64,000 nucleotides of DNA from Staphylococcus phage pSco-10. The notes under the pieces are model-generated. The model made no database searches and had not been told where the DNA came from. It worked only from the letters and a program-made list of their open reading frames with translations. How positions within the stretch are numbered: position 1 is the first letter of the stretch; every line of letters starts with the position of its first letter. Positions 1 through 64,000 of this stretch are shown here, in pieces. The stretch lies in sequence record KX011028.1; one strand, written 5' to 3'. The position numbers and the translations under genes are program-made.

Positions 1-50
1 ATCACTCCTACTTACAATATACAATTATTTATATACTCTAAGTAGGAGAA

Positions 51-71
51 GCGGATAAGTACCGCTTCAAC
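51..71 (-). terminator. hairpin GAAGCGG-N7-CCGCTTC just downstream of stop of 79..630; no clear U-run
   Basis: inverted repeat seen in sequence. Confidence 0.3.
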
Positions 72-78
72 TATTATT

Positions 79-630
79 TTAGTACTCTCTTACAAACAAA
101 TCTACTACAGGGTAATACTTTAATAATTTACCACTATCTCTAGTTTCTTCAAATTCTTCACGAACATCTTTTCTATCAATTGGTTTTACCAAACCATGTA
201 CAGCCTGGTAAGTATATCTACGTCCTTTAGAATCTTCAAAGTAACCTTCAGGTGATGCTTCAAGTACATTGAAGTGGTTAAGTACTCCTCCGTCTATATA
301 CCAAAACGTATATCCCATAGGTGCATCTTCTTTCTCTTGCTCATCATCCGCTTCAATCTTCTCTAAGTTTGATACATAATTACTCCAATCAGTTAAGTAT
401 CTACCGTTCCTACTTGTACCTGCTATCTCTACCTTACCACCTTCTAGTACCTTAGTTACAGTAGCCTCTCCTACAGCTCCTCTTTGACTGTCTAGTACTT
501 TTACTCTATCTCCTACTTTAATGTCCTTAGAAGCGGTCTCCGCTTCATCTTTACCCTCTAATAGCTCCTGATACTTTACTAACTCTTCAGGTGTACCTTC
601 TACAATATTATTATCTAAATGTAATTTCAC
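79..630 (-). CDS. hypothetical protein (183 aa), GTG start
   Basis: ORF track; RBS aggagg 8 nt upstream of GTG; consensus promoter upstream (661..689). Confidence 0.55.
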   Translation of the reverse strand: MKLHLDNNIVEGTPEELVKYQELLEGKDEAETASKDIKVGDRVKVLDSQRGAVGEATVTKVLEGGKVEIAGTSRNGRYLTDWSNYVSNLEKIEADDEQEKEDAPMGYTFWYIDGGVLNHFNVLEASPEGYFEDSKGRRYTYQAVHGLVKPIDRKDVREEFEETRDSGKLLKYYPVVDLFVREY

Positions 631-660
631 TATTAACTCCTCCTAATTGATTATATACTA

Positions 661-689
661 AGTATAGCATACCGCTTCATACTTGTCAA
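661..689 (-). promoter_or_regulatory. sigma70-like promoter TTGACA-17-TATACT for gene 79..630; -35 lies inside the inverted repeat ccgcttca-N25-tgaagcgg (673..713)
   Basis: tgtcaa 684..689 and agtata 661..666 on plus strand = TTGACA/TATACT on minus strand. Confidence 0.6.
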
Positions 690-1153
690 CAATTAATTGT
701 AATTGAAGCGGATATATTTCAATATTCTCAATTAAACTTCTTCTATTCTCAGTGCCCTACTTACGATTATAGGTACATTAAAACTTCGGTCTAGGAGATA
801 CCTAATACTTTTTAGTAATTTTAAAAATAAGAATCCCATACCTATAGGGTTCTATAATTTAGTACCACTTTTCCTAGGGTCTAAAGATTAAAACCCTAGA
901 TTAGAATGATTCTAATGTAATAACCTAGATTATACCGCCATTATATGAGATTATTATATAATAACAGTAGATTACTACCGCTTCAGCATAGATTAAGGTC
1001 GGAATACTATAGTTTACTATTGTATAATAAATGAATAGTATAACTATAGAATAAGTATTTAGGAAAGTCGGTAGTAAGTAATAGGCTGAGTAGGAGAGGT
1101 AAAAAAATTCCCAGGTTCTAGGATGATACTATTTTCTCTAAGTATCTTACCTT

Positions 1154-2635
1154 CTATTTTACCTTCTTTCTTTTAGGAGTATACCCATTTATATATTCCC
1201 AATAAAGTTTAGTCCCATCGGGAGCTAAAGTATGTTTTCTTTTACCTCTACATACTTCTCCTATTTTACTTCCTTTAGGTAAATTATAAAAAGATATAGC
1301 ATCTTTAACCCCATCAAACTCTTTACCTGTGTTTAAACATCTTACTGCATTTTTATTACTACTACCTATTTTAACTGGTTGGTACCCTAAATTTCTCTTT
1401 AATATACCTGATACTTTACAAGAAGAAAATCCAGTAGCAAAGCTAATTTGTCTCATAGGTACCCCTTTATTATATAACTCTATTACTTTTAAAACATAAT
1501 CATCTTTACTTTTTATTATATCAAATATCTCTCTATCTTCTACACCTTCAAGTAAAAAAGATAACTTAGATTTAGATATACTTTCTTTGATGTAACTTAG
1601 TTCCGAAATACGACAATCAATCTCTATTAATTCTATATCATTATTTTTGCAATAATCCTTCTTATACTTCATAGATACATTATGTTGCTTTACTGTATTC
1701 CCCCAATTAGTACTATTATTATAATGTTGTCTTCCATGTGTTTCTACTGCTAATTTTTTGTTACCTAAAGTAAATATAAAATCTATTCTCTTTCTGTTAT
1801 CTATTTGTACTTCTGATTCGAAATTTATATTATTTAGCTCTAAGTAAGCAGAGAAAACTTTTTGAGGTAAGGGTGTTTTTTCTGAACAATAAGTACAATT
1901 AAATCCTCTATTTACTAACTTATCTATACTAATATACTTTTTAAAATAACAACCTTTATTGTGACACTTTATCTGTATTTTATTGGGAGACCCTATAGTT
2001 TTGTATTTATCTTCCTCATTAACCAAGTATTTAATTAAATCAGGTCTTTTCCTTTCTATAGAATTAATTAATTTTTTATATTGTTTTGGGAATACAGAAT
2101 TGCTAGTTGATTCTAATAAAGTTTTTTCTTTTACCGTTATCTCTACATTTTTCTCAATGTTTAAAACTTTATAAGATTTCATTCTTCTTCCGCTCTTCTC
2201 CGTATAATAGCAATAATCAATTATTTTACATCCTTTTACAATATCACCTTTAGAGAATCTAAAAGTATTTAAGTATGTTTTATTGAGAGCATTACCTAAA
2301 GCTACCTTCATTAAAGTAATTGATGATACAGAATAATTATCTAATAGTAAATAATTAATATGTTCTTTATTAGTATAACTATATATTAACTTCTTACGAT
2401 ACATTGTACCGTAATTGAAAGTGATATCATGTTCTACATTCTTCCAATCAATACAGTATTTACCTTTATAGAATTTAGTTGGTAAAGTACTTAAATCTAT
2501 CCAATCTATATCTCCATTATTCCTTTGTATATACCATACAAAATCTTTATTGCACTTCTTCTTACCTGTTCTTTCCATTTCTTGTTTAGCCCACTCTACA
2601 TCTACAACACTAGGTACTTCTATATTATTTTCCAT
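1154..2635 (-). CDS. free-standing homing-endonuclease-like protein (493 aa): Vsr/DUF559-like PD-(D/E)XK core (RIDFIF...LAVETHGRQHY) plus C-terminal NUMOD/HTH-like DNA-binding repeats
   Basis: motif recognition in translation; own promoter 2667..2695. Confidence 0.5.
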   Translation of the reverse strand: MENNIEVPSVVDVEWAKQEMERTGKKKCNKDFVWYIQRNNGDIDWIDLSTLPTKFYKGKYCIDWKNVEHDITFNYGTMYRKKLIYSYTNKEHINYLLLDNYSVSSITLMKVALGNALNKTYLNTFRFSKGDIVKGCKIIDYCYYTEKSGRRMKSYKVLNIEKNVEITVKEKTLLESTSNSVFPKQYKKLINSIERKRPDLIKYLVNEEDKYKTIGSPNKIQIKCHNKGCYFKKYISIDKLVNRGFNCTYCSEKTPLPQKVFSAYLELNNINFESEVQIDNRKRIDFIFTLGNKKLAVETHGRQHYNNSTNWGNTVKQHNVSMKYKKDYCKNNDIELIEIDCRISELSYIKESISKSKLSFLLEGVEDREIFDIIKSKDDYVLKVIELYNKGVPMRQISFATGFSSCKVSGILKRNLGYQPVKIGSSNKNAVRCLNTGKEFDGVKDAISFYNLPKGSKIGEVCRGKRKHTLAPDGTKLYWEYINGYTPKRKKVK

Positions 2636-2666
2636 TCCAAATCATCTCCTTATTTAATATACTCTT

Positions 2667-2695
2667 ATTATATAGTAAAACTCTACCTAAGTCAA
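2667..2695 (-). promoter_or_regulatory. promoter TTGACT-17-TATAAT; -35 sits in the loop of terminator hairpin 2681..2704
   Basis: agtcaa 2690..2695, attata 2667..2672 on plus strand. Confidence 0.6.
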
Positions 2696-2704
2696 TAGGT
2701 AGAG
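2675..2704 (-). terminator. rho-independent terminator after gene 2715..3050 (stem CTCTACCT/AGGTAGAG, then TTTTAC)
   Basis: 8-bp perfect inverted repeat followed by U-rich run on minus strand. Confidence 0.5.
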
Positions 2705-2714
2705 TTAAAGTTTT

Positions 2715-3050
2715 TTATTTATTTTCTAATTCTTTTTTAGCATCCATAGCCTTTTCGAACACTTTTAATTTTTTATCGTCTCTTTCTTCTTTAGTAAGGT
2801 CATCATACACTAACTCTGAGAGGAGTGCTACTAATTCAGATAAAGCAGAGCCTTCATTAGCTTTTAAAAGGTCTCTTAAATAAACGTCTTTAGGCATCAT
2901 ACGACCTTCATAATGTGTTAATGTATGGACTACAACTAACTCTTCTTTCCCTTCTTCGTTGTACCCCTTAAGAAGATGACTACTTTCTTGCCTATAACCT
3001 TCTTGTTCTAAACGGTCAATAAATTGTTCTTGTGCAAATACGTTACTCAT
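2715..3050 (-). CDS. hypothetical protein (111 aa; true start MSNVFAQEQF, the track ORF is N-extended)
   Basis: AGGAGAtatt-ATG at 3050; promoter -10 at 3080. Confidence 0.55.
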   Translation of the reverse strand: MSNVFAQEQFIDRLEQEGYRQESSHLLKGYNEEGKEELVVVHTLTHYEGRMMPKDVYLRDLLKANEGSALSELVALLSELVYDDLTKEERDDKKLKVFEKAMDAKKELENK

Positions 3051-3079
3051 AATATCTCCTCCTAATTGATTATATATTA

Positions 3080-3108
3080 ATCTTAACACGTTATTTATCT
3101 GATGTCAA
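3080..3108 (-). promoter_or_regulatory. promoter TTGACA-17-TAAGAT
   Basis: tgtcaa 3103..3108 on plus strand. Confidence 0.55.
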
Positions 3109-3144
3109 CAGTTTTATAAAAAAGTATTTTAACTGATTTCTTTT

Positions 3145-3306
3145 TTATACAAACATCTGTAAAACTAGATGAATAATGAACAAAATAACTCCTGATATTA
3201 CTATACATATACTTACAATACCGTCAAAATAGTCTTGCCTATATCTATAAAATACTATCCCTATTATGATAAAGGTAATTAGTAGGATGTATAATACTAT
3301 GTTCAT
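3145..3306 (-). CDS. small membrane protein (53 aa; start MNIVLYILL)
   Basis: hydrophobic; RBS aagggggaa before ATG at 3306. Confidence 0.45.
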   Translation of the reverse strand: MNIVLYILLITFIIIGIVFYRYRQDYFDGIVSICIVISGVILFIIHLVLQMFV

Positions 3307-3335
3307 AATTAATTCCCCCTTACAAATTTGTGTTT

Positions 3336-3704
3336 TTAATCCTCCCAAACTAAACCTGTTCCTTGTACACGTTCCACTACTTTAAACCACACATATAATT
3401 TCTCAGTTAAAAATAGTTCTAAACTTTTTGCAGTGTCAAACTCTACAGTTTCCGATTCATGAAACCCTTCAGGCAAGTGAACTCTCAGACGTTTCACACC
3501 TTTGTAATAATCGTTGTCTTGAAAAACTTTAGACACTTTTATCTTTATTTCTGAATACAAATATCCAAAATACAATGTTAAACTTGAATTGTGGTGCCCA
3601 ATCCCTAAGTCTTTAAGCACAACCCTCTCACCATTATCTCCTACTAATAACCATTGACCTTTTCTATCTTTAAAATGTCGTACTAATAAATCCATGCTAT
3701 CCAT
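3336..3704 (-). CDS. hypothetical protein (122 aa)
   Basis: ORF track. Confidence 0.5.
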   Translation of the reverse strand: MDSMDLLVRHFKDRKGQWLLVGDNGERVVLKDLGIGHHNSSLTLYFGYLYSEIKIKVSKVFQDNDYYKGVKRLRVHLPEGFHESETVEFDTAKSLELFLTEKLYVWFKVVERVQGTGLVWED

Positions 3705-3735
3705 ACTAATTCCTCCTTATAAAATGTGTGTTTTA

Positions 3736-4515
3736 CTAAACACTAAACTCTTTATTCATTAAATTTTTTACCCAATCCTTATCGTCAACGTTATCAGACT
3801 CTTTTAACCGTGTAAGTATTGTTTGCATGTAAGGTATGGAACAATTATACTCTTCAGCTAACACTTTTACTGTATATGCTTTAAATCTTCTTTTGAAGTT
3901 AATCTCTTTTAAATCAGTTTCTCCTATTAATCTATATGAATTATTTCTCTTCTGATAAGGCTTCTTTCTATGCTGTAGTCCTGAAGACCACGCATGTGAA
4001 ACATTTTCTTCAAAAGGTATTATTTCTAAATTCTTATAGTAACAGTTATTTTTAACTCCATCTATATGGTTAACTACATAATCTTCAGGTATCTTTCCTA
4101 TAAAATGTTCAGCAACAAGTCTATGTACATAGTAGTATTTGTTCTTATACCTAAACCTCAAATATCCTTCATTATGTTTTGATAAACCAACTACTTTCAT
4201 TGGTGATGTTAATGTCGGTAATTTGATAACATCACCATAATTAGATAGATAGTACTCATTATCTGATTCACTAGCAAAACACAGTCTTTTCCATTCCTTT
4301 TTAGGGTCTAATAAGTTATCACAACTAAATAATTGAATAAGTGACTCATATTTGATTACTCTTGATTGTTTCAAGTTGTCAGGATAACACTGATATCCCT
4401 TTTTGTTTTTATTATATCGTACTTTAGCAAGTGTATTATCTTTCTTTACTCGGTACAATACTAAATCATTATCTAAGTAATAATTACTAAATCCATATTT
4501 TTCTAAATTAATCAT
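3736..4515 (-). CDS. free-standing HNH homing endonuclease (259 aa); HNH motif NHIDGVKNNCYYKNLE plus C-terminal HTH-like tail
   Basis: HNH_3-type motif in translation. Confidence 0.7.
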   Translation of the reverse strand: MINLEKYGFSNYYLDNDLVLYRVKKDNTLAKVRYNKNKKGYQCYPDNLKQSRVIKYESLIQLFSCDNLLDPKKEWKRLCFASESDNEYYLSNYGDVIKLPTLTSPMKVVGLSKHNEGYLRFRYKNKYYYVHRLVAEHFIGKIPEDYVVNHIDGVKNNCYYKNLEIIPFEENVSHAWSSGLQHRKKPYQKRNNSYRLIGETDLKEINFKRRFKAYTVKVLAEEYNCSIPYMQTILTRLKESDNVDDKDWVKNLMNKEFSV

Positions 4516-4573
4516 TCCTAAAACAACTCCTTATTAATAAAATGATTCTTTTAATTTGTTAGGGTTGTCTAAA

Positions 4574-4768
4574 TTATTTATTAGCCTTATCTAACGCTAA
4601 CATTAGTTCAGTCATTACATCTCTCTTTTCAAAATCAGATATTGGTAAATCAAGATACCCTTTAATAATCTTATGTGCTTGAACGTAACCTAAATCTTCA
4701 ATACCTTCCGATTTACTTACTACCTCATTTGCTTTATCATGTAAATTTTTAATTTGTTTGTTATTCAT
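4574..4768 (-). CDS. hypothetical protein (64 aa)
   Basis: RBS aaggagagg before ATG. Confidence 0.5.
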   Translation of the reverse strand: MNNKQIKNLHDKANEVVSKSEGIEDLGYVQAHKIIKGYLDLPISDFEKRDVMTELMLALDKANK

Positions 4769-4797
4769 GTTAACCTCTCCTTTTTCTTTATATCTAA

Positions 4798-4826
4798 AGT
4801 ATATTATAATAAATACCTGCTGTCAA
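4798..4826 (-). promoter_or_regulatory. promoter TTGACA-17-TATACT (the -35 lies in the palindrome cctgCTGTCAACAgg)
   Basis: tgtcaa 4821..4826, agtata 4798..4803 on plus strand. Confidence 0.6.
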
Positions 4827-4845
4827 CAGGTATTTATAAACTTAT

Positions 4846-5352
4846 TTATTTTTTCGTAATACCTATAATATCATCAAAGCTATATGCAATCTTACCCTCT
4901 ACATCATAACCTACATTAATGTGATACTCTGTATCCATTAACTGTGAGTGTATATGACCATGAATATTAAACATGTTTTTTCTACCTATTAGTGTAGGGT
5001 AATGGCTTAAATAAAATCTCTTACCTTCCTTTTTAATCATATCTACATATTTTACTGTAATACCGTTACGTTCATATATCCTTATAAGTTTCTTATGGTC
5101 ATGGTTGCCTGCAATCAGTATCATTTCTTTATAGTTTAATCTATTAAGTATATCTTCTACTTTAGAAGGTTTCATATTGAAAAAGAAGTCTCCAATATTA
5201 TAAACAATATCGTTATTTGTAATTGTATTATTCCATAACTCAATTAAACCCTCATTCATTTCTTCTACTGAGTGCCAATGACTCCTTGTAGGTGCTTCAA
5301 ATTCCCTAATATTATCATGACCAAAATGTAAATCACTAACAAAATAAATCAT
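4846..5352 (-). CDS. calcineurin-like metallophosphoesterase (168 aa); motifs DLHFGHD, GDFFF, GNHDH
   Basis: phosphoesterase signature motifs. Confidence 0.75.
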   Translation of the reverse strand: MIYFVSDLHFGHDNIREFEAPTRSHWHSVEEMNEGLIELWNNTITNNDIVYNIGDFFFNMKPSKVEDILNRLNYKEMILIAGNHDHKKLIRIYERNGITVKYVDMIKKEGKRFYLSHYPTLIGRKNMFNIHGHIHSQLMDTEYHINVGYDVEGKIAYSFDDIIGITKK

Positions 5353-5354
5353 TT

Positions 5355-5762
5355 TTATTCCTCCTTATTAAGCTCAATTAATGTATAAAGCCCTTCTCTA
5401 TCTAATTTGTATGAAAGTAATATCATGTTCTCTATATGACCTCCGAAAGGGGTTAAACCTTTCACATCAGAAACATCTACAGATGTTAGTTCTAAGTCAT
5501 ACATTTTTTGTAATGTATCTATAACTGTACTTTTACTTGCACTTATTATTATTTTATTTGATTCTTTATGAATTAAAGCATATTTACTTTCAACATAACC
5601 TGTGTGACCTAACTGTCTCCCTGGTTCCTGAATACCGAAAGATTCTCGTTCTTCTCTTAGCTCTTTTTTCTTTTTCCTTGCTTCTAGTACTTTAGTAATG
5701 CCAAGACCAATTAAACATAATATTAGTAGTATTGACCCTAAAACAAAATATACAATTACCAT
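5355..5762 (-). CDS. membrane-anchored protein (135 aa; N-terminal TM then KKKKELREERE)
   Basis: hydrophobic N-terminus. Confidence 0.5.
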   Translation of the reverse strand: MVIVYFVLGSILLILCLIGLGITKVLEARKKKKELREERESFGIQEPGRQLGHTGYVESKYALIHKESNKIIISASKSTVIDTLQKMYDLELTSVDVSDVKGLTPFGGHIENMILLSYKLDREGLYTLIELNKEE

Positions 5763-6067
5763 TATTGACTCATCTCCTCTAAATAATCATCTAAGATGCT
5801 TATGCCATAGGCATCTCCTTTTTCATAGTAGTGAACATCAGTATATGATTTACTCAGTAATCCTACAACTAAGCCATTGTTTGTCTTACTGAACTGTCTT
5901 AAGTTATACTCATACATATTATTATCTTCAAGTAAAACGATATCGTTATCGACTAATGTACCTTCCGTAGTATAAGATAACCCTTTTGCTGTTGTGTTAA
6001 TGAATTCTAAAAGCTCCTTTAGGATGTGTTTATTTTCTTCTTTATAAAATATAATAATCCCTTTCAT
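5762..6067 (-). CDS. hypothetical protein (101 aa)
   Basis: RBS aaggaggttaact before ATG; promoter 6097..6125. Confidence 0.55.
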   Translation of the reverse strand: MKGIIIFYKEENKHILKELLEFINTTAKGLSYTTEGTLVDNDIVLLEDNNMYEYNLRQFSKTNNGLVVGLLSKSYTDVHYYEKGDAYGISILDDYLEEMSQ

Positions 6068-6096
6068 AAGTTAACCTCCTTATTTCTTATACTCTT

Positions 6097-6125
6097 AGTA
6101 TATAATAAAAGAAACCTAGTGTCAA
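6097..6125 (-). promoter_or_regulatory. promoter TTGACA-17-TATACT; -35 lies in the loop of terminator hairpin 6111..6133
   Basis: tgtcaa 6120..6125 on plus strand. Confidence 0.6.
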
Positions 6126-6133
6126 TAGGTTTC
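6105..6133 (-). terminator. terminator hairpin GAAACCTA/TAGGTTTC followed by TTTTATTAT
   Basis: inverted repeat plus U-run on minus strand. Confidence 0.5.
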
Positions 6134-6144
6134 TTAAACTTTTT

Positions 6145-6810
6145 TTATAATGAAATTGGTTCTACAATACTCTCTAAGGTATTAGTTAAATGACCTAATC
6201 CATCATACGTAATATCTGTTTTAATAATACGATTAATAAGAGTACCTTCAGAATTTTGTAACTTAGTATCTATAACATGTTTACCTTCATCCTTAGCGTA
6301 TTCAATAACAATTAAGTATCCCTCAGGTAAATGTATACTTACTTTTCTTCTTTGAATGAGCATATTTCGGTCACTGATAGTAAAACTACCTACTTTAAGA
6401 CCGCTTGATAATTCTGCAATGATTCCTGGTAATTTGTCTTCCTGCTGAGTACCAACTAATTGTAGTTGTAACCAATTATAATACTCTTCTGTAGCTTTGA
6501 TATATAAATTATCTAAAAACTCCACAACAGACTCTTCTGAAGTTTCAAAATCATCAGGTATAGTATCATGAGTTACGGTACTGTCAGTTGTAACAATAAC
6601 TTCACCATTAGCTAGCACAACAATTGAACTGGCTACCCCTAGCTTTTCATTTTCTACATAGAATATAATTCCTTCTTCATCAGTAAGGCTATCTTTGAAT
6701 GATTGGCAGTCTTTATTACCTGTAAAGGATATCTTAGCCTTTTTAGGGCACCCACCAATTTCTTCTTGCTCATTAATAATTTTTTCCCATTCTTTTAAAT
6801 CAATACTCAT
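6145..6810 (-). CDS. hypothetical protein (221 aa)
   Basis: ORF track. Confidence 0.55.
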   Translation of the reverse strand: MSIDLKEWEKIINEQEEIGGCPKKAKISFTGNKDCQSFKDSLTDEEGIIFYVENEKLGVASSIVVLANGEVIVTTDSTVTHDTIPDDFETSEESVVEFLDNLYIKATEEYYNWLQLQLVGTQQEDKLPGIIAELSSGLKVGSFTISDRNMLIQRRKVSIHLPEGYLIVIEYAKDEGKHVIDTKLQNSEGTLINRIIKTDITYDGLGHLTNTLESIVEPISL

Positions 6811-6826
6811 TTTTTTCTTAAACCCC

Positions 6827-7099
6827 TTATTTATTATTTGTATTCATAAATCTTTTAAGGTCTCCAGTTTCAAAAGTACCTATTTTGATATCTTTAACTT
6901 CTTTACGTTCTTGCTCTTCTAAGTAAAGAATACCTAATGAGTTAGCTGTTGTAGCTATCATTCTTGTAATTTGCCCTGTATTATAATCCTTTTGTTTAAC
7001 TTTACCTTTTTTATATCTAACTAATTCTACAATATCTAAAGCCAAAATTAAAAAGTTATTTACCTTTAATGTTAAAATTTTCTTTTGCCTACTGTTCAT
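6827..7099 (-). CDS. hypothetical protein (90 aa)
   Basis: ORF track. Confidence 0.5.
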   Translation of the reverse strand: MNSRQKKILTLKVNNFLILALDIVELVRYKKGKVKQKDYNTGQITRMIATTANSLGILYLEEQERKEVKDIKIGTFETGDLKRFMNTNNK

Positions 7100-7110
7100 C
7101 TTTTTTCCTC

Positions 7111-7341
7111 CTATTTATTTAAGAATTTTTTAGCGTAAATCCACAAACCAATACATGCTATAATAGCCATTAAAACAATAGTTATAGTAATGTACATAGC
7201 TTCAGTATCTGATATTAAGTCAGGTTCCCAATTGTGTGCTATCGTTTCTTCTCTAGTTTCTGTATTACCACTTGTAGTGGTAGTAGGGCTAGTAGTTGTT
7301 GGATTACTTACAACAGGAACATGAGGTACCGTTACCGGCAT
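7111..7341 (-). CDS. small membrane protein with Thr/Pro-rich N-terminus (76 aa)
   Basis: C-terminal TM helix. Confidence 0.5.
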   Translation of the reverse strand: MPVTVPHVPVVSNPTTTSPTTTTSGNTETREETIAHNWEPDLISDTEAMYITITIVLMAIIACIGLWIYAKKFLNK

Positions 7342-7342
7342 A

Positions 7343-7753
7343 TTAATTTCCCCCTTTAGCCTGTTCGATTAAATCTTTTACTGCAAATACTTCAGGGTTC
7401 AATATTTTTAGAATATCCATAGGTATTCCATATACTAAGTAAAGAAATGCACCTAGAGATATGATTGATGTAACTATTACATAGGTCAAACCTAAACCTG
7501 ATAAATCTTCATAATCGTCAAATAGTAAGCTATAATCATCATCTCTATCTGTGTCATTTACCTTTTTATACTGATTAATGAGTATCTTCCATAAAAACAC
7601 AGTTAATGCTATGATTAGAATACCTACTATAATGTCTACAATACCATATACAATTTGATACTTTACTAATGCTTCCCAAGCATGTTGGCTAATATCACCT
7701 AACTTACCTCCAAGGGAATCAATTCTCTCTAACACTTTATCTTCTAATTTCAC
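7343..7753 (-). CDS. membrane protein (about 137 aa; GTG start MKLEDKV, the track ORF is N-extended)
   Basis: RBS aaggag 8 nt before GTG; two TM segments. Confidence 0.5.
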   Translation of the reverse strand: MKLEDKVLERIDSLGGKLGDISQHAWEALVKYQIVYGIVDIIVGILIIALTVFLWKILINQYKKVNDTDRDDDYSLLFDDYEDLSGLGLTYVIVTSIISLGAFLYLVYGIPMDILKILNPEVFAVKDLIEQAKGGN

Positions 7754-7769
7754 TACAAACACTCCTTTT

Positions 7770-7844
7770 TTAGTCCTCTGAATTATAACCGCTAACAAAA
7801 CCTAATACAAATAATACTGCTAGAATAAAAATTACGAATAACAT
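7770..7844 (-). CDS. 24-aa hydrophobic micro-ORF (MLFVIFILAVLFVLGFVSGYNSED); its stop overlaps the RBS of the next gene
   Basis: RBS gaggagg 8 nt before ATG, directly downstream of promoter 7876..7904; missed by the 60-aa cutoff. Confidence 0.35.
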   Translation of the reverse strand: MLFVIFILAVLFVLGFVSGYNSED

Positions 7845-7875
7845 AGGTCATACCTCCTCTTTATTTGTTAACTTA

Positions 7876-7904
7876 AGTATAACCTATATACACTCATTTG
7901 TCAA
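7876..7904 (-). promoter_or_regulatory. promoter TTGACA-17-TATACT with AT-rich UP-like region upstream
   Basis: tgtcaa 7899..7904 on plus strand. Confidence 0.6.
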
Positions 7905-7949
7905 CAGTTATTTATTCTTTTTATCAAATTTATTTTAAAAAATTTTATA

Positions 7950-8129
7950 CTATATAATTCCTAACCATAATAGTATATTCGGTAATGCTGATAAACTTAA
8001 AAGTACTACTGAAAACGATACTAACTTCAAATATTCTTTCAAGCCATCAAAACCACATAAAATTAACGGAACTACCAAAGAGTATACTATAATTATTAAT
8101 ATTGTAATTAAAATAGGTGTTATTAGCAT
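7950..8129 (-). CDS. small two-TM membrane protein (59 aa, MLITPILITILIIIVYSL...)
   Basis: RBS aaggagag before ATG; missed by track cutoff. Confidence 0.45.
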   Translation of the reverse strand: MLITPILITILIIIVYSLVVPLILCGFDGLKEYLKLVSFSVVLLSLSALPNILLWLGII

Positions 8130-8134
8130 TCTTA

Positions 8135-8311
8135 TCTCTCCTTATCAAATTGTTTTGTTGTTGCAATTTTATACTCTTTATCAGGGTTTCTTTCCTCTAA
8201 TCTATCTTTTAACTCTTCTAATACTGAAATATCTCTATGTGCTCTAACTTGCCTAGGGATTTTCTTTTTACCTACTTTATCATAATAACATAATGCATAC
8301 CATTCAGACAT
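8135..8311 (-). CDS. small basic protein (58 aa, MSEWYALCYYDKVGKKK...)
   Basis: ATG immediately follows the TAG stop of the upstream gene (translational coupling); missed by track. Confidence 0.4.
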
Positions 8312-8740
8312 CTACTTCACTAATCCTTTCTCTTTAGTCCATATTAACGTATGTGTACCATCATCATTTACCGTGTGTAGCGTTTCTACGGGCTCTTCAT
8401 GTGCTTCTGCTTTATTCAACATAAGTTTTATTGGGTAGTTTTCGTCAATTCTCACACGCTGATAACCAAAATCATCCTTTAAATACGTCTTTTTAAAAGT
8501 TGTCATTAGCTTAGGTATAACTGTATCTTCCGTAATTTCTTCCTCGACTTCGGCTTCGAAAATGACGTTTTTAGAAATACGCCAGTCTGATGAAAACTCT
8601 CCTTTATCATTAATGCTAATAGAGACTACATAACCTTTTTCATCATGTCCTCTAAATGATAAATTTCTCACATCGTTATCCCACGCCCACTCAATCAACT
8701 GTGGTAAGTTTAGTTGTTTCTTAGTTTTGATTTTTACCAT
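8312..8740 (-). CDS. hypothetical protein (142 aa)
   Basis: ORF track. Confidence 0.55.
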   Translation of the reverse strand: MVKIKTKKQLNLPQLIEWAWDNDVRNLSFRGHDEKGYVVSISINDKGEFSSDWRISKNVIFEAEVEEEITEDTVIPKLMTTFKKTYLKDDFGYQRVRIDENYPIKLMLNKAEAHEEPVETLHTVNDDGTHTLIWTKEKGLVK

Positions 8741-9090
8741 TATTTCTCCTCCTTCTGTAACTTCTTATCTAAAGTTACGCTATAATCCTCTTTATAAAAT
8801 CCTTTAATTTTACCTTTATACCCTCTAGCATGTTTAACATATTTGTAAACTGTACCTACAAATTGAATTCTTTTACCTTGTAATTCTTTTAGTTTTTCGT
8901 AGAATGAAATACCTACTTCAATATTAACATGGTCAATAGGTATACCGTTAATACTTACATTAGTAACAGTTATTCTCACACAACCATGTTGATTGCCTTT
9001 ATGTCTTCTACGCTTTGAATACTTAACATCATCTAAGTACCCTTTAACATTAACTTGCTTTCTGTTAAAAGGTTTTAATTCATCTCTCAT
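8740..9090 (-). CDS. hypothetical basic protein (116 aa)
   Basis: ORF track. Confidence 0.5.
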   Translation of the reverse strand: MRDELKPFNRKQVNVKGYLDDVKYSKRRRHKGNQHGCVRITVTNVSINGIPIDHVNIEVGISFYEKLKELQGKRIQFVGTVYKYVKHARGYKGKIKGFYKEDYSVTLDKKLQKEEK

Positions 9091-9104
9091 AAGTTCACCT
9101 CCAA

Positions 9105-9410
9105 TTATAATTGTAATTCATGATAGTTAAACATGTCACGAACTACCTTCTTAGCAAAGTAATTAACCATGTACTGTGTTGAAGCTCCTTCAAGTTTATC
9201 ATAATCAAAGTCAATACATGTGAAAACTACAAAGCTTCCTAAGTTTCTACTACCTTCTCTAACTTCAAATACAAGTGTATCATTTTTAAAAGATTTAATT
9301 TTAAACTCTTTATTTGTATTAAAACTTTTAGGGAAGTTCCACCATTCCTTAGTTGTTGCCATAATCTCAATTGCATTTGAAAATTGTCTTCTGATTGTTT
9401 CTTTACTCAT
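9105..9410 (-). CDS. hypothetical protein (about 101 aa; start MSKETIRR)
   Basis: ggagatgattattATG context shared with other genes. Confidence 0.5.
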   Translation of the reverse strand: MSKETIRRQFSNAIEIMATTKEWWNFPKSFNTNKEFKIKSFKNDTLVFEVREGSRNLGSFVVFTCIDFDYDKLEGASTQYMVNYFAKKVVRDMFNYHELQL

Positions 9411-9441
9411 AATAATCATCTCCTGTACTTGTTATACATAT

Positions 9442-9470
9442 AGTATAATACAAAAGTTTAGAAGTGTCAA
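9442..9470 (-). promoter_or_regulatory. promoter TTGACA-17-TATACT
   Basis: tgtcaa 9465..9470 on plus strand. Confidence 0.6.
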
Positions 9471-9479
9471 CACTTATTT

Positions 9480-9767
9480 TTAAGAAAATACAAGAAGATT
9501 TACTACCATTCCGAGTGTACATAATAATGAAGCACCTGAGTATATTAAGGATTCCTTATCATCTCTACCTTTTCTAGCTAAGAGTAAGAAAATTAGCATA
9601 CCTGCTTGTAGTAAAAAGAACCACCCATAAAAACCTGCCCAAATATTTAGTAATATTGCAATACCTGTTAATATATAGCTCGTATCATCATTAAGTAAGT
9701 CAATGATAACGACAGCTATAAAGGCAACAGAAGCTATTGTCATTAAGTCCATAGGCGTTAATCCCAA
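9480..9767 (-). CDS. polytopic small membrane protein (95 aa)
   Basis: hydrophobic. Confidence 0.5.
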   Translation of the reverse strand: MGLTPMDLMTIASVAFIAVVIIDLLNDDTSYILTGIAILLNIWAGFYGWFFLLQAGMLIFLLLARKGRDDKESLIYSGASLLCTLGMVVNLLVFS

Positions 9768-10105
9768 TTCCAGTCTTCCATCATAAAATCAATGTAAGCT
9801 TGGTTTTCCTCATCTGTAATTTGGTCTTTAACCACTTCTATTTCTGAAATAACAAATTGTAAAGAATCTGTTAATCTACCAATAGCAATACGTTCTGTTG
9901 TTTTAATAGGTAAACGTCCTGAGTGAGGGTGAACTAAGTTATCAATAACCTCTACTGCTTTAATGTCACCACTTACAATTTTAATATCTCCCTCATCAAA
10001 AAATACCTTACTTGATTCTCCTGTACTTGCGCTTAGTAAACTTGCAATACTATTAATCATATACACTTTCGTATCTTCTAAATTTTTTAGTTTTTCATTT
10101 AACAT
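9758..10105 (-). CDS. hypothetical protein (115 aa)
   Basis: ORF track. Confidence 0.5.
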   Translation of the reverse strand: MLNEKLKNLEDTKVYMINSIASLLSASTGESSKVFFDEGDIKIVSGDIKAVEVIDNLVHPHSGRLPIKTTERIAIGRLTDSLQFVISEIEVVKDQITDEENQAYIDFMMEDWNWD

Positions 10106-10117
10106 TTTATTTCCTCC

Positions 10118-10444
10118 TTATAAGTCTATTGATAAATCTTCATTTAAATCTTCCATAGCATCTAATAAATCTGAATGTTTATATAACATGTCTACTGAGT
10201 TATCAATATCCCAACTTATACCATCATGTATATCTAAGTATGAATAAGGTATATCTATAATTAGTTTTGTATGTTCCATAGTTTCATACACATTATATAC
10301 ATCATGGAATCCTGTACCTTGCTTAGCAATAACTATATTATAGTCTTTAAATTTCTCTATATTCTCTTCAGTAAGTTTTGGAATTGTTTCTTTTAAAACT
10401 CTTTGATTTGTATCTTTATAGTGAACAATCAGTATATCAATCAT
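10118..10444 (-). CDS. hypothetical acidic protein (108 aa)
   Basis: ORF track. Confidence 0.5.
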   Translation of the reverse strand: MIDILIVHYKDTNQRVLKETIPKLTEENIEKFKDYNIVIAKQGTGFHDVYNVYETMEHTKLIIDIPYSYLDIHDGISWDIDNSVDMLYKHSDLLDAMEDLNEDLSIDL

Positions 10445-10458
10445 CTAGTATTCCTCCT

Positions 10459-10641
10459 TTAGTATAGGTATACTACTGTCATAGCATTATGGATAGATTT
10501 CATAATCCAAAATAAGAATAGTAATACTGCTCCTGCTCCAATAACTCCTGGCATCCATCTATCTTTCCAAAACTCAACACCAAGCATAACCACAAAGTAA
10601 GATACAAATCCCCATATAAACCATAAAATTCCTAATAACAT
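10459..10641 (-). CDS. small membrane protein (about 60 aa)
   Basis: hydrophobic; promoter 10686..10714. Confidence 0.5.
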   Translation of the reverse strand: MLLGILWFIWGFVSYFVVMLGVEFWKDRWMPGVIGAGAVLLFLFWIMKSIHNAMTVVYLY

Positions 10642-10685
10642 AATAATCATTCCTCTTTTCTTTTTTTTATTTTATTTATACTCTT

Positions 10686-10714
10686 AGTATACATTAAAAG
10701 GATGAATCTGTCAA
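10686..10714 (-). promoter_or_regulatory. promoter TTGACA-17-TATACT; -35 lies in the loop of hairpin 10691..10725
   Basis: tgtcaa 10709..10714 on plus strand. Confidence 0.55.
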
Positions 10715-10990
10715 CCCTTTAATGTAAAGTTTTTTATTAAAATATTCTAAAGCTTTTTGAGCTGTTGATACTTCTTTAGTAAACTCCCTAAGTTCTTTCA
10801 TATCAAGCTCTTCTGAACCTACACGCATTACAAGCTCTACACCTTCTCGACCATTATCAAATATGATAGGTGAGAATTTTGTTTTATTTTTCTTCCCTAC
10901 CTCAGTAACAATAATATTACCTGCTAGTCTTACAACTATAGTATAATCTTTGTACTTATCTTTGTAAAGTACATTTGTTTCTTTAGTCAT
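10694..10990 (-). CDS. hypothetical protein (98 aa)
   Basis: ORF track. Confidence 0.5.
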   Translation of the reverse strand: MTKETNVLYKDKYKDYTIVVRLAGNIIVTEVGKKNKTKFSPIIFDNGREGVELVMRVGSEELDMKELREFTKEVSTAQKALEYFNKKLYIKGLTDSSF

Positions 10991-11158
10991 TTCTTTTTCT
11001 CCTTAAATCCATATATAATGATTTCTTTCTTAATTCTTCTAACTTCTTTTGTCTCTCTTCAATAGGTATAGAAGAAGGTATTTTATTATCTACCTTCTTC
11101 TTTTGTTTAGGTTTACCTACTCTATCTGATTCACTGTTTATAAAATCATTAAAATCCA
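10983..11158 (-). CDS. hypothetical protein (about 58 aa; start MDFNDFINSE, the track ORF is over-extended into the upstream gene)
   Basis: RBS aaggag before ATG at 11158. Confidence 0.45.
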
Positions 11159-11170
11159 TAATAAAACTCC

Positions 11171-11419
11171 TTATAATAAAATATTGTTTACTAATAACAC
11201 TAATAAGAATAGGATAACTCCAAACACAATTGTAATGATAGCTCCTATTATCATAGAGCAAGCTTTTATATCTAGAGTAGTTTTACTTAGTAGTAACATC
11301 ATTAGTTTATCTAATAGAATAAATACACCTTTAAATACTAAATAAAGTATTCCCATAGCTACTGCAAAAGCTACAATAATATATATTACAAGTAATACAC
11401 TGTCAAATGAACTTAACAT
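11171..11419 (-). CDS. small membrane protein (82 aa)
   Basis: hydrophobic. Confidence 0.5.
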   Translation of the reverse strand: MLSSFDSVLLVIYIIVAFAVAMGILYLVFKGVFILLDKLMMLLLSKTTLDIKACSMIIGAIITIVFGVILFLLVLLVNNILL

Positions 11420-11435
11420 TGGTTCCTAACCTCCT

Positions 11436-12080
11436 TTAATTACTATTGTATTGTTTATATTCTTCTAAATCTTCTTGTTTTCTAATTTCACTTTCTTTAT
11501 CTAGTTTCTTTAATTTTTTGTACTCAGAGATAGTTAAAGGTCTATTAGTTAATAGTTGATTCTTCCAATGATTTATATCTTCAGGTCTTTTTACTTCAGC
11601 TTGGAAAGCCCACGATATATTTGTCTCTTTAACTTCTTCTCCATTATCTCGTTTATAATAAAATTCTTTAACCTCTAATAAATCTAAATACCACTTACTA
11701 TAATACTTATAATCTTTTTCTCCAGGTAATCTCAAATAGTAAGAATTATTCCATTCAGTATATTCCCATATAGGAAATACAGATTTAAATATTAGTATAG
11801 GTATTAAAGCTGATAGGACACCATATACAATGATAATAACAAGTAGCATACTTATTATTTTTACTAAAGTACTATCTGTTAAATCTTTGATAATACCTCC
11901 AAGAATTAATGCTAATGCTATAGCTATGATATTATTTATTACGACTACACTAAGGTATATTAATTCTCCTAATGTTCTACCTTCAGGACTAGACCTTAAC
12001 TCAGACCAACTTATCTTATCCATTTTAGTATTAGATTTATTCTCTAGGTAGCTCTGTTTTACTTCTTCTGAAACTTTCAT
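11436..12080 (-). CDS. membrane protein (214 aa)
   Basis: TM segments; promoter 12109..12137. Confidence 0.55.
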   Translation of the reverse strand: MKVSEEVKQSYLENKSNTKMDKISWSELRSSPEGRTLGELIYLSVVVINNIIAIALALILGGIIKDLTDSTLVKIISMLLVIIIVYGVLSALIPILIFKSVFPIWEYTEWNNSYYLRLPGEKDYKYYSKWYLDLLEVKEFYYKRDNGEEVKETNISWAFQAEVKRPEDINHWKNQLLTNRPLTISEYKKLKKLDKESEIRKQEDLEEYKQYNSN

Positions 12081-12108
12081 AATAATTCCTCCTTTTCTGT
12101 ATAATATT

Positions 12109-12137
12109 ACTATACACTATATAAAACGATTTGTCAA
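12109..12137 (-). promoter_or_regulatory. promoter TTGACA-17-TATAGT
   Basis: tgtcaa 12132..12137 on plus strand. Confidence 0.6.
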
Positions 12138-12164
12138 TAAAAAAGCTAACAAATTAATGTTAGC
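12138..12164 (-). terminator. terminator AGCTAAC/GTTAGCT followed by a U6 run
   Basis: 7-bp stem then TTTTTT on minus strand, immediately followed by TTGACA. Confidence 0.55.
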
Positions 12165-12372
12165 TTGATTGGTTTACTTTATGCTCCTTAATAGAAAAAG
12201 CTACACGTTTTCCATCTTTTGTTTCTACTTGGTTTTCCTTAACAAATCTCTCCGCTAACTGTTGAGTTGAAAAGTAAAATGATTCTCGGTTAGAACTTCC
12301 TTCTGTTGGTGTCGTAATTACAGTCTTTACAATAACTTCGTATACACTAAACTTTGGTAATGATTTATCCAT
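12160..12372 (-). CDS. hypothetical protein (about 70 aa)
   Basis: RBS aaagggga before ATG at 12372. Confidence 0.5.
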   Translation of the reverse strand: MDKSLPKFSVYEVIVKTVITTPTEGSSNRESFYFSTQQLAERFVKENQVETKDGKRVAFSIKEHKVNQSS

Positions 12373-12385
12373 AATAAATTCCCCT

Positions 12386-12637
12386 TTACTCATTTTCTTT
12401 ATCCTTAATGGCTTGGGCTACTGCGTCATTTACTACTCGTACCATAATTCTATGTGCTGTTCTGATAATCAAGAATCCTATTCCTAAGAAAGTAGCTAAT
12501 ACAAACGGGTCAATCGTAGCATGAGTTATAAGAATAACTAAGCTAGCTACTCCGTAAAAGAATAAAAACCCTACTGTATAAATTAATGTTACTACTAATA
12601 AATTAAATAAGTACACTCCGATAAATTTACTCACCAT
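12386..12637 (-). CDS. small membrane protein (83 aa, GTG start)
   Basis: hydrophobic. Confidence 0.45.
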   Translation of the reverse strand: MVSKFIGVYLFNLLVVTLIYTVGFLFFYGVASLVILITHATIDPFVLATFLGIGFLIIRTAHRIMVRVVNDAVAQAIKDKENE

Positions 12638-12803
12638 ATCTCTCCTCTTCTAGCAAATTAGTAACGTATTCATTATTTTGTTCTAATTCTTGGATGTAAT
12701 CAAAAGCTAATTCTAACATTTTACTTTCACTGATGTGACCTTGCTTATAATACTCTAACTCGTTCTTAAATTTGTCTTGTGATTTAATACTAGGTATAAC
12801 CAT
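12627..12803 (-). CDS. hypothetical protein (58 aa, MVIPSIKSQDKFKNELEYYKQGH...); its stop overlaps the GTG of the next gene
   Basis: RBS ggaggaa before ATG at 12803; promoter 12827..12855; missed by track. Confidence 0.45.
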   Translation of the reverse strand: MVIPSIKSQDKFKNELEYYKQGHISESKMLELAFDYIQELEQNNEYVTNLLEEERYGE

Positions 12804-12826
12804 AATATCTTTCCTCCTTTAATAAT

Positions 12827-12855
12827 ACTATACTACATTTATTTGTTCTTGTCAA
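12827..12855 (-). promoter_or_regulatory. promoter TTGACA-17-TATAGT located inside the 3' end of gene 12839..13396
   Basis: tgtcaa 12850..12855 on plus strand. Confidence 0.55.
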
Positions 12856-13396
12856 CAGTTTCTTTATCTTTTTTAAAAAGTTCTTTAGATAATTTAGTAT
12901 GGTGCTCTACTGCCTTATTATACTTCATATACTTAAAGTGAAGTATATTTATCTCACTGAATGTAATTTGTCTTAACTTATGCTTAGCTACTATATCTAC
13001 TTCATCATTAGGATACTTAAATATCTTAGCCTGGTTCTGCTCAGCATTACTCAATTCCCAATACATCTTTATACTTCCTCTGTAAGACACTATTTTATTC
13101 ATCTTACTTACTTTCCAAGTTCCTAGTGCTAAAACAAACATAATAATCACTGCAGGAGCTAAAGATGAGTAAACAGCATTACCTGTTACAAAATACTCAA
13201 TAATACGTAGAATCATAAGAATAAAGAAACTTATAATTAATCCTACCATAACTGAATCTAATACCTTTGTAGATACGTAGTTACGTGTTCCTTTAGAACG
13301 TATAATATCCTTATAATCGTCTACTTCTTTTAGTCTAATTTGAATATCTCTATTAGCCTCTTCAATCTCTTTAACTAATTTTTCCCTTTCTGTCAT
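12839..13396 (-). CDS. membrane protein (185 aa)
   Basis: TM segments. Confidence 0.55.
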   Translation of the reverse strand: MTEREKLVKEIEEANRDIQIRLKEVDDYKDIIRSKGTRNYVSTKVLDSVMVGLIISFFILMILRIIEYFVTGNAVYSSLAPAVIIMFVLALGTWKVSKMNKIVSYRGSIKMYWELSNAEQNQAKIFKYPNDEVDIVAKHKLRQITFSEINILHFKYMKYNKAVEHHTKLSKELFKKDKETVDKNK

Positions 13397-13400
13397 TGCC

Positions 13401-13643
13401 CTATCTCCTTTGATTTATTTGAGCTATCGACTTAAGTAAGAATTTATAATTTCTTTTAAAGTTTTTTGCTTCGAGCTTACCGAATTTACTTTGGATACGT
13501 TTTTTAGCTTTGTGAGCCGTACCTCCTTCCAGTATCGGGTTTAGTAAATCTACACTTAACTCTAGTACTCTCTCCTCTGAAAGCTCATCATCTGAAACTA
13601 GCCTTACAAATGCATCAAATCTTTCTAAATCTTCCATTTCCAT
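13401..13643 (-). CDS. hypothetical protein (about 80 aa; start MEMEDLERF)
   Basis: RBS ggaaggagag before ATG; the track's N-extension runs into the terminator. Confidence 0.5.
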   Translation of the reverse strand: MEMEDLERFDAFVRLVSDDELSEERVLELSVDLLNPILEGGTAHKAKKRIQSKFGKLEAKNFKRNYKFLLKSIAQINQRR

Positions 13644-13668
13644 AATTAATCTCTCCTTCCTATATATT

Positions 13669-13697
13669 AATATACCACAAAACAAAAAAAGAGTCAA
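13669..13697 (-). promoter_or_regulatory. promoter TTGACT-17-TATATT; -35 is the 3' arm of terminator 13684..13712
   Basis: agtcaa 13692..13697 on plus strand. Confidence 0.55.
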
Positions 13698-13712
13698 GAA
13701 TTAACTTGACTC
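13684..13712 (-). terminator. terminator GAGTCAAG/CTTGACTC followed by a U7 run (the palindrome also carries TTGACT on both strands)
   Basis: perfect 8-bp inverted repeat plus TTTTTTTGTTTTG on minus strand. Confidence 0.6.
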
Positions 13713-13792
13713 AATCACTATTCCATAAGTAATAAATGATAGCAATAAAGATGACAACAATAAGTACTGTCATTTTTAGTCACCCCCTCTTA

Positions 13793-14200
13793 TTACTTTT
13801 CGGTTGGTACTGCCTCAAACCTATACTTATGAGTTGGATTATCTTCACCATCTTCAGTATATACCCTAATAAGCTTGAAATTTACCCCTTCTTTAAATCT
13901 ACTTGTTTTGTAGTACCTCATATCTATGCTGTTATCTCCTGTTCTACCTGGGAGGTAAGTAGGTAATGTTTCCATAAAATAAGCCTTATTATCCTTAACC
14001 TCTTTCAATGTATAGTCACCAACAAATTCTACATTCTTTTCTTCTTTAATCTTTCCTGTGTTTGATAACTCAGTAGAGACTTGATTTTTTGCTTTGTCGT
14101 GATACATGAAAGAAGATATATAATAAGATGAGATAGAAAAAGCCAAAACAATAATCACTAGTACATAAAATATACTTGCTTTTTTTGACATAACTAACAC
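13793..14200 (-). CDS. N-terminally membrane-anchored protein (135 aa)
   Basis: signal/TM segment. Confidence 0.55.
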   Translation of the reverse strand: MLVMSKKASIFYVLVIIVLAFSISSYYISSFMYHDKAKNQVSTELSNTGKIKEEKNVEFVGDYTLKEVKDNKAYFMETLPTYLPGRTGDNSIDMRYYKTSRFKEGVNFKLIRVYTEDGEDNPTHKYRFEAVPTEK

Positions 14201-14205
14201 CTCTA

Positions 14206-14248
14206 TACAAAAAATGTCTCCTCTTACAGTTATAATATAAGAGGAGAC
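14206..14248 (-). terminator. terminator with 11-bp stem GTCTCCTCTTA/TAAGAGGAGAC followed by ATTTTTTG
   Basis: long perfect inverted repeat plus U-run. Confidence 0.6.
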
Positions 14249-14254
14249 TAATTA

Positions 14255-14965
14255 TTAATCTATAATTTTAACACATTTATCTAGAAGTGAGCAGTAAATC
14301 ATTCTGTCATTTCCAACTAACTCTCGTAATTTGCTATAATACTCAATTAAATTATCGGAATCCGTTAATTCATGGTAAAAATCAAGGACTTCATTAATAC
14401 GTTTTTCAAAAAACTTATTATCAACAATCTCTAAATGAGAAATTTCTTCTCCTGTTACCAATCTCAAGTCTTCTAATTCAACATCATGTACCTGCTTATC
14501 ATCTTTAATATCTTCAAGTAACTCATGCTGTTGATATTCGATACTTGTATTATTAATACGGACTAAAGGTTTTAAAACATGAGAAGTTTCATAAAGATTT
14601 CTAGGCATTTTACCTCTTAAATGGTCAAATTCTTCTGATTCTGATAGAAGACCTATACTAACTCCAATATATTGTCCTGCCTGTACTTCACTAGAATAGC
14701 CTTTTGGTATTGTACAGATATAAAGCTTATCAGGTTCATATAATGGTTTAGATGCAGGAAAATTATCTACAACATCTTTTAATCCTTGAGCATCTAATAA
14801 GTTTTCTTTTAGTTCATCTAGTGTATATAGCTTCTCTTCTGTTTCTTCTTCTACTTCAGGCTCTTCAGAAGGAGCCACTTCTTCAGTGAACTCCTCTTCA
14901 GATACCCATTTATCTTTATTACGCATGTCATTTAACTGTTCTTGAAATGATTTTTTATTTCTCAT
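14255..14965 (-). CDS. hypothetical acidic protein (236 aa)
   Basis: ORF track. Confidence 0.55.
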   Translation of the reverse strand: MRNKKSFQEQLNDMRNKDKWVSEEEFTEEVAPSEEPEVEEETEEKLYTLDELKENLLDAQGLKDVVDNFPASKPLYEPDKLYICTIPKGYSSEVQAGQYIGVSIGLLSESEEFDHLRGKMPRNLYETSHVLKPLVRINNTSIEYQQHELLEDIKDDKQVHDVELEDLRLVTGEEISHLEIVDNKFFEKRINEVLDFYHELTDSDNLIEYYSKLRELVGNDRMIYCSLLDKCVKIID

Positions 14966-14981
14966 ATTATAACCTCTTTAC

Positions 14982-15425
14982 TTACTCAACGACAATACTA
15001 TCTTCTTCTAATGCTTTGTCCTTAAGTTCAGATTTTCTTTCTACATGGTATAAATCTAAGATGTAATATAAACCATTCTTATGAATATTATATTTACTGT
15101 AAATGTCCTGTAAATTCATATATTGATAATCTTTAATAATCTCTTTAACTAAGTCTTTATCCTTTAAGATGTGTGCAATTTTTTCTTCTACAGGTGATTT
15201 CTTATTACGTTTACCTACTTTATAGTAGTTTAATACTGTGTAAATTAATCCCATACTTACTTTAGCTTCTTTTGCAATGTAATCTAAAGGTTTACCTTCA
15301 TTATAACTTGTTACAATGAATTCTTCCTTAGGTGTGTTAAACTCTCTTGATGTTTCTAATGGTGTGTACTTGCTTTTCTCTTTAGTTAATAATGCTTTCT
15401 CTTCTTGATTTAATGAAATAAACAT
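14982..15425 (-). CDS. hypothetical protein (147 aa)
   Basis: promoter 15459..15487. Confidence 0.55.
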   Translation of the reverse strand: MFISLNQEEKALLTKEKSKYTPLETSREFNTPKEEFIVTSYNEGKPLDYIAKEAKVSMGLIYTVLNYYKVGKRNKKSPVEEKIAHILKDKDLVKEIIKDYQYMNLQDIYSKYNIHKNGLYYILDLYHVERKSELKDKALEEDSIVVE

Positions 15426-15458
15426 AATTGTTAGCTCCTTTATTTTTAGTATACATAT

Positions 15459-15487
15459 ACTATATCATATACTTTAAGAACTGTCAA
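15459..15487 (-). promoter_or_regulatory. promoter TTGACA-17-TATAGT
   Basis: tgtcaa 15482..15487 on plus strand. Confidence 0.6.
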
Positions 15488-15489
15488 CC

Positions 15490-15948
15490 TTAATCTTTAA
15501 TTTTATTTAATTTATTTTCATCAAAGAGCATTGTTTCTCCTGTAAGTGCATAGAAATAATTACCATTGTTATCTGTAAGAATTTCTTTAATCATAGCAAC
15601 ATCTTTTTCTTGGTCTTCTCTTGTATATTCTACAATAGTATCTTTAGGATACTTAACCTTAGTTGTTTCTGAGTATTCTTCATCTAGGTAAACATCAAAT
15701 GTTATAAGAGAGTTAACAGATACATTATATAGAACCCAATGCCTTTTATAGTAGAATGATTCTTTATCTAGGTCTCTAGATACTTCAGTAAACTTGTGTT
15801 TCCCTGGGCTCATTCTAACAAGGATATCTCCTTGGTTGTCTTGCTTCACTCTCAACACTTTTCCTTCTTTTAAATATGTCATAATCTCTACTATATCATC
15901 AATTGGCTTAGCATCTTGTATTGGATTTAAACTAATCTCATCTGCCAT
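15490..15948 (-). CDS. hypothetical protein (152 aa)
   Basis: ORF track. Confidence 0.55.
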   Translation of the reverse strand: MADEISLNPIQDAKPIDDIVEIMTYLKEGKVLRVKQDNQGDILVRMSPGKHKFTEVSRDLDKESFYYKRHWVLYNVSVNSLITFDVYLDEEYSETTKVKYPKDTIVEYTREDQEKDVAMIKEILTDNNGNYFYALTGETMLFDENKLNKIKD

Positions 15949-15965
15949 TACTCTAACCTCACTAT

Positions 15966-16697
15966 CTAAATTGTATAGCCTACTCTATCAAGAGCTTCTT
16001 TTAATTTTCTACTTTCCTCATCTAAATCTAGGTTTTTGTAGAATTCATTTTGTAGTTCTTCTAATCGTTGTAATACCTCTTCATGCTTTTCTTCAGGTAT
16101 AAATTCTAATAATACTTCACTCATAGCTGTATCTTGAGCTGTTTGTTTTAATTGTAATTCTCTAAGTCCAATAAATGACATACCTTTTAATTGATTTCCG
16201 GTAATCTTATCTTTTGTTTCCATTGCACGTATCATTAAAGCAGGGTCTAAAGTTTCCACAAATTCTAATCCTTTTGCACCTTTAGAAATAATCATATCTA
16301 GTACTTGAATATCATCATAAATTGTTTGTGTATGATGTTTTGATTGCTCAAATGGAGAAAGTTGCTCCTCTTCTAATATAGGAGTTTCTTTTTCCTTAAT
16401 ATCTTTTACACTTGTTTTTTTACGTTTATCTATTAATTCTCCTAAATCCCAACCATTTTCAATAGCTTCTTTTCGTTTACTCTTATATCTTGTAATAGCT
16501 GATTTAGACAATTCTAAGTCATATTCTTTACAGAGTTCTATAATATCATCATAACTCATATCCTCATCTAATGCATTATCTACCTTTGAGCGTAGTAATT
16601 TATTATGGTATAGTTTAGATAATATACTCTCTTTTTCTTTATCAGGAACAACTTTTATATCACTGTTTTTATTTCGTAAATTCTTTTTTCTAGCCAT
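15966..16697 (-). CDS. hypothetical protein (about 243 aa; start MARKKNLRNKN)
   Basis: RBS aaggagag before ATG at 16697. Confidence 0.55.
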   Translation of the reverse strand: MARKKNLRNKNSDIKVVPDKEKESILSKLYHNKLLRSKVDNALDEDMSYDDIIELCKEYDLELSKSAITRYKSKRKEAIENGWDLGELIDKRKKTSVKDIKEKETPILEEEQLSPFEQSKHHTQTIYDDIQVLDMIISKGAKGLEFVETLDPALMIRAMETKDKITGNQLKGMSFIGLRELQLKQTAQDTAMSEVLLEFIPEEKHEEVLQRLEELQNEFYKNLDLDEESRKLKEALDRVGYTI

Positions 16698-16721
16698 TAT
16701 ATAGCTCTCCTTAACTGTCAT

Positions 16722-17055
16722 TTATTTATGGTAACTGGTTTTCTGAAACCAGTTTAATGAACATAAACAAACCTTACCACATCAACTGTTTCAAGGTTAC
16801 ACTATATAATATATCATAATTTCTGTTATTATTTCATAATATATAAATGTAATATAATTTTATTAACTACTTTGTATAAAATTTTAATATATTTTTTAAC
16901 TAATTACGAAGCCTTTACCTAAAAGATATTTTAACTTTTCATAAATATAATTTCACAGAAACTAGAGTAAGTAGAAAAAACCTAACTAGCTTCTGTATTA
17001 AAAACATTATGAAAACTTCTTATATAACGTATATTTATACTTAATTACTACATAT
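16722..17055. other. 334-bp AT-rich non-coding spacer with hairpin AACTGGTTT/AAACCAGTT at 16733..16754
   Basis: no ORF on either strand; very low GC; short repeated A/T words. Confidence 0.5.
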
Positions 17056-17919
17056 TTATAATAAAATAGTTAAGGTATCGTCACCTTTTAAGTTAATAAC
17101 TATCTCAGTTAATTTCTTAGTATCATTTTCAATTTTAACATAACTAGACTTAATGTCTTTAGTGTTAACTTTAACATATGATTGACCGCAAGCAATAGTA
17201 ATAATATCCGTATCTTCTAAAAAGAATATACCTGTCTCATGTGTATTATATAAATTGAAGTAATAGTCTTTACTTAGTAGTTTAACACAAAATACACTTT
17301 TACTTATTAAACTATTATTTCTGAAGAATGCTAATAACTTCTCTGTATCACCTTTAGATAACTTATCTTTCTTAGATAACATACCAAATAGTGTTTGACC
17401 ATCATATAATTTTTCTGTAGTAAGAAGATATACAATATGAGTATAACCATTTAATGGTGATTCCTCTTCTAATTTATATAAACGTAATTTAATATCTTTA
17501 GCTATTGTAATATCTTGGTAAGTTACAGTAGGTTCTATGAATGTACTTACAATATCTACTTTCTTAGTAGAAGTTAAGTTAGTACCCCTAGCTAGTAAAT
17601 CTGTCATTAATCCTGTTTCTTCTAATTCTTTTTTAAGTTGTTCAGTTCTAACATACCCAAGACCTGAAGAACCTAATTGATTATTCATTCCTACTACAGC
17701 TTGTTTCATTGATTCCACTACATTTACTTTATTAACAAACTGGAGACCTTCATCTACATTGTCTATATCTTCAATGTAGGATTGTACTGTAACACCTGAA
17801 GGGAAGTAATCACTATCATAAGATACCCCTAGTAATTCTACTTTACCGCTTGTTAGTGTCTTATATAAGGTCTTAATGGTTGTAGGTTTATCTACATGTT
17901 CTGAAAATCCTTTTAACAT
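17056..17919 (-). CDS. hypothetical protein (287 aa)
   Basis: ORF track. Confidence 0.55.
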   Translation of the reverse strand: MLKGFSEHVDKPTTIKTLYKTLTSGKVELLGVSYDSDYFPSGVTVQSYIEDIDNVDEGLQFVNKVNVVESMKQAVVGMNNQLGSSGLGYVRTEQLKKELEETGLMTDLLARGTNLTSTKKVDIVSTFIEPTVTYQDITIAKDIKLRLYKLEEESPLNGYTHIVYLLTTEKLYDGQTLFGMLSKKDKLSKGDTEKLLAFFRNNSLISKSVFCVKLLSKDYYFNLYNTHETGIFFLEDTDIITIACGQSYVKVNTKDIKSSYVKIENDTKKLTEIVINLKGDDTLTILL

Positions 17920-18365
17920 TATTTATCTTTCCTTTCCGCTTTAACTCTATGTCTTGTCTTAAATATAAATATCAAATGTTTACCTCTAAAAGTTCTTTGC
18001 TCTCTGATACTACACTTCCCAATGAGTTTCTTACCTCTATGAACATAATAAACTCGGTCTGTATGGAGTATAGATTCTGTTTTCTTTCCTTTTTGCTTAA
18101 GAGATAGATAAGTTTCTTTAACATCAAGTGCTTCACTAATAAGGTTTAATGCATATTTTTTCTGTAGCTTAACATCAGTATTAGTAACGTTATCAAATCT
18201 TTTAATAAAAAGTATTCTATACTCAATAACAGATGTCGTATCTTTAGGTTCTGAAGGCTTTTTAGCTAAGAAACTATTATTAGCTCCTGTTAAAGTATTT
18301 GTAGGGGCAAAGTTAACAGGTTGATGTTGTATCTCTTTACGTCTATTTGGTTTGTCTTTGCTCAT
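17919..18365 (-). CDS. hypothetical basic protein (148 aa)
   Basis: ORF track. Confidence 0.5.
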   Translation of the reverse strand: MSKDKPNRRKEIQHQPVNFAPTNTLTGANNSFLAKKPSEPKDTTSVIEYRILFIKRFDNVTNTDVKLQKKYALNLISEALDVKETYLSLKQKGKKTESILHTDRVYYVHRGKKLIGKCSIREQRTFRGKHLIFIFKTRHRVKAERKDK

Positions 18366-19110
18366 TGATTACTCTTACCCCATTCTTCATAGTATTAAAG
18401 AAATCCTCTTCTATTACCTCCCACCTATTATTATAACCATAAATAACACCCCTTGTAAAGAGTTTATAGGTATTATCTACCCCTACATAGTGTATTATCT
18501 GATTAATAATAGCAGGTTTCTTCATTCTTTTACTCTGTGTTGTTTGGGAGAAGTTACCCTCACCACCACTGTATCTACCACTAGCATTATAACTATACCC
18601 TGTTCTATACGTATGAGGGTCTCTAATCAGTCTAAGTATTGTCATAAGGTTAGTCTTCCATAATATATTCATTGTGTGATAAGGGCTTCTGTGTGGTGAT
18701 GGTGTAGCGTCTTTATACTTACCTACAACAGGTTTACCTTTAAAACTGATATAGCTCATAATACCTACATGAGTATGCTTATATCTCTTTAGTATTTGTT
18801 CTACTTTAGGTACATGTTTATCATGACACATTACATATACATACTTACATACTAAGCTGTAATACTTTAGCTGATTGTTTAACCTTTGAGTAGAATCTCT
18901 CTCAGTCTTTATTTCTATACCCATGACAGTGCCATTACGGTCTAACACTAAGCAATCTGTCCTACACTTACCTTGACAGATTACTTTCTCATTAAAGATA
19001 CGTATATCATTTATATCACTAGTTATTTCGTCATCTTTAAACATGTGTTTTTTAGTTCTTATAAGGTCTTTAATATCTTTTTCATAGAACTTAACTACAT
19101 CGTTAGACAT
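18343..19110 (-). CDS. PD-(D/E)XK nuclease-like protein (255 aa; motif CLVLD...GIEIKTE)
   Basis: D...(E)xK motif in translation. Confidence 0.45.
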   Translation of the reverse strand: MSNDVVKFYEKDIKDLIRTKKHMFKDDEITSDINDIRIFNEKVICQGKCRTDCLVLDRNGTVMGIEIKTERDSTQRLNNQLKYYSLVCKYVYVMCHDKHVPKVEQILKRYKHTHVGIMSYISFKGKPVVGKYKDATPSPHRSPYHTMNILWKTNLMTILRLIRDPHTYRTGYSYNASGRYSGGEGNFSQTTQSKRMKKPAIINQIIHYVGVDNTYKLFTRGVIYGYNNRWEVIEEDFFNTMKNGVRVINEQRQTK

Positions 19111-19639
19111 TTAATCTATCTCCTTTGACTCTCTTACAGTATTCTACAACACTTTCTAAAGGAGTGTAAGTTCTATTCCATTTAACATTTGTTAGACCTA
19201 TAAAAACACCTGTGTATTGACCATGAACTACTCTAGTTGGTTCTTTCTGTGAGTAAATAGTTCTATCTCTATCTCTCTCAAAGAACCCTTTACCAGTTTT
19301 ACCTGTTATTGTATCCACCCCTAAAGGAATAATATTAGCCACAAATATAGGGTCATCTACGACCTTCTTAGGGTATTTACGTTGAGGCATCATACTCTTA
19401 ATTAAGTTACTAAGAGGTGTTCCTCCTGGTATTGTCCGTTGATAAGACTCTATTCTATATTTCTTCTGAGGATTTTCTTTTTCCTCTCTATCATGTATAT
19501 CATATACAATAACATACTCTGATAGTTCTTCCTCTACATGCTCAATAAAATAGTAAGGTGTATCATTGAAATAGTATACACCTTCACTAATTCTCACTGC
19601 TAATGAACTTTCATCAAAAGCACTAAAATTAAAATCCAT
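19103..19639 (-). CDS. hypothetical protein (178 aa)
   Basis: promoter 19660..19688. Confidence 0.55.
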   Translation of the reverse strand: MDFNFSAFDESSLAVRISEGVYYFNDTPYYFIEHVEEELSEYVIVYDIHDREEKENPQKKYRIESYQRTIPGGTPLSNLIKSMMPQRKYPKKVVDDPIFVANIIPLGVDTITGKTGKGFFERDRDRTIYSQKEPTRVVHGQYTGVFIGLTNVKWNRTYTPLESVVEYCKRVKGDRLNV

Positions 19640-19659
19640 TTTTAAGTCACCTCTATATT

Positions 19660-19688
19660 AATATACCATATATAGTAAAAAGAGTCAA
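19660..19688 (-). promoter_or_regulatory. promoter TTGACT-17-TATATT; -35 is the 3' arm of terminator 19676..19703
   Basis: agtcaa 19683..19688 on plus strand. Confidence 0.55.
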
Positions 19689-19703
19689 GTAAAGACTTGA
19701 CTC
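19676..19703 (-). terminator. terminator GAGTCAAGT/ACTTGACTC followed by TTTTTACTAT
   Basis: 9-bp inverted repeat plus U-run. Confidence 0.55.
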
Positions 19704-20014
19704 TATAAGAAATCCTTTTCCATTTTTCTAATAGTAGGTACAATATCTTCTACATCTGTTAAATATTGTTTCACTGACATACTAGGTGTTTCTTTATTAA
19801 TTAAACTTACTGAGTATGGCTGACCTTCAGGATGGTCTATCATACCACCTGTCATTTCTTTCAAGAAACCATCATTGATGATATTAAATAAATACTTATC
19901 GTTACCTTTATCAAACTGTATCGTATAAATATTCCCTTTATCATCTTGAGATTCATGAATGTTCTGTACTGTATCATTTTTAATTAGTTGCTCATAAATA
20001 TCATTGAACTTCAT
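19703..20014 (-). CDS. hypothetical protein (103 aa)
   Basis: ORF track. Confidence 0.5.
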   Translation of the reverse strand: MKFNDIYEQLIKNDTVQNIHESQDDKGNIYTIQFDKGNDKYLFNIINDGFLKEMTGGMIDHPEGQPYSVSLINKETPSMSVKQYLTDVEDIVPTIRKMEKDFL

Positions 20015-20369
20015 TATTATCCTCCTGTGTTTGGTACTGTCTAGCTTTTCTAGCTTGGAATATTGTAAGTATAAATGACCCTACAAGACCAATCATAACA
20101 TAAACTAGCATATAAATAAAGCTTGTAATAATAACACCAAATCCTGACTGTGCAGAATACAAGGAATCTCTAAAAATAATACTTAGTATAATAACAATTA
20201 CTCCTACTAAGTAAGGTACTATCACATGATAGTACTCAAAGTTACTTAGCGGTGGTTGTCCTTGACTTACCATTTTCTTCTCTGTCGTCCATAAATCAAA
20301 CAATCTAAAAATTATATTAAATGTAGCAAAAGTAATAAATGCTACACTTATAATAAATATTGTATCCAT
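20001..20369 (-). CDS. polytopic membrane protein (122 aa)
   Basis: hydrophobic. Confidence 0.55.
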   Translation of the reverse strand: MDTIFIISVAFITFATFNIIFRLFDLWTTEKKMVSQGQPPLSNFEYYHVIVPYLVGVIVIILSIIFRDSLYSAQSGFGVIITSFIYMLVYVMIGLVGSFILTIFQARKARQYQTQEDNNEVQ

Positions 20370-20382
20370 TTGTTAATCATCC

Positions 20383-21633
20383 TTAATCTAAAAATACTGT
20401 TTTAATATCAATATCTTTATTCTCTTTATTTACAAATAACAGTTGCTGAGATGGTTTAGTTTTTGATAGGTGTAATTCTTTAGCATAGTTATTATAACCC
20501 ATTGGTGATGAAGCTACAATATGCATTCTGTTAAAGTCTTCTTGTTTTACTGAGAAATGGTGTACATGACCTGTAATTAGTAAATCAATATGACTGTCTA
20601 AGATAAACTTATTAATATGGTTTCCTTTACCTTTTAAACCGTCACCGTGATTAATAATAATAGATTTACCTCCGAAGGTATCTCTAATAGTGTAAATGTC
20701 TTCACGATTATCAATAATATCTACACCATTTAATAATCCCTGCTCTTGGAATAGTAGTAAAGAATCTAGTACTACATAAGCAATATTATCATTGTAAATC
20801 TTCTGATTCTTATTACCTTGCATACGGTCATGGTTACCGCCAATAATACCAAATCTTAATTCACCTGTAACTACATCAGAAAGTACATTTAAGATATCAA
20901 TAAGTAATCGAGTACCTTTAGAGATTTGTTCTGCTAAAGTAAACTCTGTTTCAAATGCTTGGTTAACATCTCTCATGTTGATATGTTCTACTAAATCACC
21001 AACAAAGTAAACAGTTACATTAGAAATTTCTCTATCCTCAATCTCTTTAACTGTCGTATTAATAAAGTGATTTAGTCTTGATTTAAGTACTTCAAAATCA
21101 TATTTACCATTAGTCATATCAGATACAATACTTCCAATGTGGAAATCTGATAGTAATACAATTAATTCTGTGTCATTAATATTAGCTTTACTTCCATGAT
21201 GCTCTACTAATGTTTCCCCTTGTAGTTCTTTAACCATATGCTCTTTAAGTTCATCAAACATAATTTGAGGATATGCGGTATGTCTATTGTGCTTACGTTG
21301 TTCTCTTAGGTGAGATAGCTCTTTTTCTTTAGCTACTACATAAGAAGATACTTCTTCATGGTAGTTATTACCTTCGAATACTTGATTGTCTGCAACATCT
21401 TTTAAGTCACCTAATGTTACTTTACCTTTAATTGCTTTGTTTTTAAGTTCATTTAGATATTCATCTTGTCTAATATCTTCTACAATTTCCTTAAGGTCAT
21501 CTTTACCTATTCTATCTAAACCAAACTCTTTAGTAATTTTATTAAACTTGGATGTTACAATTTTACCCTCATCCTTAAATAATACTCCGATAATAACTGC
21601 TTGTACTTCTTCTATTGTTTTATATTTACTCAT
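20383..21633 (-). CDS. metallophosphoesterase-domain protein (416 aa; motifs GDLVEH, GGNHD, GHVHH) with about 170-aa N-terminal extension
   Basis: calcineurin-like phosphoesterase motifs. Confidence 0.7.
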   Translation of the reverse strand: MSKYKTIEEVQAVIIGVLFKDEGKIVTSKFNKITKEFGLDRIGKDDLKEIVEDIRQDEYLNELKNKAIKGKVTLGDLKDVADNQVFEGNNYHEEVSSYVVAKEKELSHLREQRKHNRHTAYPQIMFDELKEHMVKELQGETLVEHHGSKANINDTELIVLLSDFHIGSIVSDMTNGKYDFEVLKSRLNHFINTTVKEIEDREISNVTVYFVGDLVEHINMRDVNQAFETEFTLAEQISKGTRLLIDILNVLSDVVTGELRFGIIGGNHDRMQGNKNQKIYNDNIAYVVLDSLLLFQEQGLLNGVDIIDNREDIYTIRDTFGGKSIIINHGDGLKGKGNHINKFILDSHIDLLITGHVHHFSVKQEDFNRMHIVASSPMGYNNYAKELHLSKTKPSQQLLFVNKENKDIDIKTVFLD

Positions 21634-22381
21634 AACTGCTCCCTTTCTCTTTTATAAACTTAGTTATTTGATTTCCTAAAATATTAATGTGACTATTTAC
21701 GAATGTATGGAATATGTTAGAGTCATGGTCATGCTCTACATTAAACATGTTAGCTATTGCCTTTGCATCCATACCTTTAACATAAAAAGTCAGTATATCA
21801 TTATTAGAACGTGTCTGTGAGCCGATAATAACAATACCACTCTCCTTATTTGAAAGTAAACTGTAAGCTAGTGGTAGTTTATAGTCAGGTAAGACTTCAT
21901 ATAATAAATATACATTACCATTATTATAGCACTTTTCTTTTACTGTGTCAACTTCTTTTTTATAAATTCTATTTAAATCGAATACATCTTCAAAATCTTG
22001 AAAGTTATAGTACTTAGTTAAATCTTTTGAATCTCTTACTATAGATTCAGGTATGTCTTCATTACTTAATTCTACAATTTGTTGTAATAGTGAATAATAC
22101 TTTTTATCTTCCCCTACAGTAACAAATTGATTTGGTAATACCCCGACATCTGATACATATAGGATATCGTTATCTTCAATGTTCATCAGAATACTAGGGT
22201 CTTGAGTTACAGCATCTTTAAATATTTTATCATCATATATAAACCCTGCTAGTACAGTCGGTTCATCTTCTATCTGTAGTAATCCTTCTCTAAAAGTATC
22301 TACTTGTATAATATTAAAAAATTCTTCGGTACCACGAATAGTATTTGATTGAACGTGGTTAACATTTACTATAACTTGCAT
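21626..22381 (-). CDS. hypothetical protein (251 aa)
   Basis: ORF track. Confidence 0.55.
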   Translation of the reverse strand: MQVIVNVNHVQSNTIRGTEEFFNIIQVDTFREGLLQIEDEPTVLAGFIYDDKIFKDAVTQDPSILMNIEDNDILYVSDVGVLPNQFVTVGEDKKYYSLLQQIVELSNEDIPESIVRDSKDLTKYYNFQDFEDVFDLNRIYKKEVDTVKEKCYNNGNVYLLYEVLPDYKLPLAYSLLSNKESGIVIIGSQTRSNNDILTFYVKGMDAKAIANMFNVEHDHDSNIFHTFVNSHINILGNQITKFIKEKGSSYE

Positions 22382-22384
22382 AAC

Positions 22385-22645
22385 TTAGTCACCTACTCTT
22401 TCGTATAAGTAACCTTTAACGTCTCTTTCATCATCTTTAGAAGCATTTTCTTGTCCGTATTCTTTAACTCTGTAACCATAGATGTGTAGGTAATCTTGAA
22501 TAACATTCATCATACCTTGAACATTTAGATTCTGAACAGAAACCGAATCAAACTTTACTACAATGTATTGCTCTTTGCTTTCCATTAATTTTTTTACTTT
22601 TGTGTAATCATATGGATTTCTAAATAATATTGTTGGAATATCCAT
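22385..22645 (-). CDS. hypothetical protein (86 aa)
   Basis: RBS ggaggg before ATG. Confidence 0.5.
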   Translation of the reverse strand: MDIPTILFRNPYDYTKVKKLMESKEQYIVVKFDSVSVQNLNVQGMMNVIQDYLHIYGYRVKEYGQENASKDDERDVKGYLYERVGD

Positions 22646-22669
22646 TACTTTCCCTCCTTTTCTTAATTC

Positions 22670-22704
22670 TTATATAGTGTAACACAGGATAAGTATATTG
22701 TCAA
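22670..22704 (-). promoter_or_regulatory. promoter with TTGACA -35 and a weaker/extended -10
   Basis: tgtcaa 22699..22704 on plus strand, directly after terminator. Confidence 0.4.
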
Positions 22705-22735
22705 TAAAAAAAGACCAACTTTTTTAGTTGGTCTT
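22705..22735 (-). terminator. terminator AAGACCAACT/AGTTGGTCTT followed by a U7 run
   Basis: 10-bp perfect stem, 5-nt loop, TTTTTTT. Confidence 0.7.
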
Positions 22736-22740
22736 AATTA

Positions 22741-22977
22741 TTATGCTTCAGGTTCTGCAGGTGGTTCTTCTTCTGTAGGTGCTGTAGTAGTGAATCCAGG
22801 TACATCTACTTTTTCTGATTCCCCTGAATCATTAGCAAATGCTACTTTAAAGGTACCTTTAGCATATGTTGTTCCGGCTTCTAATCCTGTAATAGATACT
22901 GTTGTAGCTCCATCAGTGTTAGCTACTTGTGAACCTACAACTTCACCGTTACTATAAACTTTTAATGTCTTTTCCAT
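22741..22977 (-). CDS. small Ig/FN3-like domain protein (78 aa) with Pro/Glu-rich tail
   Basis: shares motif GTFKVxFxNDSGESEKVDVPxF with the neighbouring gene. Confidence 0.55.
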   Translation of the reverse strand: MEKTLKVYSNGEVVGSQVANTDGATTVSITGLEAGTTYAKGTFKVAFANDSGESEKVDVPGFTTTAPTEEEPPAEPEA

Positions 22978-22991
22978 TCTTTATTGTCCTC

Positions 22992-23513
22992 CTATGCAGT
23001 AATGTCTGCGCTATTTTCACCAGGTTCAACTGTTACATACGTAGGTGCATCAGGAATTGGTTCCTTAACTGTCACTGCAACAACGTCAGTATGACTACCA
23101 TCTTCAGTAGTTACAGTAATGTTAGCTGTACCCGCACTAACAGCTTCTACTAAGCCGTTTGCTGTTACACTAGCAATACCTGCTTGGTCTGACTCGAATG
23201 ACACATTTTTATTAGATGCTTCACTAGGCGTGATAGTTGTTGATAGTTGGTGAGTGTCTCCAATTGTAAGGTCTAAACTATCAACGTCAAGGGTAATTGA
23301 AATAACGTTAATTGCTTTTGTCTTAAACCGAGGGACATCGACCTTCTCTGACTCTCCTGAGTCATTTGAGAATGATACTTTAAAGGTACCTTTAGGGTAC
23401 TCAGTATTAGCATCTAAATCCTCAATAGTGATTGTTGATTTTCCTTCTGTTTTCTCTACGCTGTCTAGTAACTCATTACCTTTGTATAAATTTAACTTAG
23501 CCAAACTTACCAT
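22992..23513 (-). CDS. Ig-like (Big_2-type) domain protein (173 aa)
   Basis: N-terminal copy of the GTFKV...EKVDVP module, then a Big_2-like segment (ISITLDVDSLDLTIGDT...ANITVTTEDGSHTDVVAVTV). Confidence 0.6.
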   Translation of the reverse strand: MVSLAKLNLYKGNELLDSVEKTEGKSTITIEDLDANTEYPKGTFKVSFSNDSGESEKVDVPRFKTKAINVISITLDVDSLDLTIGDTHQLSTTITPSEASNKNVSFESDQAGIASVTANGLVEAVSAGTANITVTTEDGSHTDVVAVTVKEPIPDAPTYVTVEPGENSADITA

Positions 23514-23524
23514 CCTTTACTATA

Positions 23525-24157
23525 TTATTCTGCTGTTACGTCTGCTCCGTCTTCTGTTGGTGTAACTTGTACATTTTCAGGTGCTGATGGTTCTGAAGTG
23601 TCTCCTTGACCTTCTCCTGAATCTACGCCTTTAACATCCTTACGAGCAGGACTAGCAGGGAAATCCGCAATTACATCTTCATGTGCATGTTTTAAACTAT
23701 CTTTAACTTCATCTGCATCATTATCTGTAGGGTCTACGATAGCTAATACATCTTCTTTGTTATTTGCAACAAATACGTTATAAACACCAAATTTGAAACG
23801 GTCTTCAACGAAAGCTAAGAAAGCTTGAATAAGTTGTTTACCTTTATCTAATCCTTTAATATCTTCAGTACGGATAAATGAATGATTATAAGGGTCTACC
23901 ACTGTGTTTACTACGAAATGGATGTTGTCTCCATCAGTGTAAGCAATAGGTGATTTCTTCATTACATTTAATACACCTTTACCATCTGTTTGTACAGGGT
24001 ATAAGAATAACTCTTCTCCCTCTGAAACTACTTTGTACGCATATTGTCCTTCATGTGTACGAGTATAACCGTCACGGTTAACTTTAACTTGTAAATATTT
24101 ATCTGCTACTGTAACAGAATCTTGCTGTAATACATCATTAACATTCTTTTTAGCCAT
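23525..24157 (-). CDS. hypothetical protein (about 210 aa; start MAKKNVNDV) with Gly/Asp/Glu-rich C-terminal tail
   Basis: RBS ggag before ATG at 24157. Confidence 0.55.
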   Translation of the reverse strand: MAKKNVNDVLQQDSVTVADKYLQVKVNRDGYTRTHEGQYAYKVVSEGEELFLYPVQTDGKGVLNVMKKSPIAYTDGDNIHFVVNTVVDPYNHSFIRTEDIKGLDKGKQLIQAFLAFVEDRFKFGVYNVFVANNKEDVLAIVDPTDNDADEVKDSLKHAHEDVIADFPASPARKDVKGVDSGEGQGDTSEPSAPENVQVTPTEDGADVTAE

Positions 24158-24214
24158 AAGCTTAATCTCCAATCTTTATTTTAGTAATCTATTTTAAAGC
24201 ATTCTATAAGACAT

Positions 24215-24276
24215 AGAAAAAGCCTTCCCTATGCTTTATTATTGAATTCTCGATAATAATATAACACAAGGAAGGC
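24215..24276 (-). terminator. putative terminator with unusually long loop (GCCTTCC...GGAAGGC, then a U5 run); the loop carries an EcoRI-centred near-palindrome
   Basis: 7-bp stem arms 41 nt apart, U-run follows on minus strand. Confidence 0.3.
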
Positions 24277-24283
24277 ACCGTAA

Positions 24284-24946
24284 CTAGTTTTCCCAAATAT
24301 GATTTTCAGTATTTACTCTATGGTTATTTAATTCTTTCTTTGCATAGTACTCATGGTATGCATTTATTTTAAATCTAACATAATCTCTTAATTCTGTCAA
24401 TTCACTTGATACTTCTTTTCTCTTCATATCAAACTTCTCCGCTACTTGAGAAACGATAAAAGCATCGTCTTCTCTTTCAGGGTTAATAAGTAATTCTTTA
24501 AGTAGTTCACTTTGAACTTCTGTAAACTCTATATCATCAAATACATAACTCATAATTTGATTATCCTCAAAGTCCTCATTTAAATCCTCAGTCAAGGACT
24601 CTACTGTATAATCTTTTTTACCTATAATTTCAGTACGTTTGTACTTTTCATTCTTCTTAACATAGCTATTCTGAACTCTTAGAGTTAGTTTAGCTTTAAT
24701 ATATCCAGGGAAATCTACTTTACTTCTAATATTATATTCTTTAACTAGTTTAATAAATTGCTCATCAATGTATTCTCTTAATTCTTGTCTTTCAAAGTCA
24801 TTAGATAAAATACCTGCATATCTGTGGTACAATGCCCATCTAAGGTTTTTATACCTATTAAGTAAGCTATCTAAGTCTCTTTCAAAATCAACAGGAATAC
24901 CATCTATATCTATTACGTATCTATTACCATTGTTAGCTTTCTTCAT
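24284..24946 (-). CDS. RNA-polymerase sigma-factor-like protein (220 aa)
   Basis: region-2-like segment (DFPGYIKAKLTLRVQN) and position after recA-like gene as in SPO1/Twort-like phages. Confidence 0.5.
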   Translation of the reverse strand: MKKANNGNRYVIDIDGIPVDFERDLDSLLNRYKNLRWALYHRYAGILSNDFERQELREYIDEQFIKLVKEYNIRSKVDFPGYIKAKLTLRVQNSYVKKNEKYKRTEIIGKKDYTVESLTEDLNEDFEDNQIMSYVFDDIEFTEVQSELLKELLINPEREDDAFIVSQVAEKFDMKRKEVSSELTELRDYVRFKINAYHEYYAKKELNNHRVNTENHIWEN

Positions 24947-25286
24947 AAGGATTAGCCCCCTCGAAGATTATTCTTACTTTATGTGATTTATCTTTAACAT
25001 ATATATCAGAGAAATGGATAGTTTTAGGTACTTTAACCTCTTCACCTTCATGTCTAATTAAGGAGTACCCTCCCGCCCATCTATCTGTTACATGTTCTAT
25101 ATACATCACTGTAGAATCTGTATAAGGGAATCCACCTTCTTCAATGATAATTGATTCACCTTTTTCTTTTACTTCTTCAAATTTCTTTGCTATGTCTTTA
25201 TAAGGTAAAGGAAGAACATCTGAGGAATTTGCATTCCCCAAAGATTCTTTTACCTGACTCATGTTTTTATCTATTAAATTATCCAT
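24933..25286 (-). CDS. hypothetical protein (117 aa)
   Basis: ORF track. Confidence 0.5.
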   Translation of the reverse strand: MDNLIDKNMSQVKESLGNANSSDVLPLPYKDIAKKFEEVKEKGESIIIEEGGFPYTDSTVMYIEHVTDRWAGGYSLIRHEGEEVKVPKTIHFSDIYVKDKSHKVRIIFEGANPYEES

Positions 25287-25289
25287 CTA

Positions 25290-26546
25290 TTATTCAGAAT
25301 CCTTTTCTTGAGATTCTCCTTTTGGTTCTTCCTCTTGTTCTTCTTGTTTATTATCTGTAGCCCATTCTTCATAATATTTCTCTAATGCTTGGTACTCTTC
25401 TAGTTGAGTTACAATTACTTTGTTATTAAGTAATGGTGAGTATCCATTAGGGAAATGTTCTCCGTATACTCTACTGAATAACTCTAAATATAACTCTCTA
25501 TTATCTTTTAATACAGGTACCCATTCAGCATCTCTAAGTTTAATTTCTTCACCATTCAATGTAACATAGTTTCTCCATGCACCTTTAGTAATTAAACCTC
25601 TCTCAACTGCTTCTTTATATACAGTATGTTCTAAGTCAATACCGTTCAATAAGATAGGGTCATCGTCTTTACCTACCATATAATCAGATAGTAAGTCTAC
25701 TTCTGCTTTTTGTCCTGGTCTAGATAGTTTAGACTTCTTAGTTTCAATACGCATAATATGACCGTGATACTCATCTTTACCAGTTAATTCACTCTTCTGT
25801 TTTAGTTGAGACGCTTTATGAACCTTAATACGTAAACTAGCACTATGTTCAAATGCTCTACCGCCTGTAGACTTAATAGGGTCACCGTACATACCTGCAT
25901 TCATATCGTCACGAGCTTGGTTAATAACAATTAAACCAGTATTTGTATCATTTAACTTAGGTGTTACTGCATTAATTACTTTTTGAGTAGCTGATGCTTT
26001 AAGACCCATTTGTTTCTCATCAATACCGCCATCAATCTCTTTTTGAGTTCTTGTAGCTCCTAGTGAGTCCCAAATAAACACAATAGGTACTCCAGGTATC
26101 TTTTCATTAAAGGTGTCAATCCAGTACTCTAATTCTTTACCTACAGCTTCTACAGATAGCTCTACTGTATTTTTAAGTCTACCTTCTCCTGATTGAATAG
26201 AGAATAGTTTTGAAACATCTACTCCAAGTTGTTCCATACGATTATTATCTGCTGTTCCTTCAATATCAATCCAAATAGTAATAACACCTAATTGTGTTGC
26301 AATTCTAGATAAGTGAACCGCAAATGTTGATTTACCGGAACCTGTTAACCCGTAGACCTCTGTTAATCTACCTAACGGAATACCTCCGCCTAAAATATAA
26401 TCATACTGAGGAACCATTGTCGGGATAACATTCTTAATATCCGCTCTGTTTGTATCTGATAATAATGTTAATCCTAATTCTTTACCTAAATCAATTGTAT
26501 TTAAATCTGTTAAATCTACTTCTTTACCTTTTTTTGCTCTTGCCAT
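25290..26546 (-). CDS. RecA/UvsX-like recombinase (418 aa); Walker A GLTGSGKST
   Basis: RecA-fold motifs. Confidence 0.75.
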   Translation of the reverse strand: MARAKKGKEVDLTDLNTIDLGKELGLTLLSDTNRADIKNVIPTMVPQYDYILGGGIPLGRLTEVYGLTGSGKSTFAVHLSRIATQLGVITIWIDIEGTADNNRMEQLGVDVSKLFSIQSGEGRLKNTVELSVEAVGKELEYWIDTFNEKIPGVPIVFIWDSLGATRTQKEIDGGIDEKQMGLKASATQKVINAVTPKLNDTNTGLIVINQARDDMNAGMYGDPIKSTGGRAFEHSASLRIKVHKASQLKQKSELTGKDEYHGHIMRIETKKSKLSRPGQKAEVDLLSDYMVGKDDDPILLNGIDLEHTVYKEAVERGLITKGAWRNYVTLNGEEIKLRDAEWVPVLKDNRELYLELFSRVYGEHFPNGYSPLLNNKVIVTQLEEYQALEKYYEEWATDNKQEEQEEEPKGESQEKDSE

Positions 26547-26573
26547 TTAATATCCTCCTAGTAATTATATCTT

Positions 26574-26600
26574 AAATAAAAGAGTGCTCTAAAGCACTCT
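26574..26600 (-). terminator. terminator AGAGTGCT/AGCACTCT followed by TTTATTT
   Basis: 8-bp stem, 4-nt loop. Confidence 0.55.
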
Positions 26601-26605
26601 ATATC

Positions 26606-27778
26606 TTATAGGTTATCTAAGTCTAGACCACCTAATACATCGTCAATACTTTGTGTTTGTTTTTGTTTTGGAGGCTCCTGAGTAGTTGGTTGTGGTTCAG
26701 GTTGTGGTTCAGGTGCTTGTTGTGTACTTTGAGATTGAGTATCAAAAGGTACTTGTACATCATCAATACTACTTACATCAAAGTCATTGAAAGGGTTTGA
26801 GTCAGGTTGTGATTGTTGTTGAGCTAAGTTGTTCCAATCAACATTACTTTGTTGTTGTGGTTGTTGTGACTGTACAGGAGCCTGTTGTTGCCCGCCAATA
26901 TTACTTGGTAACTGACTATCAATATCTTGTTGTGTAGGCTCTTGCTTAGGTGCTGAAGGCTCTTCACCTAAAACATTTGTCTCACGGTTAAACTTAAAGT
27001 TATCATGACTTAACTCTGTGTTATTAACATTATTAATTAAGAAGTTAACAAAGTTAGGGTTTTGTTCTTCTGTAGGTTGTGCTAATTTCTCTAAGTCAGA
27101 TAATTGTTGTTCCCAACCTTGAGGTAATGCACCAAGGGGAGCATTAGGATAAACACTAACCTTCCAAGACATTTCACCTTTTTTAGCTTTAGTAATATTA
27201 ACTAAGAATGCTTCATTTGCTGAGATAAAGCTATGAGGTGCGTTAGGTGATGGTTTTAACATAGTATCTTTAAGGTTTGCTAATAACTCTTTATATCCTG
27301 TGTTAGATAATTCCATCGGTTGAATCATGATATTACCTTGTGAATCTGTTTTAGGTTGAATTTGTCCGTTGTTATTAAAGTATTCAATAACGTGAATGTA
27401 ATAACGTACTGCAGGTTTATTAGGGAATCTACTGAATTGAACACCATTTGCTATCCAACTATCAATGTAAGGGTCAAGTACCGATGAACCTTGTTCTGCA
27501 GGTAATGTTAATCCTGTGAATCCTTGAGAGCCATCTTTCTTAGAGTAGTTAATACCTGTTGTTCTAAATTCTTTAAAGAAAACATTTGTTCCTTGTGCAG
27601 GAGGTAATACTCGTACAAAAGCATTTTCTTTAGTAACTTTATTTCCATTTGCATCTTTAACGTTACCTAATCGTAATACAGGGTTTTTAGGTTTATAGCT
27701 CTCTACATTGTTGTTGAAAGAACTGTTACTGCTTTCTAATTTGCTTGCCTCATTGTTAATAAATTGATTGAAATCCAT
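26606..27778 (-). CDS. putative ssDNA-binding protein (390 aa); Q/P-rich low-complexity linker and acidic C-terminal tail ...DDVLGGLDLDNL
   Basis: SSB-like architecture (folded N-domain, disordered linker, acidic tip) next to the recombinase. Confidence 0.4.
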   Translation of the reverse strand: MDFNQFINNEASKLESSNSSFNNNVESYKPKNPVLRLGNVKDANGNKVTKENAFVRVLPPAQGTNVFFKEFRTTGINYSKKDGSQGFTGLTLPAEQGSSVLDPYIDSWIANGVQFSRFPNKPAVRYYIHVIEYFNNNGQIQPKTDSQGNIMIQPMELSNTGYKELLANLKDTMLKPSPNAPHSFISANEAFLVNITKAKKGEMSWKVSVYPNAPLGALPQGWEQQLSDLEKLAQPTEEQNPNFVNFLINNVNNTELSHDNFKFNRETNVLGEEPSAPKQEPTQQDIDSQLPSNIGGQQQAPVQSQQPQQQSNVDWNNLAQQQSQPDSNPFNDFDVSSIDDVQVPFDTQSQSTQQAPEPQPEPQPTTQEPPKQKQTQSIDDVLGGLDLDNL

Positions 27779-27814
27779 AATTATCTTTTCTCCTTTTAAT
27801 TAATTTACTTATTT

Positions 27815-27843
27815 AGTATAACATAGTTTTTTATGTTTGTCAA
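27815..27843 (-). promoter_or_regulatory. promoter TTGACA-17-TATACT
   Basis: tgtcaa 27838..27843 on plus strand. Confidence 0.6.
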
Positions 27844-27864
27844 TTATATTTTTTAATTTATTTT

Positions 27865-28347
27865 TTAATGTGAAAACGGATTAGTAATTCCACCGTTTTT
27901 ATTTGTTTGTCGTAACTCTGCACCTAATTGTATCATCATGTCACGTCTTGTCTCAAATGCTTTTACAACATATTGAAGTTGCTTAACTTTGTAATTCCAA
28001 GCCTCAACAACTTTAAGCTGTTGTTGGTAAGAGTCATGAATATATACACTAGACTCAATCATATCTTTAGTAGGTTTCTTTCCTTGTTGTTCATACTCTT
28101 GTCTAATTCTAAGGTTTAACTTACTACCAACTGTTTCTAGGTTTCGTTGTTCCATTTCAGAATATGCTCTGACCTTCTCTAATATAGAAGCCCAAAAAGC
28201 ATACTTAGCTGACTGTTGCATAAAGTCCTCTTGAATCGTATATTCTGTAATCTTTAATTCTTCTGTAATATCAAACTCTTGTGAGTTCCCATTTCTATCT
28301 TTAATAGTAAAATTCGTAAAATCTAGGGAATCAATGTGTATTTCCAT
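27865..28347 (-). CDS. hypothetical protein (160 aa)
   Basis: ORF track. Confidence 0.55.
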   Translation of the reverse strand: MEIHIDSLDFTNFTIKDRNGNSQEFDITEELKITEYTIQEDFMQQSAKYAFWASILEKVRAYSEMEQRNLETVGSKLNLRIRQEYEQQGKKPTKDMIESSVYIHDSYQQQLKVVEAWNYKVKQLQYVVKAFETRRDMMIQLGAELRQTNKNGGITNPFSH

Positions 28348-28363
28348 TTACTAGTTCCTCCTT

Positions 28364-28606
28364 TTAAATATTAACTGAGATACTACTTAAAGGTAAGGCT
28401 AAAGGATATTCTTCCTCAAGACTTGCTAATTCCTCTGTTACTTCTCCAGTAGATGACTCTGTTGGTAAAACTGTAGAACCATGTTTATTTTCTTCTCTAT
28501 TATAGAATGTAACAACAATATTCATTTCACCTAATTCATTCTGATACATGCTTGTTATAATCCATTCATCCATAGAACGATTAAATCTAATTTCTCCTGT
28601 ATTCAC
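28364..28606 (-). CDS. hypothetical protein (80 aa)
   Basis: promoter 28638..28666. Confidence 0.5.
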   Translation of the reverse strand: MNTGEIRFNRSMDEWIITSMYQNELGEMNIVVTFYNREENKHGSTVLPTESSTGEVTEELASLEEEYPLALPLSSISVNI

Positions 28607-28637
28607 TGTTTTTCCTCCTTATCTTTATTACTTAATT

Positions 28638-28666
28638 AGTATAGCATAAGTTAAACATTTTGTCAA
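28638..28666 (-). promoter_or_regulatory. promoter TTGACA-17-TATACT
   Basis: tgtcaa 28661..28666 on plus strand. Confidence 0.6.
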
Positions 28667-28674
28667 TACTTTTT

Positions 28675-30990
28675 TTAAATTTCTTGATAGATAGATTTCT
28701 CACCTTTAACTACATTAGTAGCCTTTTCAAATTGTTCATCTGTTAACTTACCTGACTCCTTATAGTCTTCTAGTGTTTGTAAGTTCATCATGTACTTAAT
28801 ATAACCTTGGTAAGAGTTAAATGTTTCTATTTCTTCTTCGTCATATTCCACCATATCGTTATAGTTTAAACCAATTTCCATATCAGCTTCAATAGGGTAC
28901 TGTACCTCTTTCCCATCAATCTCTGCTTTTAAGAAATCAAACGGTAAGTTTTCCATGATATGGATTGTCACCTTAGCCATAATCTTAGCCTCTTCAGGAG
29001 GACAATCAATTAAGATACTATCGTGTACTGTGGCAATAACTTTTGATTTCAAGTTACGAGACTGAATAAAGTCATCTAAGTAAGTTAGAGACATATTTGT
29101 TAAGAAACTACCTGAACCTTGGATAATAGTATTAAATGACTGTCTTAGACCTTCATTTTTTATCTTTTTATCTGCTGATTGAGCTGAACGGATAAATCTT
29201 CTGTGTCCGTGCATTGTATCAACATAACCATATTGTTGCACAAATTCATGTACGCTGTCAATAGAAGTTTTTACACTCGGTTTTGTTTGGAAATACTTTT
29301 CAAATATTTCTTCTGCTTCACTTACTTCCATATTATTTTTGCCTGCAAATGAGAATGGTGATTCACCAAAGGCTAATCCAAAGTTTACTGCTTTAGTTGC
29401 TTGTCTTTCTTCTTTAGTTACTTCTTCTACTGGTTTATTATAAACAATACTTGCAGTAGCTTTATGGATATCTTCTCCGTTTAGGAACGATTGTAGCATA
29501 TCAGGGTCTTTAGTAAATAATCCAATAATACGCATCTCTAGGGCACTATAGTCGGCTCCTAGTAATACTCCATTTTCAAATCTAGAAACAAATGAACGTT
29601 TAATAGGATGCTTATAATCAAACTTGTTTACATCTGATGTATGGGCAGGTAAGTTTTGTAAGTTAGGATTACTACTACTTAATCGTGATGTCTCTGTACC
29701 TGTCTCAGAGAAAGAACCATGTAATGTTCGTTTTTGTTTATTAATCATGTTAGGTAATTTCTTAGTAAATGAATTACGTTTTGTCTGCATACTAGCATGA
29801 TATTTAAGTAATTCAAGCAGTTCTTTAACATCATCTTTTAAATCTAAGTTATCTAATGCATAACTAATAGCTTTCTTATCTGTTTTATAATCCTGCCAAG
29901 TAAGGTCTGCTTCTTTAACATTAGCGTTAAAGGGTTTTTCTTTAATATACTCTTTATCGTAAGGTAATTGAATTCCTAAAATATCATACATTACTCTACC
30001 CTTATGGTCTCCTGAACTAGGAGAAAACATCCATTTACCGTCTTTAAACTTATCTCTATACTGATGAATATCTTTGTCTCTTTCTTTTGGCTTTTTCTCA
30101 TGCTCTTCTAATGCCATTTGGTAAAGGTTATACTGGTACTCTTCAAACTCTTTAACAGCCCAGTGCTCTCTCATTGTAGCATGGTTCTTAGTCATCTCAG
30201 ACTCATATGACTCATCATTTTCTTTCATATAGTCTAAATCACAGTATAAACCATTTGATTCAATTCTAGCTAGTGATTTAGTTAATCTAGGGTAATTAAC
30301 TTCTAATAAATGCATAGACTTAGGTCTATCTTGTTCTTCTAATTTTTTAACTACATCACAGTGAATTCTTCTACATACATCTGTATCCCCTGATGCATAA
30401 GGGTGCATTAACTCAATAGGGAACCAATCATAGTTAAAGTTACCCCCATCAATATCATTCACTACATCTTTTGCATCTCTATACTTATTGATTAAATCAA
30501 TTGCAGTATTTAGTGTGTAAGACTTAGCCTCATTAGATAATCCCATATATTCAGGTGATTGTTCTGCAATAACCTTAAAGTCATCTTCTGCAGTACAATC
30601 CATACTAACAACTTCAGGTATTAACCCTAACTGAGTATATTTGTTTTCTAACGTACCTTCTGTCATTTCTTCTAGCTTGTTATTTAACCATTCTTTATAT
30701 TCAGGGGCTTTAACATCATATTCTTTCTTAGCAACCTTTTTATTCTCTTTTTGTATTTCTTTAATTTTATCAGAGAAAAATCTCAATAACTTAGTAACAA
30801 ACCATAATTTAAAATCTTCTAGTGGTTTATCATAACCTCCGACATCTGTTACCTCATAAGCTAAATCAGATAATCTTAGTGACTCTTTAACTTCTTGTGT
30901 TACAGCTAAGTACCAACCTACTTTAGTATCTTGAATATTCTCAAAATCCTTAAAATTCTCAGTACTCATTAGGAATTTAATATCATATTT
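28675..30990 (-). CDS. polA: DNA polymerase, family A, exon 2 (771 aa); motif A DYSALEMRI, motif B RQATKAVNFGLAFG, motif C HDSILID
   Basis: Pol I family motifs; exon begins KYDIKFL, completing Exo II motif HNG|KYD. Confidence 0.8.
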   Translation of the reverse strand, partial: KYDIKFLMSTENFKDFENIQDTKVGWYLAVTQEVKESLRLSDLAYEVTDVGGYDKPLEDFKLWFVTKLLRFFSDKIKEIQKENKKVAKKEYDVKAPEYKEWLNNKLEEMTEGTLENKYTQLGLIPEVVSMDCTAEDDFKVIAEQSPEYMGLSNEAKSYTLNTAIDLINKYRDAKDVVNDIDGGNFNYDWFPIELMHPYASGDTDVCRRIHCDVVKKLEEQDRPKSMHLLEVNYPRLTKSLARIESNGLYCDLDYMKENDESYESEMTKNHATMREHWAVKEFEEYQYNLYQMALEEHEKKPKERDKDIHQYRDKFKDGKWMFSPSSGDHKGRVMYDILGIQLPYDKEYIKEKPFNANVKEADLTWQDYKTDKKAISYALDNLDLKDDVKELLELLKYHASMQTKRNSFTKKLPNMINKQKRTLHGSFSETGTETSRLSSSNPNLQNLPAHTSDVNKFDYKHPIKRSFVSRFENGVLLGADYSALEMRIIGLFTKDPDMLQSFLNGEDIHKATASIVYNKPVEEVTKEERQATKAVNFGLAFGESPFSFAGKNNMEVSEAEEIFEKYFQTKPSVKTSIDSVHEFVQQYGYVDTMHGHRRFIRSAQSADKKIKNEGLRQSFNTIIQGSGSFLTNMSLTYLDDFIQSRNLKSKVIATVHDSILIDCPPEEAKIMAKVTIHIMENLPFDFLKAEIDGKEVQYPIEADMEIGLNYNDMVEYDEEEIETFNSYQGYIKYMMNLQTLEDYKESGKLTDEQFEKATNVVKGEKSIYQEI

Positions 30991-31788
30991 CGTTTTAGCC
31001 TGTATATTTCTATACAGAACGGACTATACCTTCATAAGCCCTTACCATTAGGTTTGTTTGTAGTTACCTAAATGGGCTTGATGTCCCTCATTTACATAGT
31101 GTGATTATTTTTTGTGATGTGTATCTTCATGACATGATTTACATAACCATTTTATTTCTAAAGGTTTGTTGTAATCAGGATGATGAGCCTCAGGAATACA
31201 TTCCTTATTACACTCTGAACATTTACTAGGTCTTAATAGAGAACCGTTTCTTAATGCAGTTCTTACAGAGCTTCTAGCTTTAGCTTTTAAAGAATTATTT
31301 TCTCTGTATTTTCTTGAACGCTTTTTATTTAGTTCTCTTCCTCTTTCAGAAGTATTATACTCATTACTTTGTTTCCGATACTTATCTCCATTTTTCTCAT
31401 AACATTTTTTAATAGTATTTTTAGTTTTATCTAATTTATTATATTCCTTTCTACAAGGTATACACATACTCTGATAATAAGTTTTATCATTCTTTTTATA
31501 TGTTTTAAAATTAGATAAATCTAACTCTTCATTACATCTTCTGCATACTTTTTTGTTATTTTTAACTGATGTCATATAATCTTTTTTCACTGTACCACCT
31601 CTATTAAGTTGATACACTATGTCTCACCTTGGTCTACAAAACCTCGGCTCAGTCTCTACACCCCATCTATTGTCACCAATAATGTAGGCTCGGGATTACC
31701 ACTATCCTTATTACAGGACTTAGGTTCTCTTATCAGCTTCTTAAAGCTATGCCCGATATGAGAGGGATTTTACAACAGCAAATCATTT
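30991..31788 (-). other. group I intron (798 nt) in DNA polymerase gene, carrying an HNH homing endonuclease ORF
   Basis: exon 1 ends in U (…AHNG, ggt), intron ends in G (…aaaacg); GC-rich structured core segments; both exons in frame (289 + 771 codons). Confidence 0.65.
31105..31617 (-). CDS. intron-encoded HNH endonuclease (170 aa, GTG start); Cys-rich zinc motifs plus AHHPDYNKPLEIKWLCKSCH
   Basis: HNH motif; RBS aaggtgag before GTG. Confidence 0.7.
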   Translation of the reverse strand: MYQLNRGGTVKKDYMTSVKNNKKVCRRCNEELDLSNFKTYKKNDKTYYQSMCIPCRKEYNKLDKTKNTIKKCYEKNGDKYRKQSNEYNTSERGRELNKKRSRKYRENNSLKAKARSSVRTALRNGSLLRPSKCSECNKECIPEAHHPDYNKPLEIKWLCKSCHEDTHHKK

Positions 31789-32655
31789 ACCGTTGTGTGC
31801 CACCTTGATATCTTCTTTACTAGCTAACCAATTCTTAAGTAATTCTAATACTTCATCAATATCATCTTGACCATTTCCCCACTTAAAGTCTGATTTATAT
31901 AAAGGTATAGTTACACCTTGACCATTTCTCCATGATAGAGATAATACTAAAGGTTTACTTCCTTCTTTATCAGGTTTCAGTGAGTTAGTCTCTAAGTCCC
32001 ATGCAGTGATATCTACACCATCATAATTATCGTTCTTTACTTCCTTAGTAAATATTTCTCTAACTCTTTCAATGTTATCTACTAATTCATAAGCTACCTC
32101 TTTAGGTTTAAATGCTTCTTCACCTTGCTCTACAAACTTACCTACTGTTTGTAGGTCTGATACAACATGACGTTCACTGTTTTTATTTACATTAGTATAT
32201 TCAATACTGTACGTAGGTAATACCCAAACGTCATGAGAAGATGTTTCATTTTCAACTGTTACTTTACTTGGTACTCCTCTTACTTTACCGATAGCTGTAA
32301 CATTTAATAAGTATTTAACTCCTAATTTACCTACAGGAATAATCATATCATAAGCATTATCAATAATAATGTTATTCATTCTTTCATAATACGGTTTTAC
32401 TTCTGCTTGTTTAACATCTTGATATTTAATAATCTTACCATAATCATTTCTAATAGGTGTAGGTACTGCATTATAAAGAAAATCAATATCATAGTCTCTA
32501 TTTGTTTTATCTCTCTTTAAGTTAGAACACTTCTCAAGTAATTTCTTAAGTGTTTTTCCATTAGGTGTATTTAATACATTAGATTTCACACTCCCGTCTT
32601 TACTTACAGAAAAATGTTCTTCTCTAATGTGGTCGAATAAGATTAATACTTTCAT
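31789..32655 (-). CDS. polA: DNA polymerase, family A, exon 1 (289 aa; 3'-5' exonuclease motifs ITAWDLETNSL, ...VAHNG)
   Basis: Exo I DxE and Exo II motifs. Confidence 0.75.
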
Positions 32656-32685
32656 TTAGTTCCTCTCCTTTTTTAACTTAATAAT

Positions 32686-32714
32686 ACTATATCATATATT
32701 TTAAACCCTGTCAA
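32686..32714 (-). promoter_or_regulatory. promoter TTGACA-17-TATAGT for the polymerase gene
   Basis: tgtcaa 32709..32714 on plus strand. Confidence 0.6.
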
Positions 32715-32744
32715 TAAAAAAAGAAGAGAATTATTTCTCTTCTT
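32715..32744 (-). terminator. terminator AAGAAGAGAA/TTCTCTTCTT followed by a U5 run; the 5' arm is the last codons of the HU-like gene
   Basis: 10-bp perfect stem. Confidence 0.65.
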
Positions 32745-33036
32745 CATTAAGTCTATCAATAACCTCTTCTAGTTCTTTAAGTGGCTTAAATTTTATAGCT
32801 TTTCTATCAGGTAAATGGAAATATTCTTTATTCAGACCATCCCATGCTTTTTTACCTTTTCTTTCAATAACCTCTATTTGTAGAAATTTATGGTTCTTTA
32901 CTTTAGTATACCCTTCTTCTAATAAGTCTGAAATAGCATCTGTCTCTGCACTTAGTATTTCTTCTACATCTTGAATATAATACCCTGTATTCTCTGATAT
33001 CTTTCTTGCTATATCTCTTCTATTTGCTGTACTCAT
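32731..33036 (-). CDS. HU/IHF-like DNA-binding protein (101 aa)
   Basis: HU-fold-like pattern (…KGKKAWDGLNKEYFHLPDRKAIKFKPLK). Confidence 0.45.
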   Translation of the reverse strand: MSTANRRDIARKISENTGYYIQDVEEILSAETDAISDLLEEGYTKVKNHKFLQIEVIERKGKKAWDGLNKEYFHLPDRKAIKFKPLKELEEVIDRLNEEEK

Positions 33037-33045
33037 ATAATCACC

Positions 33046-33642
33046 TTATATCTTAATCTTTCGTTGTTGTTTTAGTTTCGTAATTACATCGTCTACATCT
33101 TCAAAATCATGGCTACTTGTTAAGATATAGATATACATTTTCCATACTGATAAAGATACTCTAATTTTATCTGCAAAATCTACTTTATATTCAGGTTTTA
33201 AATCATAAGCTTCTCCATCAAAGAAATAGAATTTTTCTTGCTTTTCATCTACTTCTAGTATACGTGGGAATGATAAATGAACTTCATCTACGTTTGTTTT
33301 AATATCATGTAAACTTCTAATAATATCATAAGGGTTTACATAAGGGAATACCACTGAAATATCAATAATAACTTTTGTTCCCATGAATGATAAAGCTATA
33401 TTATCTACTTCTTTTGCAGTAAAGCCGTTACGCATACGATAAACAACTTCTGAATCAGGATGACTAGATAAGTCCTTTAATACATAATACGGTAATACTG
33501 AGTCTGTATAGTATGTAATTTTACCACCGTGCTTACATACCTTCTCTATAAGTCTATCATTATTGTATTTCTCATTAAATAACATATAATGATTTTCATC
33601 TCTCATGATGTATCGTCTAGACTTAGATATTAACTCATCCAT
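33046..33642 (-). CDS. hypothetical protein (198 aa); 207-nt untranslated leader upstream
   Basis: no alternative in-frame start upstream; weak RBS. Confidence 0.5.
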   Translation of the reverse strand: MDELISKSRRYIMRDENHYMLFNEKYNNDRLIEKVCKHGGKITYYTDSVLPYYVLKDLSSHPDSEVVYRMRNGFTAKEVDNIALSFMGTKVIIDISVVFPYVNPYDIIRSLHDIKTNVDEVHLSFPRILEVDEKQEKFYFFDGEAYDLKPEYKVDFADKIRVSLSVWKMYIYILTSSHDFEDVDDVITKLKQQRKIKI

Positions 33643-33849
33643 ATTTTTTTCAATCTCTTCTTCATTACTGTGTGTGACTTTAATAGCCTCATTAATTTTA
33701 TCTTTATCTTTTGTGTGTATATTAAAATACCTATCACTATTATATATCGTTAATGTTTTATTCTTTGCGATATGTCATCTTCCTCTCATTAAAAAAATCC
33801 TACTACCTTGTACTATTATAGTATAGCACAGATAGCAGGAAATTCCAAA

Positions 33850-34182
33850 TTAAAGTGACTCTAATTCTTGTAATTGCATTGGTGTAACTTGGTCTTCATA
33901 TTTCTTAGCTAATTGACCGTCTTTATAACCTACTAACACTGGAGTACTCATAATATCAAAAAGCTTAACTGCTTTCTCTCTATCTACATCTTCTGCATCT
34001 AAATTAAGTGTTAAGATAGGTTTATTGATATCTCCTGATTCTTGGAACATAGGGATTACACTTTTTAAAATCTCACATTTACCACAATTATCTTGAGTAA
34101 TCATTACAATAACATCTTTCTTTTGTCTAATTGCTGTATTTAAGTCTACTAAACTATTCATTTTTTCCATCTTCTGAATCAT
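33850..34182 (-). CDS. thioredoxin/glutaredoxin-like protein (110 aa; CGKC active site)
   Basis: CxxC motif in thioredoxin-fold context, adjacent to nrd genes. Confidence 0.6.
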   Translation of the reverse strand: MIQKMEKMNSLVDLNTAIRQKKDVIVMITQDNCGKCEILKSVIPMFQESGDINKPILTLNLDAEDVDREKAVKLFDIMSTPVLVGYKDGQLAKKYEDQVTPMQLQELESL

Positions 34183-34483
34183 CCTTTTCTAATGTTTTAA
34201 TAATTTCGGGAAATGAGTTAACTACTGTTGCTTTCTGTGCTTCATAACCTTCTGCTAAGTCAATAAGTTTTAATTGTTCTGAGCCGTAAGATAAAGTATA
34301 CATCGTCATATCATGCATAAACTCTAACTGAAATGACTTAGAAGTATCATCAGCTTTAGCATCCTTAGCGTTACTGAATAACTTCATAGGGTCATTTATA
34401 TCACTTACGCATGAAAACTCATCATGTTTTTTAAATAATGTTTCTGTTTTGCTTAATAAATCCATTGCTTCTTTTCTATCCAT
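34154..34483 (-). CDS. hypothetical protein (109 aa)
   Basis: ORF track. Confidence 0.5.
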   Translation of the reverse strand: MDRKEAMDLLSKTETLFKKHDEFSCVSDINDPMKLFSNAKDAKADDTSKSFQLEFMHDMTMYTLSYGSEQLKLIDLAEGYEAQKATVVNSFPEIIKTLEKDDSEDGKNE

Positions 34484-34500
34484 AATATCTTTTCTCCTTT

Positions 34501-35589
34501 TTATAGGAATTCTTTAGCAATACTATATTCCTTACTATCTAAGAATGAGAAATCTTCATCTTTAATATCTTTGATATTTGTAGATTTTTCATAGTCTGCT
34601 TTACCACTAAAGAAATCAACATTTCGTAATCTATCTACATTAGTTTGATTTTCTACAATAGGGTTATACGGTTCAGGATTAAAGTAGTCTTCTCTACCTA
34701 GGTTTTGAAGAGCTCTGTTAAAGTTATACTGAACATAGTTAATTACGTCTTCACTTAATTCTAATGGGTCATATAGGCTATGTGTATATGCTACTTCATT
34801 AGTGTAAAGGATATCTAGTAATTCATAAGTTTCCTTATCTGCTAAGTTTTTCTCTTGTTCTGTTAAAAGATTATAATCATATTGAGCTGTTAATCCTACT
34901 GCTGAACCATGATAAGCTTCATCTTGGGTAATCTTATAAATGATAGCTCCTGATTGTGTCATCTGTCCTCTACCTGCAAGAAGTAGTGGGTAATAAAATC
35001 CTGAGTAGAATAATGCACTTTCTAAGAAGGCACTAGCTACTTTAGCCATATATCTATCGAATATAGTAGGGTTAGGTTTTAGTAACTGGTCATAGTAATA
35101 ACCAATAAACTGAGCTTTTACTTTTAAGAAGTCATTTTCTTCAACCCAAGTATCTAACAAATAACTTGTTTCTTTATTATTTAGTAATGTTGTAAAGATA
35201 TGACTATAAGATTTGGCATGTATCTCTTCCATACCACCCATAAACGCAAATACAGCCTGGTATTTAGGTCTTGGTTCATGATAGGATACTAAGTTCATAC
35301 CTTCCCCTCCTTGCTTTGTATCGAGCCCTGTGAGCCCTGCAAGGACTTTCTTATAAGTGTTCTTTTCACTCTCAGTTAAACTGTTCCAAGAACTTAAATC
35401 TCTTGATACATCAAACTCTTCAGGAGTCCAAAATTGGGAGATTCCTTGCTCCCAATAAATATCAGACATCCCGTCATCTTCAATATTCCAGTTTGTTGCT
35501 TTTAATACTGCATTTTTATTATGTTGTTTTACCTTTTGTGTAATATCCATATCTATTTCCCTTCTAAACCGAACATGTTTCACATTCAA
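34501..35589 (-). CDS. nrdF: ribonucleotide reductase class Ib small subunit (362 aa)
   Basis: diiron ligand motifs (EEIHAKSYS, EAYHGS). Confidence 0.8.
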   Translation of the reverse strand: MNVKHVRFRREIDMDITQKVKQHNKNAVLKATNWNIEDDGMSDIYWEQGISQFWTPEEFDVSRDLSSWNSLTESEKNTYKKVLAGLTGLDTKQGGEGMNLVSYHEPRPKYQAVFAFMGGMEEIHAKSYSHIFTTLLNNKETSYLLDTWVEENDFLKVKAQFIGYYYDQLLKPNPTIFDRYMAKVASAFLESALFYSGFYYPLLLAGRGQMTQSGAIIYKITQDEAYHGSAVGLTAQYDYNLLTEQEKNLADKETYELLDILYTNEVAYTHSLYDPLELSEDVINYVQYNFNRALQNLGREDYFNPEPYNPIVENQTNVDRLRNVDFFSGKADYEKSTNIKDIKDEDFSFLDSKEYSIAKEFL

Positions 35590-36532
35590 TAACAGAAAGT
35601 TTACGTGAACGTGTATAATATAGTGATTTTAATCCTTGTTCCCAAGCATAGTAGTATAGTGATACTAACTTATTAGTCGGTATCTCTGACTCTACATAAA
35701 GAATAGTAGATACTGCTTGGTCTGTGTGCTTCTGAACTACCGCACTTGTATTAATAATACGTTTATTATCAATCTTATAAGCTGTTTCTCCTTCATAGAA
35801 GAATTGAGTTATAGGACTTAGGTAAGGCATTGGGTAGTATGTCTCCATATCTCCATACTGTCTATTCTCAATAGCACTAGGTACAGGCATAATTGAGCTT
35901 GTAGCATTCTGTACGTATGATATAGATTGAGTAGGTGCTTCGGCTTTTCTATATCCATTATATAATCCATGAATTTTAACTGCTTTAGCCAATTCATCCC
36001 AATCATCTTGAGTTGGAATATAAATTTTACTTAATACTTTCTTAGCTTTTTCTGTTTTAGGTTGGTTAGACTCTCTAATATATCTTACAAAGTATTCACC
36101 TGTAGCATAATCAGATTTTTCAAACCCTTTAAATGGTTTACCTGTTTCTTTAGCCATTAACATAGAAGTTTTAATAGATTGGAAATTAATAGCACTGTAT
36201 AAACTATTTACTAAGTCTAATGCTTCTCTAGAACCGTAACTAATCATATTCTTAGCTAAAAGTCCATGTAAATTCATTGAACCTAAACCGATAGCTCTAA
36301 TGTCATCATTTGCTTTCTGAACACTAGGTAGATATGGTAAATCCATAATATCAGTAACTTTAGTTAATGCTCTTGTTCCGATATCTACAGATTCATTTAA
36401 TAAACCTTTTTCAACTACATTAACTAAATTAAGTGAACCTAATGTACAAACAACATCTCTATTAATAATATTCTTATTGCTGTGTGCATAAGGGTGTATT
36501 TCTGATACCTCTTGTAATTGTGAAATTTCTGT
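35564..36532 (-). CDS. nrdE: ribonucleotide reductase large subunit, exon 3 (322 aa; begins TEISQLQEV..., ends ...IECETCSV)
   Basis: completes the NLC|TEI active-site motif; matches NrdE middle/C-terminal region. Confidence 0.75.
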   Translation of the reverse strand, partial: TEISQLQEVSEIHPYAHSNKNIINRDVVCTLGSLNLVNVVEKGLLNESVDIGTRALTKVTDIMDLPYLPSVQKANDDIRAIGLGSMNLHGLLAKNMISYGSREALDLVNSLYSAINFQSIKTSMLMAKETGKPFKGFEKSDYATGEYFVRYIRESNQPKTEKAKKVLSKIYIPTQDDWDELAKAVKIHGLYNGYRKAEAPTQSISYVQNATSSIMPVPSAIENRQYGDMETYYPMPYLSPITQFFYEGETAYKIDNKRIINTSAVVQKHTDQAVSTILYVESEIPTNKLVSLYYYAWEQGLKSLYYTRSRKLSVIECETCSV

Positions 36533-37473
36533 CCTGTATATTCAGTAATGGTCGTTAATCATTACCAGTTCTCTTATGAACTTCCTTATGTTTCCATAAG
36601 TGAGTAGACTATATCATTCTTCCTCTTGGGAAGTCCACCGTTTCGATTTAACAAGGCTTTATACGATTATTACTCGGTACCTTGACCACTTGGCTCTAAC
36701 CTTATCCCTTCACTTATGTGAATAGGTTACAGATAGTCGTTGGGCATTTAATATAAATTGTAATCATTTCTTTTCAAATTTTCTAGGTGTTAACCTTTTA
36801 TACTCAGGGTAATTATCAGAATCTAATCTATAACCAATTGTAGTATGTCCTATACCTAAAGTTCTAGATGCCTCAGATGTGCTCTCATATTTTATACCAT
36901 CTATCTCTATTGCTTTAGAGTTAGCTTTTTTTACAGAGTTTATCATCTTTTCTGTTTTAGGCTTACCGTACTGATGATTTCCTTGACCGCTCATTTGTTG
37001 CTTTCTCATCTCTCTAAGCTCTTCTTTTCGAGGGTTTGTTGTAAATATATCTCCTCCTACGGAAGATAATTTTACATTATAGTAATTATCATCATAAACT
37101 GCATTGGTTTCTAATATTAGTTCTTCCTCATCCTTTTCTAATTCTTCTGTCGTATAGTAATTTTTTATAATTTCTTTAGTAAAATTATTTTTACCATACT
37201 TCTTAATATCTTCTTGTAGATATCTTCCTGAACCTAAGTACTTTTCCCAATCATTTATTCTATTATAAAGAAATTTTCCGATATACTTTTTACCATTTAT
37301 AGAGCATGTAGTTATATAAACAGCTCCGATAGGTTTATTTTCCATAATATCACTCTCCTATGAGTGATTACAATTTATATATTTAGCAACGGATTACCAT
37401 ATCATTTGACGTAGGCTTCCCCGTTTTAGATGGATTTTTCGATAACGATTGCTCGTTAAAGGTGCATTTGTTT
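36533..37473 (-). other. group I intron 2 of nrdE (941 nt) carrying a GIY-YIG endonuclease ORF
   Basis: exon 2 ends …SNLC (tgt, U), intron ends …atacagg (G); contains td-intron-like element tctaaaacggggaagcc and TAGTC P7-like segment. Confidence 0.7.
36764..37345 (-). CDS. intron-encoded GIY-YIG homing endonuclease (193 aa; GAVYITTCSINGKKYIGK)
   Basis: GIY-(10 aa)-YIG motif. Confidence 0.75.
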   Translation of the reverse strand: MENKPIGAVYITTCSINGKKYIGKFLYNRINDWEKYLGSGRYLQEDIKKYGKNNFTKEIIKNYYTTEELEKDEEELILETNAVYDDNYYNVKLSSVGGDIFTTNPRKEELREMRKQQMSGQGNHQYGKPKTEKMINSVKKANSKAIEIDGIKYESTSEASRTLGIGHTTIGYRLDSDNYPEYKRLTPRKFEKK

Positions 37474-37899
37474 ACACAAGTTACTCATTTTAACTTTACC
37501 TAAGTTTTTAAGAGGGTGGTTATCATTGGCATTATCAACATAGAATACGTAAGGATAACCTGATTCTAATTGTGTTTTAGCAATATCTGTCATGACTTCT
37601 CTAGCATCATGTTTTACTTTACCAATCTTATCATTAGTTAGTAGTTCTTCGTACCATTCATCAATGTTTAATTCATCTAGATACTTACCATATACTTTAT
37701 TAATATCATAAGTGTCAAAAGTATAGAAAGGTTTGCCTTCTTTAACTAATTCCATAAATTTATTAGGAATTGTAACACCAATAGATAATTTATCTAGTCT
37801 AACTGATTCACTGGCATTAATTTTCTTAGAACTTAATAAATCCAAAATATCATTGTGGAATATGTTTAAGTAAACTGCTCCACTTCCTTGTCTTACTCC
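37474..37899 (-). CDS. nrdE: ribonucleotide reductase large subunit, exon 2 (142 aa; GVRQGSGAVYLNIFHNDI...KVKMSNLC)
   Basis: matches NrdE RQGSGAAYLNIFH...SNLC region; length divisible by 3. Confidence 0.7.
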
Positions 37900-38094
37900 C
37901 AGTTATGTTACGAATAGAATCGTTACTTCTATCCTTCTATATGTCACCATATAAGCTCAGACTATATCATAATCCTAGACGTTACTCTAGAATCCTCTCT
38001 ATTTCCAATCACTTGATTGTACTCTACTCAGTTATATTGCAATAAGCCCTCCCGGCGTAAAGCTCACTTTTCGATAGTCGTTGCACAAAATAAC

Positions 38095-38763
38095 TTACCA
38101 ATTCATTAAATGTTTAAGTTTAACCCATCTTTTCTTACTTTTAATATGGTAGTAAATACTCTCTGTTGCTTTTGGTACTTCAGCTAGTATATAATTCTTG
38201 TCATACCCTTTATTTATCATATCAATTATAAGCTTAGCATCACTTTCAGTTATCGTTTTATCATAATTAACGAGTCCTGATTTATGTGCATGTGTATTAT
38301 TTTCTTCTATGGTACACCATTCTAGATTAAGTACACTATTATTTAATTTATCCCCATCTCTATGATTTATATACTTCTTACTTCTATCATTTTGAGGTAT
38401 AAAAGCCTTAGCTATTAATCTATGTTTAAATAGATACTTATATTTACCATTAACTTTAATTCTAAACTTGTGATAACCTTTTTTAATTTGAGAAGCTACG
38501 ACATAATTAAATTCTGTATTTACTAATCTACCATGATTAGTTATAGAGTAGTTTTTAAACTCTGTCTCTACTAGAATTTCAAAAGGTTCTCTTTTAAACT
38601 CAGGTAATCCCATTTTTACTTTAGTTAAGTTATTTTTATTTCGGTAATTTTGAATAGTTGTTTTAGGTATATCTAACTCTTTAGATAATTCCCTATCAGT
38701 CATAGTTAAATAATTATCTTTAATGAATTTCTGTATTTCTTTGTTTTCAGTTATTTTGCTCAT
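38095..38763 (-). CDS. intron-encoded HNH endonuclease (about 222 aa; NHRDGDKLNNSVLNLEWCTIEEN) with N-terminal HTH
   Basis: HNH motif; RBS aaaaaggagac before ATG at 38763. Confidence 0.7.
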   Translation of the reverse strand: MSKITENKEIQKFIKDNYLTMTDRELSKELDIPKTTIQNYRNKNNLTKVKMGLPEFKREPFEILVETEFKNYSITNHGRLVNTEFNYVVASQIKKGYHKFRIKVNGKYKYLFKHRLIAKAFIPQNDRSKKYINHRDGDKLNNSVLNLEWCTIEENNTHAHKSGLVNYDKTITESDAKLIIDMINKGYDKNYILAEVPKATESIYYHIKSKKRWVKLKHLMNW

Positions 38764-38785
38764 GATTGTCTCCTTTTTTTCTTTT

Positions 38786-38814
38786 AGTATAGCATAAGTA
38801 TTACTAAAAGTCAA
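38786..38814 (-). promoter_or_regulatory. promoter TTGACT-17-TATACT located inside nrdE intron 1, driving the HNH gene
   Basis: agtcaa 38809..38814, agtata 38786..38791 on plus strand. Confidence 0.55.
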
Positions 38815-38887
38815 GTTTGGAGAGTTCCCATGAATTAAGAGAGTTTTTTAACCTATAATATCTCTACTATAGGGGGCAGTTTTATTT

Positions 38888-39607
38888 ACCCTGGTCATAA
38901 ATACCTACTTTATGCTCAATAGCTTTAGCAAAAGCAATAACACCTTTACTTGAGTTAGGTCTATTACGTACTGGAGCACCTTTAGGTCTAATTCTAGTTA
39001 AGTCAATTGCAACTCCGCCACCATTAGAACTAGCGTTAGCTACACTATCTTCAACAAAGTTTAGAGACTCAATTGAATCATCTACTACAAATAGGTAACA
39101 TGAACTTAGTTCACCTCTATTGGCTTGTCCTGAGTTATTATACGTAGGTGTAGATGGTTGGAATGTTTGTTCCATAAGTTGTACTAGTAATTCTCTAGCT
39201 TTTACATAATCATTTTGGAATAGATATAAAGCTACTCGAACGTTATGTTGCTCATAATCTTCAACAAAAATAGGTTTCTCATCTTCATCATACTGTTTTG
39301 ATGCATAAGACTCATAAAACTTCTGACCTGCCATGAAACTAGGGAACTTAAAGTTAAAGCTGTAAGCTAACTTAGTCATTTCATCAATAATAGTATCAGG
39401 AACACTATCAAATATCTTATCATAAGTTCCTTCTTCTGTCAATACTCTAATTCTTTCTACTTCACTACTAAATTTTCTTGTGTTATCATCAATATATTTT
39501 AAATACTCATCTAAAGCTTCTTGGTCTTTATAGAGTTTATTTTTTCCATTATCATCTAATTGAGTTATCTCGTTGTTTAACTCAATCCATTTTCCATATG
39601 TTGCCAT
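38888..39607 (-). CDS. nrdE: ribonucleotide reductase large subunit, exon 1 (240 aa)
   Basis: N-terminal NrdE homology; exons 1+2+3 = 704 aa. Confidence 0.7.
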
Positions 39608-39621
39608 ATATCTCTCATCCT

Positions 39622-40053
39622 TTACGCTACTTTATATTTATTACTAAAGTGTTCTAATATTGGTTGTATCTCGTTAAAGTGTCCTGATTGCTCTACTTTA
39701 GCAATTAAAGGAATCTTAAACATCTCTGAAATCTTTGTACTTGCTCCACAGAAATTAGAGCCCCATTGTTTATTTCCTGTACCAATAACTTCTTTAGGGC
39801 TCCCATTAATTTCTAAGAATCTTTCTATTTGTTTAGGTATTGCACCTTTCATATAAGTAGGTGTTATTAGTATAAAAGGTTTATCTACTTTCTCTTTTCC
39901 ACTCTTAACTCTAAACGTTTCAAATGAATTATTAATATTAATTTTGTTTACTAGTCGTTCTGTTTGTCCTGTACCTGAAAAATATACAATTAACGGTCTT
40001 TCTTTACTTGTCATACTTATCTTACCTTCCTTATATATCACTAAGAAGGTCAT
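39622..40053 (-). CDS. nrdI: NrdI flavodoxin-like protein (143 aa)
   Basis: flavodoxin-like motif (VYFSGTGQTERL) and position upstream of nrdE. Confidence 0.7.
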   Translation of the reverse strand: MTFLVIYKEGKISMTSKERPLIVYFSGTGQTERLVNKININNSFETFRVKSGKEKVDKPFILITPTYMKGAIPKQIERFLEINGSPKEVIGTGNKQWGSNFCGASTKISEMFKIPLIAKVEQSGHFNEIQPILEHFSNKYKVA

Positions 40054-40639
40054 TAATCAATTCATCTTCATGCTTACTTACCTCAGATAAATTAGACTCG
40101 ACCTTCTTGTATGGTTTTACATCTTTTTTGTCGTAGCAAGATATAATATAAGAAGGTGTAAATGAGGTCAACCCACTCATGGTAGTTATAAGGACATCGT
40201 AAAAAAATTTGTCTTTTCTAATATTATCAATAATAAAATCTGTTCTCATAACAGGGTATTCATTATCTCTTAAGTCCTCATATACTTTTTCATCATAAGG
40301 TAAAGCAACGTAACTCTGAGCTCTATTTCTAGTAAATATTAAGCAAGGTGTCTTATTCACCTTGCTACTATCATTAATTACTTGTTCCCACCATGTGTGT
40401 GGCTCTCTATTGTTTAGAAGAACATTATCTATAGTCCATTCTTCTCTATGTTTACATTCAACTACTAAAGGAAAATTAGCTTCCTGAGGTACTACTATAT
40501 CTCCGACAGCATTATTATCTTTACCCCAAGAGGCACCACCTGATTGAGGAGACCTATTAAATTGATATCCCCACCAAGCAGTTAATTCTTTAGCTATTTT
40601 ACGTTCGAATGTATCTCCTTTTTTCTTACTGTTCGTCAT
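40031..40639 (-). CDS. PD-(D/E)XK protein resembling archaeal Hjc-type Holliday junction resolvase (202 aa; KKKGDTFERK...GDIVV...VVECK)
   Basis: Hjc-like motif order. Confidence 0.4.
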   Translation of the reverse strand: MTNSKKKGDTFERKIAKELTAWWGYQFNRSPQSGGASWGKDNNAVGDIVVPQEANFPLVVECKHREEWTIDNVLLNNREPHTWWEQVINDSSKVNKTPCLIFTRNRAQSYVALPYDEKVYEDLRDNEYPVMRTDFIIDNIRKDKFFYDVLITTMSGLTSFTPSYIISCYDKKDVKPYKKVESNLSEVSKHEDELINDLLSDI

Positions 40640-41078
40640 TTTTCTTCAACTGAATTACTTTTTCATTGCTGTCAGATTCAGTTTCTTCTTGTACTTCTTC
40701 TTGTTGTTTTTGACGTAATTCTTCTTGCTTCTCTTTTAAGTAAGCTTCTCGTTTATCATTTAACTTATTCTTAGCTTTTTCAACTTGTTCTTGAGTTACT
40801 CCTAACTCATCTTCCATGATAATCATCATTAAGTCAATTGCATTGAATGCATCATTAAAATCTCCTGAAATCTCTTGAACTGTAATAGCATTAAGTACTT
40901 TAGCAATACGAGTTGCTTCTTCTAAAGAAACACTACGTGAGCCAATTCTATCCAACTGTTTAGCTGTTTTCTCATCAACTTGTTTACCATCAACAGTTCC
41001 CTGTACTACAGCTTCAATCCATTTCTCCATGTCTGCTTGACTAATACCTTTTGTGTGTGTGCTAATATTTTTTTCCAT
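40626..41078 (-). CDS. hypothetical acidic coiled-coil protein (150 aa)
   Basis: ORF track. Confidence 0.5.
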   Translation of the reverse strand: MEKNISTHTKGISQADMEKWIEAVVQGTVDGKQVDEKTAKQLDRIGSRSVSLEEATRIAKVLNAITVQEISGDFNDAFNAIDLMMIIMEDELGVTQEQVEKAKNKLNDKREAYLKEKQEELRQKQQEEVQEETESDSNEKVIQLKKNDEQ

Positions 41079-41416
41079 TATTCTTGTTCTCCTTTTTCTT
41101 CTTCATTTTTAGGTTCTTCTTGTGATTTATCAATTGATTCTTGAATGTAGTCTAATACATCTTCGTTAATAAGCTCTGCTTTATACAAAGCATCAATTAA
41201 AATATTTAAGTTTAACTCATTGTTGTATTCTAAGTCTGTCATTTGCTCATTAACACCTATCATAAGGTTAGTAATAGCTTTAGCTACATCTGTTAATGTT
41301 GCTGTTTCTTCTTTACCTATTTCTTCTAATTGATGTTGTCGTTGCTCATTACCAACTCTTAGAGCTGTAATGTATTCATCTACAAATTTTAAAATATCTT
41401 TTTTATTATTTGACAT
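41078..41416 (-). CDS. hypothetical highly acidic protein (112 aa)
   Basis: promoter 41453..41481. Confidence 0.5.
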   Translation of the reverse strand: MSNNKKDILKFVDEYITALRVGNEQRQHQLEEIGKEETATLTDVAKAITNLMIGVNEQMTDLEYNNELNLNILIDALYKAELINEDVLDYIQESIDKSQEEPKNEEEKGEQE

Positions 41417-41452
41417 TATTTTTTTTTCTCCTTTATTAATTACTTAAGTACT

Positions 41453-41481
41453 AGTATAACATAAAACTCTTCTAAGGTCAA
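41453..41481 (-). promoter_or_regulatory. promoter TTGACC-17-TATACT
   Basis: ggtcaa 41476..41481 on plus strand. Confidence 0.5.
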
Positions 41482-41483
41482 GC

Positions 41484-42551
41484 CTAAAGTTTAAGTTTTT
41501 GTTGTATTTTGTAACTTTGTATACTTTCAGGTGTTACTAGTACTCGATTCTGTTTTAGTAACTCAAAAGCTTTCCTTGTTCCCATATCATTTGCATCCTC
41601 GTCACCATGAGGTACAAAGTAAACTTTATTAAAGTGTGTTTTTAGCTTATAGGCTAAATCTATATTATTATCTAATGCATCAGTATCTAACATAATATAT
41701 ATTGATGTGTCTACACTAACATAATCAATTATTTTTTTTATTTGATTTTCTGTTACTTGTTTACCTAGTGTTGCTACCCCATATTCATGAAAAGTTAAAG
41801 CATCAAATACACCTTCAGTTATAACTAAGAATTTTTTCTTTCTTGCTATATTTAAATTAAATACGACATCTTTTCTTCCTACTTCATCTTGTTTAGCAGG
41901 AGCATTAATAGATTTAATATAAGGGTTTTTCTCTATACTTCGTGTGTTCCAATACTGATAGTTTCCATCATTATCATACGTAAAGAATATAATACTATTC
42001 CTTAATGATACTTTTGATTCCCCATCAACTTTATAGAAGCTCCCATTAATAACATAACCTATATTATTGTTAATGATTTGTTCTAAAGTTATACCTCTAC
42101 CTTTTAAGTATTTTAGAAAAGGTATAATCTCTCTATTATTTAAATTATCTTTTAATAATTTATATCCATCAGGTAATCTAGGTGGTTTAATACTAGTATT
42201 TCCTTTATCTTGGTGTACTCCTCTAAGCATTAATATAAGTTTCTCTGATTCTGTTAAATCCTTGTTATTAGTTGTAAGTAAAGGGGCTCTCTCTATATCT
42301 ATGTTCTTAGACTCTAATAAGTCAAAAGCTTGTTTACCTGTAATGTTGTAATAGGTCTTCATAAATGTAATCGGGTTACCGGATTCATCACATTTTTTAC
42401 AATGATATTGACCATTACTAGAGTCTAAAGCTTGCTTAACATAGAACTTATAACTTTTTTCTCCACAAAACGGACAACAGTATCTTAGCTCACCTATAGT
42501 ATTCTCTTTTGGTTCTCCTAATTCTTGGGTTAAAAAGTCTTCAAACCTCAT
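41484..42551 (-). CDS. DNA primase (355 aa); CxxC...CxxC zinc ribbon plus TOPRIM (EGVFDALT, MLDTDALDN)
   Basis: DnaG-type domain motifs. Confidence 0.75.
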   Translation of the reverse strand: MRFEDFLTQELGEPKENTIGELRYCCPFCGEKSYKFYVKQALDSSNGQYHCKKCDESGNPITFMKTYYNITGKQAFDLLESKNIDIERAPLLTTNNKDLTESEKLILMLRGVHQDKGNTSIKPPRLPDGYKLLKDNLNNREIIPFLKYLKGRGITLEQIINNNIGYVINGSFYKVDGESKVSLRNSIIFFTYDNDGNYQYWNTRSIEKNPYIKSINAPAKQDEVGRKDVVFNLNIARKKKFLVITEGVFDALTFHEYGVATLGKQVTENQIKKIIDYVSVDTSIYIMLDTDALDNNIDLAYKLKTHFNKVYFVPHGDEDANDMGTRKAFELLKQNRVLVTPESIQSYKIQQKLKL

Positions 42552-42565
42552 AATATCCTTCCTTA

Positions 42566-43162
42566 CTATTTACTAATTTTTTTCATCAATAGTAACATAT
42601 TGTAAATCTGTCCTAGGTCACTATAAGTTACGTCTACAGAAAAATCACTCTCTTTAAGTGCTTCATTTAATTGTGACTCTTCTGATTTCATGTTAAAGAT
42701 TCTCAATTCTTCTTCTGTTTTACCTTCTAAGTACCTAGTAACAACAATAGTTTTAAGACTTTGGAATATAACTCCAATATCTCTGAACCCTTGTTCTACA
42801 ATGCTAGCATCATACTCTTCTGTTATAACAGGTAAACCGTATTGTTTAGCTTTCTCAATAATCTTTAAATTATCTTTACGTACTGCAGGGTTATACCAAT
42901 ACCCTATTCTACATCTATGATTATTATCTCTAATAATATCTAGGTCATTACTTTCTAAACCGTAAGACGAAGGTAAAGTAGAACGTAATCTTTTTAATTC
43001 TAAATACTCTCCATTTCTGCTTAACTTATACTCATAAGCATTACTTAAAGGATACCAATCAACTAAATTAGCTGTAGGTACATTCTCTATTGTTTTGTGC
43101 TCCTTATTACGATGAAACACATTAAGTGTTGCATTATCTTTATCTAAAATCTTTAATTTCAT
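42566..43162 (-). CDS. hypothetical protein (about 198 aa; start MKLKILDKDN)
   Basis: RBS ggagga before ATG at 43162. Confidence 0.5.
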   Translation of the reverse strand: MKLKILDKDNATLNVFHRNKEHKTIENVPTANLVDWYPLSNAYEYKLSRNGEYLELKRLRSTLPSSYGLESNDLDIIRDNNHRCRIGYWYNPAVRKDNLKIIEKAKQYGLPVITEEYDASIVEQGFRDIGVIFQSLKTIVVTRYLEGKTEEELRIFNMKSEESQLNEALKESDFSVDVTYSDLGQIYNMLLLMKKISK

Positions 43163-43743
43163 TATTTTTCCTCCAGTTTTATTTCTTCTTCTGTGGCATA
43201 ACGCCATTTATAATCTTTATGATATCCACCTCTTCTACCTGTACATTGTTGTGATATACTTTGATGTGTAAATCCACATCTATCAGCTTCCATCATAGAT
43301 TTAAAATATATCTTATCCTTACCATTTCTATGCTCTCCTATAATAGGAGTACCTCTGACATTATTTTTTATCTTAGTCTCAGATACCTTATTAATACGAC
43401 TACCGTAGGTATTATTATAGCTATGAGTACACCACTCTAAGTTATCTACTCTATTATTTTCTTTATTCTCATCTTTATGATTTATGCAAGGTAGATTATC
43501 AACATTAGGTAAAAAATGAGTAGCTACTAATTTATGAACCGTTACCGATTTTCTTTTTTTATTATCATATAAATGTACTACCATGTACCCAATACCATTA
43601 TTATTCAAAGATAAAATTTTCTCTTTCTTTTTCATCATATGGTTAGACCTTTTTATTAGCTTCTCTTTTGCCTTAACCCTACCATAATTAGAAATCATAT
43701 AATAGTTTTCATATCCTTCTATATCTTTCCATTCTTCTTTCAT
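43162..43743 (-). CDS. free-standing HNH endonuclease (193 aa; CINHKDENKENNRVDNLEWCTHSYN)
   Basis: HNH motif; inserted between sbcC-like gene and primase gene. Confidence 0.7.
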   Translation of the reverse strand: MKEEWKDIEGYENYYMISNYGRVKAKEKLIKRSNHMMKKKEKILSLNNNGIGYMVVHLYDNKKRKSVTVHKLVATHFLPNVDNLPCINHKDENKENNRVDNLEWCTHSYNNTYGSRINKVSETKIKNNVRGTPIIGEHRNGKDKIYFKSMMEADRCGFTHQSISQQCTGRRGGYHKDYKWRYATEEEIKLEEK

Positions 43744-45662
43744 TATTTTTCCTCCAATTTTGATACTCCTTTTTCTTTTATAATTTTAATTGTCTGTTCA
43801 AATAAAGGAGCTAAACTTTGGTTATGAGTAATTACAAAGATAGTTCCTACTGTATTAAGTCTATCCTTTAATAACTTAATTACATTTTCACATCCTACAG
43901 TATCTAACCCATCAAAACATTCATCATAAAGTGCAATATTTGTAGATATCTCATCTTTACTCATAATTAAATCCTGAATTGCAAAGCTAATTGCTAGGTC
44001 AATACGTTTTTGTTCTCCTGCTGAGTTTGATTTGTATGAGCCTCCGCCCTTACTATTCTTAACAATAACATCAAACTTATCTTTTAGTTCTCCTTTAGCA
44101 TTCTTCACCTGAGTTTGGAATTCTATTTCAATATCTGAACCTGATAAAGTTTGAAGATATTCATTGGCTTTCTCATTTAAGAAAGGTGTAATAAAGTCTA
44201 ACACTACTGAACGTATACCTTTATTACTAAAAGCATCTACAGCTTGTTGATACTTACCTTTCTTACTTTCTAATTGTACTACATTTTCTTCATGTTTGTC
44301 AATAGCATTTTGTAATTCTTTTTTATCTTTTTCATGTTTTTCTTTGCTTGGCTCTTCTCGTTCTAATCCTTGAATAGATTGATGCTGATATTTCACTTTT
44401 AAATATGTTTTATTATTCTCTAATGAACTAATATCTGATTTAATCTTAGAAGACTCTTGAATGAGTCTATTAATCCTGTTGTTGTGTTCTCGTTCTTGTT
44501 GGTCTTCTTGGGACATTTTGTCTTTAATTTCTTGTGCTTTATTATTTACTTTATCAATAGCTTCTTTGTACGTATCTTTCGTTCCTAATAAACTAGTAAT
44601 CTCTTGTTTCTTACGTTCAATCTGATTATTGATATTTTCCTGCTCTTTAAGTTTATGAGAGTTATCTATAGGAGAACCACAAACAGGACAATGGTCGTTT
44701 GTATCTAACTGATTTAAGCTATTATTTAGTGTAGCTATCTCAGATTTTAGTACCTGCTCCTTAGTATTATAATCTGTATATACTTGATTTAATTCAGTTA
44801 ATTTATTAGAAAGTAAATCTAGGCTCTGAGAGGCTTTATTATAGTCCTCTGAATGCTTAAATTGTTCATTAGGTATTGTTGGTACCTGTGAAGTTAATTG
44901 CTCTATTTGAGCTTCTATTTGCTTCTCCTCTTGCTCTCTTAATCTATCTTTCTCTTTATTACTGTTTTCTATCTGAACCAATTGTTCTTTATATTGATTG
45001 TACTGTTCTACTTCCTTTTGAAAATATTCATCTTTTGTAGATAACTGATATCCTAATTTATCTATTTCTTGTCTTAGGTTATTTTGTTGTTCCTCTACTT
45101 CTTTAACTTTCTCTTTTGCTACATCTTGTGCTTGCTTATATACATCTGTTTTAGTAATGGATTCAAGAATCTCTTTCTTACCTTTATCTGTTGCTTGGGA
45201 GAACATAGGAATATCTCCTTGACCGTACATGATAGCATTAACATAAGTATTAAACTCAATCCCAAATAAATCCTGTATCTGTTTATCAGTAACATCATTT
45301 GTTGAGCCTGTAATTTCGTTACCATTAACAAATAATTTTACTTTGTTCTTATTCTCTTTATCCTTACGATAACGCTCAATTAAATAGCTATCTTCTCCAA
45401 TATCGAACTTAAGTTTAACAGATGTATTTTTCTTCTCAATATTATTTACTACATCATCTGCTTTTAACCCTTTTTCAGTTTTACCATATAAAGCATAAGT
45501 AATGGCAGATATTAAAGTTGACTTACCGGAGCCATTTGAATGGAATGACTCGTTAGATTTATTCTCACCCTCAATAAGTATTAAACCTCTATTCTCTAGC
45601 TCTAGTGTAGCTTCTTTAATTGCTAAAAAATTATTAACTTCTACTTGTTTAAATACTACCAT
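43743..45662 (-). CDS. sbcC: SbcC/Rad50-like ATPase (639 aa); Walker A NGSGKST, long coiled coil with CPVCGSP zinc hook, C-terminal D-loop/Walker B LYDECFDGLD
   Basis: ABC-ATPase head, coiled coil, CxxC hook architecture. Confidence 0.8.
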   Translation of the reverse strand: MVVFKQVEVNNFLAIKEATLELENRGLILIEGENKSNESFHSNGSGKSTLISAITYALYGKTEKGLKADDVVNNIEKKNTSVKLKFDIGEDSYLIERYRKDKENKNKVKLFVNGNEITGSTNDVTDKQIQDLFGIEFNTYVNAIMYGQGDIPMFSQATDKGKKEILESITKTDVYKQAQDVAKEKVKEVEEQQNNLRQEIDKLGYQLSTKDEYFQKEVEQYNQYKEQLVQIENSNKEKDRLREQEEKQIEAQIEQLTSQVPTIPNEQFKHSEDYNKASQSLDLLSNKLTELNQVYTDYNTKEQVLKSEIATLNNSLNQLDTNDHCPVCGSPIDNSHKLKEQENINNQIERKKQEITSLLGTKDTYKEAIDKVNNKAQEIKDKMSQEDQQEREHNNRINRLIQESSKIKSDISSLENNKTYLKVKYQHQSIQGLEREEPSKEKHEKDKKELQNAIDKHEENVVQLESKKGKYQQAVDAFSNKGIRSVVLDFITPFLNEKANEYLQTLSGSDIEIEFQTQVKNAKGELKDKFDVIVKNSKGGGSYKSNSAGEQKRIDLAISFAIQDLIMSKDEISTNIALYDECFDGLDTVGCENVIKLLKDRLNTVGTIFVITHNQSLAPLFEQTIKIIKEKGVSKLEEK

Positions 45663-46060
45663 TACTTATCTCCTTTCGTAACCCTAAAGAAACAATTATG
45701 AGAACCATAATCAATCCAATAATATTCATCATGTTCTACAATTCTATTATAGTAATGTTTTTCAAAATTACTATCTTCAAAAATCTTTTTCATTTTAGAT
45801 AAACCATCTTCTAAACCTTCAACATTACAAATGTTCTCTATTACTCCATCCGAATCTTGAAATTGTAAAATAGGTTTCTTTTTATCTAAATCTTTGTCCT
45901 CAACATTACTAATATCTAGTTTGTTAATCTTAGGTTTCATATCTTTAAACGCTTTCCATAAATCTTCTTTTACCTGTTCCCAATCTTCTGCTAAATTTTC
46001 TCCATCTGACCTGTTTAGATATTCTTTATACTTTCTCACTATAAAACCTCCTTCAAACAT
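45662..46060 (-). CDS. hypothetical protein (132 aa) between the sbcD- and sbcC-like genes
   Basis: stop overlaps sbcC start (TAATG). Confidence 0.5.
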   Translation of the reverse strand: MFEGGFIVRKYKEYLNRSDGENLAEDWEQVKEDLWKAFKDMKPKINKLDISNVEDKDLDKKKPILQFQDSDGVIENICNVEGLEDGLSKMKKIFEDSNFEKHYYNRIVEHDEYYWIDYGSHNCFFRVTKGDK

Positions 46061-47067
46061 TCAAGTATTTCTTGTTCTGATTCAGGTGTATATTGCTTAG
46101 CATAAGTACTAGCAATTGTTAAAGGGTCATCAGATACATCACTATCTATACGTTTCTCTACAGTATACTCTTTTTTAATCTGAACTTCAACGTTTCTATC
46201 CTTCATACTATCATCCATTTCTAGAACTTTAGCATGGTTTGAAGTACCAATAACTCTAATAAAATTATCCTCATCTACTAATTGCTCAAAGTTTTCAGGT
46301 ATATCTTCTCCCTGGATAGTAATAAATCTACGTGTATAAATTGGGATAAATTCTGTAGTCATCTTTTCTGTATCTATTAAATGTACACCATTAGCTTCTT
46401 GTTCATCAGAAAATGACTGTTGCATTAATGAACCTCCATAAAAATGGTTTGGGTTTTTGAAATATTGTCTTCTGTGGTAGTGTCCTAATAGAATGAAAGC
46501 ATAATTATCCGGTAATAAATCTTGATAACCAAATGCGCCTTCTAATCTGTGTGAACCTTTACCAGTTAACGACCCTTCTACTCCTAAGTGACCTACTAGA
46601 ATATTAACTTTCCCTAACTTATTACTACTTTTAATGTAATCTTTTATCTCTTCAGTCTCATCTCCGTAAGCACACATTGTTAATTGTACTGTATCACTTA
46701 AAGGTTCACTTCTTAGAGATTTAGTTACTTCTACGTTAGGTAACGTTTCAAATATATCTATACTTGAATCAGTATATAATGAGTTACTCACAGCATCATG
46801 ATTTCCTCTAACCATATAAACTTTAATGTCTTGGTTACTAGCAAATGTTTCAAAGACTTTATTATACACTCTAGTATCTACTGAATTACGTTTGTGAAAT
46901 AGGTCTCCTCCAAAAATAACTGTAGCTTCTTCTTCCCTAGCAATATCGAAAACTTTCTGTAATGCTTCTATCTGCTCTTTAAATCTATCATTTACATAAT
47001 CGTCATCAGGTTTTGCATAGTTTGTAAATAAGTGAAAATGACTATCAGTAAAAAATACAAACTTCAT
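46039..47067 (-). CDS. sbcD: SbcD/Mre11-like nuclease (342 aa; DSHFH, GGDLFH, GNHD, GHYH)
   Basis: Mre11 phosphoesterase motifs I-V. Confidence 0.8.
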   Translation of the reverse strand: MKFVFFTDSHFHLFTNYAKPDDDYVNDRFKEQIEALQKVFDIAREEEATVIFGGDLFHKRNSVDTRVYNKVFETFASNQDIKVYMVRGNHDAVSNSLYTDSSIDIFETLPNVEVTKSLRSEPLSDTVQLTMCAYGDETEEIKDYIKSSNKLGKVNILVGHLGVEGSLTGKGSHRLEGAFGYQDLLPDNYAFILLGHYHRRQYFKNPNHFYGGSLMQQSFSDEQEANGVHLIDTEKMTTEFIPIYTRRFITIQGEDIPENFEQLVDEDNFIRVIGTSNHAKVLEMDDSMKDRNVEVQIKKEYTVEKRIDSDVSDDPLTIASTYAKQYTPESEQEILECLKEVL

Positions 47068-47099
47068 ATTAATCTCTCCTTTTAACTCTTTATAAAATA

Positions 47100-47128
47100 A
47101 TTATACCACCTAACATATAAAATGTCAA
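47100..47128 (-). promoter_or_regulatory. promoter TTGACA-17-TATAAT
   Basis: tgtcaa 47123..47128 on plus strand. Confidence 0.6.
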
Positions 47129-47146
47129 GTGGTATATAGTAAAAAT

Positions 47147-48589
47147 TTAAATTCCAGGTAATCCTCCGAATGTGTTATTTATAGCTTCTATTTTATTATC
47201 TTTATCCTGGAATTTACTTGTATCTTCTTTTCCATTATCGGATAACAATTGAATATGTTCTTGTTTTTCTTCCGGTGTTTCATCTCTTACAATCATCTTA
47301 GTTGGTTCTACTTTAAGATTAACAAACCGTTCTCCTGTGTTAGAGCTGTTACGGATTTTATCTAAATATAATCTTAGGAAACCACTCTTGAATTCTTCAT
47401 CTTTTTGGTTTACTGCTAATGATACCTCAACAGCATTGACAATCTTACGAGAACCCTCTACATGCTCACTTGTAATGACATCTGAACCGTAAGCTCCACG
47501 GTTGGTCTGAGCTAAAGTCCAACATACAAATCCATACTGTTGTGATAATCTACGGATATCTTCAAACAGTTTACCGCCTGCATCTGACTCTGAGTGATAC
47601 TTAGCGTAAGGGTTTCTCATTAGATGAGGGTAGTCAATGATAACAACATCAATATTCTTATCTTTCTTAATTGTAGTATTAACAATAATTTGCTCTAATT
47701 GGTTTGGTGTAACTTCACCTGGCATGTGTTTAGAAATATAGAAGTCACCTAATAACTTTCTATTCTTCTGATAATGATTTTGTAAGGCACCATAAACTTT
47801 ACTATTTAAAGACATATCTTGGTTTACTAGTTGGTTTTTCTCTACACCTGCCATTTGTTGCTCTGCACGTAAAATCATTCTATCCATTTTTTCCTCTAAT
47901 GCAATATATAAAACACTTAGCCCACTCTTCACATAGTTTTTAGCTAAGTTAGAAGCCATTAATGACTTACCTCTACCAGTTGGAGCTATAATTAATCCAA
48001 CCTCTCCTCTTGCTATACCACCTTCAATGTGGCTATCAATAGAATTAAACCCTGTAGAGAATTTATTTGTAGCTAAATTACTTAATAGTTCCTGTTTCTT
48101 TTCAGTATCTTCGAAGAAATCAATAAATTCCCCGTTGCCTCCTGAAATATCACTTACCTCTATTTGTTTTAATTTATCTACAAGCTCATGTAAGTTGTCT
48201 GAGTCTTCTTGTTTATTTTCTGCAATAAACTTAACTAATACTTCCTTAGACATTTCTGTTTTAATATACTTTTCTATTTCATAGTTAACAGACTCATCTT
48301 TCTCATTAACATCTACTTTGTATAAATCTTCTAAGTAAGTTAAAGTTTTAGTTACTCTCTCTTCATCTTCCTTATTATTACCCATAAGCTGTTCTACTTT
48401 AATTGCTAATGCTTCATTTGACATCTTATCGGAAATGTGTGCTGTTCTCTTTATAGCTGTAAATAAGTAACCCATATCCTCAGACTCTGCTGAGAATAGG
48501 TTCTTAGGTAAGTTATCTAATACTTCTCTTGCAAAATGTATATCCTTCATTGATTTATGAAGAATAAGCTCCTTTATCTTTTTACTCAT
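47147..48589 (-). CDS. DnaB-like/RecA-fold replicative helicase-type ATPase (480 aa; Walker A APTGRGKS)
   Basis: DnaB C-terminal domain-like motifs. Confidence 0.6.
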   Translation of the reverse strand: MSKKIKELILHKSMKDIHFAREVLDNLPKNLFSAESEDMGYLFTAIKRTAHISDKMSNEALAIKVEQLMGNNKEDEERVTKTLTYLEDLYKVDVNEKDESVNYEIEKYIKTEMSKEVLVKFIAENKQEDSDNLHELVDKLKQIEVSDISGGNGEFIDFFEDTEKKQELLSNLATNKFSTGFNSIDSHIEGGIARGEVGLIIAPTGRGKSLMASNLAKNYVKSGLSVLYIALEEKMDRMILRAEQQMAGVEKNQLVNQDMSLNSKVYGALQNHYQKNRKLLGDFYISKHMPGEVTPNQLEQIIVNTTIKKDKNIDVVIIDYPHLMRNPYAKYHSESDAGGKLFEDIRRLSQQYGFVCWTLAQTNRGAYGSDVITSEHVEGSRKIVNAVEVSLAVNQKDEEFKSGFLRLYLDKIRNSSNTGERFVNLKVEPTKMIVRDETPEEKQEHIQLLSDNGKEDTSKFQDKDNKIEAINNTFGGLPGI

Positions 48590-50195
48590 AGTTATTAACC
48601 TCTTCCTCTACTAAATGTATAAGTTTATTATAATCCAACATACCTTCTTTTGTCAAGGGTATTTTATCAATTAAATTATATTTCTCTACAATATATTTTA
48701 CTTCTCTTAAGTTTACTTCATAGCCTAAATAATCTCCAAACATTCTTAGTATATAATAAGTAGAAGTATACTGTCTCATATAAAGGTACTCATTACCGTT
48801 CTGTTCTAGGTTTTGTATATCCATTCCACTAAGTGAATCTTTATCCACTCTACCGCCTAAGCTTAATGGTAGTAAGTCTTCTCGTTTAATACCATTATTT
48901 AATTGTTTATCATGAACAATATACTCTTTTTGCATAGTGAACATTGATAATCTTGCTGAAGGTGATATACTCGTTGGTGAATATTCATTAATTATACATT
49001 GTTTTACATATTTATTAATAATACCTCTTTCTTCCTCAGGTAAGTTCTTAACTTCCTCTTCAATCATAGAATTATATTGCAGTAATACAATATGTTTCAT
49101 ATTTCCAAATAATCCATAAGAAGCATTCTCAAGGTCTAAGGCTTGTTCAAACATTGTATCAATATCATGTAGAGTAGAATTTAACCCTGTAGTGTATAAT
49201 TGATGTAAATGTAATACAGCAGGATTCTTCACATAGTCTGAAGAATTAATAATACTATCTGTATCTCCTAGGTGTCTGTTGGTATTGTTAATACCTTTTT
49301 TTATTCCTTTAATATAATTATTATAGTTTTTAAAATACTTATCTGAACTAAAGAAGTTAGGAGAAGGTATTGGATTAGGGTGCATACCATTCTCATAATA
49401 AAATGTTACATTCTTAAACACGTTTTGCATATATTTAAATACATTAATATTTTTATCTTTTATTTTTAAATAAAAATTATAAAAGGTATTAAATGTTTTA
49501 CTACCAAAGAAATTATCACTTACACTATTTCTAGGTAAGTTCTGAATCATTTTATTTCTATAGTATTCAGACATATGTTGATGGTAGTCATACTCATCTT
49601 TAGTTGTGGCTTTACTCATTGCTTTAAGATGACTCGTATGTTTAGCATCCATATGAGAGATAGCGTATTGGTCATAAAGCTTACAAAGTATATATGCTTT
49701 ATAGAATCCTTCAGGGTCATAGGACATATTAAAAACTTCCCTAGAAGGGTAAGGAAGACCTTCTGAATGGAAATTCATATCAGATATAATCTTTCTTTTC
49801 TCATCTTTAATAGCATTATACTGAGTCATTTCTAATTTTGTACGTCTTCGTTGTTCTTTTCTCTCATATCTATATGAAGGGAAATGTTTCTCTCTAAGTT
49901 CTTTGGCATATTGTAAGTTTGAAGTGATAATGTTATCTTCAGCCTCATTAAACTCTTTTAACTCTTCAGTATTATAGTCTCTCACTAAAGTTATCACTAT
50001 ACCACCATTCTTACCTCTTTTAGACACAGTAACAATTTTATTTTCTTCTTCTAACTTTTTAAGGTTATTGGATAAAGCAGAGATGGAAACGTCTAGAGAG
50101 TCTGCTAGCTCTTTCTTAGTAGAAATATGAAATTTATTTTCTGTAGCATTTTCTTCTAGATACTGGTATAACTTTCGTTGTGTTTTTGTTGCCAT
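48582..50195 (-). CDS. replication-associated (Rep-like) protein with N-terminal winged-HTH (537 aa)
   Basis: N-terminal HTH (KELADSLDVSISALSNNLKKL); position between helicase genes. Confidence 0.45.
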   Translation of the reverse strand: MATKTQRKLYQYLEENATENKFHISTKKELADSLDVSISALSNNLKKLEEENKIVTVSKRGKNGGIVITLVRDYNTEELKEFNEAEDNIITSNLQYAKELREKHFPSYRYERKEQRRRTKLEMTQYNAIKDEKRKIISDMNFHSEGLPYPSREVFNMSYDPEGFYKAYILCKLYDQYAISHMDAKHTSHLKAMSKATTKDEYDYHQHMSEYYRNKMIQNLPRNSVSDNFFGSKTFNTFYNFYLKIKDKNINVFKYMQNVFKNVTFYYENGMHPNPIPSPNFFSSDKYFKNYNNYIKGIKKGINNTNRHLGDTDSIINSSDYVKNPAVLHLHQLYTTGLNSTLHDIDTMFEQALDLENASYGLFGNMKHIVLLQYNSMIEEEVKNLPEEERGIINKYVKQCIINEYSPTSISPSARLSMFTMQKEYIVHDKQLNNGIKREDLLPLSLGGRVDKDSLSGMDIQNLEQNGNEYLYMRQYTSTYYILRMFGDYLGYEVNLREVKYIVEKYNLIDKIPLTKEGMLDYNKLIHLVEEEVNNYE

Positions 50196-50206
50196 CTCTT
50201 ACCCTC

Positions 50207-51955
50207 CTATTTTCCTAAGTCTTTTATTTCAAAATCTTCCTCTTCATAGATTTTCCTACGCTCATTAGAATGAGTATATAAAAATCTATTTGTCATATCA
50301 TTAAAATCAAATATTTGTGTTGTATTGTCATCTTTCTTCTTACGTAAAGCACGTCCGATGCGTTGTAGTGTCTGTCTTAATGATTTACCTCCTGCACCTA
50401 ATATTAGTGCATTAATACCGGATATATCTACACCCTCATCAATAAGTGATGTAGCTATCATTACTTTAAGCTTACCACTTCTCATGTCATTTAGTTTTTC
50501 TCTTCTAGTTTCAGAGTCTATTTCCCCATGTAAGAAGTAGTGTTCTACATCTAAATCATTTAACATTTCTGATATTGTATCTCCGTGTTCTATGAAGTTT
50601 ACAATGATTAGTGTTCCTTTATCTTGATTATACCACTTTTCTGTTAGTTTTGCAATAAGTTTATTCCTAAAATCATTATTTGTTATACCTTTATCATAAG
50701 CTTCCCTATAATCATCAATTCTATCTATATCATTAGGATTAGCTACTGGTATAATATTTATTGTCGGTCTAGCAGAATGACCTTCTTCAATCAAGAACTT
50801 ATTAGTAGTTCTAGCTATAACATTACCAAATAAGGCTTGTAGTCTCATCCATAGTAATTCATCTTTCTTATCTATAGAACCTGTTAGTGCAATCCTGTAC
50901 AATGCCTTTTCACATGTCATTAGGTTATTATACCATGAGTCTGATTTAGAGTGGTGTGCTTCATCAACTATCATAACAGTTACTGAATCTAGGAAGTTTC
51001 TCATATCTTGGTATTTATCATACTTCTTTTCATTCTTTTCTCTAACAACTTTTTGGAAATGAGCATTATGTTTCTTTAAGTTTAATAAGACTTCTGCATC
51101 AGTTTTACTGTTTTGGTAAATTAGCTCTAAAACATTTAGTACATTTTGCTCTACCTTTGTTTTAGGTGTTGTATTATCAAGTAATACTTTAAGTAATTTC
51201 TTTTGATTGGTACCACCTTCAAATTTAGGTAATATTTCTTGTGCAATCTTTTTACTAATATTTTGTTTAGGTGTGACTTTAACTCCTTGTGTAGGGTCTT
51301 TAAGATTTGCATTTAATGTAGGTATCATTACAACTGTAACCTGTTTAACATCAAATTTACCTGCCCCTACTTTACCAATAGGAATATTTAGTCGTTCTTT
51401 TAATCTGTCTGCAGATTGATGGAATATCTCTGTAGAGCCTGTGAAAAATGCTACTCTTTCTCCTTTTTCTAACTGAGGTAATAGTTGGTCTATAATACCA
51501 CTAGCAACTTCTGTTTTACCTCCATTAGTGGCTAAGTGGGCAATACCATTATAGAATGTTAAACTATTGTAGACAGCTTCGTATTGATAGTCTCTTAAAG
51601 TAATTTGACCAATATTATTATCGAGTAATGTTATCTCATCATCAATATCTTCTTCAGCTAAGAAACTCTCATCACGTTCATCAATTGTTTCAAACTGGAA
51701 ATTATATCTTGATTGTAACTCACCTAATAATAACTCAACTTTAAATAAAAGTCCAGTAGGAAATTTATCTTCCTCATAAACATAAAAGTCTACATACCCA
51801 TCCCAACTACCTCTTTTGTAAGCAGGGCTGTATTGAAATCCTTCTTGACGTGCTCCTATAGTCGTATGGACTCTCTTTAAAAATATATCTTTTAAGTATT
51901 TATCATCCTCCTCAAATTCGACATAGGTATATAAGTTCTTAATTCTTAATCTCAT
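50207..51955 (-). CDS. SF2 DNA helicase (582 aa; ATNGGKT, DEAHH box, motif VI QRIGRALR)
   Basis: helicase motifs I, II, VI. Confidence 0.8.
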   Translation of the reverse strand: MRLRIKNLYTYVEFEEDDKYLKDIFLKRVHTTIGARQEGFQYSPAYKRGSWDGYVDFYVYEEDKFPTGLLFKVELLLGELQSRYNFQFETIDERDESFLAEEDIDDEITLLDNNIGQITLRDYQYEAVYNSLTFYNGIAHLATNGGKTEVASGIIDQLLPQLEKGERVAFFTGSTEIFHQSADRLKERLNIPIGKVGAGKFDVKQVTVVMIPTLNANLKDPTQGVKVTPKQNISKKIAQEILPKFEGGTNQKKLLKVLLDNTTPKTKVEQNVLNVLELIYQNSKTDAEVLLNLKKHNAHFQKVVREKNEKKYDKYQDMRNFLDSVTVMIVDEAHHSKSDSWYNNLMTCEKALYRIALTGSIDKKDELLWMRLQALFGNVIARTTNKFLIEEGHSARPTINIIPVANPNDIDRIDDYREAYDKGITNNDFRNKLIAKLTEKWYNQDKGTLIIVNFIEHGDTISEMLNDLDVEHYFLHGEIDSETRREKLNDMRSGKLKVMIATSLIDEGVDISGINALILGAGGKSLRQTLQRIGRALRKKKDDNTTQIFDFNDMTNRFLYTHSNERRKIYEEEDFEIKDLGK

Positions 51956-51986
51956 TTTAATCTCCTTATATCCTTACACGAGTTAT

Positions 51987-52015
51987 AGTATACCACAGAA
52001 TACTTATTAAGTCAA
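51987..52015 (-). promoter_or_regulatory. promoter TTGACT-17-TATACT for the helicase gene
   Basis: agtcaa 52010..52015 on plus strand. Confidence 0.6.
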
Positions 52016-52045
52016 GAAAAAAAGACTAGGAGTTTGTCCTAGTCT
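52016..52045 (-). terminator. terminator AGACTAGG/CCTAGTCT followed by a U7 run, closing the tail-fibre operon
   Basis: 8-bp stem, 7-nt loop. Confidence 0.65.
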
Positions 52046-53417
52046 ATGGCATATTAATACCTATAATTCTTGTAACGTATTGTGTTTTACTGCTCTGTAC
52101 TGCACTGTCTACAATTTTCCAAGTTGTTCCTGAGAAGTTGATACCTACTCTATAAAATTCTGTAACAGGTGGTTTTGTATCTGTTCTATCTCCTGAAACA
52201 AAAGTTCCTGAGCAAACGTAGGTACCACTACCATCCAAGTAGAATTTATGACAAATTGTACCTGAATCATCATTACCTTTAGTCTTCTCTACTGTCTTAT
52301 GTTTAGTATAAACCTCTACATAAGAATAATTACTAATGTCATCTGAGAGATTCTTAGTGGCTCCTATAGATAAGAATGATTGTGCTCCAGTCCATAATTC
52401 TTTGTAAGATGGTGTAGTTTTTGGTGTAGACCAAGAACCACTACTAACAGCTCCAGTAGCAAACCTACCATCTGTACCTATAGCATAATATATACCATGA
52501 AGGTTACTTACATCTGTAACATCAGATAAATATAGACCTCTACAACTATTTGGTAATGGGGAACCAGGTACCCCATTCTGAGAATAAAAACTAAAGGTTG
52601 TTTGTCCTGTTTTCTGTATATGATTCCTTATAGCCTCTTCAAATGATATTCCTTCAGACTTATAAACGAGTAGATTAAATTTCGTACTTCCATCAGAAAT
52701 ATCATTTAGTATATATTTCTGCATATCAATAGGTTCAAATTCTTTTTTCCAGTCTGTGTATACTCCTGTAGGTTTCTTAATACTAGTGTACTCTTTACCA
52801 GTTTCAGAGTCAGTTAACCTAGCTAGTCTATTGTCATTAGAATCTACACTTAAATCTAAAAAACCTGAATCTACACCACTAGGCATACCTCCTGTCATTC
52901 CCATAACAAAATAAACACCTGGTGAAGATATATCTAAAATATTAGTACCTGTTATAACAGCATTTTTATTACTAGGTAATCCTTGAATAAATTGCCATTC
53001 TGAACTAGAGCTTCCTGAGACAAATCTATATAACGTTTTAATTTGATTATTGTTAGTAGATAATGTGTATAAATGTTGAACTACTTTACTAGAAGTATCA
53101 AGTGGTACTACATGTAATACAACATCAATAGACTCCATGTCAGGCTTATCTAATAATGTTGCTAATGTTCTAGCTCCGATATAATAGTAACCAGGTTCTT
53201 TTATATCTCTAAGAGCTGTTATGTTTCCATAAGATTTAGTTAATCCCTTATCATCAGTTAGTTTAATTTTCTGTGATTTATTAAAATTATAAACTAAATC
53301 ATCTGTAATGTCAAATATATTTCTTTCTTTTGTTAATTCTTCTCCAATGTTATTGACCTGAGTAGTCAGGTCTCTAATAACATTGTTTTCCGTTATTGTA
53401 GTAAAATTTAATGCCAT
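52044..53417 (-). CDS. tail-fibre / receptor-binding protein paralog B (457 aa)
   Basis: shares N-terminal about 35 aa with gene 53812..55725 (MAxNxTxxTE...xxVNxIGxxL); last gene of tail-fibre cluster. Confidence 0.6.
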   Translation of the reverse strand: MALNFTTITENNVIRDLTTQVNNIGEELTKERNIFDITDDLVYNFNKSQKIKLTDDKGLTKSYGNITALRDIKEPGYYYIGARTLATLLDKPDMESIDVVLHVVPLDTSSKVVQHLYTLSTNNNQIKTLYRFVSGSSSSEWQFIQGLPSNKNAVITGTNILDISSPGVYFVMGMTGGMPSGVDSGFLDLSVDSNDNRLARLTDSETGKEYTSIKKPTGVYTDWKKEFEPIDMQKYILNDISDGSTKFNLLVYKSEGISFEEAIRNHIQKTGQTTFSFYSQNGVPGSPLPNSCRGLYLSDVTDVSNLHGIYYAIGTDGRFATGAVSSGSWSTPKTTPSYKELWTGAQSFLSIGATKNLSDDISNYSYVEVYTKHKTVEKTKGNDDSGTICHKFYLDGSGTYVCSGTFVSGDRTDTKPPVTEFYRVGINFSGTTWKIVDSAVQSSKTQYVTRIIGINMP

Positions 53418-53423
53418 TTATGA

Positions 53424-53798
53424 TTACCCCTTTTGACCTAAAAGTTGTTGAAGCATTTTCATCATAGCTTCTTGTTGCTGTCTCATAATCTCTAACTCTG
53501 CTTTTAAGCTATCGTATTGTTCTTTAGGTACAGTAAGTTGTTGAGACTCTTCGTCATTATCATTGCTTCGTGGTGGTACATAGTCTTTATTTTCTATAAC
53601 CTCTTCAGGCTTTTTATAATACAAATATCTTTCACAGGCAAAATTATCAAAGAAGTAAGCAGGTAAAATTTCCCTATTAACTTTTACCTGTCCGAAATCT
53701 GTGTCATAAGCACCTGCTGTTGTAAATCCTGTAATGTATTTACCTTCTCTTAGATGTAATACTATTTCATCTCTACCAATATCAAAGTATCGAGTCAT
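53424..53798 (-). CDS. small protein between the two RBP paralogs (124 aa; coiled-coil C-terminus), possible fibre assembly factor
   Basis: position; composition. Confidence 0.4.
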   Translation of the reverse strand: MTRYFDIGRDEIVLHLREGKYITGFTTAGAYDTDFGQVKVNREILPAYFFDNFACERYLYYKKPEEVIENKDYVPPRSNDNDEESQQLTVPKEQYDSLKAELEIMRQQQEAMMKMLQQLLGQKG

Positions 53799-53811
53799 TC
53801 TATTTACCCTC

Positions 53812-55725
53812 CTAAAGTGTATTAATTCCTGCTATTCTATATATAGTTATTATTCCTTGAGCATTGTATCCTGATACAGATGTCGTATTTGTAGACCCGT
53901 TTAAAGTAACTTGTTTAGCCATATTAGGTGTAGCTGAAGTAGTTGTTGGGAAAGATAAATATCCTTCAAAAAAGTCTACCCCTGAGCCTGTGGAATCATT
54001 AGCTAGATTGAAATCTCTTATATATAAGTATGGCGTTGTAGGTGTTCTTAAATCTAGAAACATTGTTTTATAATGTCCTGCTGATTTTGTTATATACACA
54101 ACTTCCAACATATCATAGTTAGTCCAAGAGTCATTTAAAGGTATCGTATCTTTTGAGCCATAATCTAATGTACCTTCCCAAAGTATTGTAGATGTTCTTT
54201 GTTGTTTTAGAGGCTTCCAACCGTAATTATATCCACCATAATATAAGGTGTAAGGTATACCTTCTGAATCTGTAAATACCAGTTTAATAAACTTATTAGT
54301 ACTATTTGGGTCACCTTTATCATAATCTACTTGTATAGTTCCTCTAATAGAACGTCCTCTAGGTGTTCCCTCGATAGAGCCCTGACAATAGAAAGTATGG
54401 TAGCCTTGAGGTACTGTCATAATTAAGTCTTTTAGAGACATACCGTTTACATCATTCTCAAACCATGCATACTTAAAGTAATTTCTATTATCTACATCTG
54501 AAGTATAGTTATTTAATATTGATTGTTCATCAGCATACTCCGACCAATTTGACCAAATCTCATCGTATTGTACTTTATCGTCTTGATGTGTTATGAAAGG
54601 TGTGGCTTTATTACCTTTTTCTAATTTAGGTAAAGCATAATAACCTGTCATACCAGTACCTGTCCCTGAGTTAACAGTAGTAATACGCATAGCACAAGCA
54701 ATATACTTAGCTTCTGATTCAGGAGGTACTGTAGCTGTTACAGTAAGTCTTTGCCATTCTTTCTCTTTTAAATCTGCTTTATAGTATTTAGCACTTTGTA
54801 TAGAGGTGTTAACATCTAATAAATCATCAGTATATTTATCCACTTGTATATAAAACGCATTATCTTTCATTGCCTCTAAGCTAGGAACATACAAGTAAGT
54901 AGAGAATGTTAATTCTTCTCCAGGTTGTACATCTTTGCCTATTTCTAACCCTCTACTTCTAATAATAGGATATTTTGCTGTCCCATTGTTAGTCACCTTA
55001 GCTGTTTTATTCCCTTCGAAACTTATATCATTTGTAATTGAAGTATCAGATGTGTCTATTGTATCCCATTTCCAATTACTATTTCTATCTGTGTAAGGTT
55101 TTAAGTTATACTGTGTTTCCTCAAATAAACTATCTCTAAGTAAGTTAGGGTTTTGTTCTTGTACAGGAAGCTTTCTTATCATTTTAAATGTAGATGTAGA
55201 ATTAACAGGGTTAAACTCTACTAAAGACGAGACACCATTTTTACTTTCTTTATAATTAACCCATCCTGTATTTAAGTTCTCTTTAAGGGGATTAATTAAT
55301 GTTGCGTACTGAGTTGTAGATTCAGTAAGTTCTTTTACATTCAAAGTATTACCTTCATTGTATAAGTTACCTTCATCTAATTTAAAACTAATCCAATCAT
55401 ATACTGTTTTATCAGCATAAGTCTTAATATACATTTTATTACTATTAAATGGTGAATAATATACTTTGTAATAACGTGAATTTCTTTTATCTAACCGTAC
55501 GAATCCATTCCGATTTTCTCCTGGTGGGAAATTTGTAGAAGTTGTCACATAATAATTACCACTATCAGGAATCTTATCTAGTATATTATTAAAATCAGGC
55601 TGTGATATTACTTTTAAATCACTAGGATTAACCTCTGTTTTTAAGAAGTTACCTATATCATTTACCTTAGGATACATATCCTTTAACTTTTGTGTTTCAG
55701 TAAGAGGCGTGTAGTTAAATGCCAT
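53812..55725 (-). CDS. tail-fibre / receptor-binding protein paralog A (637 aa)
   Basis: conserved N-terminal anchor shared with paralog B; divergent C-terminus. Confidence 0.6.
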   Translation of the reverse strand: MAFNYTPLTETQKLKDMYPKVNDIGNFLKTEVNPSDLKVISQPDFNNILDKIPDSGNYYVTTSTNFPPGENRNGFVRLDKRNSRYYKVYYSPFNSNKMYIKTYADKTVYDWISFKLDEGNLYNEGNTLNVKELTESTTQYATLINPLKENLNTGWVNYKESKNGVSSLVEFNPVNSTSTFKMIRKLPVQEQNPNLLRDSLFEETQYNLKPYTDRNSNWKWDTIDTSDTSITNDISFEGNKTAKVTNNGTAKYPIIRSRGLEIGKDVQPGEELTFSTYLYVPSLEAMKDNAFYIQVDKYTDDLLDVNTSIQSAKYYKADLKEKEWQRLTVTATVPPESEAKYIACAMRITTVNSGTGTGMTGYYALPKLEKGNKATPFITHQDDKVQYDEIWSNWSEYADEQSILNNYTSDVDNRNYFKYAWFENDVNGMSLKDLIMTVPQGYHTFYCQGSIEGTPRGRSIRGTIQVDYDKGDPNSTNKFIKLVFTDSEGIPYTLYYGGYNYGWKPLKQQRTSTILWEGTLDYGSKDTIPLNDSWTNYDMLEVVYITKSAGHYKTMFLDLRTPTTPYLYIRDFNLANDSTGSGVDFFEGYLSFPTTTSATPNMAKQVTLNGSTNTTSVSGYNAQGIITIYRIAGINTL

Positions 55726-55884
55726 CTATTTTTCTCCTCTCTCTTTCTTTAATTCATTAAGAAGTCTATCAACTTCATTAATTTTTTCCTTATATGTTCT
55801 TTCTAATTCCTTAATTGATTTCTCTTCAACAGTAGGAATAAACAGCTTAGCTTGAGAATAAGGGTCTCTAACTTCTCTAGGCAT
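55726..55884 (-). CDS. small coiled-coil protein (52 aa, MPREVRDPYSQAKLFIP...); its stop abuts the ATG of the RBP gene
   Basis: RBS aaggagag before ATG at 55884; missed by track. Confidence 0.35.
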   Translation of the reverse strand: MPREVRDPYSQAKLFIPTVEEKSIKELERTYKEKINEVDRLLNELKKERGEK

Positions 55885-55890
55885 ATAAAT

Positions 55891-55919
55891 CTCTCCTTAT
55901 TAAATAAAGAGGGGTCAAC
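55891..55919 (-). terminator. hairpin AGAGGGG/CCCCTCT followed by TTTATTT (a partial terminator/attenuator inside the tail-fibre operon)
   Basis: GC-rich 7-bp stem. Confidence 0.45.
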
Positions 55920-55927
55920 CAACCCCT

Positions 55928-58900
55928 CTAGTTTTCATCCCTAGTAGTAACCATAAGTCTACGAACACGAGGACGTAAAAAGCTATTTTCAGTTGATAAG
56001 TCTAATCTAACTTGTAGTTTAGTATTTGTTCCTGATGATTTTACTTTCTCGTCAATGACGTAGCGTGTAAACTCATTGTTGGCTCTAGTAGTTGTAGGTG
56101 ATTTAGTAAATGTTTTCCAAGTTTTCCCATCATCATCAGAGTACTTAGGAACAACTTTAGTACCTCTAGGTAAGAAAGCTTCATAACTAAATCTTATTGT
56201 ATTGTAAGGAGCCTCTGTCATATCAATAGCTCTGCCGATATATGAGCCTGTTAATTCTGTTAAGAATGTAGTGAATGTTAAATCATTAGAGCTCATTAGT
56301 GGTGAGATATATCTATTTGATTCAAAAGTTGCTCTTAACTTAATTTGTCTTGCTAAACCTAAAACATCTAAGTCTTGGTAGTTACCAATAGGCTCCCATT
56401 TCAATTGGTCGAATGTTGTAGAAGATGCCATATCATCTAAAATAACTTTCATTTCCCATGTACATCCTGTTCTCTCAGGAGTTAAGTACGTAGACATAAG
56501 AACTATTCTATCTGCAGATACATCTTTAATTGGTTCGAATTCAATTGTTGCTGTCTCATTAAATTTAGAAGTATAGATACCAAATTTAAGGTCAGAGTTT
56601 TGATGTGGAGTCCATGTTGATGCGTTTGATGAGCTGAATAATACACCTTGAATGTAAGGGTTACCTGAGATAACCTCATTAGGTTTATCAATCTTAGGCT
56701 TAGTTCTAGTACCTACCCACATCGTATAATCACTGTTCTCAGTAATAATAACGATAGCGTATTCCTTACCGCCTTCAGCCATCATAGGGTCATCAAAGTA
56801 TACTCTAGTTTCAGCACTAGCATTATTAGATACTTTAATATCATCAGCATTCAGAACTGTTTCTGCATAGATTGTTTTATTAGGATACCCTTGGTCACCC
56901 ATACCTCTAATTTGGATAGTAACATTAGATTGTTTATCACCTTTAGAAGCAAAGTATAAACCTAGTGATGAAATAGTTCTGTTTTCATCATATTGGAATG
57001 ATTGTGCTAATGGGTCTACTAAGTTTACTGTTACACGAGTTCTGATAATAATATCTTGAACGGTTTTTTTACGTCCTTGAGCTGTGTAAGTTGTAGCACT
57101 TGTAGAGTTAGCATTCTTAAGTGTAACTTCTCGGTTACCGCAACGAATACCTGCAGGAATAGTAAATTTACCTTTAGCTGTTCCTTTTGCATCTGTCATG
57201 ATAGTTCCATCTTCAGAACCTTTTCTGTAACCAGTTGCAGGAGTAATAGGACATCTTACACCATCAAATAATAAATATAAGTTATTATCATTAGGGTTTA
57301 GTCCTTTAACTTCGAAGGATACATCTCTGATTCTGATGAACTCAATCATTTCTTCTAGAGTACGTTGTCCTCCTGATTCTAATAAAGTACCAGTACGTCC
57401 GTGCTCTCTATCGTAAGCGTAAGTTTCACCTTTCCACTTTTGCCCTGCATCTAATTGTAAATTAGAGTACAAGTAATGCTCAGTCTCACCATAGTAACTT
57501 TCATTATGTCTCCAAAATCGTTTCATAGTTACTTTCTTAGTTTTTTGTTCAGTGATTGTAACATTTTCAGTATCAATCCAGTTATCCTCACTAGGTGTTA
57601 GTTTCAATACACCTTGTTTATTAGGGATATTATAAGGGTTAACATTTAATGTTTCTGATGCTTGACCTTGATAGATTGTACGCTCTTCAGTAAATGGTGC
57701 TGAAATTAATCTACCCCAAATATGAGCTGTTGTATCTCCAGGAATAATCTGCGGTTGGTTAACTGCTTCTGTATAAGCTAAAGTAGCTTCTGCGTCTTCA
57801 AAACTAAATACAACACCAAAGTCAGGGTGTGTAATATCTGATTTATCTAGACTAATGAAACCTTCACTAAATACTGAACGTAACGTTAGAGGGTTCTGTC
57901 CTTCCATTGCACCATCATCTAAGGCATTTACTGCTTGGTTATACTCTAAGTTGTCTACTCTTGTTTTTACTTTTTGTAAGTCTTCCATAGATAATCTAGT
58001 GATTGCAAATGAAATACAAACTGCTTCATCTGAATCAGGTAATACTGTAACTGTACCTAATTGTAAATTCTCAGGGTCTGTATTTAATGGAGGTGTAACT
58101 AATCTCATAATGTTAGGCTCACCAGGTAATATTGCAATATCACCATACTTATTAATAAACACTGAATCTTTACGAGCCAAGTAGTAAGTATAGTCTACTA
58201 ATACTACTGTTTGGTCAATAGGTTTAGCTCCATTTGAAGGTGTAAAGTTAATGTACCATTTCTTACTTAACCCTTCACCTTGAGTTGTTACTTCATAATC
58301 TTTACCAACTTCCATACGTTTATTATATTTATAAGAAACATAGTATGAAGTACCGCCTGAGGGTTCTTGTCCTTGAGGTGACCAGTCAATCGTTTGACCG
58401 TCTGTTAATCTGAAGTCTTCTCCTTGTTTATATTCTTTTGTAGTAACTCCAGGGCTTGTTTCAGTCCAAACTTTTACAATCTCAAACGCTGTATTATTAG
58501 ATAAGAAGTCTTGACCGTCACCTTCTGCTCCTCTAGTAACTCGTTCTTTTTCAATAAGTACTTGACCTGTAACACGTTTTATTTCGTTTACAGGGCTATT
58601 AGCTAAACTAATAGAATTACTAGATTTATTGAAAACTGTACTTTCATTCTCTGCCGTACCTAAGTCATAAGATTTTGGTACACTAATTCTTGTTGATACG
58701 GGTTTATCTACTTTAAAACCTTTTACATAGGCTTTACCTGCATCTACAACTACAGAAACGTGGTCATCATCTTCAGCATTACCTTCTGAGAATAACTCAA
58801 AACCACTTACTTTATATGAACCTGATTCATCATAAGTACGTTCAGCTAATACTTTATTGATTTTATCCATCTCAGCATTAGTTGATTGGATGTATAAATC

Positions 58901-59389
58901 TCCGTCCATGAAAGTATAAATAGTTGCTGTAGTAGGGTCATTAACAGTTAATGACATCTTTTCTTCTAATCTATCTGCACCTTTAGAGAAGTAACTTGGT
59001 ACTCCACTAGTCTGATCTAATAGACTAGCATCTTCATCAGGTGTTATGATGCGTTCTGTTAACTTGATACCTATAGTTTCTTTACCTACTCCAGTTAGTT
59101 TAACTGAGTCATTGCTATCATAATATCTTATTTTACCATTGATATATACATAACCAGGATTGATTGTCAATACATTATCTTCAGATAATGTGAATCCAAG
59201 TCCTGATTGTTTATCTCCGTCTTTAAAAATAGCGTCTCCTAGATTTTTTAAATAATATTGGTCTATAGACTGCATTTCATTTAATTCTGCCTGTTGTAGA
59301 GGTCTATCAGGATTAAATAATACTTTTGTTCTATCTTTAGACGGGTCAAATCTATCTAAATAAGGTGAACCTTTAAAATTAATTGCCAT
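55928..59389 (-). CDS. large tail fibre / adsorption-associated tail protein (1153 aa)
   Basis: size and position; Kayvirus-like phages encode an about 1150-aa tail protein here (from memory). Confidence 0.6.
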   Translation of the reverse strand: MAINFKGSPYLDRFDPSKDRTKVLFNPDRPLQQAELNEMQSIDQYYLKNLGDAIFKDGDKQSGLGFTLSEDNVLTINPGYVYINGKIRYYDSNDSVKLTGVGKETIGIKLTERIITPDEDASLLDQTSGVPSYFSKGADRLEEKMSLTVNDPTTATIYTFMDGDLYIQSTNAEMDKINKVLAERTYDESGSYKVSGFELFSEGNAEDDDHVSVVVDAGKAYVKGFKVDKPVSTRISVPKSYDLGTAENESTVFNKSSNSISLANSPVNEIKRVTGQVLIEKERVTRGAEGDGQDFLSNNTAFEIVKVWTETSPGVTTKEYKQGEDFRLTDGQTIDWSPQGQEPSGGTSYYVSYKYNKRMEVGKDYEVTTQGEGLSKKWYINFTPSNGAKPIDQTVVLVDYTYYLARKDSVFINKYGDIAILPGEPNIMRLVTPPLNTDPENLQLGTVTVLPDSDEAVCISFAITRLSMEDLQKVKTRVDNLEYNQAVNALDDGAMEGQNPLTLRSVFSEGFISLDKSDITHPDFGVVFSFEDAEATLAYTEAVNQPQIIPGDTTAHIWGRLISAPFTEERTIYQGQASETLNVNPYNIPNKQGVLKLTPSEDNWIDTENVTITEQKTKKVTMKRFWRHNESYYGETEHYLYSNLQLDAGQKWKGETYAYDREHGRTGTLLESGGQRTLEEMIEFIRIRDVSFEVKGLNPNDNNLYLLFDGVRCPITPATGYRKGSEDGTIMTDAKGTAKGKFTIPAGIRCGNREVTLKNANSTSATTYTAQGRKKTVQDIIIRTRVTVNLVDPLAQSFQYDENRTISSLGLYFASKGDKQSNVTIQIRGMGDQGYPNKTIYAETVLNADDIKVSNNASAETRVYFDDPMMAEGGKEYAIVIITENSDYTMWVGTRTKPKIDKPNEVISGNPYIQGVLFSSSNASTWTPHQNSDLKFGIYTSKFNETATIEFEPIKDVSADRIVLMSTYLTPERTGCTWEMKVILDDMASSTTFDQLKWEPIGNYQDLDVLGLARQIKLRATFESNRYISPLMSSNDLTFTTFLTELTGSYIGRAIDMTEAPYNTIRFSYEAFLPRGTKVVPKYSDDDGKTWKTFTKSPTTTRANNEFTRYVIDEKVKSSGTNTKLQVRLDLSTENSFLRPRVRRLMVTTRDEN

Positions 59390-59409
59390 TTAGAATTATC
59401 TCCCTTTCT

Positions 59410-59946
<537 letters not shown>

Positions 59947-60004
59947 TCATCTGTTGTTTTCTTTATTAATATAACATGGTATACCCACTAAATATTACTT
60001 TATA

Positions 60005-60033
60005 AGTATACCATATTATTAACTTTCTGTCAA
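60005..60033 (-). promoter_or_regulatory. promoter TTGACA-17-TATACT located inside the structural (baseplate/tail-fibre) cluster
   Basis: tgtcaa 60028..60033 on plus strand. Confidence 0.55.
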
Positions 60034-60041
60034 CTTATTTA

Positions 60042-62600
60042 TTAAACTTTTCTTAATTCTACTCTTCTTACCTTAGATGTACCATCATCATATGGTCTGA
60101 TATAAAGTCTAACATCTGTATTTAACCTTGGGTTGCTTTCAGTAGACGCTTTTGCAATAAATTCTTTTTCAACATACCCATTAGATACTTCAGATGAAGA
60201 AATAGCTAGTTCACCAAAGTTAGGGTTGGAGTTGTATAAAGATATAAATTCTAAGTTCTCTTTAAAGTCCCCCTCAATAACAAGTTTATATCTTGTTTTT
60301 TCTTGTACAGGTTCGTATAGTTCATAGTCTATATACTGAGAGCGTGTTGCTGTTCTTTCAACAAATCCATTTTTAATAATACTTGTATTTGGTAACTGTT
60401 CAGATATAGAATCTACTACTTTAATTCTGTTATCTACATTGAGTGACTCTGCGGTTAGTAACTCTTCTTTTAGTTCACTTATTAATCTACTAGAACCTAA
60501 AGTCAATGGTTCAGTATAGTTAGTTAAAGTATAAGCTAACCTATCTAAATCAGTATAAGCACCTACGTCAAATAAAGTAGCTTTAATAACTTCTCCAGTA
60601 GCCCCGTCAAATACTCCACCTTCAGTATCTTTAACTATTTTCATAGAACCTAAATCAATATCGGATAATTTATCTATATCTTGCCATACAGCATTAAAGT
60701 AATCATTAGACATATTAGATAAGGAACCTTCTTGATTATTAAGTTCACCTAATTTAACATTCCAAATAGAACGTAATGATACTTTTGACATTGGATTTAT
60801 ATTAGAATAATCTACAGTCTGTAATCCATATAAATCTATTAATATATTAGGTACTATAGTTTCACCCTCAGGTATTTCAGTTAATGCTGTCAGTTCTTCC
60901 CAAGCATCACCATAATAAGAATATTCAAATTTAATATTTGGAATTAAAACATCACTATTTAATTCAAAACTGTGTATATTAGTTTTGACATTACCATATG
61001 ATAATATCAAACTATTAGAGTTATCTTCTAAAATAGTACTTGGGATATTATTAGTGTTATTATCTACAGTAATAATTTCTATATGATTACTTAGGTTATC
61101 AATATCTCCTGATACTCTTAGATAACCTATAGGCTGAAAACCTGTTTTACTTATAATATCTCCGTTATTCAGAGAAGTTAGTTTAAATGCTTCTACATAA
61201 GTCTCTCTAGATATATCTAAATAATTCTCTACTAATGCTTTATAAGGTTTTATTGTATAAATACTTCGTTCATAGTAATAAAACATTAAATCTAGGTAAT
61301 TAACTTTAATATCTACTGAATCTCTTCTACCCGCATTTATCTCTAATCTAGTAAACATATTTAATTCACTGTTTAGATAATCTTTTATATATCCTATATT
61401 GCTCCCGATATTTTTTTCATAGAAAGATAAGTTATTAATTGATACTGTAAGCCATCTATTAATAGAGAAGTCATAAACTTGTAATTTAATTTCTATACTT
61501 TCATCAGGAGGTAGTACAGCACTAAGATAGTAATCAATACTTAATTCTTTTATATAATCAGATACAATTCTTCTAGACTCATCAGATTGTAAATCTACCT
61601 GAGGTCTGTACTTGCTCATATAATCTCTAAAGTTAAAGTTATTGTATAAGTAAGACACACCGGAAGTAGTTTGCATATTAAGTTCTACTGTATTGTTATT
61701 CTTAATACTAGTATACATATAGTAGTCAGTAGGTACTTCTTGTCCTCTACCTTCTGTACTAGCACTTATTTGATTTACAGAAGATGTCATACTTGGGTTA
61801 TAAACATATGATGTTACGTATCCATAGTTAACATATTGTCTACCTACACTAGAGGAACCAGTTAAAACATCTAAGCTATTAATCAAACTATGATTTGTTT
61901 TAAAAATGTCTGATGAACTATTATCGTTATCTTTACTTTGATTCATATTCAAATGACCATAAAATGTATCATCATAACCTATAAATCTATCAAACTCTTG
62001 ATATGTTTCAATTTTAGGTAGTCCATCTAACCACTTAATAATTGCTCCGCCCCTAATAGTAGAAGCCCCATCATAAGTGACATATAAAGTTACACCTGCA
62101 GGTTTGAATTCATTAATTACATCTATAATTTCTACAGGGAAATAATCACCTATAGAGACATTAATAACAGCAAATCTATAATAGTATCCCATTAAATGGT
62201 CTTCTCCATTTAAATGTGATTTGTTAGTATAGAAAATATTTGTAAAAGGCTCATACACACTTACATCAATATCATCTCTACCTAAATAATCTTTTATAGC
62301 ATCTATTATAGCATTATTAGTTCCTCTTTTCAAGAGTAAGTATCGTATAATTCTTGCTCTATAAGTTGTATCATCTTCATTTGCTCTTCTATATACACCA
62401 AACCAGTCTCCAAATTTATCTAGATATTCACTCGTTGCGGTCTTTAGAGAAGACTGTAACTTACTTTCTATAGCATCCCTTTCTACTTGATTCATCTCTT
62501 CATTGAGTGCATCTATCAGAGCAAAGTTAGGGTCTTGATTATCTTTTGTATTTCTATTTCTTCTTAACAATGGATGAAGATTTTTTAAAAAATTAGCCAC
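60042..62600 (-). CDS. baseplate/tail-fibre structural protein (852 aa)
   Basis: position after baseplate J-like gene. Confidence 0.55.
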   Translation of the reverse strand: MANFLKNLHPLLRRNRNTKDNQDPNFALIDALNEEMNQVERDAIESKLQSSLKTATSEYLDKFGDWFGVYRRANEDDTTYRARIIRYLLLKRGTNNAIIDAIKDYLGRDDIDVSVYEPFTNIFYTNKSHLNGEDHLMGYYYRFAVINVSIGDYFPVEIIDVINEFKPAGVTLYVTYDGASTIRGGAIIKWLDGLPKIETYQEFDRFIGYDDTFYGHLNMNQSKDNDNSSSDIFKTNHSLINSLDVLTGSSSVGRQYVNYGYVTSYVYNPSMTSSVNQISASTEGRGQEVPTDYYMYTSIKNNNTVELNMQTTSGVSYLYNNFNFRDYMSKYRPQVDLQSDESRRIVSDYIKELSIDYYLSAVLPPDESIEIKLQVYDFSINRWLTVSINNLSFYEKNIGSNIGYIKDYLNSELNMFTRLEINAGRRDSVDIKVNYLDLMFYYYERSIYTIKPYKALVENYLDISRETYVEAFKLTSLNNGDIISKTGFQPIGYLRVSGDIDNLSNHIEIITVDNNTNNIPSTILEDNSNSLILSYGNVKTNIHSFELNSDVLIPNIKFEYSYYGDAWEELTALTEIPEGETIVPNILIDLYGLQTVDYSNINPMSKVSLRSIWNVKLGELNNQEGSLSNMSNDYFNAVWQDIDKLSDIDLGSMKIVKDTEGGVFDGATGEVIKATLFDVGAYTDLDRLAYTLTNYTEPLTLGSSRLISELKEELLTAESLNVDNRIKVVDSISEQLPNTSIIKNGFVERTATRSQYIDYELYEPVQEKTRYKLVIEGDFKENLEFISLYNSNPNFGELAISSSEVSNGYVEKEFIAKASTESNPRLNTDVRLYIRPYDDGTSKVRRVELRKV

Positions 62601-62620
62601 GGCTTAAGTTTCACCTCTCT

Positions 62621-63667
62621 TTACTTTAGTTCTACTTTTATTTCTCCTGCTCTAATAATTCCTTGTGGTGGTACTATAATATTCTCATCTAAGTTATCAA
62701 ATGACACATCATAGATTAATACATCATCAATATTCATTATAGCTTGAATAAGGTCTGTAATTATTAGGTCATCAGAAGTTTTTAAATTATTTAAATAGCT
62801 TCTAATAACACCTTCAATATGTTTTTGTAATGTATCACCAATTCTAGATTTATTAGATATAGTTACTGTAGCAGAAACATTAACTTCTTCTTTTTCTACT
62901 CCCGTAACATCTAACATTATACCACTTGGTCTATAGTCTTGTAAAGCACTAATTATATCTTCTTTTAAAGTATTTGATAAATTACCATTTTTATCATGAG
63001 CAAACACTGTTATATGCCCTGTTTCTTCATAAACATAAACACCCTCTACATCAGGTATTTGTAACGCCCCGTATCTCACTGATTTATTAGTTGCTCTTCC
63101 TCTAGATTCTACAAAAGAGTGAAACCTACGCTTAAAGTCTTCTTGGCTCTCTTCTTTAGTTCCTGTATTAAAAGAGTATTCATTATTAACACTTCTAATC
63201 AAACTAGAACCTGATGCTATAGTGTTAATTGTTCCTTCAGGAACATTACCTGCAACTCCTGTTTCTTTACAATAAACTTCAACAACAATCTCAGTAGAAT
63301 CAGGCTCTGCATAATAATCAACTAATGTTTCAAATTGCTGAGGGTATTCTTGTCGTGTTGAAGTAAAAGTTGTTCCTGCAGGTATATACATTCTCATATC
63401 CAAGGGTTGATAGAATTGAATGGTAACATTACCATAAGCCCTTTTCGATTGTCTCTTTTGGAAATCAAAAGCCTCAATAATACCTTCTTGTATACCCCAA
63501 TCAATATTTTCTTTTGTCAAGATATAAAATTGCTCTATCTCTAATGCTACAGCTTCTAATAGTGAACGAGAAGCTGAACCAGGGGTAAAGTCTGTTATCT
63601 TACTTGTACCTGCCATTGTCTTATCCATTAATTTTGATAGTATGTTAGTTAATTTTCTAGTTTTCAT
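62621..63667 (-). CDS. baseplate J-like (gp6/gpJ family) protein (348 aa)
   Basis: position after gp25-like gene; size. Confidence 0.5.
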   Translation of the reverse strand: MKTRKLTNILSKLMDKTMAGTSKITDFTPGSASRSLLEAVALEIEQFYILTKENIDWGIQEGIIEAFDFQKRQSKRAYGNVTIQFYQPLDMRMYIPAGTTFTSTRQEYPQQFETLVDYYAEPDSTEIVVEVYCKETGVAGNVPEGTINTIASGSSLIRSVNNEYSFNTGTKEESQEDFKRRFHSFVESRGRATNKSVRYGALQIPDVEGVYVYEETGHITVFAHDKNGNLSNTLKEDIISALQDYRPSGIMLDVTGVEKEEVNVSATVTISNKSRIGDTLQKHIEGVIRSYLNNLKTSDDLIITDLIQAIMNIDDVLIYDVSFDNLDENIIVPPQGIIRAGEIKVELK

Positions 63668-63681
63668 AATTTAATCCTTTC

Positions 63682-63987
63682 CTATTCAAATAAAGCAAAA
63701 ATTCCTTCCTCGTCTTGTCCTAAAACAAAATTTATTGATTCTTCAACAGATTTTATCTCTACTGAAAATTGTCCTGAATAAACATTACCTTGTATTTTCC
63801 AATCAACTAAGTTAGCTGATTTTACTCTATTATCTGCTGTTAATGTTCTCAATACTTCCATTTCAATTAATGTAGCTTGTTCAGGTATATTAAGACCAAA
63901 TAAATTATGCAAATCTGAACCATAGTTAGGGTGAAGCATTAAAGAACCTCTAGGGGTTAATAACCGTGCCTGTAATTGTTGCTTCAT
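63682..63987 (-). CDS. baseplate wedge protein, gp25/GPW-like (101 aa)
   Basis: gp25-like size and pattern (LLTPRGS...HPNYGSDLH). Confidence 0.55.
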   Translation of the reverse strand: MKQQLQARLLTPRGSLMLHPNYGSDLHNLFGLNIPEQATLIEMEVLRTLTADNRVKSANLVDWKIQGNVYSGQFSVEIKSVEESINFVLGQDEEGIFALFE

Positions 63988-64000
63988 GTTGTCTATACCT

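What the first reader, a model, noticed from the sequence alone, without database searches (positions are those of the whole stretch)
640..1153. 523-bp non-coding region with repeated GC-rich 9-mer ACCGCTTCA, CTAG-rich iteron-like repeats and a 15-bp palindrome
No ORF lies on either strand. The 9-mer TACCGCTTCA or its complement occurs at 62..70, 672..680 and 978..987, with inverted partners at 51..58 and 706..713. That forms GAAGCGG-N7-CCGCTTC downstream of gene 79..630 and CCGCTTCA-N25-TGAAGCGG bracketing its -35 box. Between 860 and 935 lie CTAGGGT...ACCCTAG inverted repeats, a direct repeat CCTAGATTA x2 flanking the palindrome TTAGAATgATTCTAA (901..915), and further CTAGG words. In an AT-rich genome these GC-containing repeats are conspicuous. 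They look like operator/iteron architecture: a regulator binding site controlling the adjacent early promoter, or a replication-origin/packaging-type element.
Basis: seen in the sequence. Interest (0 to 1): 0.6.

Follow-up and report, generated by a model that had tools for sequence, protein, structure and literature searches.

The report
Host Chi sites fill phage terminal repeat
The flagged gap is the non-coding left tip of a Staphylococcus myophage's long terminal repeat, and its "GC-rich 9-mer" is the host's Chi recombination signal, which in these phages occurs dozens of times inside the terminal repeat and essentially nowhere else in the genome.

Summary
The window is a Staphylococcus Twortvirinae myophage read in reverse. 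Window 1111 down to 640 matches nucleotides 1-485 of phage K, the non-coding leader at the left end of the long terminal repeat (LTR). Independently determined LTR starts in three other phages map to window 1111.

The 9-mer ACCGCTTCA contains CCGCTTC, the complement of GAAGCGG, which is the Staphylococcus aureus Chi site for AddAB/RexAB. All 8 copies in the 64-kb window lie in its 1.1 kb of LTR (0.78 expected). Phage K has 20 copies per 8.5-kb LTR and none in 131 kb of unique DNA. Twort has 15, all within 7.6 kb. Chi is the top LTR-enriched 7-mer in K, Twort and PG-2021_35.

The leader also holds a conserved ~215-bp terminal block, a 21-bp-phased AATCT array, and the first early promoter, whose -35 box is bracketed by a Chi pair. 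CTAG richness and CCTAGATTA alone are not significant.

Best reading: a Chi array confined to the LTR tames host AddAB at the genome ends and steers LTR-by-LTR recombination. The sequence facts are shown; the function is inferred. Terminal Chi clusters are known in lambdoid phages. I found no report for these phages, but the main Twort-like genomics review could not be read.

The parts
1112..1153 (-). 42-bp tail of unique DNA between the stop of the homing-endonuclease-like ORF 1154..2635 and the LTR boundary.
   Evidence: No similarity between phages upstream of the boundary word in alignment A2. ORF; PHROG hits.
1110..1121 (-). LTR boundary word CTAGAACCTG|GG. It matches 9 of 12 positions of phage K's TAAGTACCTG|GG. 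The first LTR base is window 1111.
   Evidence: Phage K position 1 (GGAATTC) and the K left and right boundary words TAAGTACCTG|GG and CC|CAGGTACTTA. Right-LTR starts of Staph1N, fGPyoSau01 (PhageTerm) and J-Sa36 (NGS coverage) all map to query position 50 = window 1111. The small hairpin plus T-run at 1123..1109 is no more stable than shuffles (z -0.25).
895..1111 (-). Conserved ~215-bp terminal block, the first DNA of the LTR. It is the only part of the leader shared by all nine phages compared.
   Evidence: Long runs of invariant columns in alignment A2 start exactly at the boundary. Collinear with phage K nucleotides 1-~215. Contains the 11-nt inverted repeat 1004-1014/1042-1052.
978..984 (-). 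Chi copy 1 of the leader: GAAGCGG on the genome's top strand (window minus strand). This orientation is active against AddAB travelling from the right. It is the last such Chi before the inner edge of the right-hand LTR copy.
   Evidence: Present in 7 of 9 phages; replaced in PG-2021_35 and Stab23.
885..994 (-). Phased array of AATCT(A) words at 994, 973, 952, 931 (exact 21-bp steps), then 902 and 889. Positions 931 and 889 are 42 bp apart, and AATCA at 911 lies near the missing register. Six 21-bp units make 126 bp.
   Evidence: Unique in the window, 0 of 100 shuffles. The AATCT cores of units 1, 3 and 4 are invariant in all 9 phages, and RODI carries one extra 21-bp unit in register. The word TAATCTA is not enriched window-wide.
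720..880 (-). Variable middle of the leader. It is conserved among K-like phages but absent from Stab22 and Stab23. It includes the arm CTAGGGT (874-880) of an unconserved hairpin.
   Evidence: Hairpin -13.1 kcal/mol, z -2.7, but with uncompensated mismatches in K, PM25 and P108.
661..713 (-). First early promoter of the LTR. A Chi complement lies upstream (window + strand GAAGCGG at 705-711, active against entry from the left end). Then come -35 TTGACA (689..684), a 17-nt spacer containing top-strand GAAGCGG (678..672), and -10 TATACT (666..661).
   Evidence: 11/12 match, TG extension. The module is nearly invariant in all 9 phages even where the rest of the leader is replaced. The homologous site in phage ISP is annotated 'putative Staphylococcus-specific promoter'.
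628..644 (-). Ribosome-binding site AGGAGG (644..639) and GTG start (630..628) of the first LTR gene (183 aa, phrog_16491, function unknown).
48..546 (.). They form hairpin pairs at 530-536/540-546 (inside the gene) and 48-54/62-68 (downstream of it), plus a single copy at 348-354.
   Evidence: Hairpins -10.3 and -13.3 kcal/mol, z -3.3 and -5.1.

Best explanation
Identity of the region. It is the left-terminal non-coding leader of the phage's long terminal repeat. Read on the window's minus strand it holds, in order:
- the LTR boundary at window 1111;
- a conserved ~215-bp terminal block containing a 21-bp-phased AATCT array;
- a variable spacer;
- the first sigma-70-type early promoter.

Identity of the 9-mer. 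It is the host Chi sequence, 5'-GAAGCGG-3', recognised by staphylococcal AddAB/RexAB. It belongs to an array of 15-30 Chi copies that is confined to the LTR in staphylococcal Twortvirinae.

Proposed mechanism (inferred).
1. The linear genome exposes double-strand ends to AddAB.
2. Because Chi copies in both orientations are packed into the repeat, the enzyme meets a correctly oriented Chi within about 400-560 bp of either end. It then stops degrading and produces a RecA-loaded 3' tail.
3. That tail is still LTR sequence, the only DNA that has a homologous partner in a single infection (the other LTR copy). The outcome is end protection plus LTR-by-LTR recombination into circles or concatemers.
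4. The excess of top-strand copies fits the polarity shown for phage 812, in which the right end is ejected first.

Double duty. Many copies also serve as stems of terminator-like hairpins or sit in free positions around the -35 box.

The terminal block. The block and its phased array are most likely the packaging-start and portal-anchoring end. That step is inferred from homology to the phage 812 left end.
For: Shown:
- Collinearity of window 1111..640(-) with phage K nucleotides 1-485.
- LTR starts determined by others map to window 1111.
- GAAGCGG is the S. aureus Chi site (Halpern 2007, as cited in PMC8022716, PMC11442139 and bioRxiv 10.1101/2021.07.08.451572).
- AddAB and Chi act on free DNA ends in S. 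aureus (PMC8860600).

Chi counts:
- Window: 8 of 8 copies lie in the 1.1 kb of LTR and none in 62.9 kb of unique DNA.
- Phage K: 20 per 8,486-bp LTR and 0 in 131,345 bp of unique DNA. LTR GC is 0.297 against 0.305.
- Twort: 15 of 15 lie within 88,424..96,009 of 130,706 bp.
- PG-2021_35: 29 in about 9.7 kb and 1 in the other ~21 kb.
- Stab22 and Stab23: all 19 and 14 copies lie inside the annotated LTR.
- S2G3 and Baoshanvirus show similar clusters.

Specificity:
- An unbiased k-mer scan ranks Chi first in K (p 5e-25), Twort (2e-17) and PG-2021_35 (3e-27).
- 102 sites fall in 96 different contexts, and conservation stops at the edges of the heptamer.
- LTR density is 2.4-3 per kb. The host chromosome has about 0.12 per kb (335 in 2.82 Mb).

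Orientation:
- Top-strand copies outnumber bottom-strand copies 61 to 33 (p 0.005), and 38 to 10 among unpaired copies (p 6e-5).
- Phage 812 ejects its right end first and keeps LTR position 1 wrapped round the portal (PMC12886913).
Against: - No experiment links these sites to AddAB in these phages.
- The phages encode their own UvsX/RecA-like recombinase and an SbcCD-like nuclease (annotations). They therefore do not fit the 'no recombination module, many Chi' rule described for lambdoid phages.
- The strand bias is confounded with the direction of LTR transcription and with in-frame GAA-GCG-G coding.
- Chi pairs that bracket -35 boxes recur in both arrangements, so a transcriptional role is not excluded.
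- The Chi sequence of the coagulase-negative hosts of this particular phage was not verified.
- The anchoring idea got only inconclusive support. G/C phasing at 10.5 bp is the best in the whole window at 888-1013, but the homologous phage K segment reaches only the 99.2nd percentile.
Confidence: 0.65

Rival explanations
1. GAAGCGG is the half-site of a phage or host transcription regulator that switches the LTR (host-takeover) genes on or off. The pair around the -35 box would be an operator.
For: The inverted pair CCGCTTCA-N24-TGAAGCGG brackets the -35 box and is invariant in 9 phages. A second LTR promoter in PG-2021_35 also has a pair around its TTGACA. The motif's distribution coincides with the block of early genes.
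Against: About half of the sites are unpaired, and many lie inside coding sequence in frame. Pair spacings range from 3 to about 44 nt in both arrangements. There is no consensus beyond 7 bases. The 7 bases are exactly the host Chi, roughly a 1-in-8000 coincidence for an unrelated site.
Confidence: 0.12
2. The heptamers are simply the stems of terminator or RNA-stabilising hairpins that spread by duplication of regulatory modules within the LTR.
For: GAAGCGG-loop-CCGCTTC hairpins are stable: -13.3 and -10.3 kcal/mol, z -5.1 and -3.3. Several in PG-2021_35 are followed by T-runs. One site is scored as terminator-like.
Against: In the tally, 51 of 102 sites are unpaired and 18 more are in the 'wrong' order (CCGCTTC...GAAGCGG). 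96 of 102 contexts are different, so the sites are not copies of one module. Hairpin function does not require the same stem sequence in Kayvirus, Twortvirus and Baoshanvirus.
Confidence: 0.07
3. The phased AATCT array and palindrome are iterons of a replication origin at the genome end.
For: Four to six direct repeats lie in 21-bp register and are conserved across phages. One phage has an extra unit in register.
Against: Only 5-7 bases per 21-bp unit are conserved. There is no DnaA box in the leader, no initiator gene next to it, and no origin data. In phage 812 this end is the one bound by the portal, which offers another reason for phased contacts.
Confidence: 0.1
4. The repeats are chance matches in an AT-rich intergenic region.
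For: CCTAGATTA and CTAG richness alone are not significant.
Against: The 8 copies of CCGCTTC are matched by 0 of 100 shuffles. The phased AATCT pattern is matched by 0 of 100. The pattern is replicated in independent genera.
Confidence: 0.01

Closest known systems
Terminally clustered Chi sites in lambdoid phage LLS and Pseudomonas phage MD8 (Zheng et al., Genome Res 2025, PMC12315714)
   Same: A phage genome carries many copies of its host's Chi sequence, concentrated near a genome end, with an orientation bias matching entry of the helicase-nuclease from that end. They are proposed to recruit host recombination for concatemer formation.
   Different: The features here differ in several ways:
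- The host is Gram-positive, with AddAB/RexAB and a 7-mer Chi.
- The phages are strictly virulent 130-150-kb myophages.
- The sites are confined to a duplicated terminal repeat, with none in the 120-130 kb of unique DNA in K and Twort.
- Both orientations are present, roughly 2:1.
- Many copies are built into promoters and hairpins.
- The phages encode their own recombinase, whereas Chi-rich lambdoid phages lack a recombination module.
Long terminal repeat of staphylococcal Twort-like phages (Kayvirus: K, G1, ISP, 812, Staph1N)
   Same: The leader is homologous base for base with nucleotides 1-485 of phage K. It has the same boundary position, the same first promoter, and an LTR gene downstream.
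   Different: - The boundary word differs at 3 of 12 positions.
- The first LTR gene is a 183-aa protein (phrog_16491) instead of treA.
- A homing-endonuclease-like gene abuts the boundary where K-like phages carry bofR.
Portal-bound 'anchor DNA' at the left LTR end of phage 812 (Commun Biol 2026, PMC12886913)
   Same: It is the same genome end by homology. [quoted passage not shown]
   Different: That paper did not identify a sequence determinant. The match between a 6 x 21-bp (126-bp) phased array and a 12-turn ring is my inference, and my phasing test was inconclusive.
Chi sites of bacterial chromosomes (S. aureus GAAGCGG; B. subtilis AGCGG)
   Same: Identical heptamer; strand-biased; frequently in frame as GAA-GCG-G.
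   Different: Density is 20-25 times that of the host chromosome, and the sites are restricted to 6-8% of the phage genome.

Membership tests
Staphylococcal Chi site (AddAB/RexAB recognition sequence) | Sequence 5'-GAAGCGG-3' | tested here: met
   Exact heptamer at all 8 window sites. The Chi identity comes from literature cited.
Staphylococcal Chi site (AddAB/RexAB recognition sequence) | Statistical over-representation with a strand or orientation bias | tested here: met
   Top LTR-enriched 7-mer in three phages. Top-strand to bottom-strand ratio 61:33 (p 0.005). The bias is confounded with gene direction.
Staphylococcal Chi site (AddAB/RexAB recognition sequence) | Attenuates AddAB nuclease, protects linear DNA and stimulates RecA-dependent recombination in an orientation-dependent way | not testable with these tools
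   Needs RexAB biochemistry or rexAB-mutant infections.
Twortvirinae LTR left end | Homology to position 1 onward of an LTR whose ends were determined experimentally or from read coverage | tested here: met
   Of 247 matching records, 205 cover at least 80% of the region.
Twortvirinae LTR left end | 12-bp inverted boundary words TAAGTACCTGGG ... CCCAGGTACTTA. These were recalled from Lobocka et al. 2012 and verified here in the phage K sequence. | tested here: inconclusive
   Phage K has both words. The window has 9 of 12 at the left boundary. The right boundary lies outside the window, and no matching word was found in PG-2021_35.
Twortvirinae LTR left end | The sequence is present twice in virion DNA (doubled read coverage) | not testable with these tools
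   No reads are available, and the window holds only one copy.
Replication-origin iterons | Three or more direct repeats of 17-22 bp in helical register, next to an initiator gene, an AT-rich unwinding element and DnaA boxes | tested here: not met
   The register is met, but only a 5-7-nt core is conserved. There is no DnaA box and no initiator gene nearby.
Operator of a dimeric repressor | Dyad-symmetric site overlapping a promoter, with fixed half-site spacing, restricted to regulated promoters | tested here: not met
   A dyad around the -35 box is present. Spacing varies from 3 to about 44 nt, and half of the copies are unpaired or lie inside genes.
Terminase recognition (pac-type) site | Lies at the end from which packaging starts and holds conserved repeated protein-contact motifs | tested here: inconclusive
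   The left end is packaged first in phage 812. Conservation starts exactly at the cut site, and phased repeats are present. No binding data exist.
Known structured RNA (Rfam) | Match to a curated covariance model | tested here: not met
   The only hit is a chance miRNA match: E = 0.22, 20 bits against a 60-bit gathering score.

The most novel reading that the evidence does not exclude
The long terminal repeats of staphylococcal Twortvirinae, and perhaps of Herelleviridae generally, are Chi traps. Selection has packed the host's Chi into exactly the DNA that is duplicated at both ends. As a result, host AddAB/RexAB is converted at the ends from a destroyer into the enzyme that starts LTR-by-LTR recombination.

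If so, the k-mer most enriched in the LTR of any such phage would reveal the still-unknown Chi sequence of its host genus.

In addition, the 6 x 21-bp AATCT array of the leader may be the sequence that wraps once round the 12-subunit portal as the anchor DNA seen in phage 812.
Probability: 0.4. Interest if true: 0.8.

Novelty: new variant of a known kind. Interest (0 to 1): 0.68.

Why it matters
Kayvirus-type phages are the main therapeutic phages against Staphylococcus aureus, and RexAB inhibitors are being proposed as antibiotic adjuvants.

- If these phages rely on Chi in their terminal repeats to survive or exploit RexAB, the inhibitors and the phages would interact, either synergistically or antagonistically.
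- Chi-dense ends should confine AddAB-dependent CRISPR spacer acquisition to the last few hundred base pairs of the genome.
- The pattern gives a direct handle on an open question: how LTR-type genomes of SPO1-like phages are protected and turned into concatemers.
- It also suggests a purely computational way to read host Chi sequences from phage terminal repeats. As a first hint, the B. subtilis Chi AGCGG is 3.2-fold denser in the SPO1 terminal redundancy than in the next 37 kb.

Tried and rejected
- CTAG and CCTAGG richness as a signal. CCTAGATTA is not significant. CTAG is only about 2-fold denser. CCCTAGG is enriched in the phage K LTR (7 against 0) but not in this phage.
- CTAGGGT/ACCCTAG hairpin. 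It is stable in this phage, but it is broken without compensation in K, PM25 and P108.
- Boundary hairpin plus T-run as a terminator. It is no more stable than shuffles (z -0.25).
- Known RNA family: none.
- DnaA boxes and an origin: none in the leader.
- Pfam domains in the two flanking ORFs: none.
- 10.5-bp G/C phasing as a test of portal wrapping. It is the best window of all 64 kb here, but it is unremarkable in the homologous phage K leader and in Twort. I left this as inconclusive.
- Right LTR boundary in PG-2021_35. No CCTGGG-type word lies at the expected place.
- Literature. Four searches combining Chi/AddAB terms with Kayvirus, Twort-like or terminal-repeat terms found no paper that connects them. 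The key review (Lobocka et al. 2012, Adv Virus Res) and Halpern et al. 2007 are not held, so prior mention cannot be excluded.

Full report
**What the window is.** A megablast of window 1-3200 hits 251 records, all Staphylococcus phages. Those examined belong to Herelleviridae, subfamily Twortvirinae, and the best hit is PG-2021_35 at 95% identity. GC content is about 30% and GC skew is negative throughout, with the ORFs read near the finding on the minus strand. The window is therefore the reverse complement of the usual map of these phages. The flagged gap (631..1153) lies between a 493-aa ORF (1154..2635, minus strand) and a 183-aa ORF (79..630, minus strand).

**Checking the observation.** The sequence features are present.
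- ACCGCTTCA lies at 61-69, 671-679 and 977-985: 3 hits against 0.06 expected.
- The core CCGCTTC/GAAGCGG occurs 8 times in 64 kb against 0.78 expected, and all 8 lie between 48 and 984. They form inverted pairs at 48/62, 530/540 and 672/705, plus single copies at 348 and 978.
- CCTAGATTA is not significant as a word: 4 hits against 1.14 expected. CTAG is only about twice as dense as elsewhere.
- The real signal in that stretch is a register. AATCT occurs four times at exact 21-bp steps (994..927, minus strand). The pattern is unique in the window and absent from 100 shuffles. Two more copies follow at 902 and 889.
- The minus strand carries TTGACA-17-TATACT at 689..661, followed by AGGAGG and the GTG start of the 183-aa ORF.

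**Where the region sits in the genome.** Stab22 and Stab23 carry annotated terminal repeats whose edge falls where similarity to the window stops. Phage K (KF766114) starts with GGAATTCTTTTACCTCTC..., and its first 485 bases, up to its first gene, are collinear with window 1111 down to about 640 on the minus strand. The right-LTR starts annotated in three other phages all map to window 1111: Staph1N (Lobocka's annotation), fGPyoSau01 (PhageTerm) and J-Sa36 (read coverage).

In phage K the boundary reads TAAGTACCTG|GG on the left and CC|CAGGTACTTA on the right, a 12-bp inverted pair. The window has CTAGAACCTG|GG. The region therefore consists of 42 bp of unique DNA followed by the 472-bp non-coding leader of the long terminal repeat.

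Of 247 matching phage records, 205 cover at least 80% of the region. A nine-phage alignment shows four zones:
- no similarity outside the boundary;
- a highly conserved terminal block of about 215 bp;
- a middle part that Stab22 and Stab23 lack;
- a nearly invariant promoter module, ATCCGCTTCAATTACAATTAATTGTTGACA....ATGAAGCGG.TATG.TA.

The homologous promoter is annotated in phage ISP.

**The 9-mer is the host Chi site.** The core GAAGCGG is the Chi sequence of Staphylococcus aureus AddAB/RexAB. This comes from Halpern et al. 2007, as cited in PMC8022716, PMC11442139 and bioRxiv 10.1101/2021.07.08.451572. Chi and AddAB are known to act on free DNA ends in S. aureus (PMC8860600).

The motif is not local to this gap. 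In relatives it fills the terminal repeat and is absent elsewhere.

| Phage | Chi copies inside the LTR or cluster | Chi copies elsewhere |
|---|---|---|
| K | 13 top-strand + 7 bottom-strand per 8,486-bp LTR | 0 in 131,345 bp |
| Twort (different genus) | 15 within 88,424..96,009 | 0 in the other ~123 kb |
| PG-2021_35 | 29 in about 9.7 kb | 1 in about 21 kb |
| Stab22 / Stab23 | 19 / 14, all inside the annotated LTR | 0 in the ~4 kb sampled outside |
| S2G3 (S. capitis) | 19 within 2,113..12,296 | 0 in the rest of 18.9 kb |
| phiSA_BS1 (Baoshanvirus) | 10 within 15,307..26,315 | 0 in the rest of 28 kb |

LTR and unique DNA have the same GC content in phage K (0.297 against 0.305). A scan of all 7-mers, made without prior hypothesis, ranks GAAGCGG/CCGCTTC first in K (p 5e-25), Twort (2e-17) and PG-2021_35 (3e-27).

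Across 102 sites there are 96 different contexts. The only flank preferences are 'not C' just before the heptamer and T/A just after it. Selection is therefore on the heptamer itself, not on a duplicated module. LTR density (2.4-3 per kb) is about 20-25 times that of the host chromosome, which has 335 copies in 2.82 Mb. Host-derived DNA cannot explain it.

In phage K, 9 of 20 copies are inside genes. Seven of the eight coding top-strand copies are in frame as GAA-GCG-G (positions).

**Orientation.** A top-strand 5'-Chi-3' is active for an enzyme entering from the right end. This rule is stated for RecBCD in PMC12315714. That the same polarity holds for AddAB is established knowledge that I did not test.

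In the window, the left-end-active copies (GAAGCGG on the window + strand) lie 400, 575 and 1,057 bp from the end. In phage K the first active copy is about 410 bp from the left end and about 560 bp from the right end. Top-strand copies outnumber bottom-strand copies 61 to 33, and 38 to 10 among unpaired copies.

Phage 812, a Kayvirus, ejects its right end first. It keeps LTR position 1 bound round the portal as a ring of about 120 bp (PMC12886913). The more exposed end is thus the one faced by the more numerous orientation. This is consistent with the model but is confounded with gene direction.

**Mechanism proposed (inferred).**
1. AddAB loads on an injected end and degrades it until it meets an active Chi.
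2. Because the sites are packed inside the repeat, the switch happens while the enzyme is still in LTR sequence.
3. The resulting RecA-coated 3' tail therefore has a homologous partner, the other LTR copy. That allows protection, circularisation or concatemer formation.

This also explains why Chi is useless, and absent, in unique DNA. The copies double as hairpin stems and occupy free positions around the -35 box.

**The terminal block.** Conservation starts exactly at the cut site. The leader carries the 21-bp-phased AATCT array, whose cores are invariant in three of the four exact units, and RODI carries one extra 21-bp unit in register. Six units make 126 bp, or 12 helical turns. That matches the length of the portal-encircling anchor DNA in phage 812, which has one turn per portal monomer and a minor-groove contact that disfavours G/C. 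This link is my inference. My test of G/C phasing gave the best score of the whole window at 888-1013, but only the 99.2nd percentile in phage K. It is inconclusive. A packaging-start or anchor role is more likely than an origin: there is no DnaA box and no initiator gene nearby. No Rfam family matches.

**Comparison with what is known.** Phage genomes with terminally clustered, oriented host Chi sites were described for lambdoid phage LLS and Pseudomonas phage MD8 (PMC12315714). The present case differs in several ways:
- the host enzyme is AddAB, with a 7-mer Chi;
- the phages are virulent Herelleviridae;
- the sites are strictly confined to a duplicated terminal repeat;
- both orientations are present;
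- many copies are embedded in regulatory elements;
- the phages have their own recombinase genes.

Four literature searches found no paper connecting Chi with Twort-like or Kayvirus repeats. Lobocka et al. 2012 and Halpern et al. 2007 could not be read, so a prior mention is possible.

As a side check, the B. subtilis Chi AGCGG is 3.2-fold denser in the SPO1 terminal redundancy than in the next 37 kb (p 9e-8). A composition-matched overlapping word, GAGCG, is also enriched.

**Verdict.** The region itself is an already known genome feature, the LTR leader. The finding that matters is that its GC-rich word is the host Chi, and that Chi is confined to the LTR across genera. I rate it a new variant of a known kind. 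The identification carries high confidence; the function is inferred.

Noticed in passing
window 1154..2635 (-): The 493-aa ORF that abuts the LTR boundary is homing-endonuclease-like (phrog_4538; weaker hits to homing and intron-encoded nuclease PHROGs; no Pfam hit). K-like phages have small bofR-type genes at this position, so a mobile nuclease gene appears to have inserted right next to the packaging cut site.
   Followed up: partly
L022 (Bacillus phage SPO1 NC_011421) 1..13185 versus 13186..50000: The B. subtilis Chi AGCGG is 3.5 per kb in the terminal redundancy against 1.09 per kb in the next 37 kb (p 9e-8). The overlapping word GAGCG is enriched 4.5-fold, which hints at an extended motif GAGCGG. 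Only 50 kb of the genome was examined.
   Followed up: partly
L019-L021 (phage Twort NC_007021), about 87,480..88,260: A 746-bp non-coding stretch just upstream of the Twort Chi cluster holds two direct copies of AACCCCAGAACTTTTTC about 360 bp apart. The word resembles the CCCAGG(T/A)AC-type LTR boundary words of K-like phages and may mark Twort's LTR edge.
   Followed up: no
L004-L007 (phage K KF766114) position 42562: The boundary word GTACCTGGG occurs once more in phage K, inside the large terminase gene (41,926..43,743). It may be chance for a 9-mer in 148 kb.
   Followed up: no
L004 (phage K LTR) 234, 317, 318, 564, 1458, 2985, 4875: CCCTAGG/CCTAGGG is the second independent LTR-specific word in phage K (7 in the LTR, 0 in unique DNA, p 3e-9). 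It is not enriched in this window's phage or in PG-2021_35.
   Followed up: partly
alignment A2, columns about 230-242 (window 975-990): PG-2021_35 and Stab23 share the same replacement (CTAATGTACC) of the first leader Chi, although they differ elsewhere. This suggests mosaic exchange within the leader.
   Followed up: no
window 888..1013: This 126-bp stretch has the strongest 10.5-bp periodicity of G/C positions of any 126-bp window in the 64 kb (power 7.3; next peak 6.7). The homologous phage K stretch is unremarkable.
   Followed up: yes
window 3736..4515 (-): A 259-aa ORF whose translation contains an HNH-like motif (VNHIDGVKNNCYYKNLEI). It would be a second free-standing nuclease gene within 3 kb of the LTR boundary. 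It was not searched against any family library.
   Followed up: no

What the first reader, a model, noticed from the sequence alone, without database searches (positions are those of the whole stretch)
2667..19703. Terminator-promoter fusion elements: the -35 hexamer is embedded in the loop or 3' arm of an intrinsic terminator hairpin
At 2675..2704, 6105..6133 and 10691..10725 the TTGACA/TTGACT hexamer sits in the hairpin loop. At 13684..13712 and 19676..19703 a palindrome GAGTCAAG...CTTGACTC supplies TTGACT in its 3' arm, followed by a U-run whose first residues start the 17-nt spacer to TATATT. Transcription termination of the upstream gene and initiation of the next therefore share the same 30 bp. 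Terminator RNA folding and RNA-polymerase -35 recognition are physically coupled here, which points to a compact insulated-cistron design. The 13691 palindrome carries the hexamer on both strands.
Basis: seen in the sequence. Interest (0 to 1): 0.6.

Follow-up and report, generated by a model that had tools for sequence, protein, structure and literature searches.

The report
Staphylococcal phage terminators fused to promoters
In this Staphylococcus myovirus (phage K relative), the hairpin that ends one early transcription unit physically contains the -35 box of the promoter that starts the next; this is real and conserved, but its parts are already listed in published phage K-group transcript maps.

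Summary
The window comes from a Staphylococcus Twortvirinae phage (Kayvirus-like, 89-97% identical to known ones). The T-run after the stem lies in the 17-bp spacer.

Published RNA-seq of the relative vB_SauM-515A1 lists the orthologous sequences both as terminators (t165, t174, t194, t198) and as unit-starting promoters (p166, p175, p195, p199). RefSeq phage K annotates one as a terminator.

At one junction, seven Twortvirinae lineages keep a hairpin over the -35 with five unrelated stem sequences. That argues for an RNA structure, not a protein operator.

The 10691-10725 hairpin is not a terminator: it has no U-run, the upstream ORF ends inside it, and it is poorly conserved.

The elements bound multi-gene units, not single cistrons. 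The parts are known; the nested layout is a recurrent design I found discussed nowhere for these phages. Interest is modest.

The parts
2679..2706 (-). Hairpin of composite element E1. 11-bp perfect stem AACTCTACCTA/TAGGTAGAGTT; the loop TTGACT is the -35. A short U-run (UUUUAC) follows, 8 nt after the stop codon of ORF 2715..3089.
   Evidence: -15.7 kcal/mol, z -5.2; compensatory C-G to T-A change in the stem of PG-2021_35, which shares a 98.8% identical downstream gene.
2667..2695 (-). Promoter of E1: TTGACT-17-TATAAT. It drives the 493-aa gene 1154..2635.
   Evidence: The ortholog is p208 of 515A1. In 515A1 the spacer lacks the T-run and no terminator was called.
4809..4837 (-). Hairpin of composite element E2, not in the finding. 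ATAAATACCTG-TTGACAG-CAGGTATTTAT, with the -35 in the loop. The U-tract is weak in this phage (UAUAAUAUAC).
   Evidence: -13.5 kcal/mol, z -3.8. The ortholog is t198 of 515A1, which carries T6 after the stem.
4798..4826 (-). Promoter of E2: TTGACA-17-TATACT.
   Evidence: The ortholog is p199, which starts TU34 in 515A1.
6109..6135 (-). Hairpin of composite element E3. AAGAAACCTA-TTGACAC-TAGGTTTCTT, with the -35 in the loop. The U-rich tail UUAUUAUAUACU runs through the spacer into the -10.
   Evidence: -11.8 kcal/mol, z -3.3. The ortholog is t194 of 515A1.
6097..6125 (-). Promoter of E3: TTGACA-17-TATACT.
   Evidence: The ortholog is p195, which starts TU33.
10691..10725 (-). Hairpin around the -35 of an internal promoter. 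It is NOT a terminator: no U-run, and the stop codon (10696..10694) of ORF 10694..10990 lies in the 3' arm.
   Evidence: -15.2 kcal/mol, z -4.4.: -8.0 in PG35/86, -6.7 in LM12/P4W, none in EW7. No terminator is listed in 515A1 (p182 only).
10686..10714 (-). [quoted passage not shown]
   Evidence: Annotated as a promoter in LM12, overlapping CDS LM12_0057.
13684..13712 (-). Terminator of composite element E5. The palindrome GAGTCAAG-TTAATT-CTTGACTC is followed by T7. The stop codon TGA (13713..13711) of the 20-aa pufA-like ORF overlaps the 5' arm, and the -35 TTGACT lies in the 3' arm.
   Evidence: z -4.3. The ortholog is t174 of 515A1. The LM12 record annotates an overlapping terminator and promoter here. 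Different stems occur in PG40, BE09 and SscM-2.
13669..13697 (-). Promoter of E5: TTGACT-17-TATATT with TG extension (TGGTATATTA).
   Evidence: The ortholog is p175, which starts the highly transcribed TU32.
19676..19704 (-). Terminator of composite element E6. AGAGTCAAGT-CTTT-ACTTGACTCT is followed by T5. The stop codon TAG (19705..19703) of ORF 19703..20014 overlaps the 5' arm, and the -35 lies in the 3' arm.
   Evidence: -14.3 kcal/mol, z -4.6. The ortholog is t165 of 515A1. It is annotated 'terminator' in phage K NC_005880.2 at 116475-116496. Seven lineages carry five unrelated stem sequences.
19660..19688 (-). Promoter of E6: TTGACT-17-TATATT with TG extension. The ATG of gene 19103..19639 follows, only 63 nt after the upstream stop codon.
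   Evidence: The ortholog is p166, which starts TU31.
12109..12166 (-). Abutting class. Terminator AAGCTAACA-TTAATT-TGTTAGCTT is followed by TTTTA, which runs straight into TTGACA-17-TATAGT.
   Evidence: The same layout occurs at 22676..22735, 32686..32744 and 51987..52047.
47100..47138 (-). Third layout. The hairpin TATATACCAC...GTGGTATA encloses the whole promoter from the -35 (47128..47123) to the -10 (47105..47100).
   Evidence: The orthologs are t129 and p130 (start of TU26) of 515A1.

Best explanation
Each element is two ordinary signals written on the same ~30-45 bp of the minus strand.

(1) A Rho-independent terminator for the upstream early transcription unit. Its hairpin starts at or within about 10 nt of the upstream stop codon.

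(2) A near-consensus host sigma-A early promoter for the next unit.

The -35 hexamer sits in the hairpin loop (2695, 4826, 6125) or in the 3' arm (13697, 19688). The 3' arm and the U-run occupy the 17-bp spacer, and in the loop type the U-rich tail runs into the -10.

Upstream transcripts therefore should end about 10-20 nt before the next transcription start. They never cross the -10 or the start site. The new transcript starts downstream of the hairpin, so it does not carry it and is not terminated by it.

The result is back-to-back transcription units with almost no spacer (63-79 nt from stop codon to next start codon). Each unit's output is set by its own promoter.

Shown here:
- sequence anatomy;
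- folding stability far above shuffles;
- T enrichment after the stems;
- conservation of the hairpin-over-(-35) layout across Twortvirinae genera through compensatory change.

Shown by others, in a close relative: RNA-seq coverage down-steps and up-steps at the orthologous sequences.

Inferred:
- that the same holds in this phage;
- the exact 3' ends;
- termination efficiency, probably high at 13697 and 19688 and lower at 2695 and 4826, whose U-runs are short;
- any benefit beyond compaction and insulation.
For: Origin and strand:
- The window is a Kayvirus-like Staphylococcus phage. Genes and 26 of 27 strict promoters lie on the minus strand.

Structure:
- Hairpins fold at -11.8 to -15.7 kcal/mol, z -3.3 to -5.2, with 0 of 200 shuffles as stable. 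Plain promoters fold at -1.7 to -6.7 kcal/mol.
- The 7 nt after the stem hold 4.8 T, against 3.0 T at the same offsets in 86 plain promoters.

Experimental support from a relative:
- Kornienko et al. 2020 (PMC7698491), Table S3, lists t165, t174, t194 and t198 with these very sequences as RNA-seq-derived terminators.
- Their Table S2 lists p166, p175, p195 and p199 at the same positions as the promoters that start TU31-TU34.
- GenBank LM12 annotates an overlapping promoter and terminator at the 13697 ortholog. RefSeq phage K annotates the 19688 hairpin as a terminator.

Conservation:
- At the junction upstream of gene 19103..19639, seven Twortvirinae lineages (36-99% protein identity) all place a stem of 9-10 pairs (of 10 positions) over the -35, using five unrelated stem sequences.
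- Own-arm pairing is 9.9 of 10, against 5.1 of 10 for arms swapped between lineages.
- In Sciuriunavirus the -35 itself changed (TTGACT to TTGCTT) and the 5' arm changed with it, giving two compensatory pairs.
- The same holds at the 13697 junction.

Generality:
- In 515A1, at least 20 of 43 RNA-seq terminators contain, enclose or abut an early promoter.
- In each Twortvirinae locus scanned, 20-50% of terminator-like hairpins contain a consensus -35.
Against: - No 3'- or 5'-end mapping exists for this phage. The 515A1 data are coverage steps, not Term-seq or dRNA-seq, so coincident ends are not resolved at nucleotide level.
- U-runs are short at 2695 (4 U) and poor at 4826 in this window. The 2695 ortholog in 515A1 (p208) was not called a terminator.
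- The 10714 hairpin shows that a strong hairpin can surround a -35 without any terminator features. So a hairpin alone does not prove termination.
- The T-enrichment and conservation statistics use orthologous, non-independent sites.
Confidence: 0.8

Rival explanations
1. The inverted repeats are operators. A dimeric phage or host DNA-binding protein would bind the palindrome centred on or next to the -35 and switch these early promoters off or on.
For: The repeats are symmetric about the -35. Three loop-type sites share ACCTR...YAGGT next to the hexamer, and two sites share GAGTCAAG/CTTGACTC.
Against: - Arm sequences differ between sites and between lineages: CTCTACCTA, ATACCTG, AAACCTA, ACTCCCT, ACCACCTA, GACCCCT, AACACCC, AGGTAAGTAG, CAAGTTAGGG.
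- Loop length, and so half-site spacing, varies from 3 to 9 nt.
- The register of the stem relative to the -35 shifts by up to 8 nt between orthologs.
- G.U pairs are tolerated.
- A T-run follows the stem.
- The shared TA/TG before TTGACA is a general feature of plain promoters too.
Confidence: 0.04
2. The overlap has no function of its own. It is a by-product of genome compaction in a phage where terminators and promoters must both fit into 60-80-nt intergenic gaps. The hairpins may mainly protect mRNA 3' ends.
For: - Intergenic gaps are equally short (about 79 nt) at abutting sites such as 12137. Nesting therefore saves only about 10-20 nt per junction.
- Both classes coexist.
- In the one non-Twortvirinae region scanned (Listeria phage cka8), no terminator contains a -35.
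Against: - The total saving is trivial for a 140-kb genome.
- Yet the nested layout is kept at the same junction in seven lineages while the stem sequence turns over completely. This suggests selection on the arrangement itself, or at least on both signals staying in place.
Confidence: 0.3
3. The fusion is a polymerase hand-off device. Core RNA polymerase released from the RNA inside the next promoter's spacer would rebind sigma-A and reinitiate at once. Successive early units would thereby be coupled and scarce host polymerase kept on phage DNA.
For: - Post-termination sliding and reinitiation are documented for E. coli and B. subtilis RNAP (PMC6978322, PMC6978380, PMC10372574).
- The predicted release point lies at about -10 to -20 of a consensus promoter.
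- A 2026 preprint reports genome-wide promoter-terminator coupling in bacteria.
Against: - Coupling by sliding is calculated to be efficient up to about 1000 bp, so zero distance is not needed.
- There are no data for S. aureus RNAP or for this phage.
- A terminating complex also occludes the promoter until it leaves.
Confidence: 0.12
4. The composite elements are module boundaries. Repeated, similar terminator-promoter cassettes would serve as short homologies at which gene cassettes are exchanged between related phages.
For: - 7 of 42 homology breakpoints against five relatives lie within -35..+60 nt of a -35 start, a window covering 6.7% of the sequence (p = 0.02). Examples are 2718, 4854/4873 and 6148. 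The block 4860-6148 runs exactly from one element to the next.
- The loop-type cassettes share AAAAAASTTTA upstream and TATACT-AAGAGTATA downstream.
- 515A1 t198 carries an 11-nt duplication inside the element.
Against: - Breakpoints are expected to survive preferentially in any intergenic DNA.
- The enrichment is modest, and most breakpoints lie elsewhere.
Confidence: 0.1

Closest known systems
Early sigma-70-type promoters and Rho-independent terminators of Kayvirus vB_SauM-515A1 (Kornienko et al. 2020, Viruses 12:1320, Tables S2 and S3): pairs t165/p166, t174/p175, t194/p195, t198/p199, t204/p205, t69/p68
   Same: They are orthologous, nearly identical sequences at the same gene junctions. 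Both activities were inferred from RNA-seq coverage steps, and each promoter starts a transcription unit.
   Different: - This window is a different phage, 89-97% identical.
- Its 2695 element has a T-run and an 11-bp stem, where 515A1 p208 has neither a T-run nor a called terminator.
- Its 4826 element lacks the T6 and the 11-nt duplication of t198.
- The paper lists the two feature sets separately and does not comment on their nesting.
Annotated 'terminator' features of phage K RefSeq NC_005880.2 and overlapping promoter/terminator features of vB_SauM_LM12 (MG721208)
   Same: The 19688 hairpin is the phage K terminator at 116475-116496. The 13697 element is LM12 promoter 25347-25375 overlapping terminator 25369-25390.
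   Different: These are in-silico annotations only, and no function was tested there.
Promoter-terminator coupling or overlap in bacterial genomes (bioRxiv 10.64898/2026.08.19.745784, 'Widespread coupling of promoters and terminators of transcription in bacteria')
   Same: It states the general idea that initiation and termination sites of adjacent units are coupled. The text contains the phrase 'promoter and terminator overlap'.
   Different: I could not open the paper. I therefore do not know whether the -35-in-hairpin layout or phages are covered.
Bidirectional intrinsic terminators (A-tract, hairpin, U-tract)
   Same: The loop-type elements have AAAAAA(C/G)TTT upstream and a T-run downstream. 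The plus strand therefore also reads as hairpin plus T-run (plus-strand hits at 2679, 4809 and 6109).
   Different: - There are no plus-strand genes or strong plus-strand promoters here.
- The upstream A-tract lies at about -50 to -55 of the promoter and may equally be an UP element (inference).
Post-termination RNAP sliding and reinitiation (Harden 2020; Kang 2020; PNAS 2023, PMC10372574)
   Same: A terminator immediately upstream of a strong promoter is the geometry in which reinitiation would be most efficient.
   Different: That is a biochemical phenomenon shown for E. coli and B. subtilis RNAP. Nothing here shows it operates in this phage.

Membership tests
Intrinsic (Rho-independent) terminator | Stable G+C-containing RNA stem-loop on the coding strand | tested here: met
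   - -11.8 to -15.7 kcal/mol, z -3.3 to -5.2, for all six hairpins.
- One search lists 2679-2706, 4809-4837, 6109-6135, 13691-13712 and 19681-19704.
Intrinsic (Rho-independent) terminator | U-rich tract immediately 3' of the stem | tested here: inconclusive
   - Met at 13697 (U7), 19688 (U5) and 6125 (UUAUUAU).
- Marginal at 2695 (UUUUAC) and 4826 (UAUAAUA).
- Not met at 10714.
- Overall, 4.8 T against 3.0 T per 7 nt in plain promoters.
Intrinsic (Rho-independent) terminator | Position just downstream of a stop codon, outside translated RNA | tested here: met
   - Stop codons lie 8-9 nt before the stem (2695, 4826, 6125) or overlap the first bases of the 5' arm (13697, 19688).
- Not met at 10714, where the stop codon lies in the 3' arm.
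Intrinsic (Rho-independent) terminator | Transcript 3' ends at the U-tract | not testable with these tools
   Only indirect: RNA-seq coverage down-steps at the orthologs t165, t174, t194 and t198 in 515A1.
Sigma-A / sigma-70 housekeeping promoter | -35 TTGACA and -10 TATAAT-like hexamers 17 +/- 1 bp apart | tested here: met
   10-11 of 12 consensus matches with a 17-bp spacer at all six sites.
Sigma-A / sigma-70 housekeeping promoter | Correct placement: upstream of a gene with an RBS on the same strand | tested here: met
   An AGGAG-type RBS and an ATG lie 20-45 nt downstream of each -10.
Sigma-A / sigma-70 housekeeping promoter | Primary 5' ends 6-8 nt downstream of the -10 | not testable with these tools
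   Only indirect: up-steps at p166, p175, p195 and p199 in 515A1.
Palindromic operator of a dimeric repressor | Conserved half-site sequence and fixed half-site spacing across sites and relatives | tested here: not met
   Arms are unrelated between sites and lineages, loops vary from 3 to 9 nt, and the register shifts.
Curated RNA families (Rfam 15) | Match to any covariance model at gathering score | tested here: not met
   There were 0 matches in the whole window.

The most novel reading that the evidence does not exclude
Nesting the promoter inside the preceding terminator may be a selected design rule of Twortvirinae, not an accident of compaction. It applies to early sigma-A promoters and, apparently, to the late TGTTATATTA promoters as well.

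The design would make every unit boundary a one-way valve. Incoming polymerases stop inside the next promoter, while transcripts born there lack the 5' arm and escape. Released polymerase might also be handed directly to the next promoter.

If true, it would give a natural, portable 'terminator-promoter' part. It would also be a test case for termination-reinitiation coupling in a Gram-positive host.
Probability: 0.2. Interest if true: 0.6.

Novelty: new member of a known kind. Interest (0 to 1): 0.3.

Why it matters
For phage K-like therapeutic phages, these elements define where early transcription units end and begin, which helps annotation and engineering. Inserting or deleting genes at these junctions will break a terminator and a promoter at once.

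The elements are also ready-made 45-bp terminator-promoter parts for Staphylococcus synthetic biology.

More generally, they are a clear, evolutionarily conserved natural example of promoter-terminator overlap. They could be used to test whether termination and reinitiation are coupled.

It is not a new kind of element. Both halves are textbook signals and are already listed for close relatives.

Tried and rejected
- Column-based covariation for the 19688 junction. MAFFT aligned the seven orthologs on TTGAC, not on the stems, because the stem register shifts by up to 8 nt. The count of structure pairs was therefore not applicable, and I used an own-arm versus swapped-arm pairing matrix instead. 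My first matrix had the BE09 arms mis-registered by 1 nt; this was corrected.
- IMG/VR scan for more orthologs of gene 19103..19639. It gave only 8 loci from genera already in hand.
- Reading the 2026 preprint on promoter-terminator coupling. It is not retrievable, so only the title, the start of the abstract and phrase counts are known.
- Literature search for an explicit description of -35-in-hairpin in Twort-like phages. None was found in the Kayvirus papers opened or among the search hits. Lobocka et al. 2012 is not held, so I cannot exclude that it is mentioned there.
- Operator hypothesis. Rejected on arm diversity.
- 10691..10725 as a terminator. Rejected.
- Divergent plus-strand promoters from the palindromic -35. 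Rejected for lack of a -10.
- Known RNA families and tRNAs. None found.
- My first blastn breakpoint run mixed all loci, because L001.fa holds several records. It was redone per subject.
- My first shuffles were mononucleotide shuffles. The dinucleotide-preserving z-scores are those.

Full report
**What the window is.** The region is 30.7% G+C. It matches Staphylococcus Twortvirinae myoviruses. The best DNA matches are PG-2021_35 (97%) and many Kayvirus genomes at 89-93%. The protein of ORF 19103..19639 is 98.9% identical to that of vB_SsapH-Golestan-105-M. All sizeable ORFs in 1..22000 are on the minus strand.

**Check of the observation.** On the minus strand there are 26 strict TTGACN-N17-TAnnnT promoters and 1 on the plus strand. 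Resampled sequence gives 3.2 +/- 1.7 for both strands together (listing). The generic scan finds 15 terminator-like sites against 4.0 +/- 2.1 in shuffles.

- 2706..2679: AACTCTACCTA-TTGACT-TAGGTAGAGTT
- 6135..6109: AAGAAACCTA-TTGACAC-TAGGTTTCTT
- 10725..10691: a 12-bp stem with one G.U and the -35 in the apical part
- 13712..13691: GAGTCAAG-TTAATT-CTTGACTC followed by T7
- 19704..19681: AGAGTCAAGT-CTTT-ACTTGACTCT followed by T5

In every case a -10 follows after exactly 17 bp. A sixth element at 4837..4809 (ATAAATACCTG-TTGACAG-CAGGTATTTAT) was missed.

All six fold far better than dinucleotide shuffles: -11.8 to -15.7 kcal/mol, z -3.3 to -5.2, with 0 of 200 shuffles as good. Eight plain promoters of the same window give -1.7 to -6.7 kcal/mol. 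A random hexamer overlaps a hairpin of at least 8 pairs with probability 0.04, whereas 5 of 29 -35 boxes do (p = 0.006).

**The wider pattern in the window.** There are about twelve terminator-like minus-strand hairpins.

- Five contain a consensus -35.
- Four end in a T-run that runs directly into a -35: 12166..12143, 22735.., 32744.. and 52047...
- Three stand alone.
- A further layout at 47138..47102 encloses the whole promoter from -35 to -10.

Terminator and promoter are thus almost always fused or touching.

**Published evidence for both activities.** Kornienko et al. 2020 (PMC7698491) mapped coverage up-steps and down-steps in Kayvirus vB_SauM-515A1.

- Their Table S3 lists as terminators t165, t174, t194 and t198. 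These sequences are the orthologs of the window elements at 19688, 13697, 6125 and 4826.
- Their Table S2 lists, at the same positions, promoters p166, p175, p195 and p199. Each is marked as initiating a transcription unit, TU31 to TU34.
- TU32, started by p175, is among the most highly transcribed. It holds 20 genes and four promoters.
- The ortholog of 2695 (p208) and that of 10714 (p182) are listed only as promoters.
- The LM12 GenBank record annotates a promoter and a terminator that overlap by 7 bp at the 13697 ortholog.
- RefSeq phage K annotates the 19688 hairpin as a terminator.
- None of the papers I could open comments on the nesting.

Refolding all 43 terminators of Table S3 gives the following.

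- 7 have TTGAC in the loop or 3' arm.
- 5 enclose a larger part of an early promoter.
- 8 abut a -35.
- About 6-8 contain or abut the late-promoter motif TGTTATATTA.

**Comparative test: structure or sequence?** I fetched the homologous region from nine Twortvirinae genomes and small junction fragments from more distant ones. Orthology of the flanking genes was checked by tblastn.

At the junction upstream of gene 19103..19639, seven lineages all have a stem of 9-10 pairs (of 10 positions) over the -35:

- Kayvirus-like: AGAGTCAAGT/ACTTGACTCT
- Silviavirus CF5: GGAGTCAAGT/ACTTGACTCT
- Silviavirus SAP6: GGAGTCCAGT/ACTTGACTCC
- Sciuriunavirus: AGAAGCAAGT/ACTTGCTTCT
- Sepunavirus: AGTAGAGGCA/TGCTTCTACT
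- Mammaliicoccus phages: AGGTAAGTAG/CTACTTACCT
- Alsa_4: CAAGTTAGGG/CCTTAACTTG

Each 5' arm pairs with its own 3' arm at 9.9 of 10 positions on average. With arms of other stem families it pairs at only 5.1 of 10. In Sciuriunavirus the -35 itself drifted to TTGCTT and the 5' arm followed, giving two compensatory pairs inside the hexamer. The stem's register relative to the -35 shifts by up to 8 nt.

The 13697 junction behaves the same way in Silviavirus, Sepunavirus, Sciuriunavirus and PG-2021_40. In Sepunavirus the 5' arm is formed by the last codons of the pufA-like mini-ORF. The 2695 hairpin differs from that of PG-2021_35 by a C-G to T-A double change, although the downstream protein is 98.8% identical.

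After the stems, T is enriched: 4.8 versus 3.0 T per 7 nt at the same spacer offsets in plain promoters. The sites are not independent, so the nominal p-value should not be taken literally.

This pattern has free arm sequence, preserved pairing, tolerated G.U pairs, variable loop length and a following T-run. That is what an RNA terminator hairpin predicts. It is the opposite of what a protein operator predicts.

**Outside Twortvirinae.** At the same gene junction:

- Enterococcus EFLK1 and Levilactobacillus ENFP1 have a terminator followed at once by a TGCTATATT / CTTATATTA motif.
- Listeria P100plus and Bacillus BSP38 have no intergenic signal.
- A 40-kb Listeria phage region had no nested case among 8 terminator-like hairpins.

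Nesting of the -35 looks like a Twortvirinae habit, on a small sample.

**The exception.** The 10725..10691 hairpin is stable in this phage, but several features argue against a terminator.

- It is followed by A-rich sequence.
- The upstream ORF (annotated in LM12 and P4W) reads through the -35 and stops inside the 3' arm.
- The hairpin is much weaker in close relatives and absent in EW7.
- No terminator is listed there in 515A1.

It should not be counted as a terminator-promoter fusion.

**How it most likely works.** I take the -10 as about -11..-6, following the 515A1 start-site spacing.

- The 3'-arm type (13697, 19688) ends its stem at about -28 and its U-run at about -21. Upstream RNAs should end roughly 20 nt before the next start.
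- In the loop type (2695, 4826, 6125) the stem ends at about -18 to -20. The U-rich tail runs into the -10, so release would occur at the edge of the -10.

Upstream polymerases therefore never cross the -10 or the start site. The downstream transcript begins beyond the hairpin and is immune to it. The stop codon of the upstream gene sits 8-9 nt before the stem or overlaps its first bases. The whole stop-to-start distance is only 63-79 nt.

These steps are inferred from sequence and from coverage-level RNA-seq in a relative. Exact ends, efficiencies and any kinetic coupling are untested.

Post-termination sliding and reinitiation of bacterial RNAP is documented and is efficient over about 1 kb. 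A hand-off is therefore possible, but it does not require overlap. Compaction alone saves only about 10-20 nt per junction. The persistence of the layout through complete stem turnover hints at selection on the arrangement, but does not prove it.

The elements are new members (orthologs) of already listed Kayvirus terminators and promoters. The explicit recognition that promoters are systematically nested in terminators, and that this is conserved by compensatory evolution across genera, is a modest addition. Interest is 0.3.

Noticed in passing
window 13711..13773 (minus): A 20-aa hydrophobic mini-ORF, MTVLIVVIFIAIIYYLWNSD, has a strong RBS (GAGGGGGTGA). Its TGA stop overlaps the 5' arm of the 13712 hairpin. 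It equals 'pufA, peptide of unknown function' in P4W. Homologous mini-ORFs occur in Silviavirus and Sepunavirus.
   Followed up: partly
window 24222..24276 (minus), late motif at 24257..24266: The late-promoter motif TGTTATATTA lies inside a -29 to -31 kcal/mol hairpin (GCCTTCCTTGTG...CATAGGGAAGGC) followed by TTTTTC. It is the ortholog of t157/pL158 of 515A1. Transcripts started inside would carry only the 3' arm. So late promoters also appear to be nested in terminators.
   Followed up: partly
window 13668..13677 and 19659..19668 (minus): The two palindrome-type promoters have the -10 region TGGTATATTA, one mismatch from the late consensus TGTTATATTA. This region is part of a 12-bp palindrome, TATATTAATATA. 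They may be active both early (through the -35) and late. This is speculative.
   Followed up: no
window 2651..2672, 6083..6102, 10674..10694 (minus): The promoters at 2695, 6125 and 10714 share AAAAAA(C/G)TTTA about 15-20 nt upstream of the -35. They also share AAGAGTATA right after the -10, which forms a TATACT-AAG-AGTATA palindrome over the start site. They look like copies of one promoter cassette.
   Followed up: partly
window 1..23000 versus L001-L005: Homology blocks with related phages often start or end at these junctions: 2718, 4854/4873, 6148, 7936, 10734 and 11442. That is 7 of 42 breakpoints in 6.7% of the sequence (p = 0.02). Block 4860-6148 runs from one element to the next, which suggests cassette-wise mosaicism.
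   Followed up: partly
window 1154..2635 (minus): The 493-aa protein has several 29-35% identical paralogs in related genomes, 3-4 copies each in PG-2021_35 and PG-2021_86. This is a multi-copy gene family in the variable early region.
   Followed up: no
window 4574..4768 (minus); L008:2102-2293: This 64-aa protein is 86% identical in Sepunavirus BE09. The other genes compared with BE09 are 33-63% identical. This suggests a recent exchange between genera.
   Followed up: no
window 648..704 (minus) and 48..68 (plus): The promoter at 689 has its -35 inside a large loop closed by CCGCTTCA...TGAAGCGG (-14.2 kcal/mol). A second hairpin with the same GAAGCGG/CCGCTTC arms lies at 48..68.
   Followed up: no
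window 59953..60034 (minus): A -22.7 kcal/mol hairpin pairs the -10 region of the early promoter at 60033 (GGTATACTTATAAAG) with sequence that overlaps a downstream TGTTATATTA late motif at 59976.
   Followed up: no

What the first reader, a model, noticed from the sequence alone, without database searches (positions are those of the whole stretch)
35564..39607. nrdE interrupted by two group I introns carrying different homing-endonuclease families, the second inside the catalytic NLC|TEI motif
The three minus-strand pieces 38888..39607, 37474..37899 and 35564..36532 are each a multiple of 3 and concatenate to a 704-aa NrdE. The junctions read YDQG|GVRQGSGAVYLNIF and KMSNLC|TEISQLQEV, which restores the universally conserved active-site cysteine loop. 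Both exon ends are U and both intron ends are G, as the group I rule requires. Intron 1 (about 988 nt) carries an HNH endonuclease; intron 2 (941 nt) carries a GIY-YIG endonuclease and contains a tctaaaacggggaagcc element reminiscent of T4 td/nrdB-type IA2 introns. Twin introns with different homing-endonuclease families in one gene indicate repeated homing into the most conserved codons.
Basis: partly seen in the sequence, partly recalled or inferred. Interest (0 to 1): 0.7.

Follow-up and report, generated by a model that had tools for sequence, protein, structure and literature searches.

The report
Phage nrdE with two group I introns

Summary
The observation and the interpretation both hold. 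The three minus-strand exons (39607..38888, 37899..37474, 36532..35564) join into a 704-aa NrdE. It is 702/704 identical, without gaps, to the uninterrupted NrdE of phage JDYN. Intron-free relatives lack exactly 988 nt and 941 nt at these sites.

Both inserts have a full IA2-type group I fold with strong covariation: 30 of 73 and 30 of 93 pairs carry double changes. A covariance model built only from other phages' introns hits both 3' domains (131 bits and 42.5 bits) and ends exactly at both predicted 3' splice sites. Rfam RF00028 finds nothing here, but that is a false negative. It scores the ORF-less Twort orf142 relatives at 64-101 bits and also misses the Twort nrdE locus, whose two introns are published as self-splicing.

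- **Intron 1:** the HNH-bearing form of Twort nrdE-I1, at the same site.
- **Intron 2:** related to Twort orf142-I1 and resembles T4 td. It carries an I-TevI-like GIY-YIG gene in P6 and is already present in phiIPLA-C1C, Twillingate and others.

No searched record carries both introns. Verdict: new member of a known kind, low to moderate interest.

The parts
38888..39607 (-). nrdE exon 1 (720 nt, codons 1-240, ends ...CAG GGU)
   Evidence: G at -4 and U at -1 pair with the intron guide sequence.
37900..38887 (-). Intron 1, group I (IA2-like), 988 nt, inserted between Gly240 and Gly241 of the DQG|GVRQG loop
   Evidence: Exactly absent from OPT-SC01, Golestan and JDYN. In-frame stop at the second intron codon. 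Covariation. Custom model hit.
38750..38887 (-). Intron 1, 5' ribozyme part: P1 3' strand 38878..38874, P2 38873..38852, P3 38843..38838, P4 38832..38829, P5 38823..38819, L5, P5' 38773..38769 (also the ORF's Shine-Dalgarno), P4' 38764..38761 (contains the ORF's AUG), P6a 38757..38750 (ORF codons 3-5)
   Evidence: 77.5% identical to the 5' part of Twort nrdE-I1.
38786..38814 (-). Promoter-like TTGACT-17 nt-TATACT with TG, inside loop L5 of intron 1 and upstream of the HNH gene
   Evidence: 10 of 12 matches, although such sites are not enriched in this region. The motif is conserved in Twort nrdE-I1 (TTGACT-17-TATAGT) and in the DELF3 intron. Function is inferred.
38095..38763 (-). HNH homing-endonuclease gene of intron 1 (222 aa), filling loop L6
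   Evidence: Pfam HNH_3, 35.8 bits. I-HmuI structure 1U3E, E 1.4e-8. 30% identity to the HNH endonuclease ORF of Twort nrdE-I2 (I-TwoI), E 5e-11.
37900..38094 (-). Intron 1, 3' ribozyme part: P6a' 38094..38087, P7 38079..38074, P7.1, P7.2 38019..38006, P3' 38000..37995, P8 37993..37972, P7' 37965..37960, P9 37954..37937, P9.1 37934..37912, terminal G at 37900
   Evidence: Custom model R1 hit 38084..37900, 131 bits, E 1.8e-25..
37474..37899 (-). nrdE exon 2 (426 nt, codons 241-382, ends ...AAC UUG UGU = N-L-C382)
36533..37473 (-). Intron 2, group I (IA2, resembles T4 td), 941 nt, inserted between Cys382 and Thr383 of NLC|TEI
   Evidence: Exactly absent from JDYN, PG-2021_35 and 184DA. In-frame stop at the sixth intron codon. 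Covariation. Custom model hit.
37365..37473 (-). Intron 2, 5' ribozyme part: P1 3' strand 37466..37462, P2 37458..37443 (GCAA loop), P3 37434..37429, P4 37424..37421, P5, P4' 37392..37389, P6 (GC), UAAAU internal loop, P6a 5' arm 37380..37365
36764..37345 (-). GIY-YIG homing-endonuclease gene of intron 2 (193 aa), in the P6a loop. Its Shine-Dalgarno lies in a small hairpin at 37366..37351.
   Evidence: Pfam SegE_GIY-YIG 40 bits and I-TevI_DNA-bd 41.1 bits. BLASTP to T4 I-TevI in both domains, E 7e-7 and 2e-4. I-TevI structure 1I3J, weak match.
36533..36766 (-). Intron 2, 3' ribozyme part: P6a 3' arm 36766..36751 (starts with the ORF stop codon), P7 36738..36733, P7.1 36729..36697, P7.2 36694..36685, an extra hairpin 36684..36652, P3' 36639..36634, P8 36633..36619, P7' 36612..36607, P9 36600..36585, P9.1 36582..36567, P9.2 36566..36544, terminal G at 36533
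   Evidence: Custom model R1 hit 36743..36533, 42.5 bits, E 4.6e-7..
35564..36532 (-). nrdE exon 3 (969 nt with stop, codons 383-704)
39622..40053 (-). nrdI (flavodoxin-like), upstream neighbour of nrdE in the class Ib gene cluster
   Evidence: ORF. The homologous gene is annotated as NrdI or flavodoxin in relatives.
34501..35550 (-). nrdF (small subunit), downstream neighbour of nrdE
   Evidence: ORF. The ATG 13 nt after the nrdE stop matches the spacing in JDYN. Annotated as nrdF in relatives.

Best explanation
The window comes from a Staphylococcus Twort-like myovirus (Herelleviridae, Twortvirinae). Its closest public relative over nrdE and polA is JDYN. Its class Ib nrdE is interrupted by two mobile, self-splicing group I introns of the phage IA2 type.

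**Splicing (inferred from the fold and from homologues).** Ribosomes coming from the upstream exon stop at in-frame stop codons 2 and 6 codons into the introns. Each intron folds into the P1-P9.x core. An external guanosine attacks after the U of the U.G pair in P1. The intron's terminal G then directs exon ligation. The product is an mRNA for a 704-aa NrdE.

**Intron 1.** It sits in the DQG|GVRQG loop. By recalled RNR literature, not tested here, this is the substrate-specificity 'loop 2'. It is the endonuclease-bearing form of Twort nrdE-I1. Its HNH gene, related to I-HmuI and I-TwoI, fills L6. The gene's Shine-Dalgarno and AUG are themselves the 3' strands of P5 and P4.

A conserved promoter-like element in L5 lies downstream of the 5' strands of P4 and P5. 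A transcript starting there would lack those strands, which would free the ribosome-binding site. This would separate endonuclease expression from ribozyme folding (inferred).

**Intron 2.** It sits between the Cys and Thr codons of the catalytic NLC|TE loop. Its closest sequence relative is Twort orf142-I1, and its architecture resembles T4 td. An I-TevI-like GIY-YIG gene is closed off by a 16-bp P6a stem.

**Mobility (inferred).** Each endonuclease would cut or nick intron-free nrdE of a co-infecting phage. Repair from the intron-bearing copy would then copy in the intron plus some flanking exon sequence.

**What is shown and what is not.** Shown: boundaries, fold, covariation, homology, intact ORFs, patchy distribution, purifying selection on the exons. 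Inferred: actual splicing, endonuclease activity, use of the internal promoter.
For: **Boundaries and product**
- Precise 988-nt and 941-nt absences in relatives.
- The spliced product is 702/704 identical and gapless to uninterrupted JDYN NrdE.
- Only 2 of the 48 nucleotide differences change an amino acid, so the split gene is under purifying selection.
- Full-length match to B. subtilis NrdE and to Pfam.

**Fold**
- Domain-by-domain minimum-energy folds recover P1 (U.G at the splice site), P2, P6/P6a (intron 2), P7.2, P8, P9 and P9.1/9.2.
- Intron 1 family (8 sequences): 92.4% of cells paired versus 34-44% when partners are slid. 30 of 73 pairs carry double changes versus 6-8. All 6 P3 pairs covary.
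- Intron 2 family (6 sequences): 97.7% paired versus 34-43%. 30 of 93 pairs carry double changes versus 0-4.
- Model R1, built only from Twort, Stau2 and T4 introns, hits 38084..37900 (131 bits, E 1.8e-25) and 36743..36533 (42.5 bits, E 4.6e-7). Both hits end on the predicted terminal G.

**Homology**
- Intron 1 is 76-78% identical to both halves of Twort nrdE-I1, at the same codon boundary.
- Intron 2 aligns along its whole core with Twort orf142-I1.
- Rfam RF00028 scores Twort orf142-I1, I2 and I3 at 63.6, 97.4 and 100.9 bits.
- The Twort nrdE introns are reported as self-splicing (Landthaler 2002, as cited in PMC3653736 and PMC3984707).

**Endonucleases:**

**Mobility**
- Eleven records carry intron 1 only and eleven carry intron 2 only.
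- Intron 2 is 95.9% identical to that of JDF86, whereas the flanking exons are about 68-79% identical apart from one 88% segment.
- The same intron sits at the same site in the 90-kb phage vB-SscS-F1, genus Sextaecvirus.
- Intron-bearing alleles carry a synonymous G at -4 that adds a G-C pair to P1, where intron-free alleles carry A.
Against: - There is no RNA or biochemical evidence for this phage.
- Rfam RF00028 gives no hit in the window, even at E<=10. The same model also misses the Twort nrdE locus and scores T4 td and nrdB below its threshold.
- No convincing P10 pairing with the 3' exon was found by eye for either intron.
- The P5 and P7.1 helices are weak or irregular in some family members.
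- Promoter-like sites are no more frequent in this region than in shuffled sequence: 21 found versus 26.4 expected. The L5 promoter therefore rests only on its conservation.
- The covariation alignments are small (6-8 sequences). The structures were drawn on the window sequence, which favours the observed register on the cells-paired measure.
Confidence: 0.93

Rival explanations
1. The inserts are free-standing endonuclease cassettes that split nrdE into separately translated fragments, which reassemble after translation (as reported for nrdA-a/nrdA-b with mobE in phage Aeh1). Alternatively, they have simply inactivated nrdE.
For: GenBank annotators of related phages call the pieces as separate 'ribonucleotide reductase' or hypothetical CDSs. 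A split but functional nrdA is reported for Aeh1 (PMC3653736). Rfam finds no intron here.
Against: - Exon 2 and exon 3 have no start codon at the point where homology begins. The listed ORFs start internally.
- The flanks of both endonuclease genes fold into a covarying group I core.
- The deletions in relatives are exact to the nucleotide and in frame.
- 46 of the 48 exon differences from JDYN are synonymous, which argues against a pseudogene.
Confidence: 0.03
2. The introns still splice but are no longer mobile, because one or both endonucleases are inactive relics that are only inherited vertically.
For: Endonuclease decay is common in this lineage. Twort nrdE-I1 keeps only the first ~35 nt and last ~86 nt of the HNH gene. 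T4 I-TevIII is annotated as defective. The generic GIY-YIG model PF01541 scores below its cut-off, 17.1 versus 22.6 bits.
Against: - Both ORFs are full length and uninterrupted, with Shine-Dalgarno sequences.
- The HNH core (HRDGDKLNN...NLEW) aligns to I-HmuI.
- The GIY/YIG, Arg, Glu and Asn positions are present by eye, and the more specific SegE and I-TevI models pass their cut-offs.
- Near-identical introns sit in phages whose exons are far more diverged, which indicates recent transfer.
Confidence: 0.15
3. The inserts are inteins or group II introns rather than group I introns.
For: RNR genes are a frequent intein host (PMC3653736).
Against: - In-frame stops occur 2 and 6 codons after each junction, and the endonuclease ORFs have their own starts.
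- No intein, reverse-transcriptase or maturase domain was found.
- The group I core is established.
Confidence: 0.005

Closest known systems
Staphylococcus phage Twort nrdE introns I1 (429 nt, no ORF) and I2 (1087 nt, HNH I-TwoI). Landthaler et al., NAR 2002, as cited in PMC3653736 and PMC3984707; the lengths are from my own knowledge and agree.
   Same: Same gene, same phage subfamily, two group I introns next to functionally important codons. Window intron 1 sits at exactly the same codon boundary (CCAGGGU|) as Twort I1 and is 76-78% identical in both ribozyme halves. The HNH protein belongs to the same family as I-TwoI.
   Different: Here intron 1 still carries a complete HNH gene; Twort I1 is its deletion derivative. 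The window's second intron is at a different site (NLC|TEI rather than about APT|QSIS), has a different ribozyme relative (orf142-I1) and carries a GIY-YIG rather than an HNH endonuclease.
T4 td intron with I-TevI
   Same: IA2 architecture. The elements match closely: J3/4-P4 (UCUAAACGGGGAACC versus UCUAAAACGGGGAAGCC), P6 formed by GC/GC plus a UAAAU/UAAAU internal loop plus P6a, the endonuclease gene in the P6a loop, the AACGACUAUC and GAUAUAGUCU strands of P7, the AUUAACGACC loop in P9.2, and a GIY-YIG enzyme with an I-TevI-type DNA-binding domain.
   Different: Different host gene (thymidylate synthase). Protein identity is only about 28%. Intron 2 has an extra hairpin between P7.2 and P3'. 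The td similarity is too low for blastn; the only T4 hit is 54 nt in nrdB.
Twort orf142 introns I1-I3. Landthaler & Shub 1999. From my own knowledge, I2 is the crystallised Twort ribozyme.
   Same: They are ORF-less relatives: I1 aligns with window intron 2, and I3 and I2 align with window intron 1. Rfam recognises them at 64-101 bits.
   Different: They are in a structural gene rather than nrdE, have no endonuclease genes, and lack the L5 insertion.
nrdE intron with GIY-YIG gene in phiIPLA-C1C, Twillingate, BE25, Alsa_2, OPT-SC01, Golestan-105-M, JDF86 and vB-SscS-F1
   Same: The same intron at the same NLC| site, 82-96% identical. The GenBank annotation is 'GIY-YIG homing endonuclease'. An intron in a ribonucleotide reductase subunit is reported for this phage group (PMC6597688).
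   Different: None of these records also carries intron 1.
Brochothrix phage nrdE: A9 is described as having three introns plus an intein (PMC3653736). BtpYZU04 was examined here.
   Same: An ORF-less, td-like group I intron lies exactly between NLC and SEI, with the same GUGU/GCAC P1. Several introns occupy one nrdE.
   Different: Different genus and host, no endonuclease gene in that intron, and different additional sites.
SPO1/SP82 DNA polymerase introns with I-HmuI and I-HmuII
   Same: The best solved-structure match for the intron 1 protein is I-HmuI. These are phage IA2 introns with HNH nicking enzymes.
   Different: Different host gene. Nicking activity here is only inferred.

Membership tests
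Group I intron (subgroup IA2, phage type) | 5' exon ends in U, which forms a U.G wobble in P1 with an internal guide sequence | tested here: met
   Intron 1: GGGU|A pairs with UGCCC. Intron 2: GUGU|A pairs with UGCAC. Both are recovered by minimum-energy folding, and the pairs are conserved in the families.
Group I intron (subgroup IA2, phage type) | The intron ends in G (the omega G) | tested here: met
   G at 37900 and at 36533. Both custom-model hits end on these bases.
Group I intron (subgroup IA2, phage type) | Conserved core P3-P4-P5-P6 and P7-P3'-P8-P7', with the P3/P7 pseudoknot supported by covariation | tested here: met
   Intron 1: P3 6/6 pairs covary and are 100% paired; P7 is 5/6 invariant; P4, P5, P6 and P8 are 92-100% paired. 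Intron 2: P3 97%, P4 100%, P7 97%, P8 100% paired.
Group I intron (subgroup IA2, phage type) | Extra P7.1/P7.2 helices between P7 and P3' (subgroup IA) | tested here: met
   P7.2 (CAAUC-AAGU-GAUUG and GCC-AAGU-GGU) and P7.1 are present and covary.
Group I intron (subgroup IA2, phage type) | Match to Rfam RF00028 at the gathering score | tested here: inconclusive
   No hit in the window. Controls: Twort nrdE locus, no hit. T4 td and nrdB, 40.3 and 35.7 bits, below the 50-bit threshold. ORF-less Twort orf142 introns, 63.6-100.9 bits. The tool cannot take an ORF-deleted sequence.
Group I intron (subgroup IA2, phage type) | Match to an independent covariance model built from known group I introns | tested here: met
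   Model R1, built without any window sequence: 131 bits (E 1.8e-25) and 42.5 bits (E 4.6e-7). The next hit scores 11.4 bits.
Group I intron (subgroup IA2, phage type) | Guanosine-dependent self-splicing | not testable with these tools
   Needs RT-PCR or in vitro GTP labelling.
HNH homing endonuclease (I-HmuI / I-TwoI type) | HNH catalytic motif and family profile match | tested here: met
   PF13392 scores 35.8 bits against a cut-off of 24.8. I-HmuI 1U3E, E 1.4e-8, with HRDGDKLNN...NLEW aligned to HKDGNKDNN...NLRW. The Twort nrdE-I2 HNH ORF (I-TwoI), E 5e-11.
HNH homing endonuclease (I-HmuI / I-TwoI type) | Site-specific nicking of the intron-free allele | not testable with these tools
   Biochemical assay required.
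GIY-YIG homing endonuclease (I-TevI type) | N-terminal GIY-YIG catalytic domain | tested here: met
   PF19835 SegE_GIY-YIG scores 40 bits against a cut-off of 25. The generic PF01541 scores 17.1 bits, below its 22.6 cut-off. BLASTP to the I-TevI N-terminal domain gives E 2e-4.
GIY-YIG homing endonuclease (I-TevI type) | C-terminal I-TevI-type DNA-binding domain | tested here: met
   PF20987 scores 41.1 bits against a cut-off of 27. I-TevI, E 7e-7. Structure 1I3J, E 0.055.
Class Ib ribonucleotide reductase alpha subunit (NrdE) | RNR_N, all-alpha and barrel domains, a continuous NLCxE active-site loop, and an nrdI-nrdE-nrdF gene order | tested here: met
   (all three Pfam domains, full length). 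(6cgl residues 7-699, with SNLCTEI aligned to SNLCSEV).. Neighbours.

The most novel reading that the evidence does not exclude
This is the first recorded nrdE allele that combines the site-A HNH intron with the site-B (active-site) GIY-YIG intron. Window intron 1 would also be the intact ancestral form of the classic ORF-less Twort nrdE-I1.

In intron 1 the endonuclease's Shine-Dalgarno and AUG are the 3' strands of P5 and P4, and an L5-internal promoter would bypass that sequestration. Together these would form a built-in switch between ribozyme folding (host-gene expression) and endonuclease expression.

With Twort (sites A and C) and an IMG/VR contig (sites B and C), nrdE of these phages would be a three-site arena in which introns assort independently.
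Probability: 0.4. Interest if true: 0.4.

Novelty: new member of a known kind. Interest (0 to 1): 0.25.

Why it matters
**Annotation.** The gene should be annotated as one spliced nrdE plus two intron-encoded endonucleases. Several related GenBank records instead list three 'hypothetical' or partial RNR fragments.

**Biology.** It adds a clean data point to the established picture that homing endonucleases target the most conserved codons of phage nucleotide-metabolism genes.
- nrdE of Twort-like phages has at least three independently occupied intron sites.
- The pairing found here (site A with site B) was not seen in any collection searched.
- Intron 1 supplies the endonuclease-bearing counterpart of Twort nrdE-I1, so the two together illustrate the gain-and-decay cycle of homing endonuclease genes.
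- Intron 1 also offers a testable case of an endonuclease start site built into the P4/P5 core.

**Method.** RF00028 misses ORF-containing phage introns, so a negative Rfam result cannot be used to refute such calls.

Tried and rejected
**Rfam.** The whole-window scan at gathering threshold and the 35400..39800 scan at E<=10 gave only chance snoRNA-like matches and no RF00028 hit. I did not take this as refutation, for three reasons:
- Twort nrdE, published as self-splicing, is also missed.
- T4 td and nrdB score below threshold.
- The ORF-less Twort orf142 introns score strongly.

**Alignment.** MAFFT alignment of intron 2 with T4 td and with the full RSM-J51Sa intron misaligned the 5' half. 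I dropped td, removed the non-homologous P4-P6 module of RSM-J51Sa, and compared td by eye instead.

**Folding.** Minimum-energy folding of the intron 1 P4-P6 domain gave a non-canonical fold. Comparison with Twort orf142-I3 and the Stau2 intron gave the correct P4/P5/P6.

**Literature.** The Landthaler 2002 paper could not be read. It is cited through PMC3653736 and PMC3984707.

**Searches for a two-intron allele:**
- No phage record covers at least 80% of the region.
- The carrier lists for the two introns do not overlap.
- The IMG/VR contigs have intron 2 without intron 1.
- The intron 1 junction is absent from the metagenome and bacterial genome collections.

**Co-conversion.** Apart from the -4 G at each site, the exon mosaic pattern was suggestive but not conclusive. 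Apparent differences at CDS 1148/1150 in OPT-SC01 and Golestan are an alignment artefact of the 8-nt similarity between the intron start and the exon 3 start.

**Other readings.** Intein, group II intron and split-gene readings were considered and rejected on reading frames and fold.

**Excluded record.** Fi4S2 shows an inverted duplication next to the intron and was left out of the alignments.

Full report
**1. The observation**

On the minus strand, 39607..38888 (720 nt), 37899..37474 (426 nt) and 36532..35564 (969 nt) are each a multiple of three. They concatenate to a 704-codon ORF. Both upstream exons end in T, and both inserts (988 and 941 nt) end in G.

The joined protein covers the three Pfam domains of a class Ib large subunit end to end: RNR_N, Ribonuc_red_lgN and Ribonuc_red_lgC (profile positions 1-523 of 523). 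It aligns without a break across both junctions to the solved B. subtilis NrdE (6cgl, residues 7-699, E 5e-171). In that alignment DQGGVRQGSGAVYLNIFH lies over DQMGQRQGSGAAYLNIFH, and SNLCTEI lies over SNLCSEV.

**2. Source, and independent proof of the boundaries**

A megablast of 35500..39700 finds 314 phage records, almost all Staphylococcus Twortvirinae. Most of the records listed cover 54% of the query in three pieces that span 2272 nt. That is the query length minus 988 and 941 nt.

- **JDYN** lacks both inserts.
- **OPT-SC01 and Golestan-105-M** lack only the first insert.
- **PG-2021_35, the EW phages and 184DA** lack only the second insert.

The break points fall exactly at 38888|38887, 37900|37899 and 36533|36532. 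The fourth, 37474|37473, has a 1-nt ambiguity (A on both sides) that the U/G rule resolves.

The spliced product is 702/704 identical, with no gap, to JDYN's uninterrupted 704-aa NrdE. The two coding sequences differ at 48 nucleotides, of which only two change an amino acid. The interrupted gene is therefore under the same purifying selection as an intact one. Published Kayvirus NrdE is also 704 aa (PMC5618024).

**3. Are the inserts group I introns?**

Controls show this is uninformative:

| Control | RF00028 result |
|---|---|
| Twort nrdE locus (two introns reported as self-splicing; Landthaler 2002, cited in PMC3653736 and PMC3984707) | no hit |
| T4 td and nrdB introns | 40.3 and 35.7 bits, below the 50-bit threshold |
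| ORF-less Twort orf142 introns I1, I2, I3 | 63.6, 97.4 and 100.9 bits |

The long ORF and loop insertions are what defeat the model.

I therefore tested the fold directly.

*Intron 1.* blastn shows that both ribozyme halves are 76-78% identical to Twort nrdE-I1 (429 nt), which sits at the same CCAGGGU| boundary. Comparison with Twort orf142-I3/I2, the Stau2 helicase intron and a DELF3 intron gives this structure:

- P1: GGGUA/UGCCC
- P2: 9 bp with a GAGA loop
- P3: CUCUCU/AGAGAG
- P4: CAUG/CAUG
- P5: UCUCC/GGAGA
- P6: GC/GC plus AAAAUAAC/GUUAUUUU
- P7: GACUAU/AUAGUC
- P7.1, P7.2, P8, P9 (GUGA loop), P9.1 and a terminal G

On the 8-sequence alignment, 92.4% of cells are paired, against 34-44% when the partners are slid. 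30 of 73 pairs carry changes on both sides, against 6-8. All six P3 pairs covary.

*Intron 2.* Its core aligns throughout with Twort orf142-I1. By eye it matches T4 td element for element: P6 formed by GC/GC, the UAAAU/UAAAU internal loop, P6a, and the ORF in the P6a loop. On 6 sequences, 97.7% of cells are paired against 34-43% slid, and 30 of 93 pairs carry double changes against 0-4.

*Independent model.* I built a covariance model of the 3' domain (P7 to the 3' end). It used only Twort nrdE-I1/I2, Twort orf142-I2/I3, the Stau2 helicase intron and T4 td, and no window sequence. It finds 38084..37900 at 131 bits (E 1.8e-25) and 36743..36533 at 42.5 bits (E 4.6e-7). Both hits end exactly on the predicted terminal G. 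The next hit scores only 11.4 bits.

*Other checks.* Translation from the upstream exon would stop at the 2nd codon of intron 1 and the 6th codon of intron 2. Early in-frame stops are described as usual for phage group I introns (PMC2504315), and they exclude inteins.

**4. The endonucleases and how they sit in the ribozymes**

*Intron 1.* It encodes a 222-aa HNH protein (38763..38095). The matches are Pfam HNH_3, I-HmuI 1U3E at E 1.4e-8 with the HxDGxxxNN...NLxW core aligned, and 30% identity to the HNH ORF of Twort nrdE-I2, I-TwoI.

The gene's AUG lies in the 3' strand of P4, and its GGAGA lies in the 3' strand of P5. Codons 3-5 form the 5' strand of P6a, and the 3' strand of P6a starts right after the stop codon. 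A folded ribozyme would therefore hide the start site.

Loop L5 holds TTGACT-17-TATACT with an upstream TG (38814..38786). The motif is conserved as TTGACT-17-TATAGT in Twort nrdE-I1 and in DELF3. A transcript starting there would lack the 5' strands of P4 and P5 and would expose the start site. This resembles what I recall for I-TevI expression in T4. Here it is an inference, because promoter-like sites are not enriched in this AT-rich region.

Twort nrdE-I1 aligns to positions 1-160 and 708-988 of intron 1. It keeps about 35 nt of the 5' end and about 86 nt of the 3' end of the HNH gene. It is therefore a deletion derivative of an intron like this one.

*Intron 2.* It encodes a 193-aa GIY-YIG protein (37345..36764). 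Pfam gives SegE_GIY-YIG at 40 bits and I-TevI_DNA-bd at 41.1 bits, and both domains align to T4 I-TevI. A 16-bp P6a stem closes the loop, and the stop codon is the first triplet of its 3' arm. The Shine-Dalgarno lies in a small hairpin.

**5. Mobility**

In the phage collection, 11 records carry intron 1: PG-2021_35, nine EW phages and 184DA. Another 11 carry intron 2: JDF86, OPT-SC01, Twillingate, Golestan-105-M, Alsa_2, vB-SscS-F1, BE25, phiIPLA-C1C (two records), S2G3 and Fi4S2. The two lists do not overlap, and no record covers 80% or more of the region.

- **Transfer between diverged phages.** Intron 2 is 95.9% identical to that of JDF86, while the nrdE exons of the two phages are about 68-79% identical apart from one 88% segment. 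The same intron is also in the 90-kb phage vB-SscS-F1, genus Sextaecvirus.
- **Module exchange.** RSM-J51Sa has the same P1-P3 and 3' domain as intron 2 but a different P4-P6 module and a different ORF.
- **Exon changes at the sites.** Intron-bearing alleles carry a synonymous G at -4 (CAG GGU and UUG UGU), where intron-free alleles carry A. This G adds a G-C pair to P1.
- **A third site.** An IMG/VR contig (L020) has intron 2 plus a third intron with an I-TwoI-like HNH gene at about APT|QSIS, which is approximately the Twort nrdE-I2 site.
- **The same site in another genus.** Brochothrix phage BtpYZU04 has an ORF-less, td-like intron exactly at NLC|SEI.

So nrdE in these phages has at least three sites that are occupied independently. 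The window has A+B, Twort has A+C and L020 has B+C.

**6. Comparison with what is known, and verdict**

- Brochothrix phage A9 nrdE is described as having three introns and an intein.
- An intron with precise boundaries in a ribonucleotide reductase subunit was reported for the Quidividi/Terranova/Twillingate phage group (PMC6597688).
- GenBank already annotates the GIY-YIG gene inside nrdE of phiIPLA-C1C and Twillingate.

Three things are new, and only modestly so:
- the particular A+B combination;
- the intact, HNH-bearing form of the Twort nrdE-I1 lineage;
- the overlap of the HNH start site with P4 and P5, together with a conserved promoter-like element.

Splicing and endonuclease activity remain inferred. 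RT-PCR, GTP labelling and cleavage assays would settle them.

Noticed in passing
window 30970..31782 (minus strand), between ORFs 32655..31783 and 30969..28675: The DNA polymerase I gene is also split into a 290-aa N-terminal ORF and a 764-aa C-terminal ORF. The intervening ~810 nt hold a 170-aa Cys-rich ORF (31617..31105) whose C-terminus looks HNH-like by eye (HHPDYN...CKSCH..THH). Pfam gives no family hit for it above threshold. The custom 3'-domain model gives a weak hit at 31105..30977 (11.4 bits, E 1.4) containing GGUAUAGUC, just upstream of the downstream ORF. This is probably a third group I intron. 213 of 241 related phage records cover this region, and polA introns are published for phage K-like viruses.
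   Followed up: partly
window 38786..38814 (minus strand), loop L5 of intron 1: A near-consensus TTGACT-17-TATACT with an extended -10 TG lies inside the ribozyme, upstream of the HNH gene. It is conserved in Twort nrdE-I1 and a DELF3 intron but absent from the ORF-less Twort orf142-I2/I3 and Stau2 introns. Twort nrdE-I1 keeps it although it has lost the ORF.
   Followed up: partly
window 38891 and 37477 (position -4 of each 5' exon): All intron-bearing alleles have a synonymous G here (CAG, UUG), and all intron-free alleles examined have A. The G extends P1 by one G-C pair. This could reflect co-conversion, selection for splicing, or protection of the target site.
   Followed up: partly
window 37885..37855 (CDS positions 735-765, start of exon 2): A cluster of six or seven synonymous differences sets the window apart from all close relatives, including the carriers of intron 1. 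The distant JDF86 shares four of them. This may be a short recombination or co-conversion patch from an unsampled donor.
   Followed up: no
L010 601..1499 (Staphylococcus phage RSM-J51Sa nrdE): An intron at the same NLC| site shares P1-P3 and the whole 3' domain with intron 2 (89-96% identity). Its P4-P6 module is unrelated, and it carries a different 190-aa ORF with only a weak I-HmuI NUMOD-like match. This is an example of shuffling of ribozyme modules.
   Followed up: partly
L020 2708..3866 (IMG/VR contig 3300032031_000222): This nrdE carries intron 2 plus another intron of about 1.16 kb at about APT|QSIS, with an I-TwoI-like NUMOD4/HNH/NUMOD1 gene. That site is unoccupied in the window, where it corresponds to 35933|35932.
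   Followed up: partly
L022 395..700 (Brochothrix phage BtpYZU04): An ORF-less, td-like group I intron of about 300 nt lies exactly between NLC and SEI of nrdE, using the same GUGU/GCAC P1. The record annotates the pieces as separate RNR CDSs.
   Followed up: partly
L009 (Staphylococcus phage Fi4S2, PV037056.1), about 1448..1703: Directly after the intron 2 homologue, the record contains an inverted copy of intron sequence and then a tail tube gene. This is either a rearrangement or an assembly artefact.
   Followed up: no
L003 282..429 (Staphylococcus phage 184DA): About 148 nt of extra sequence lies between nrdI and nrdE relative to the window. It was not examined.
   Followed up: no
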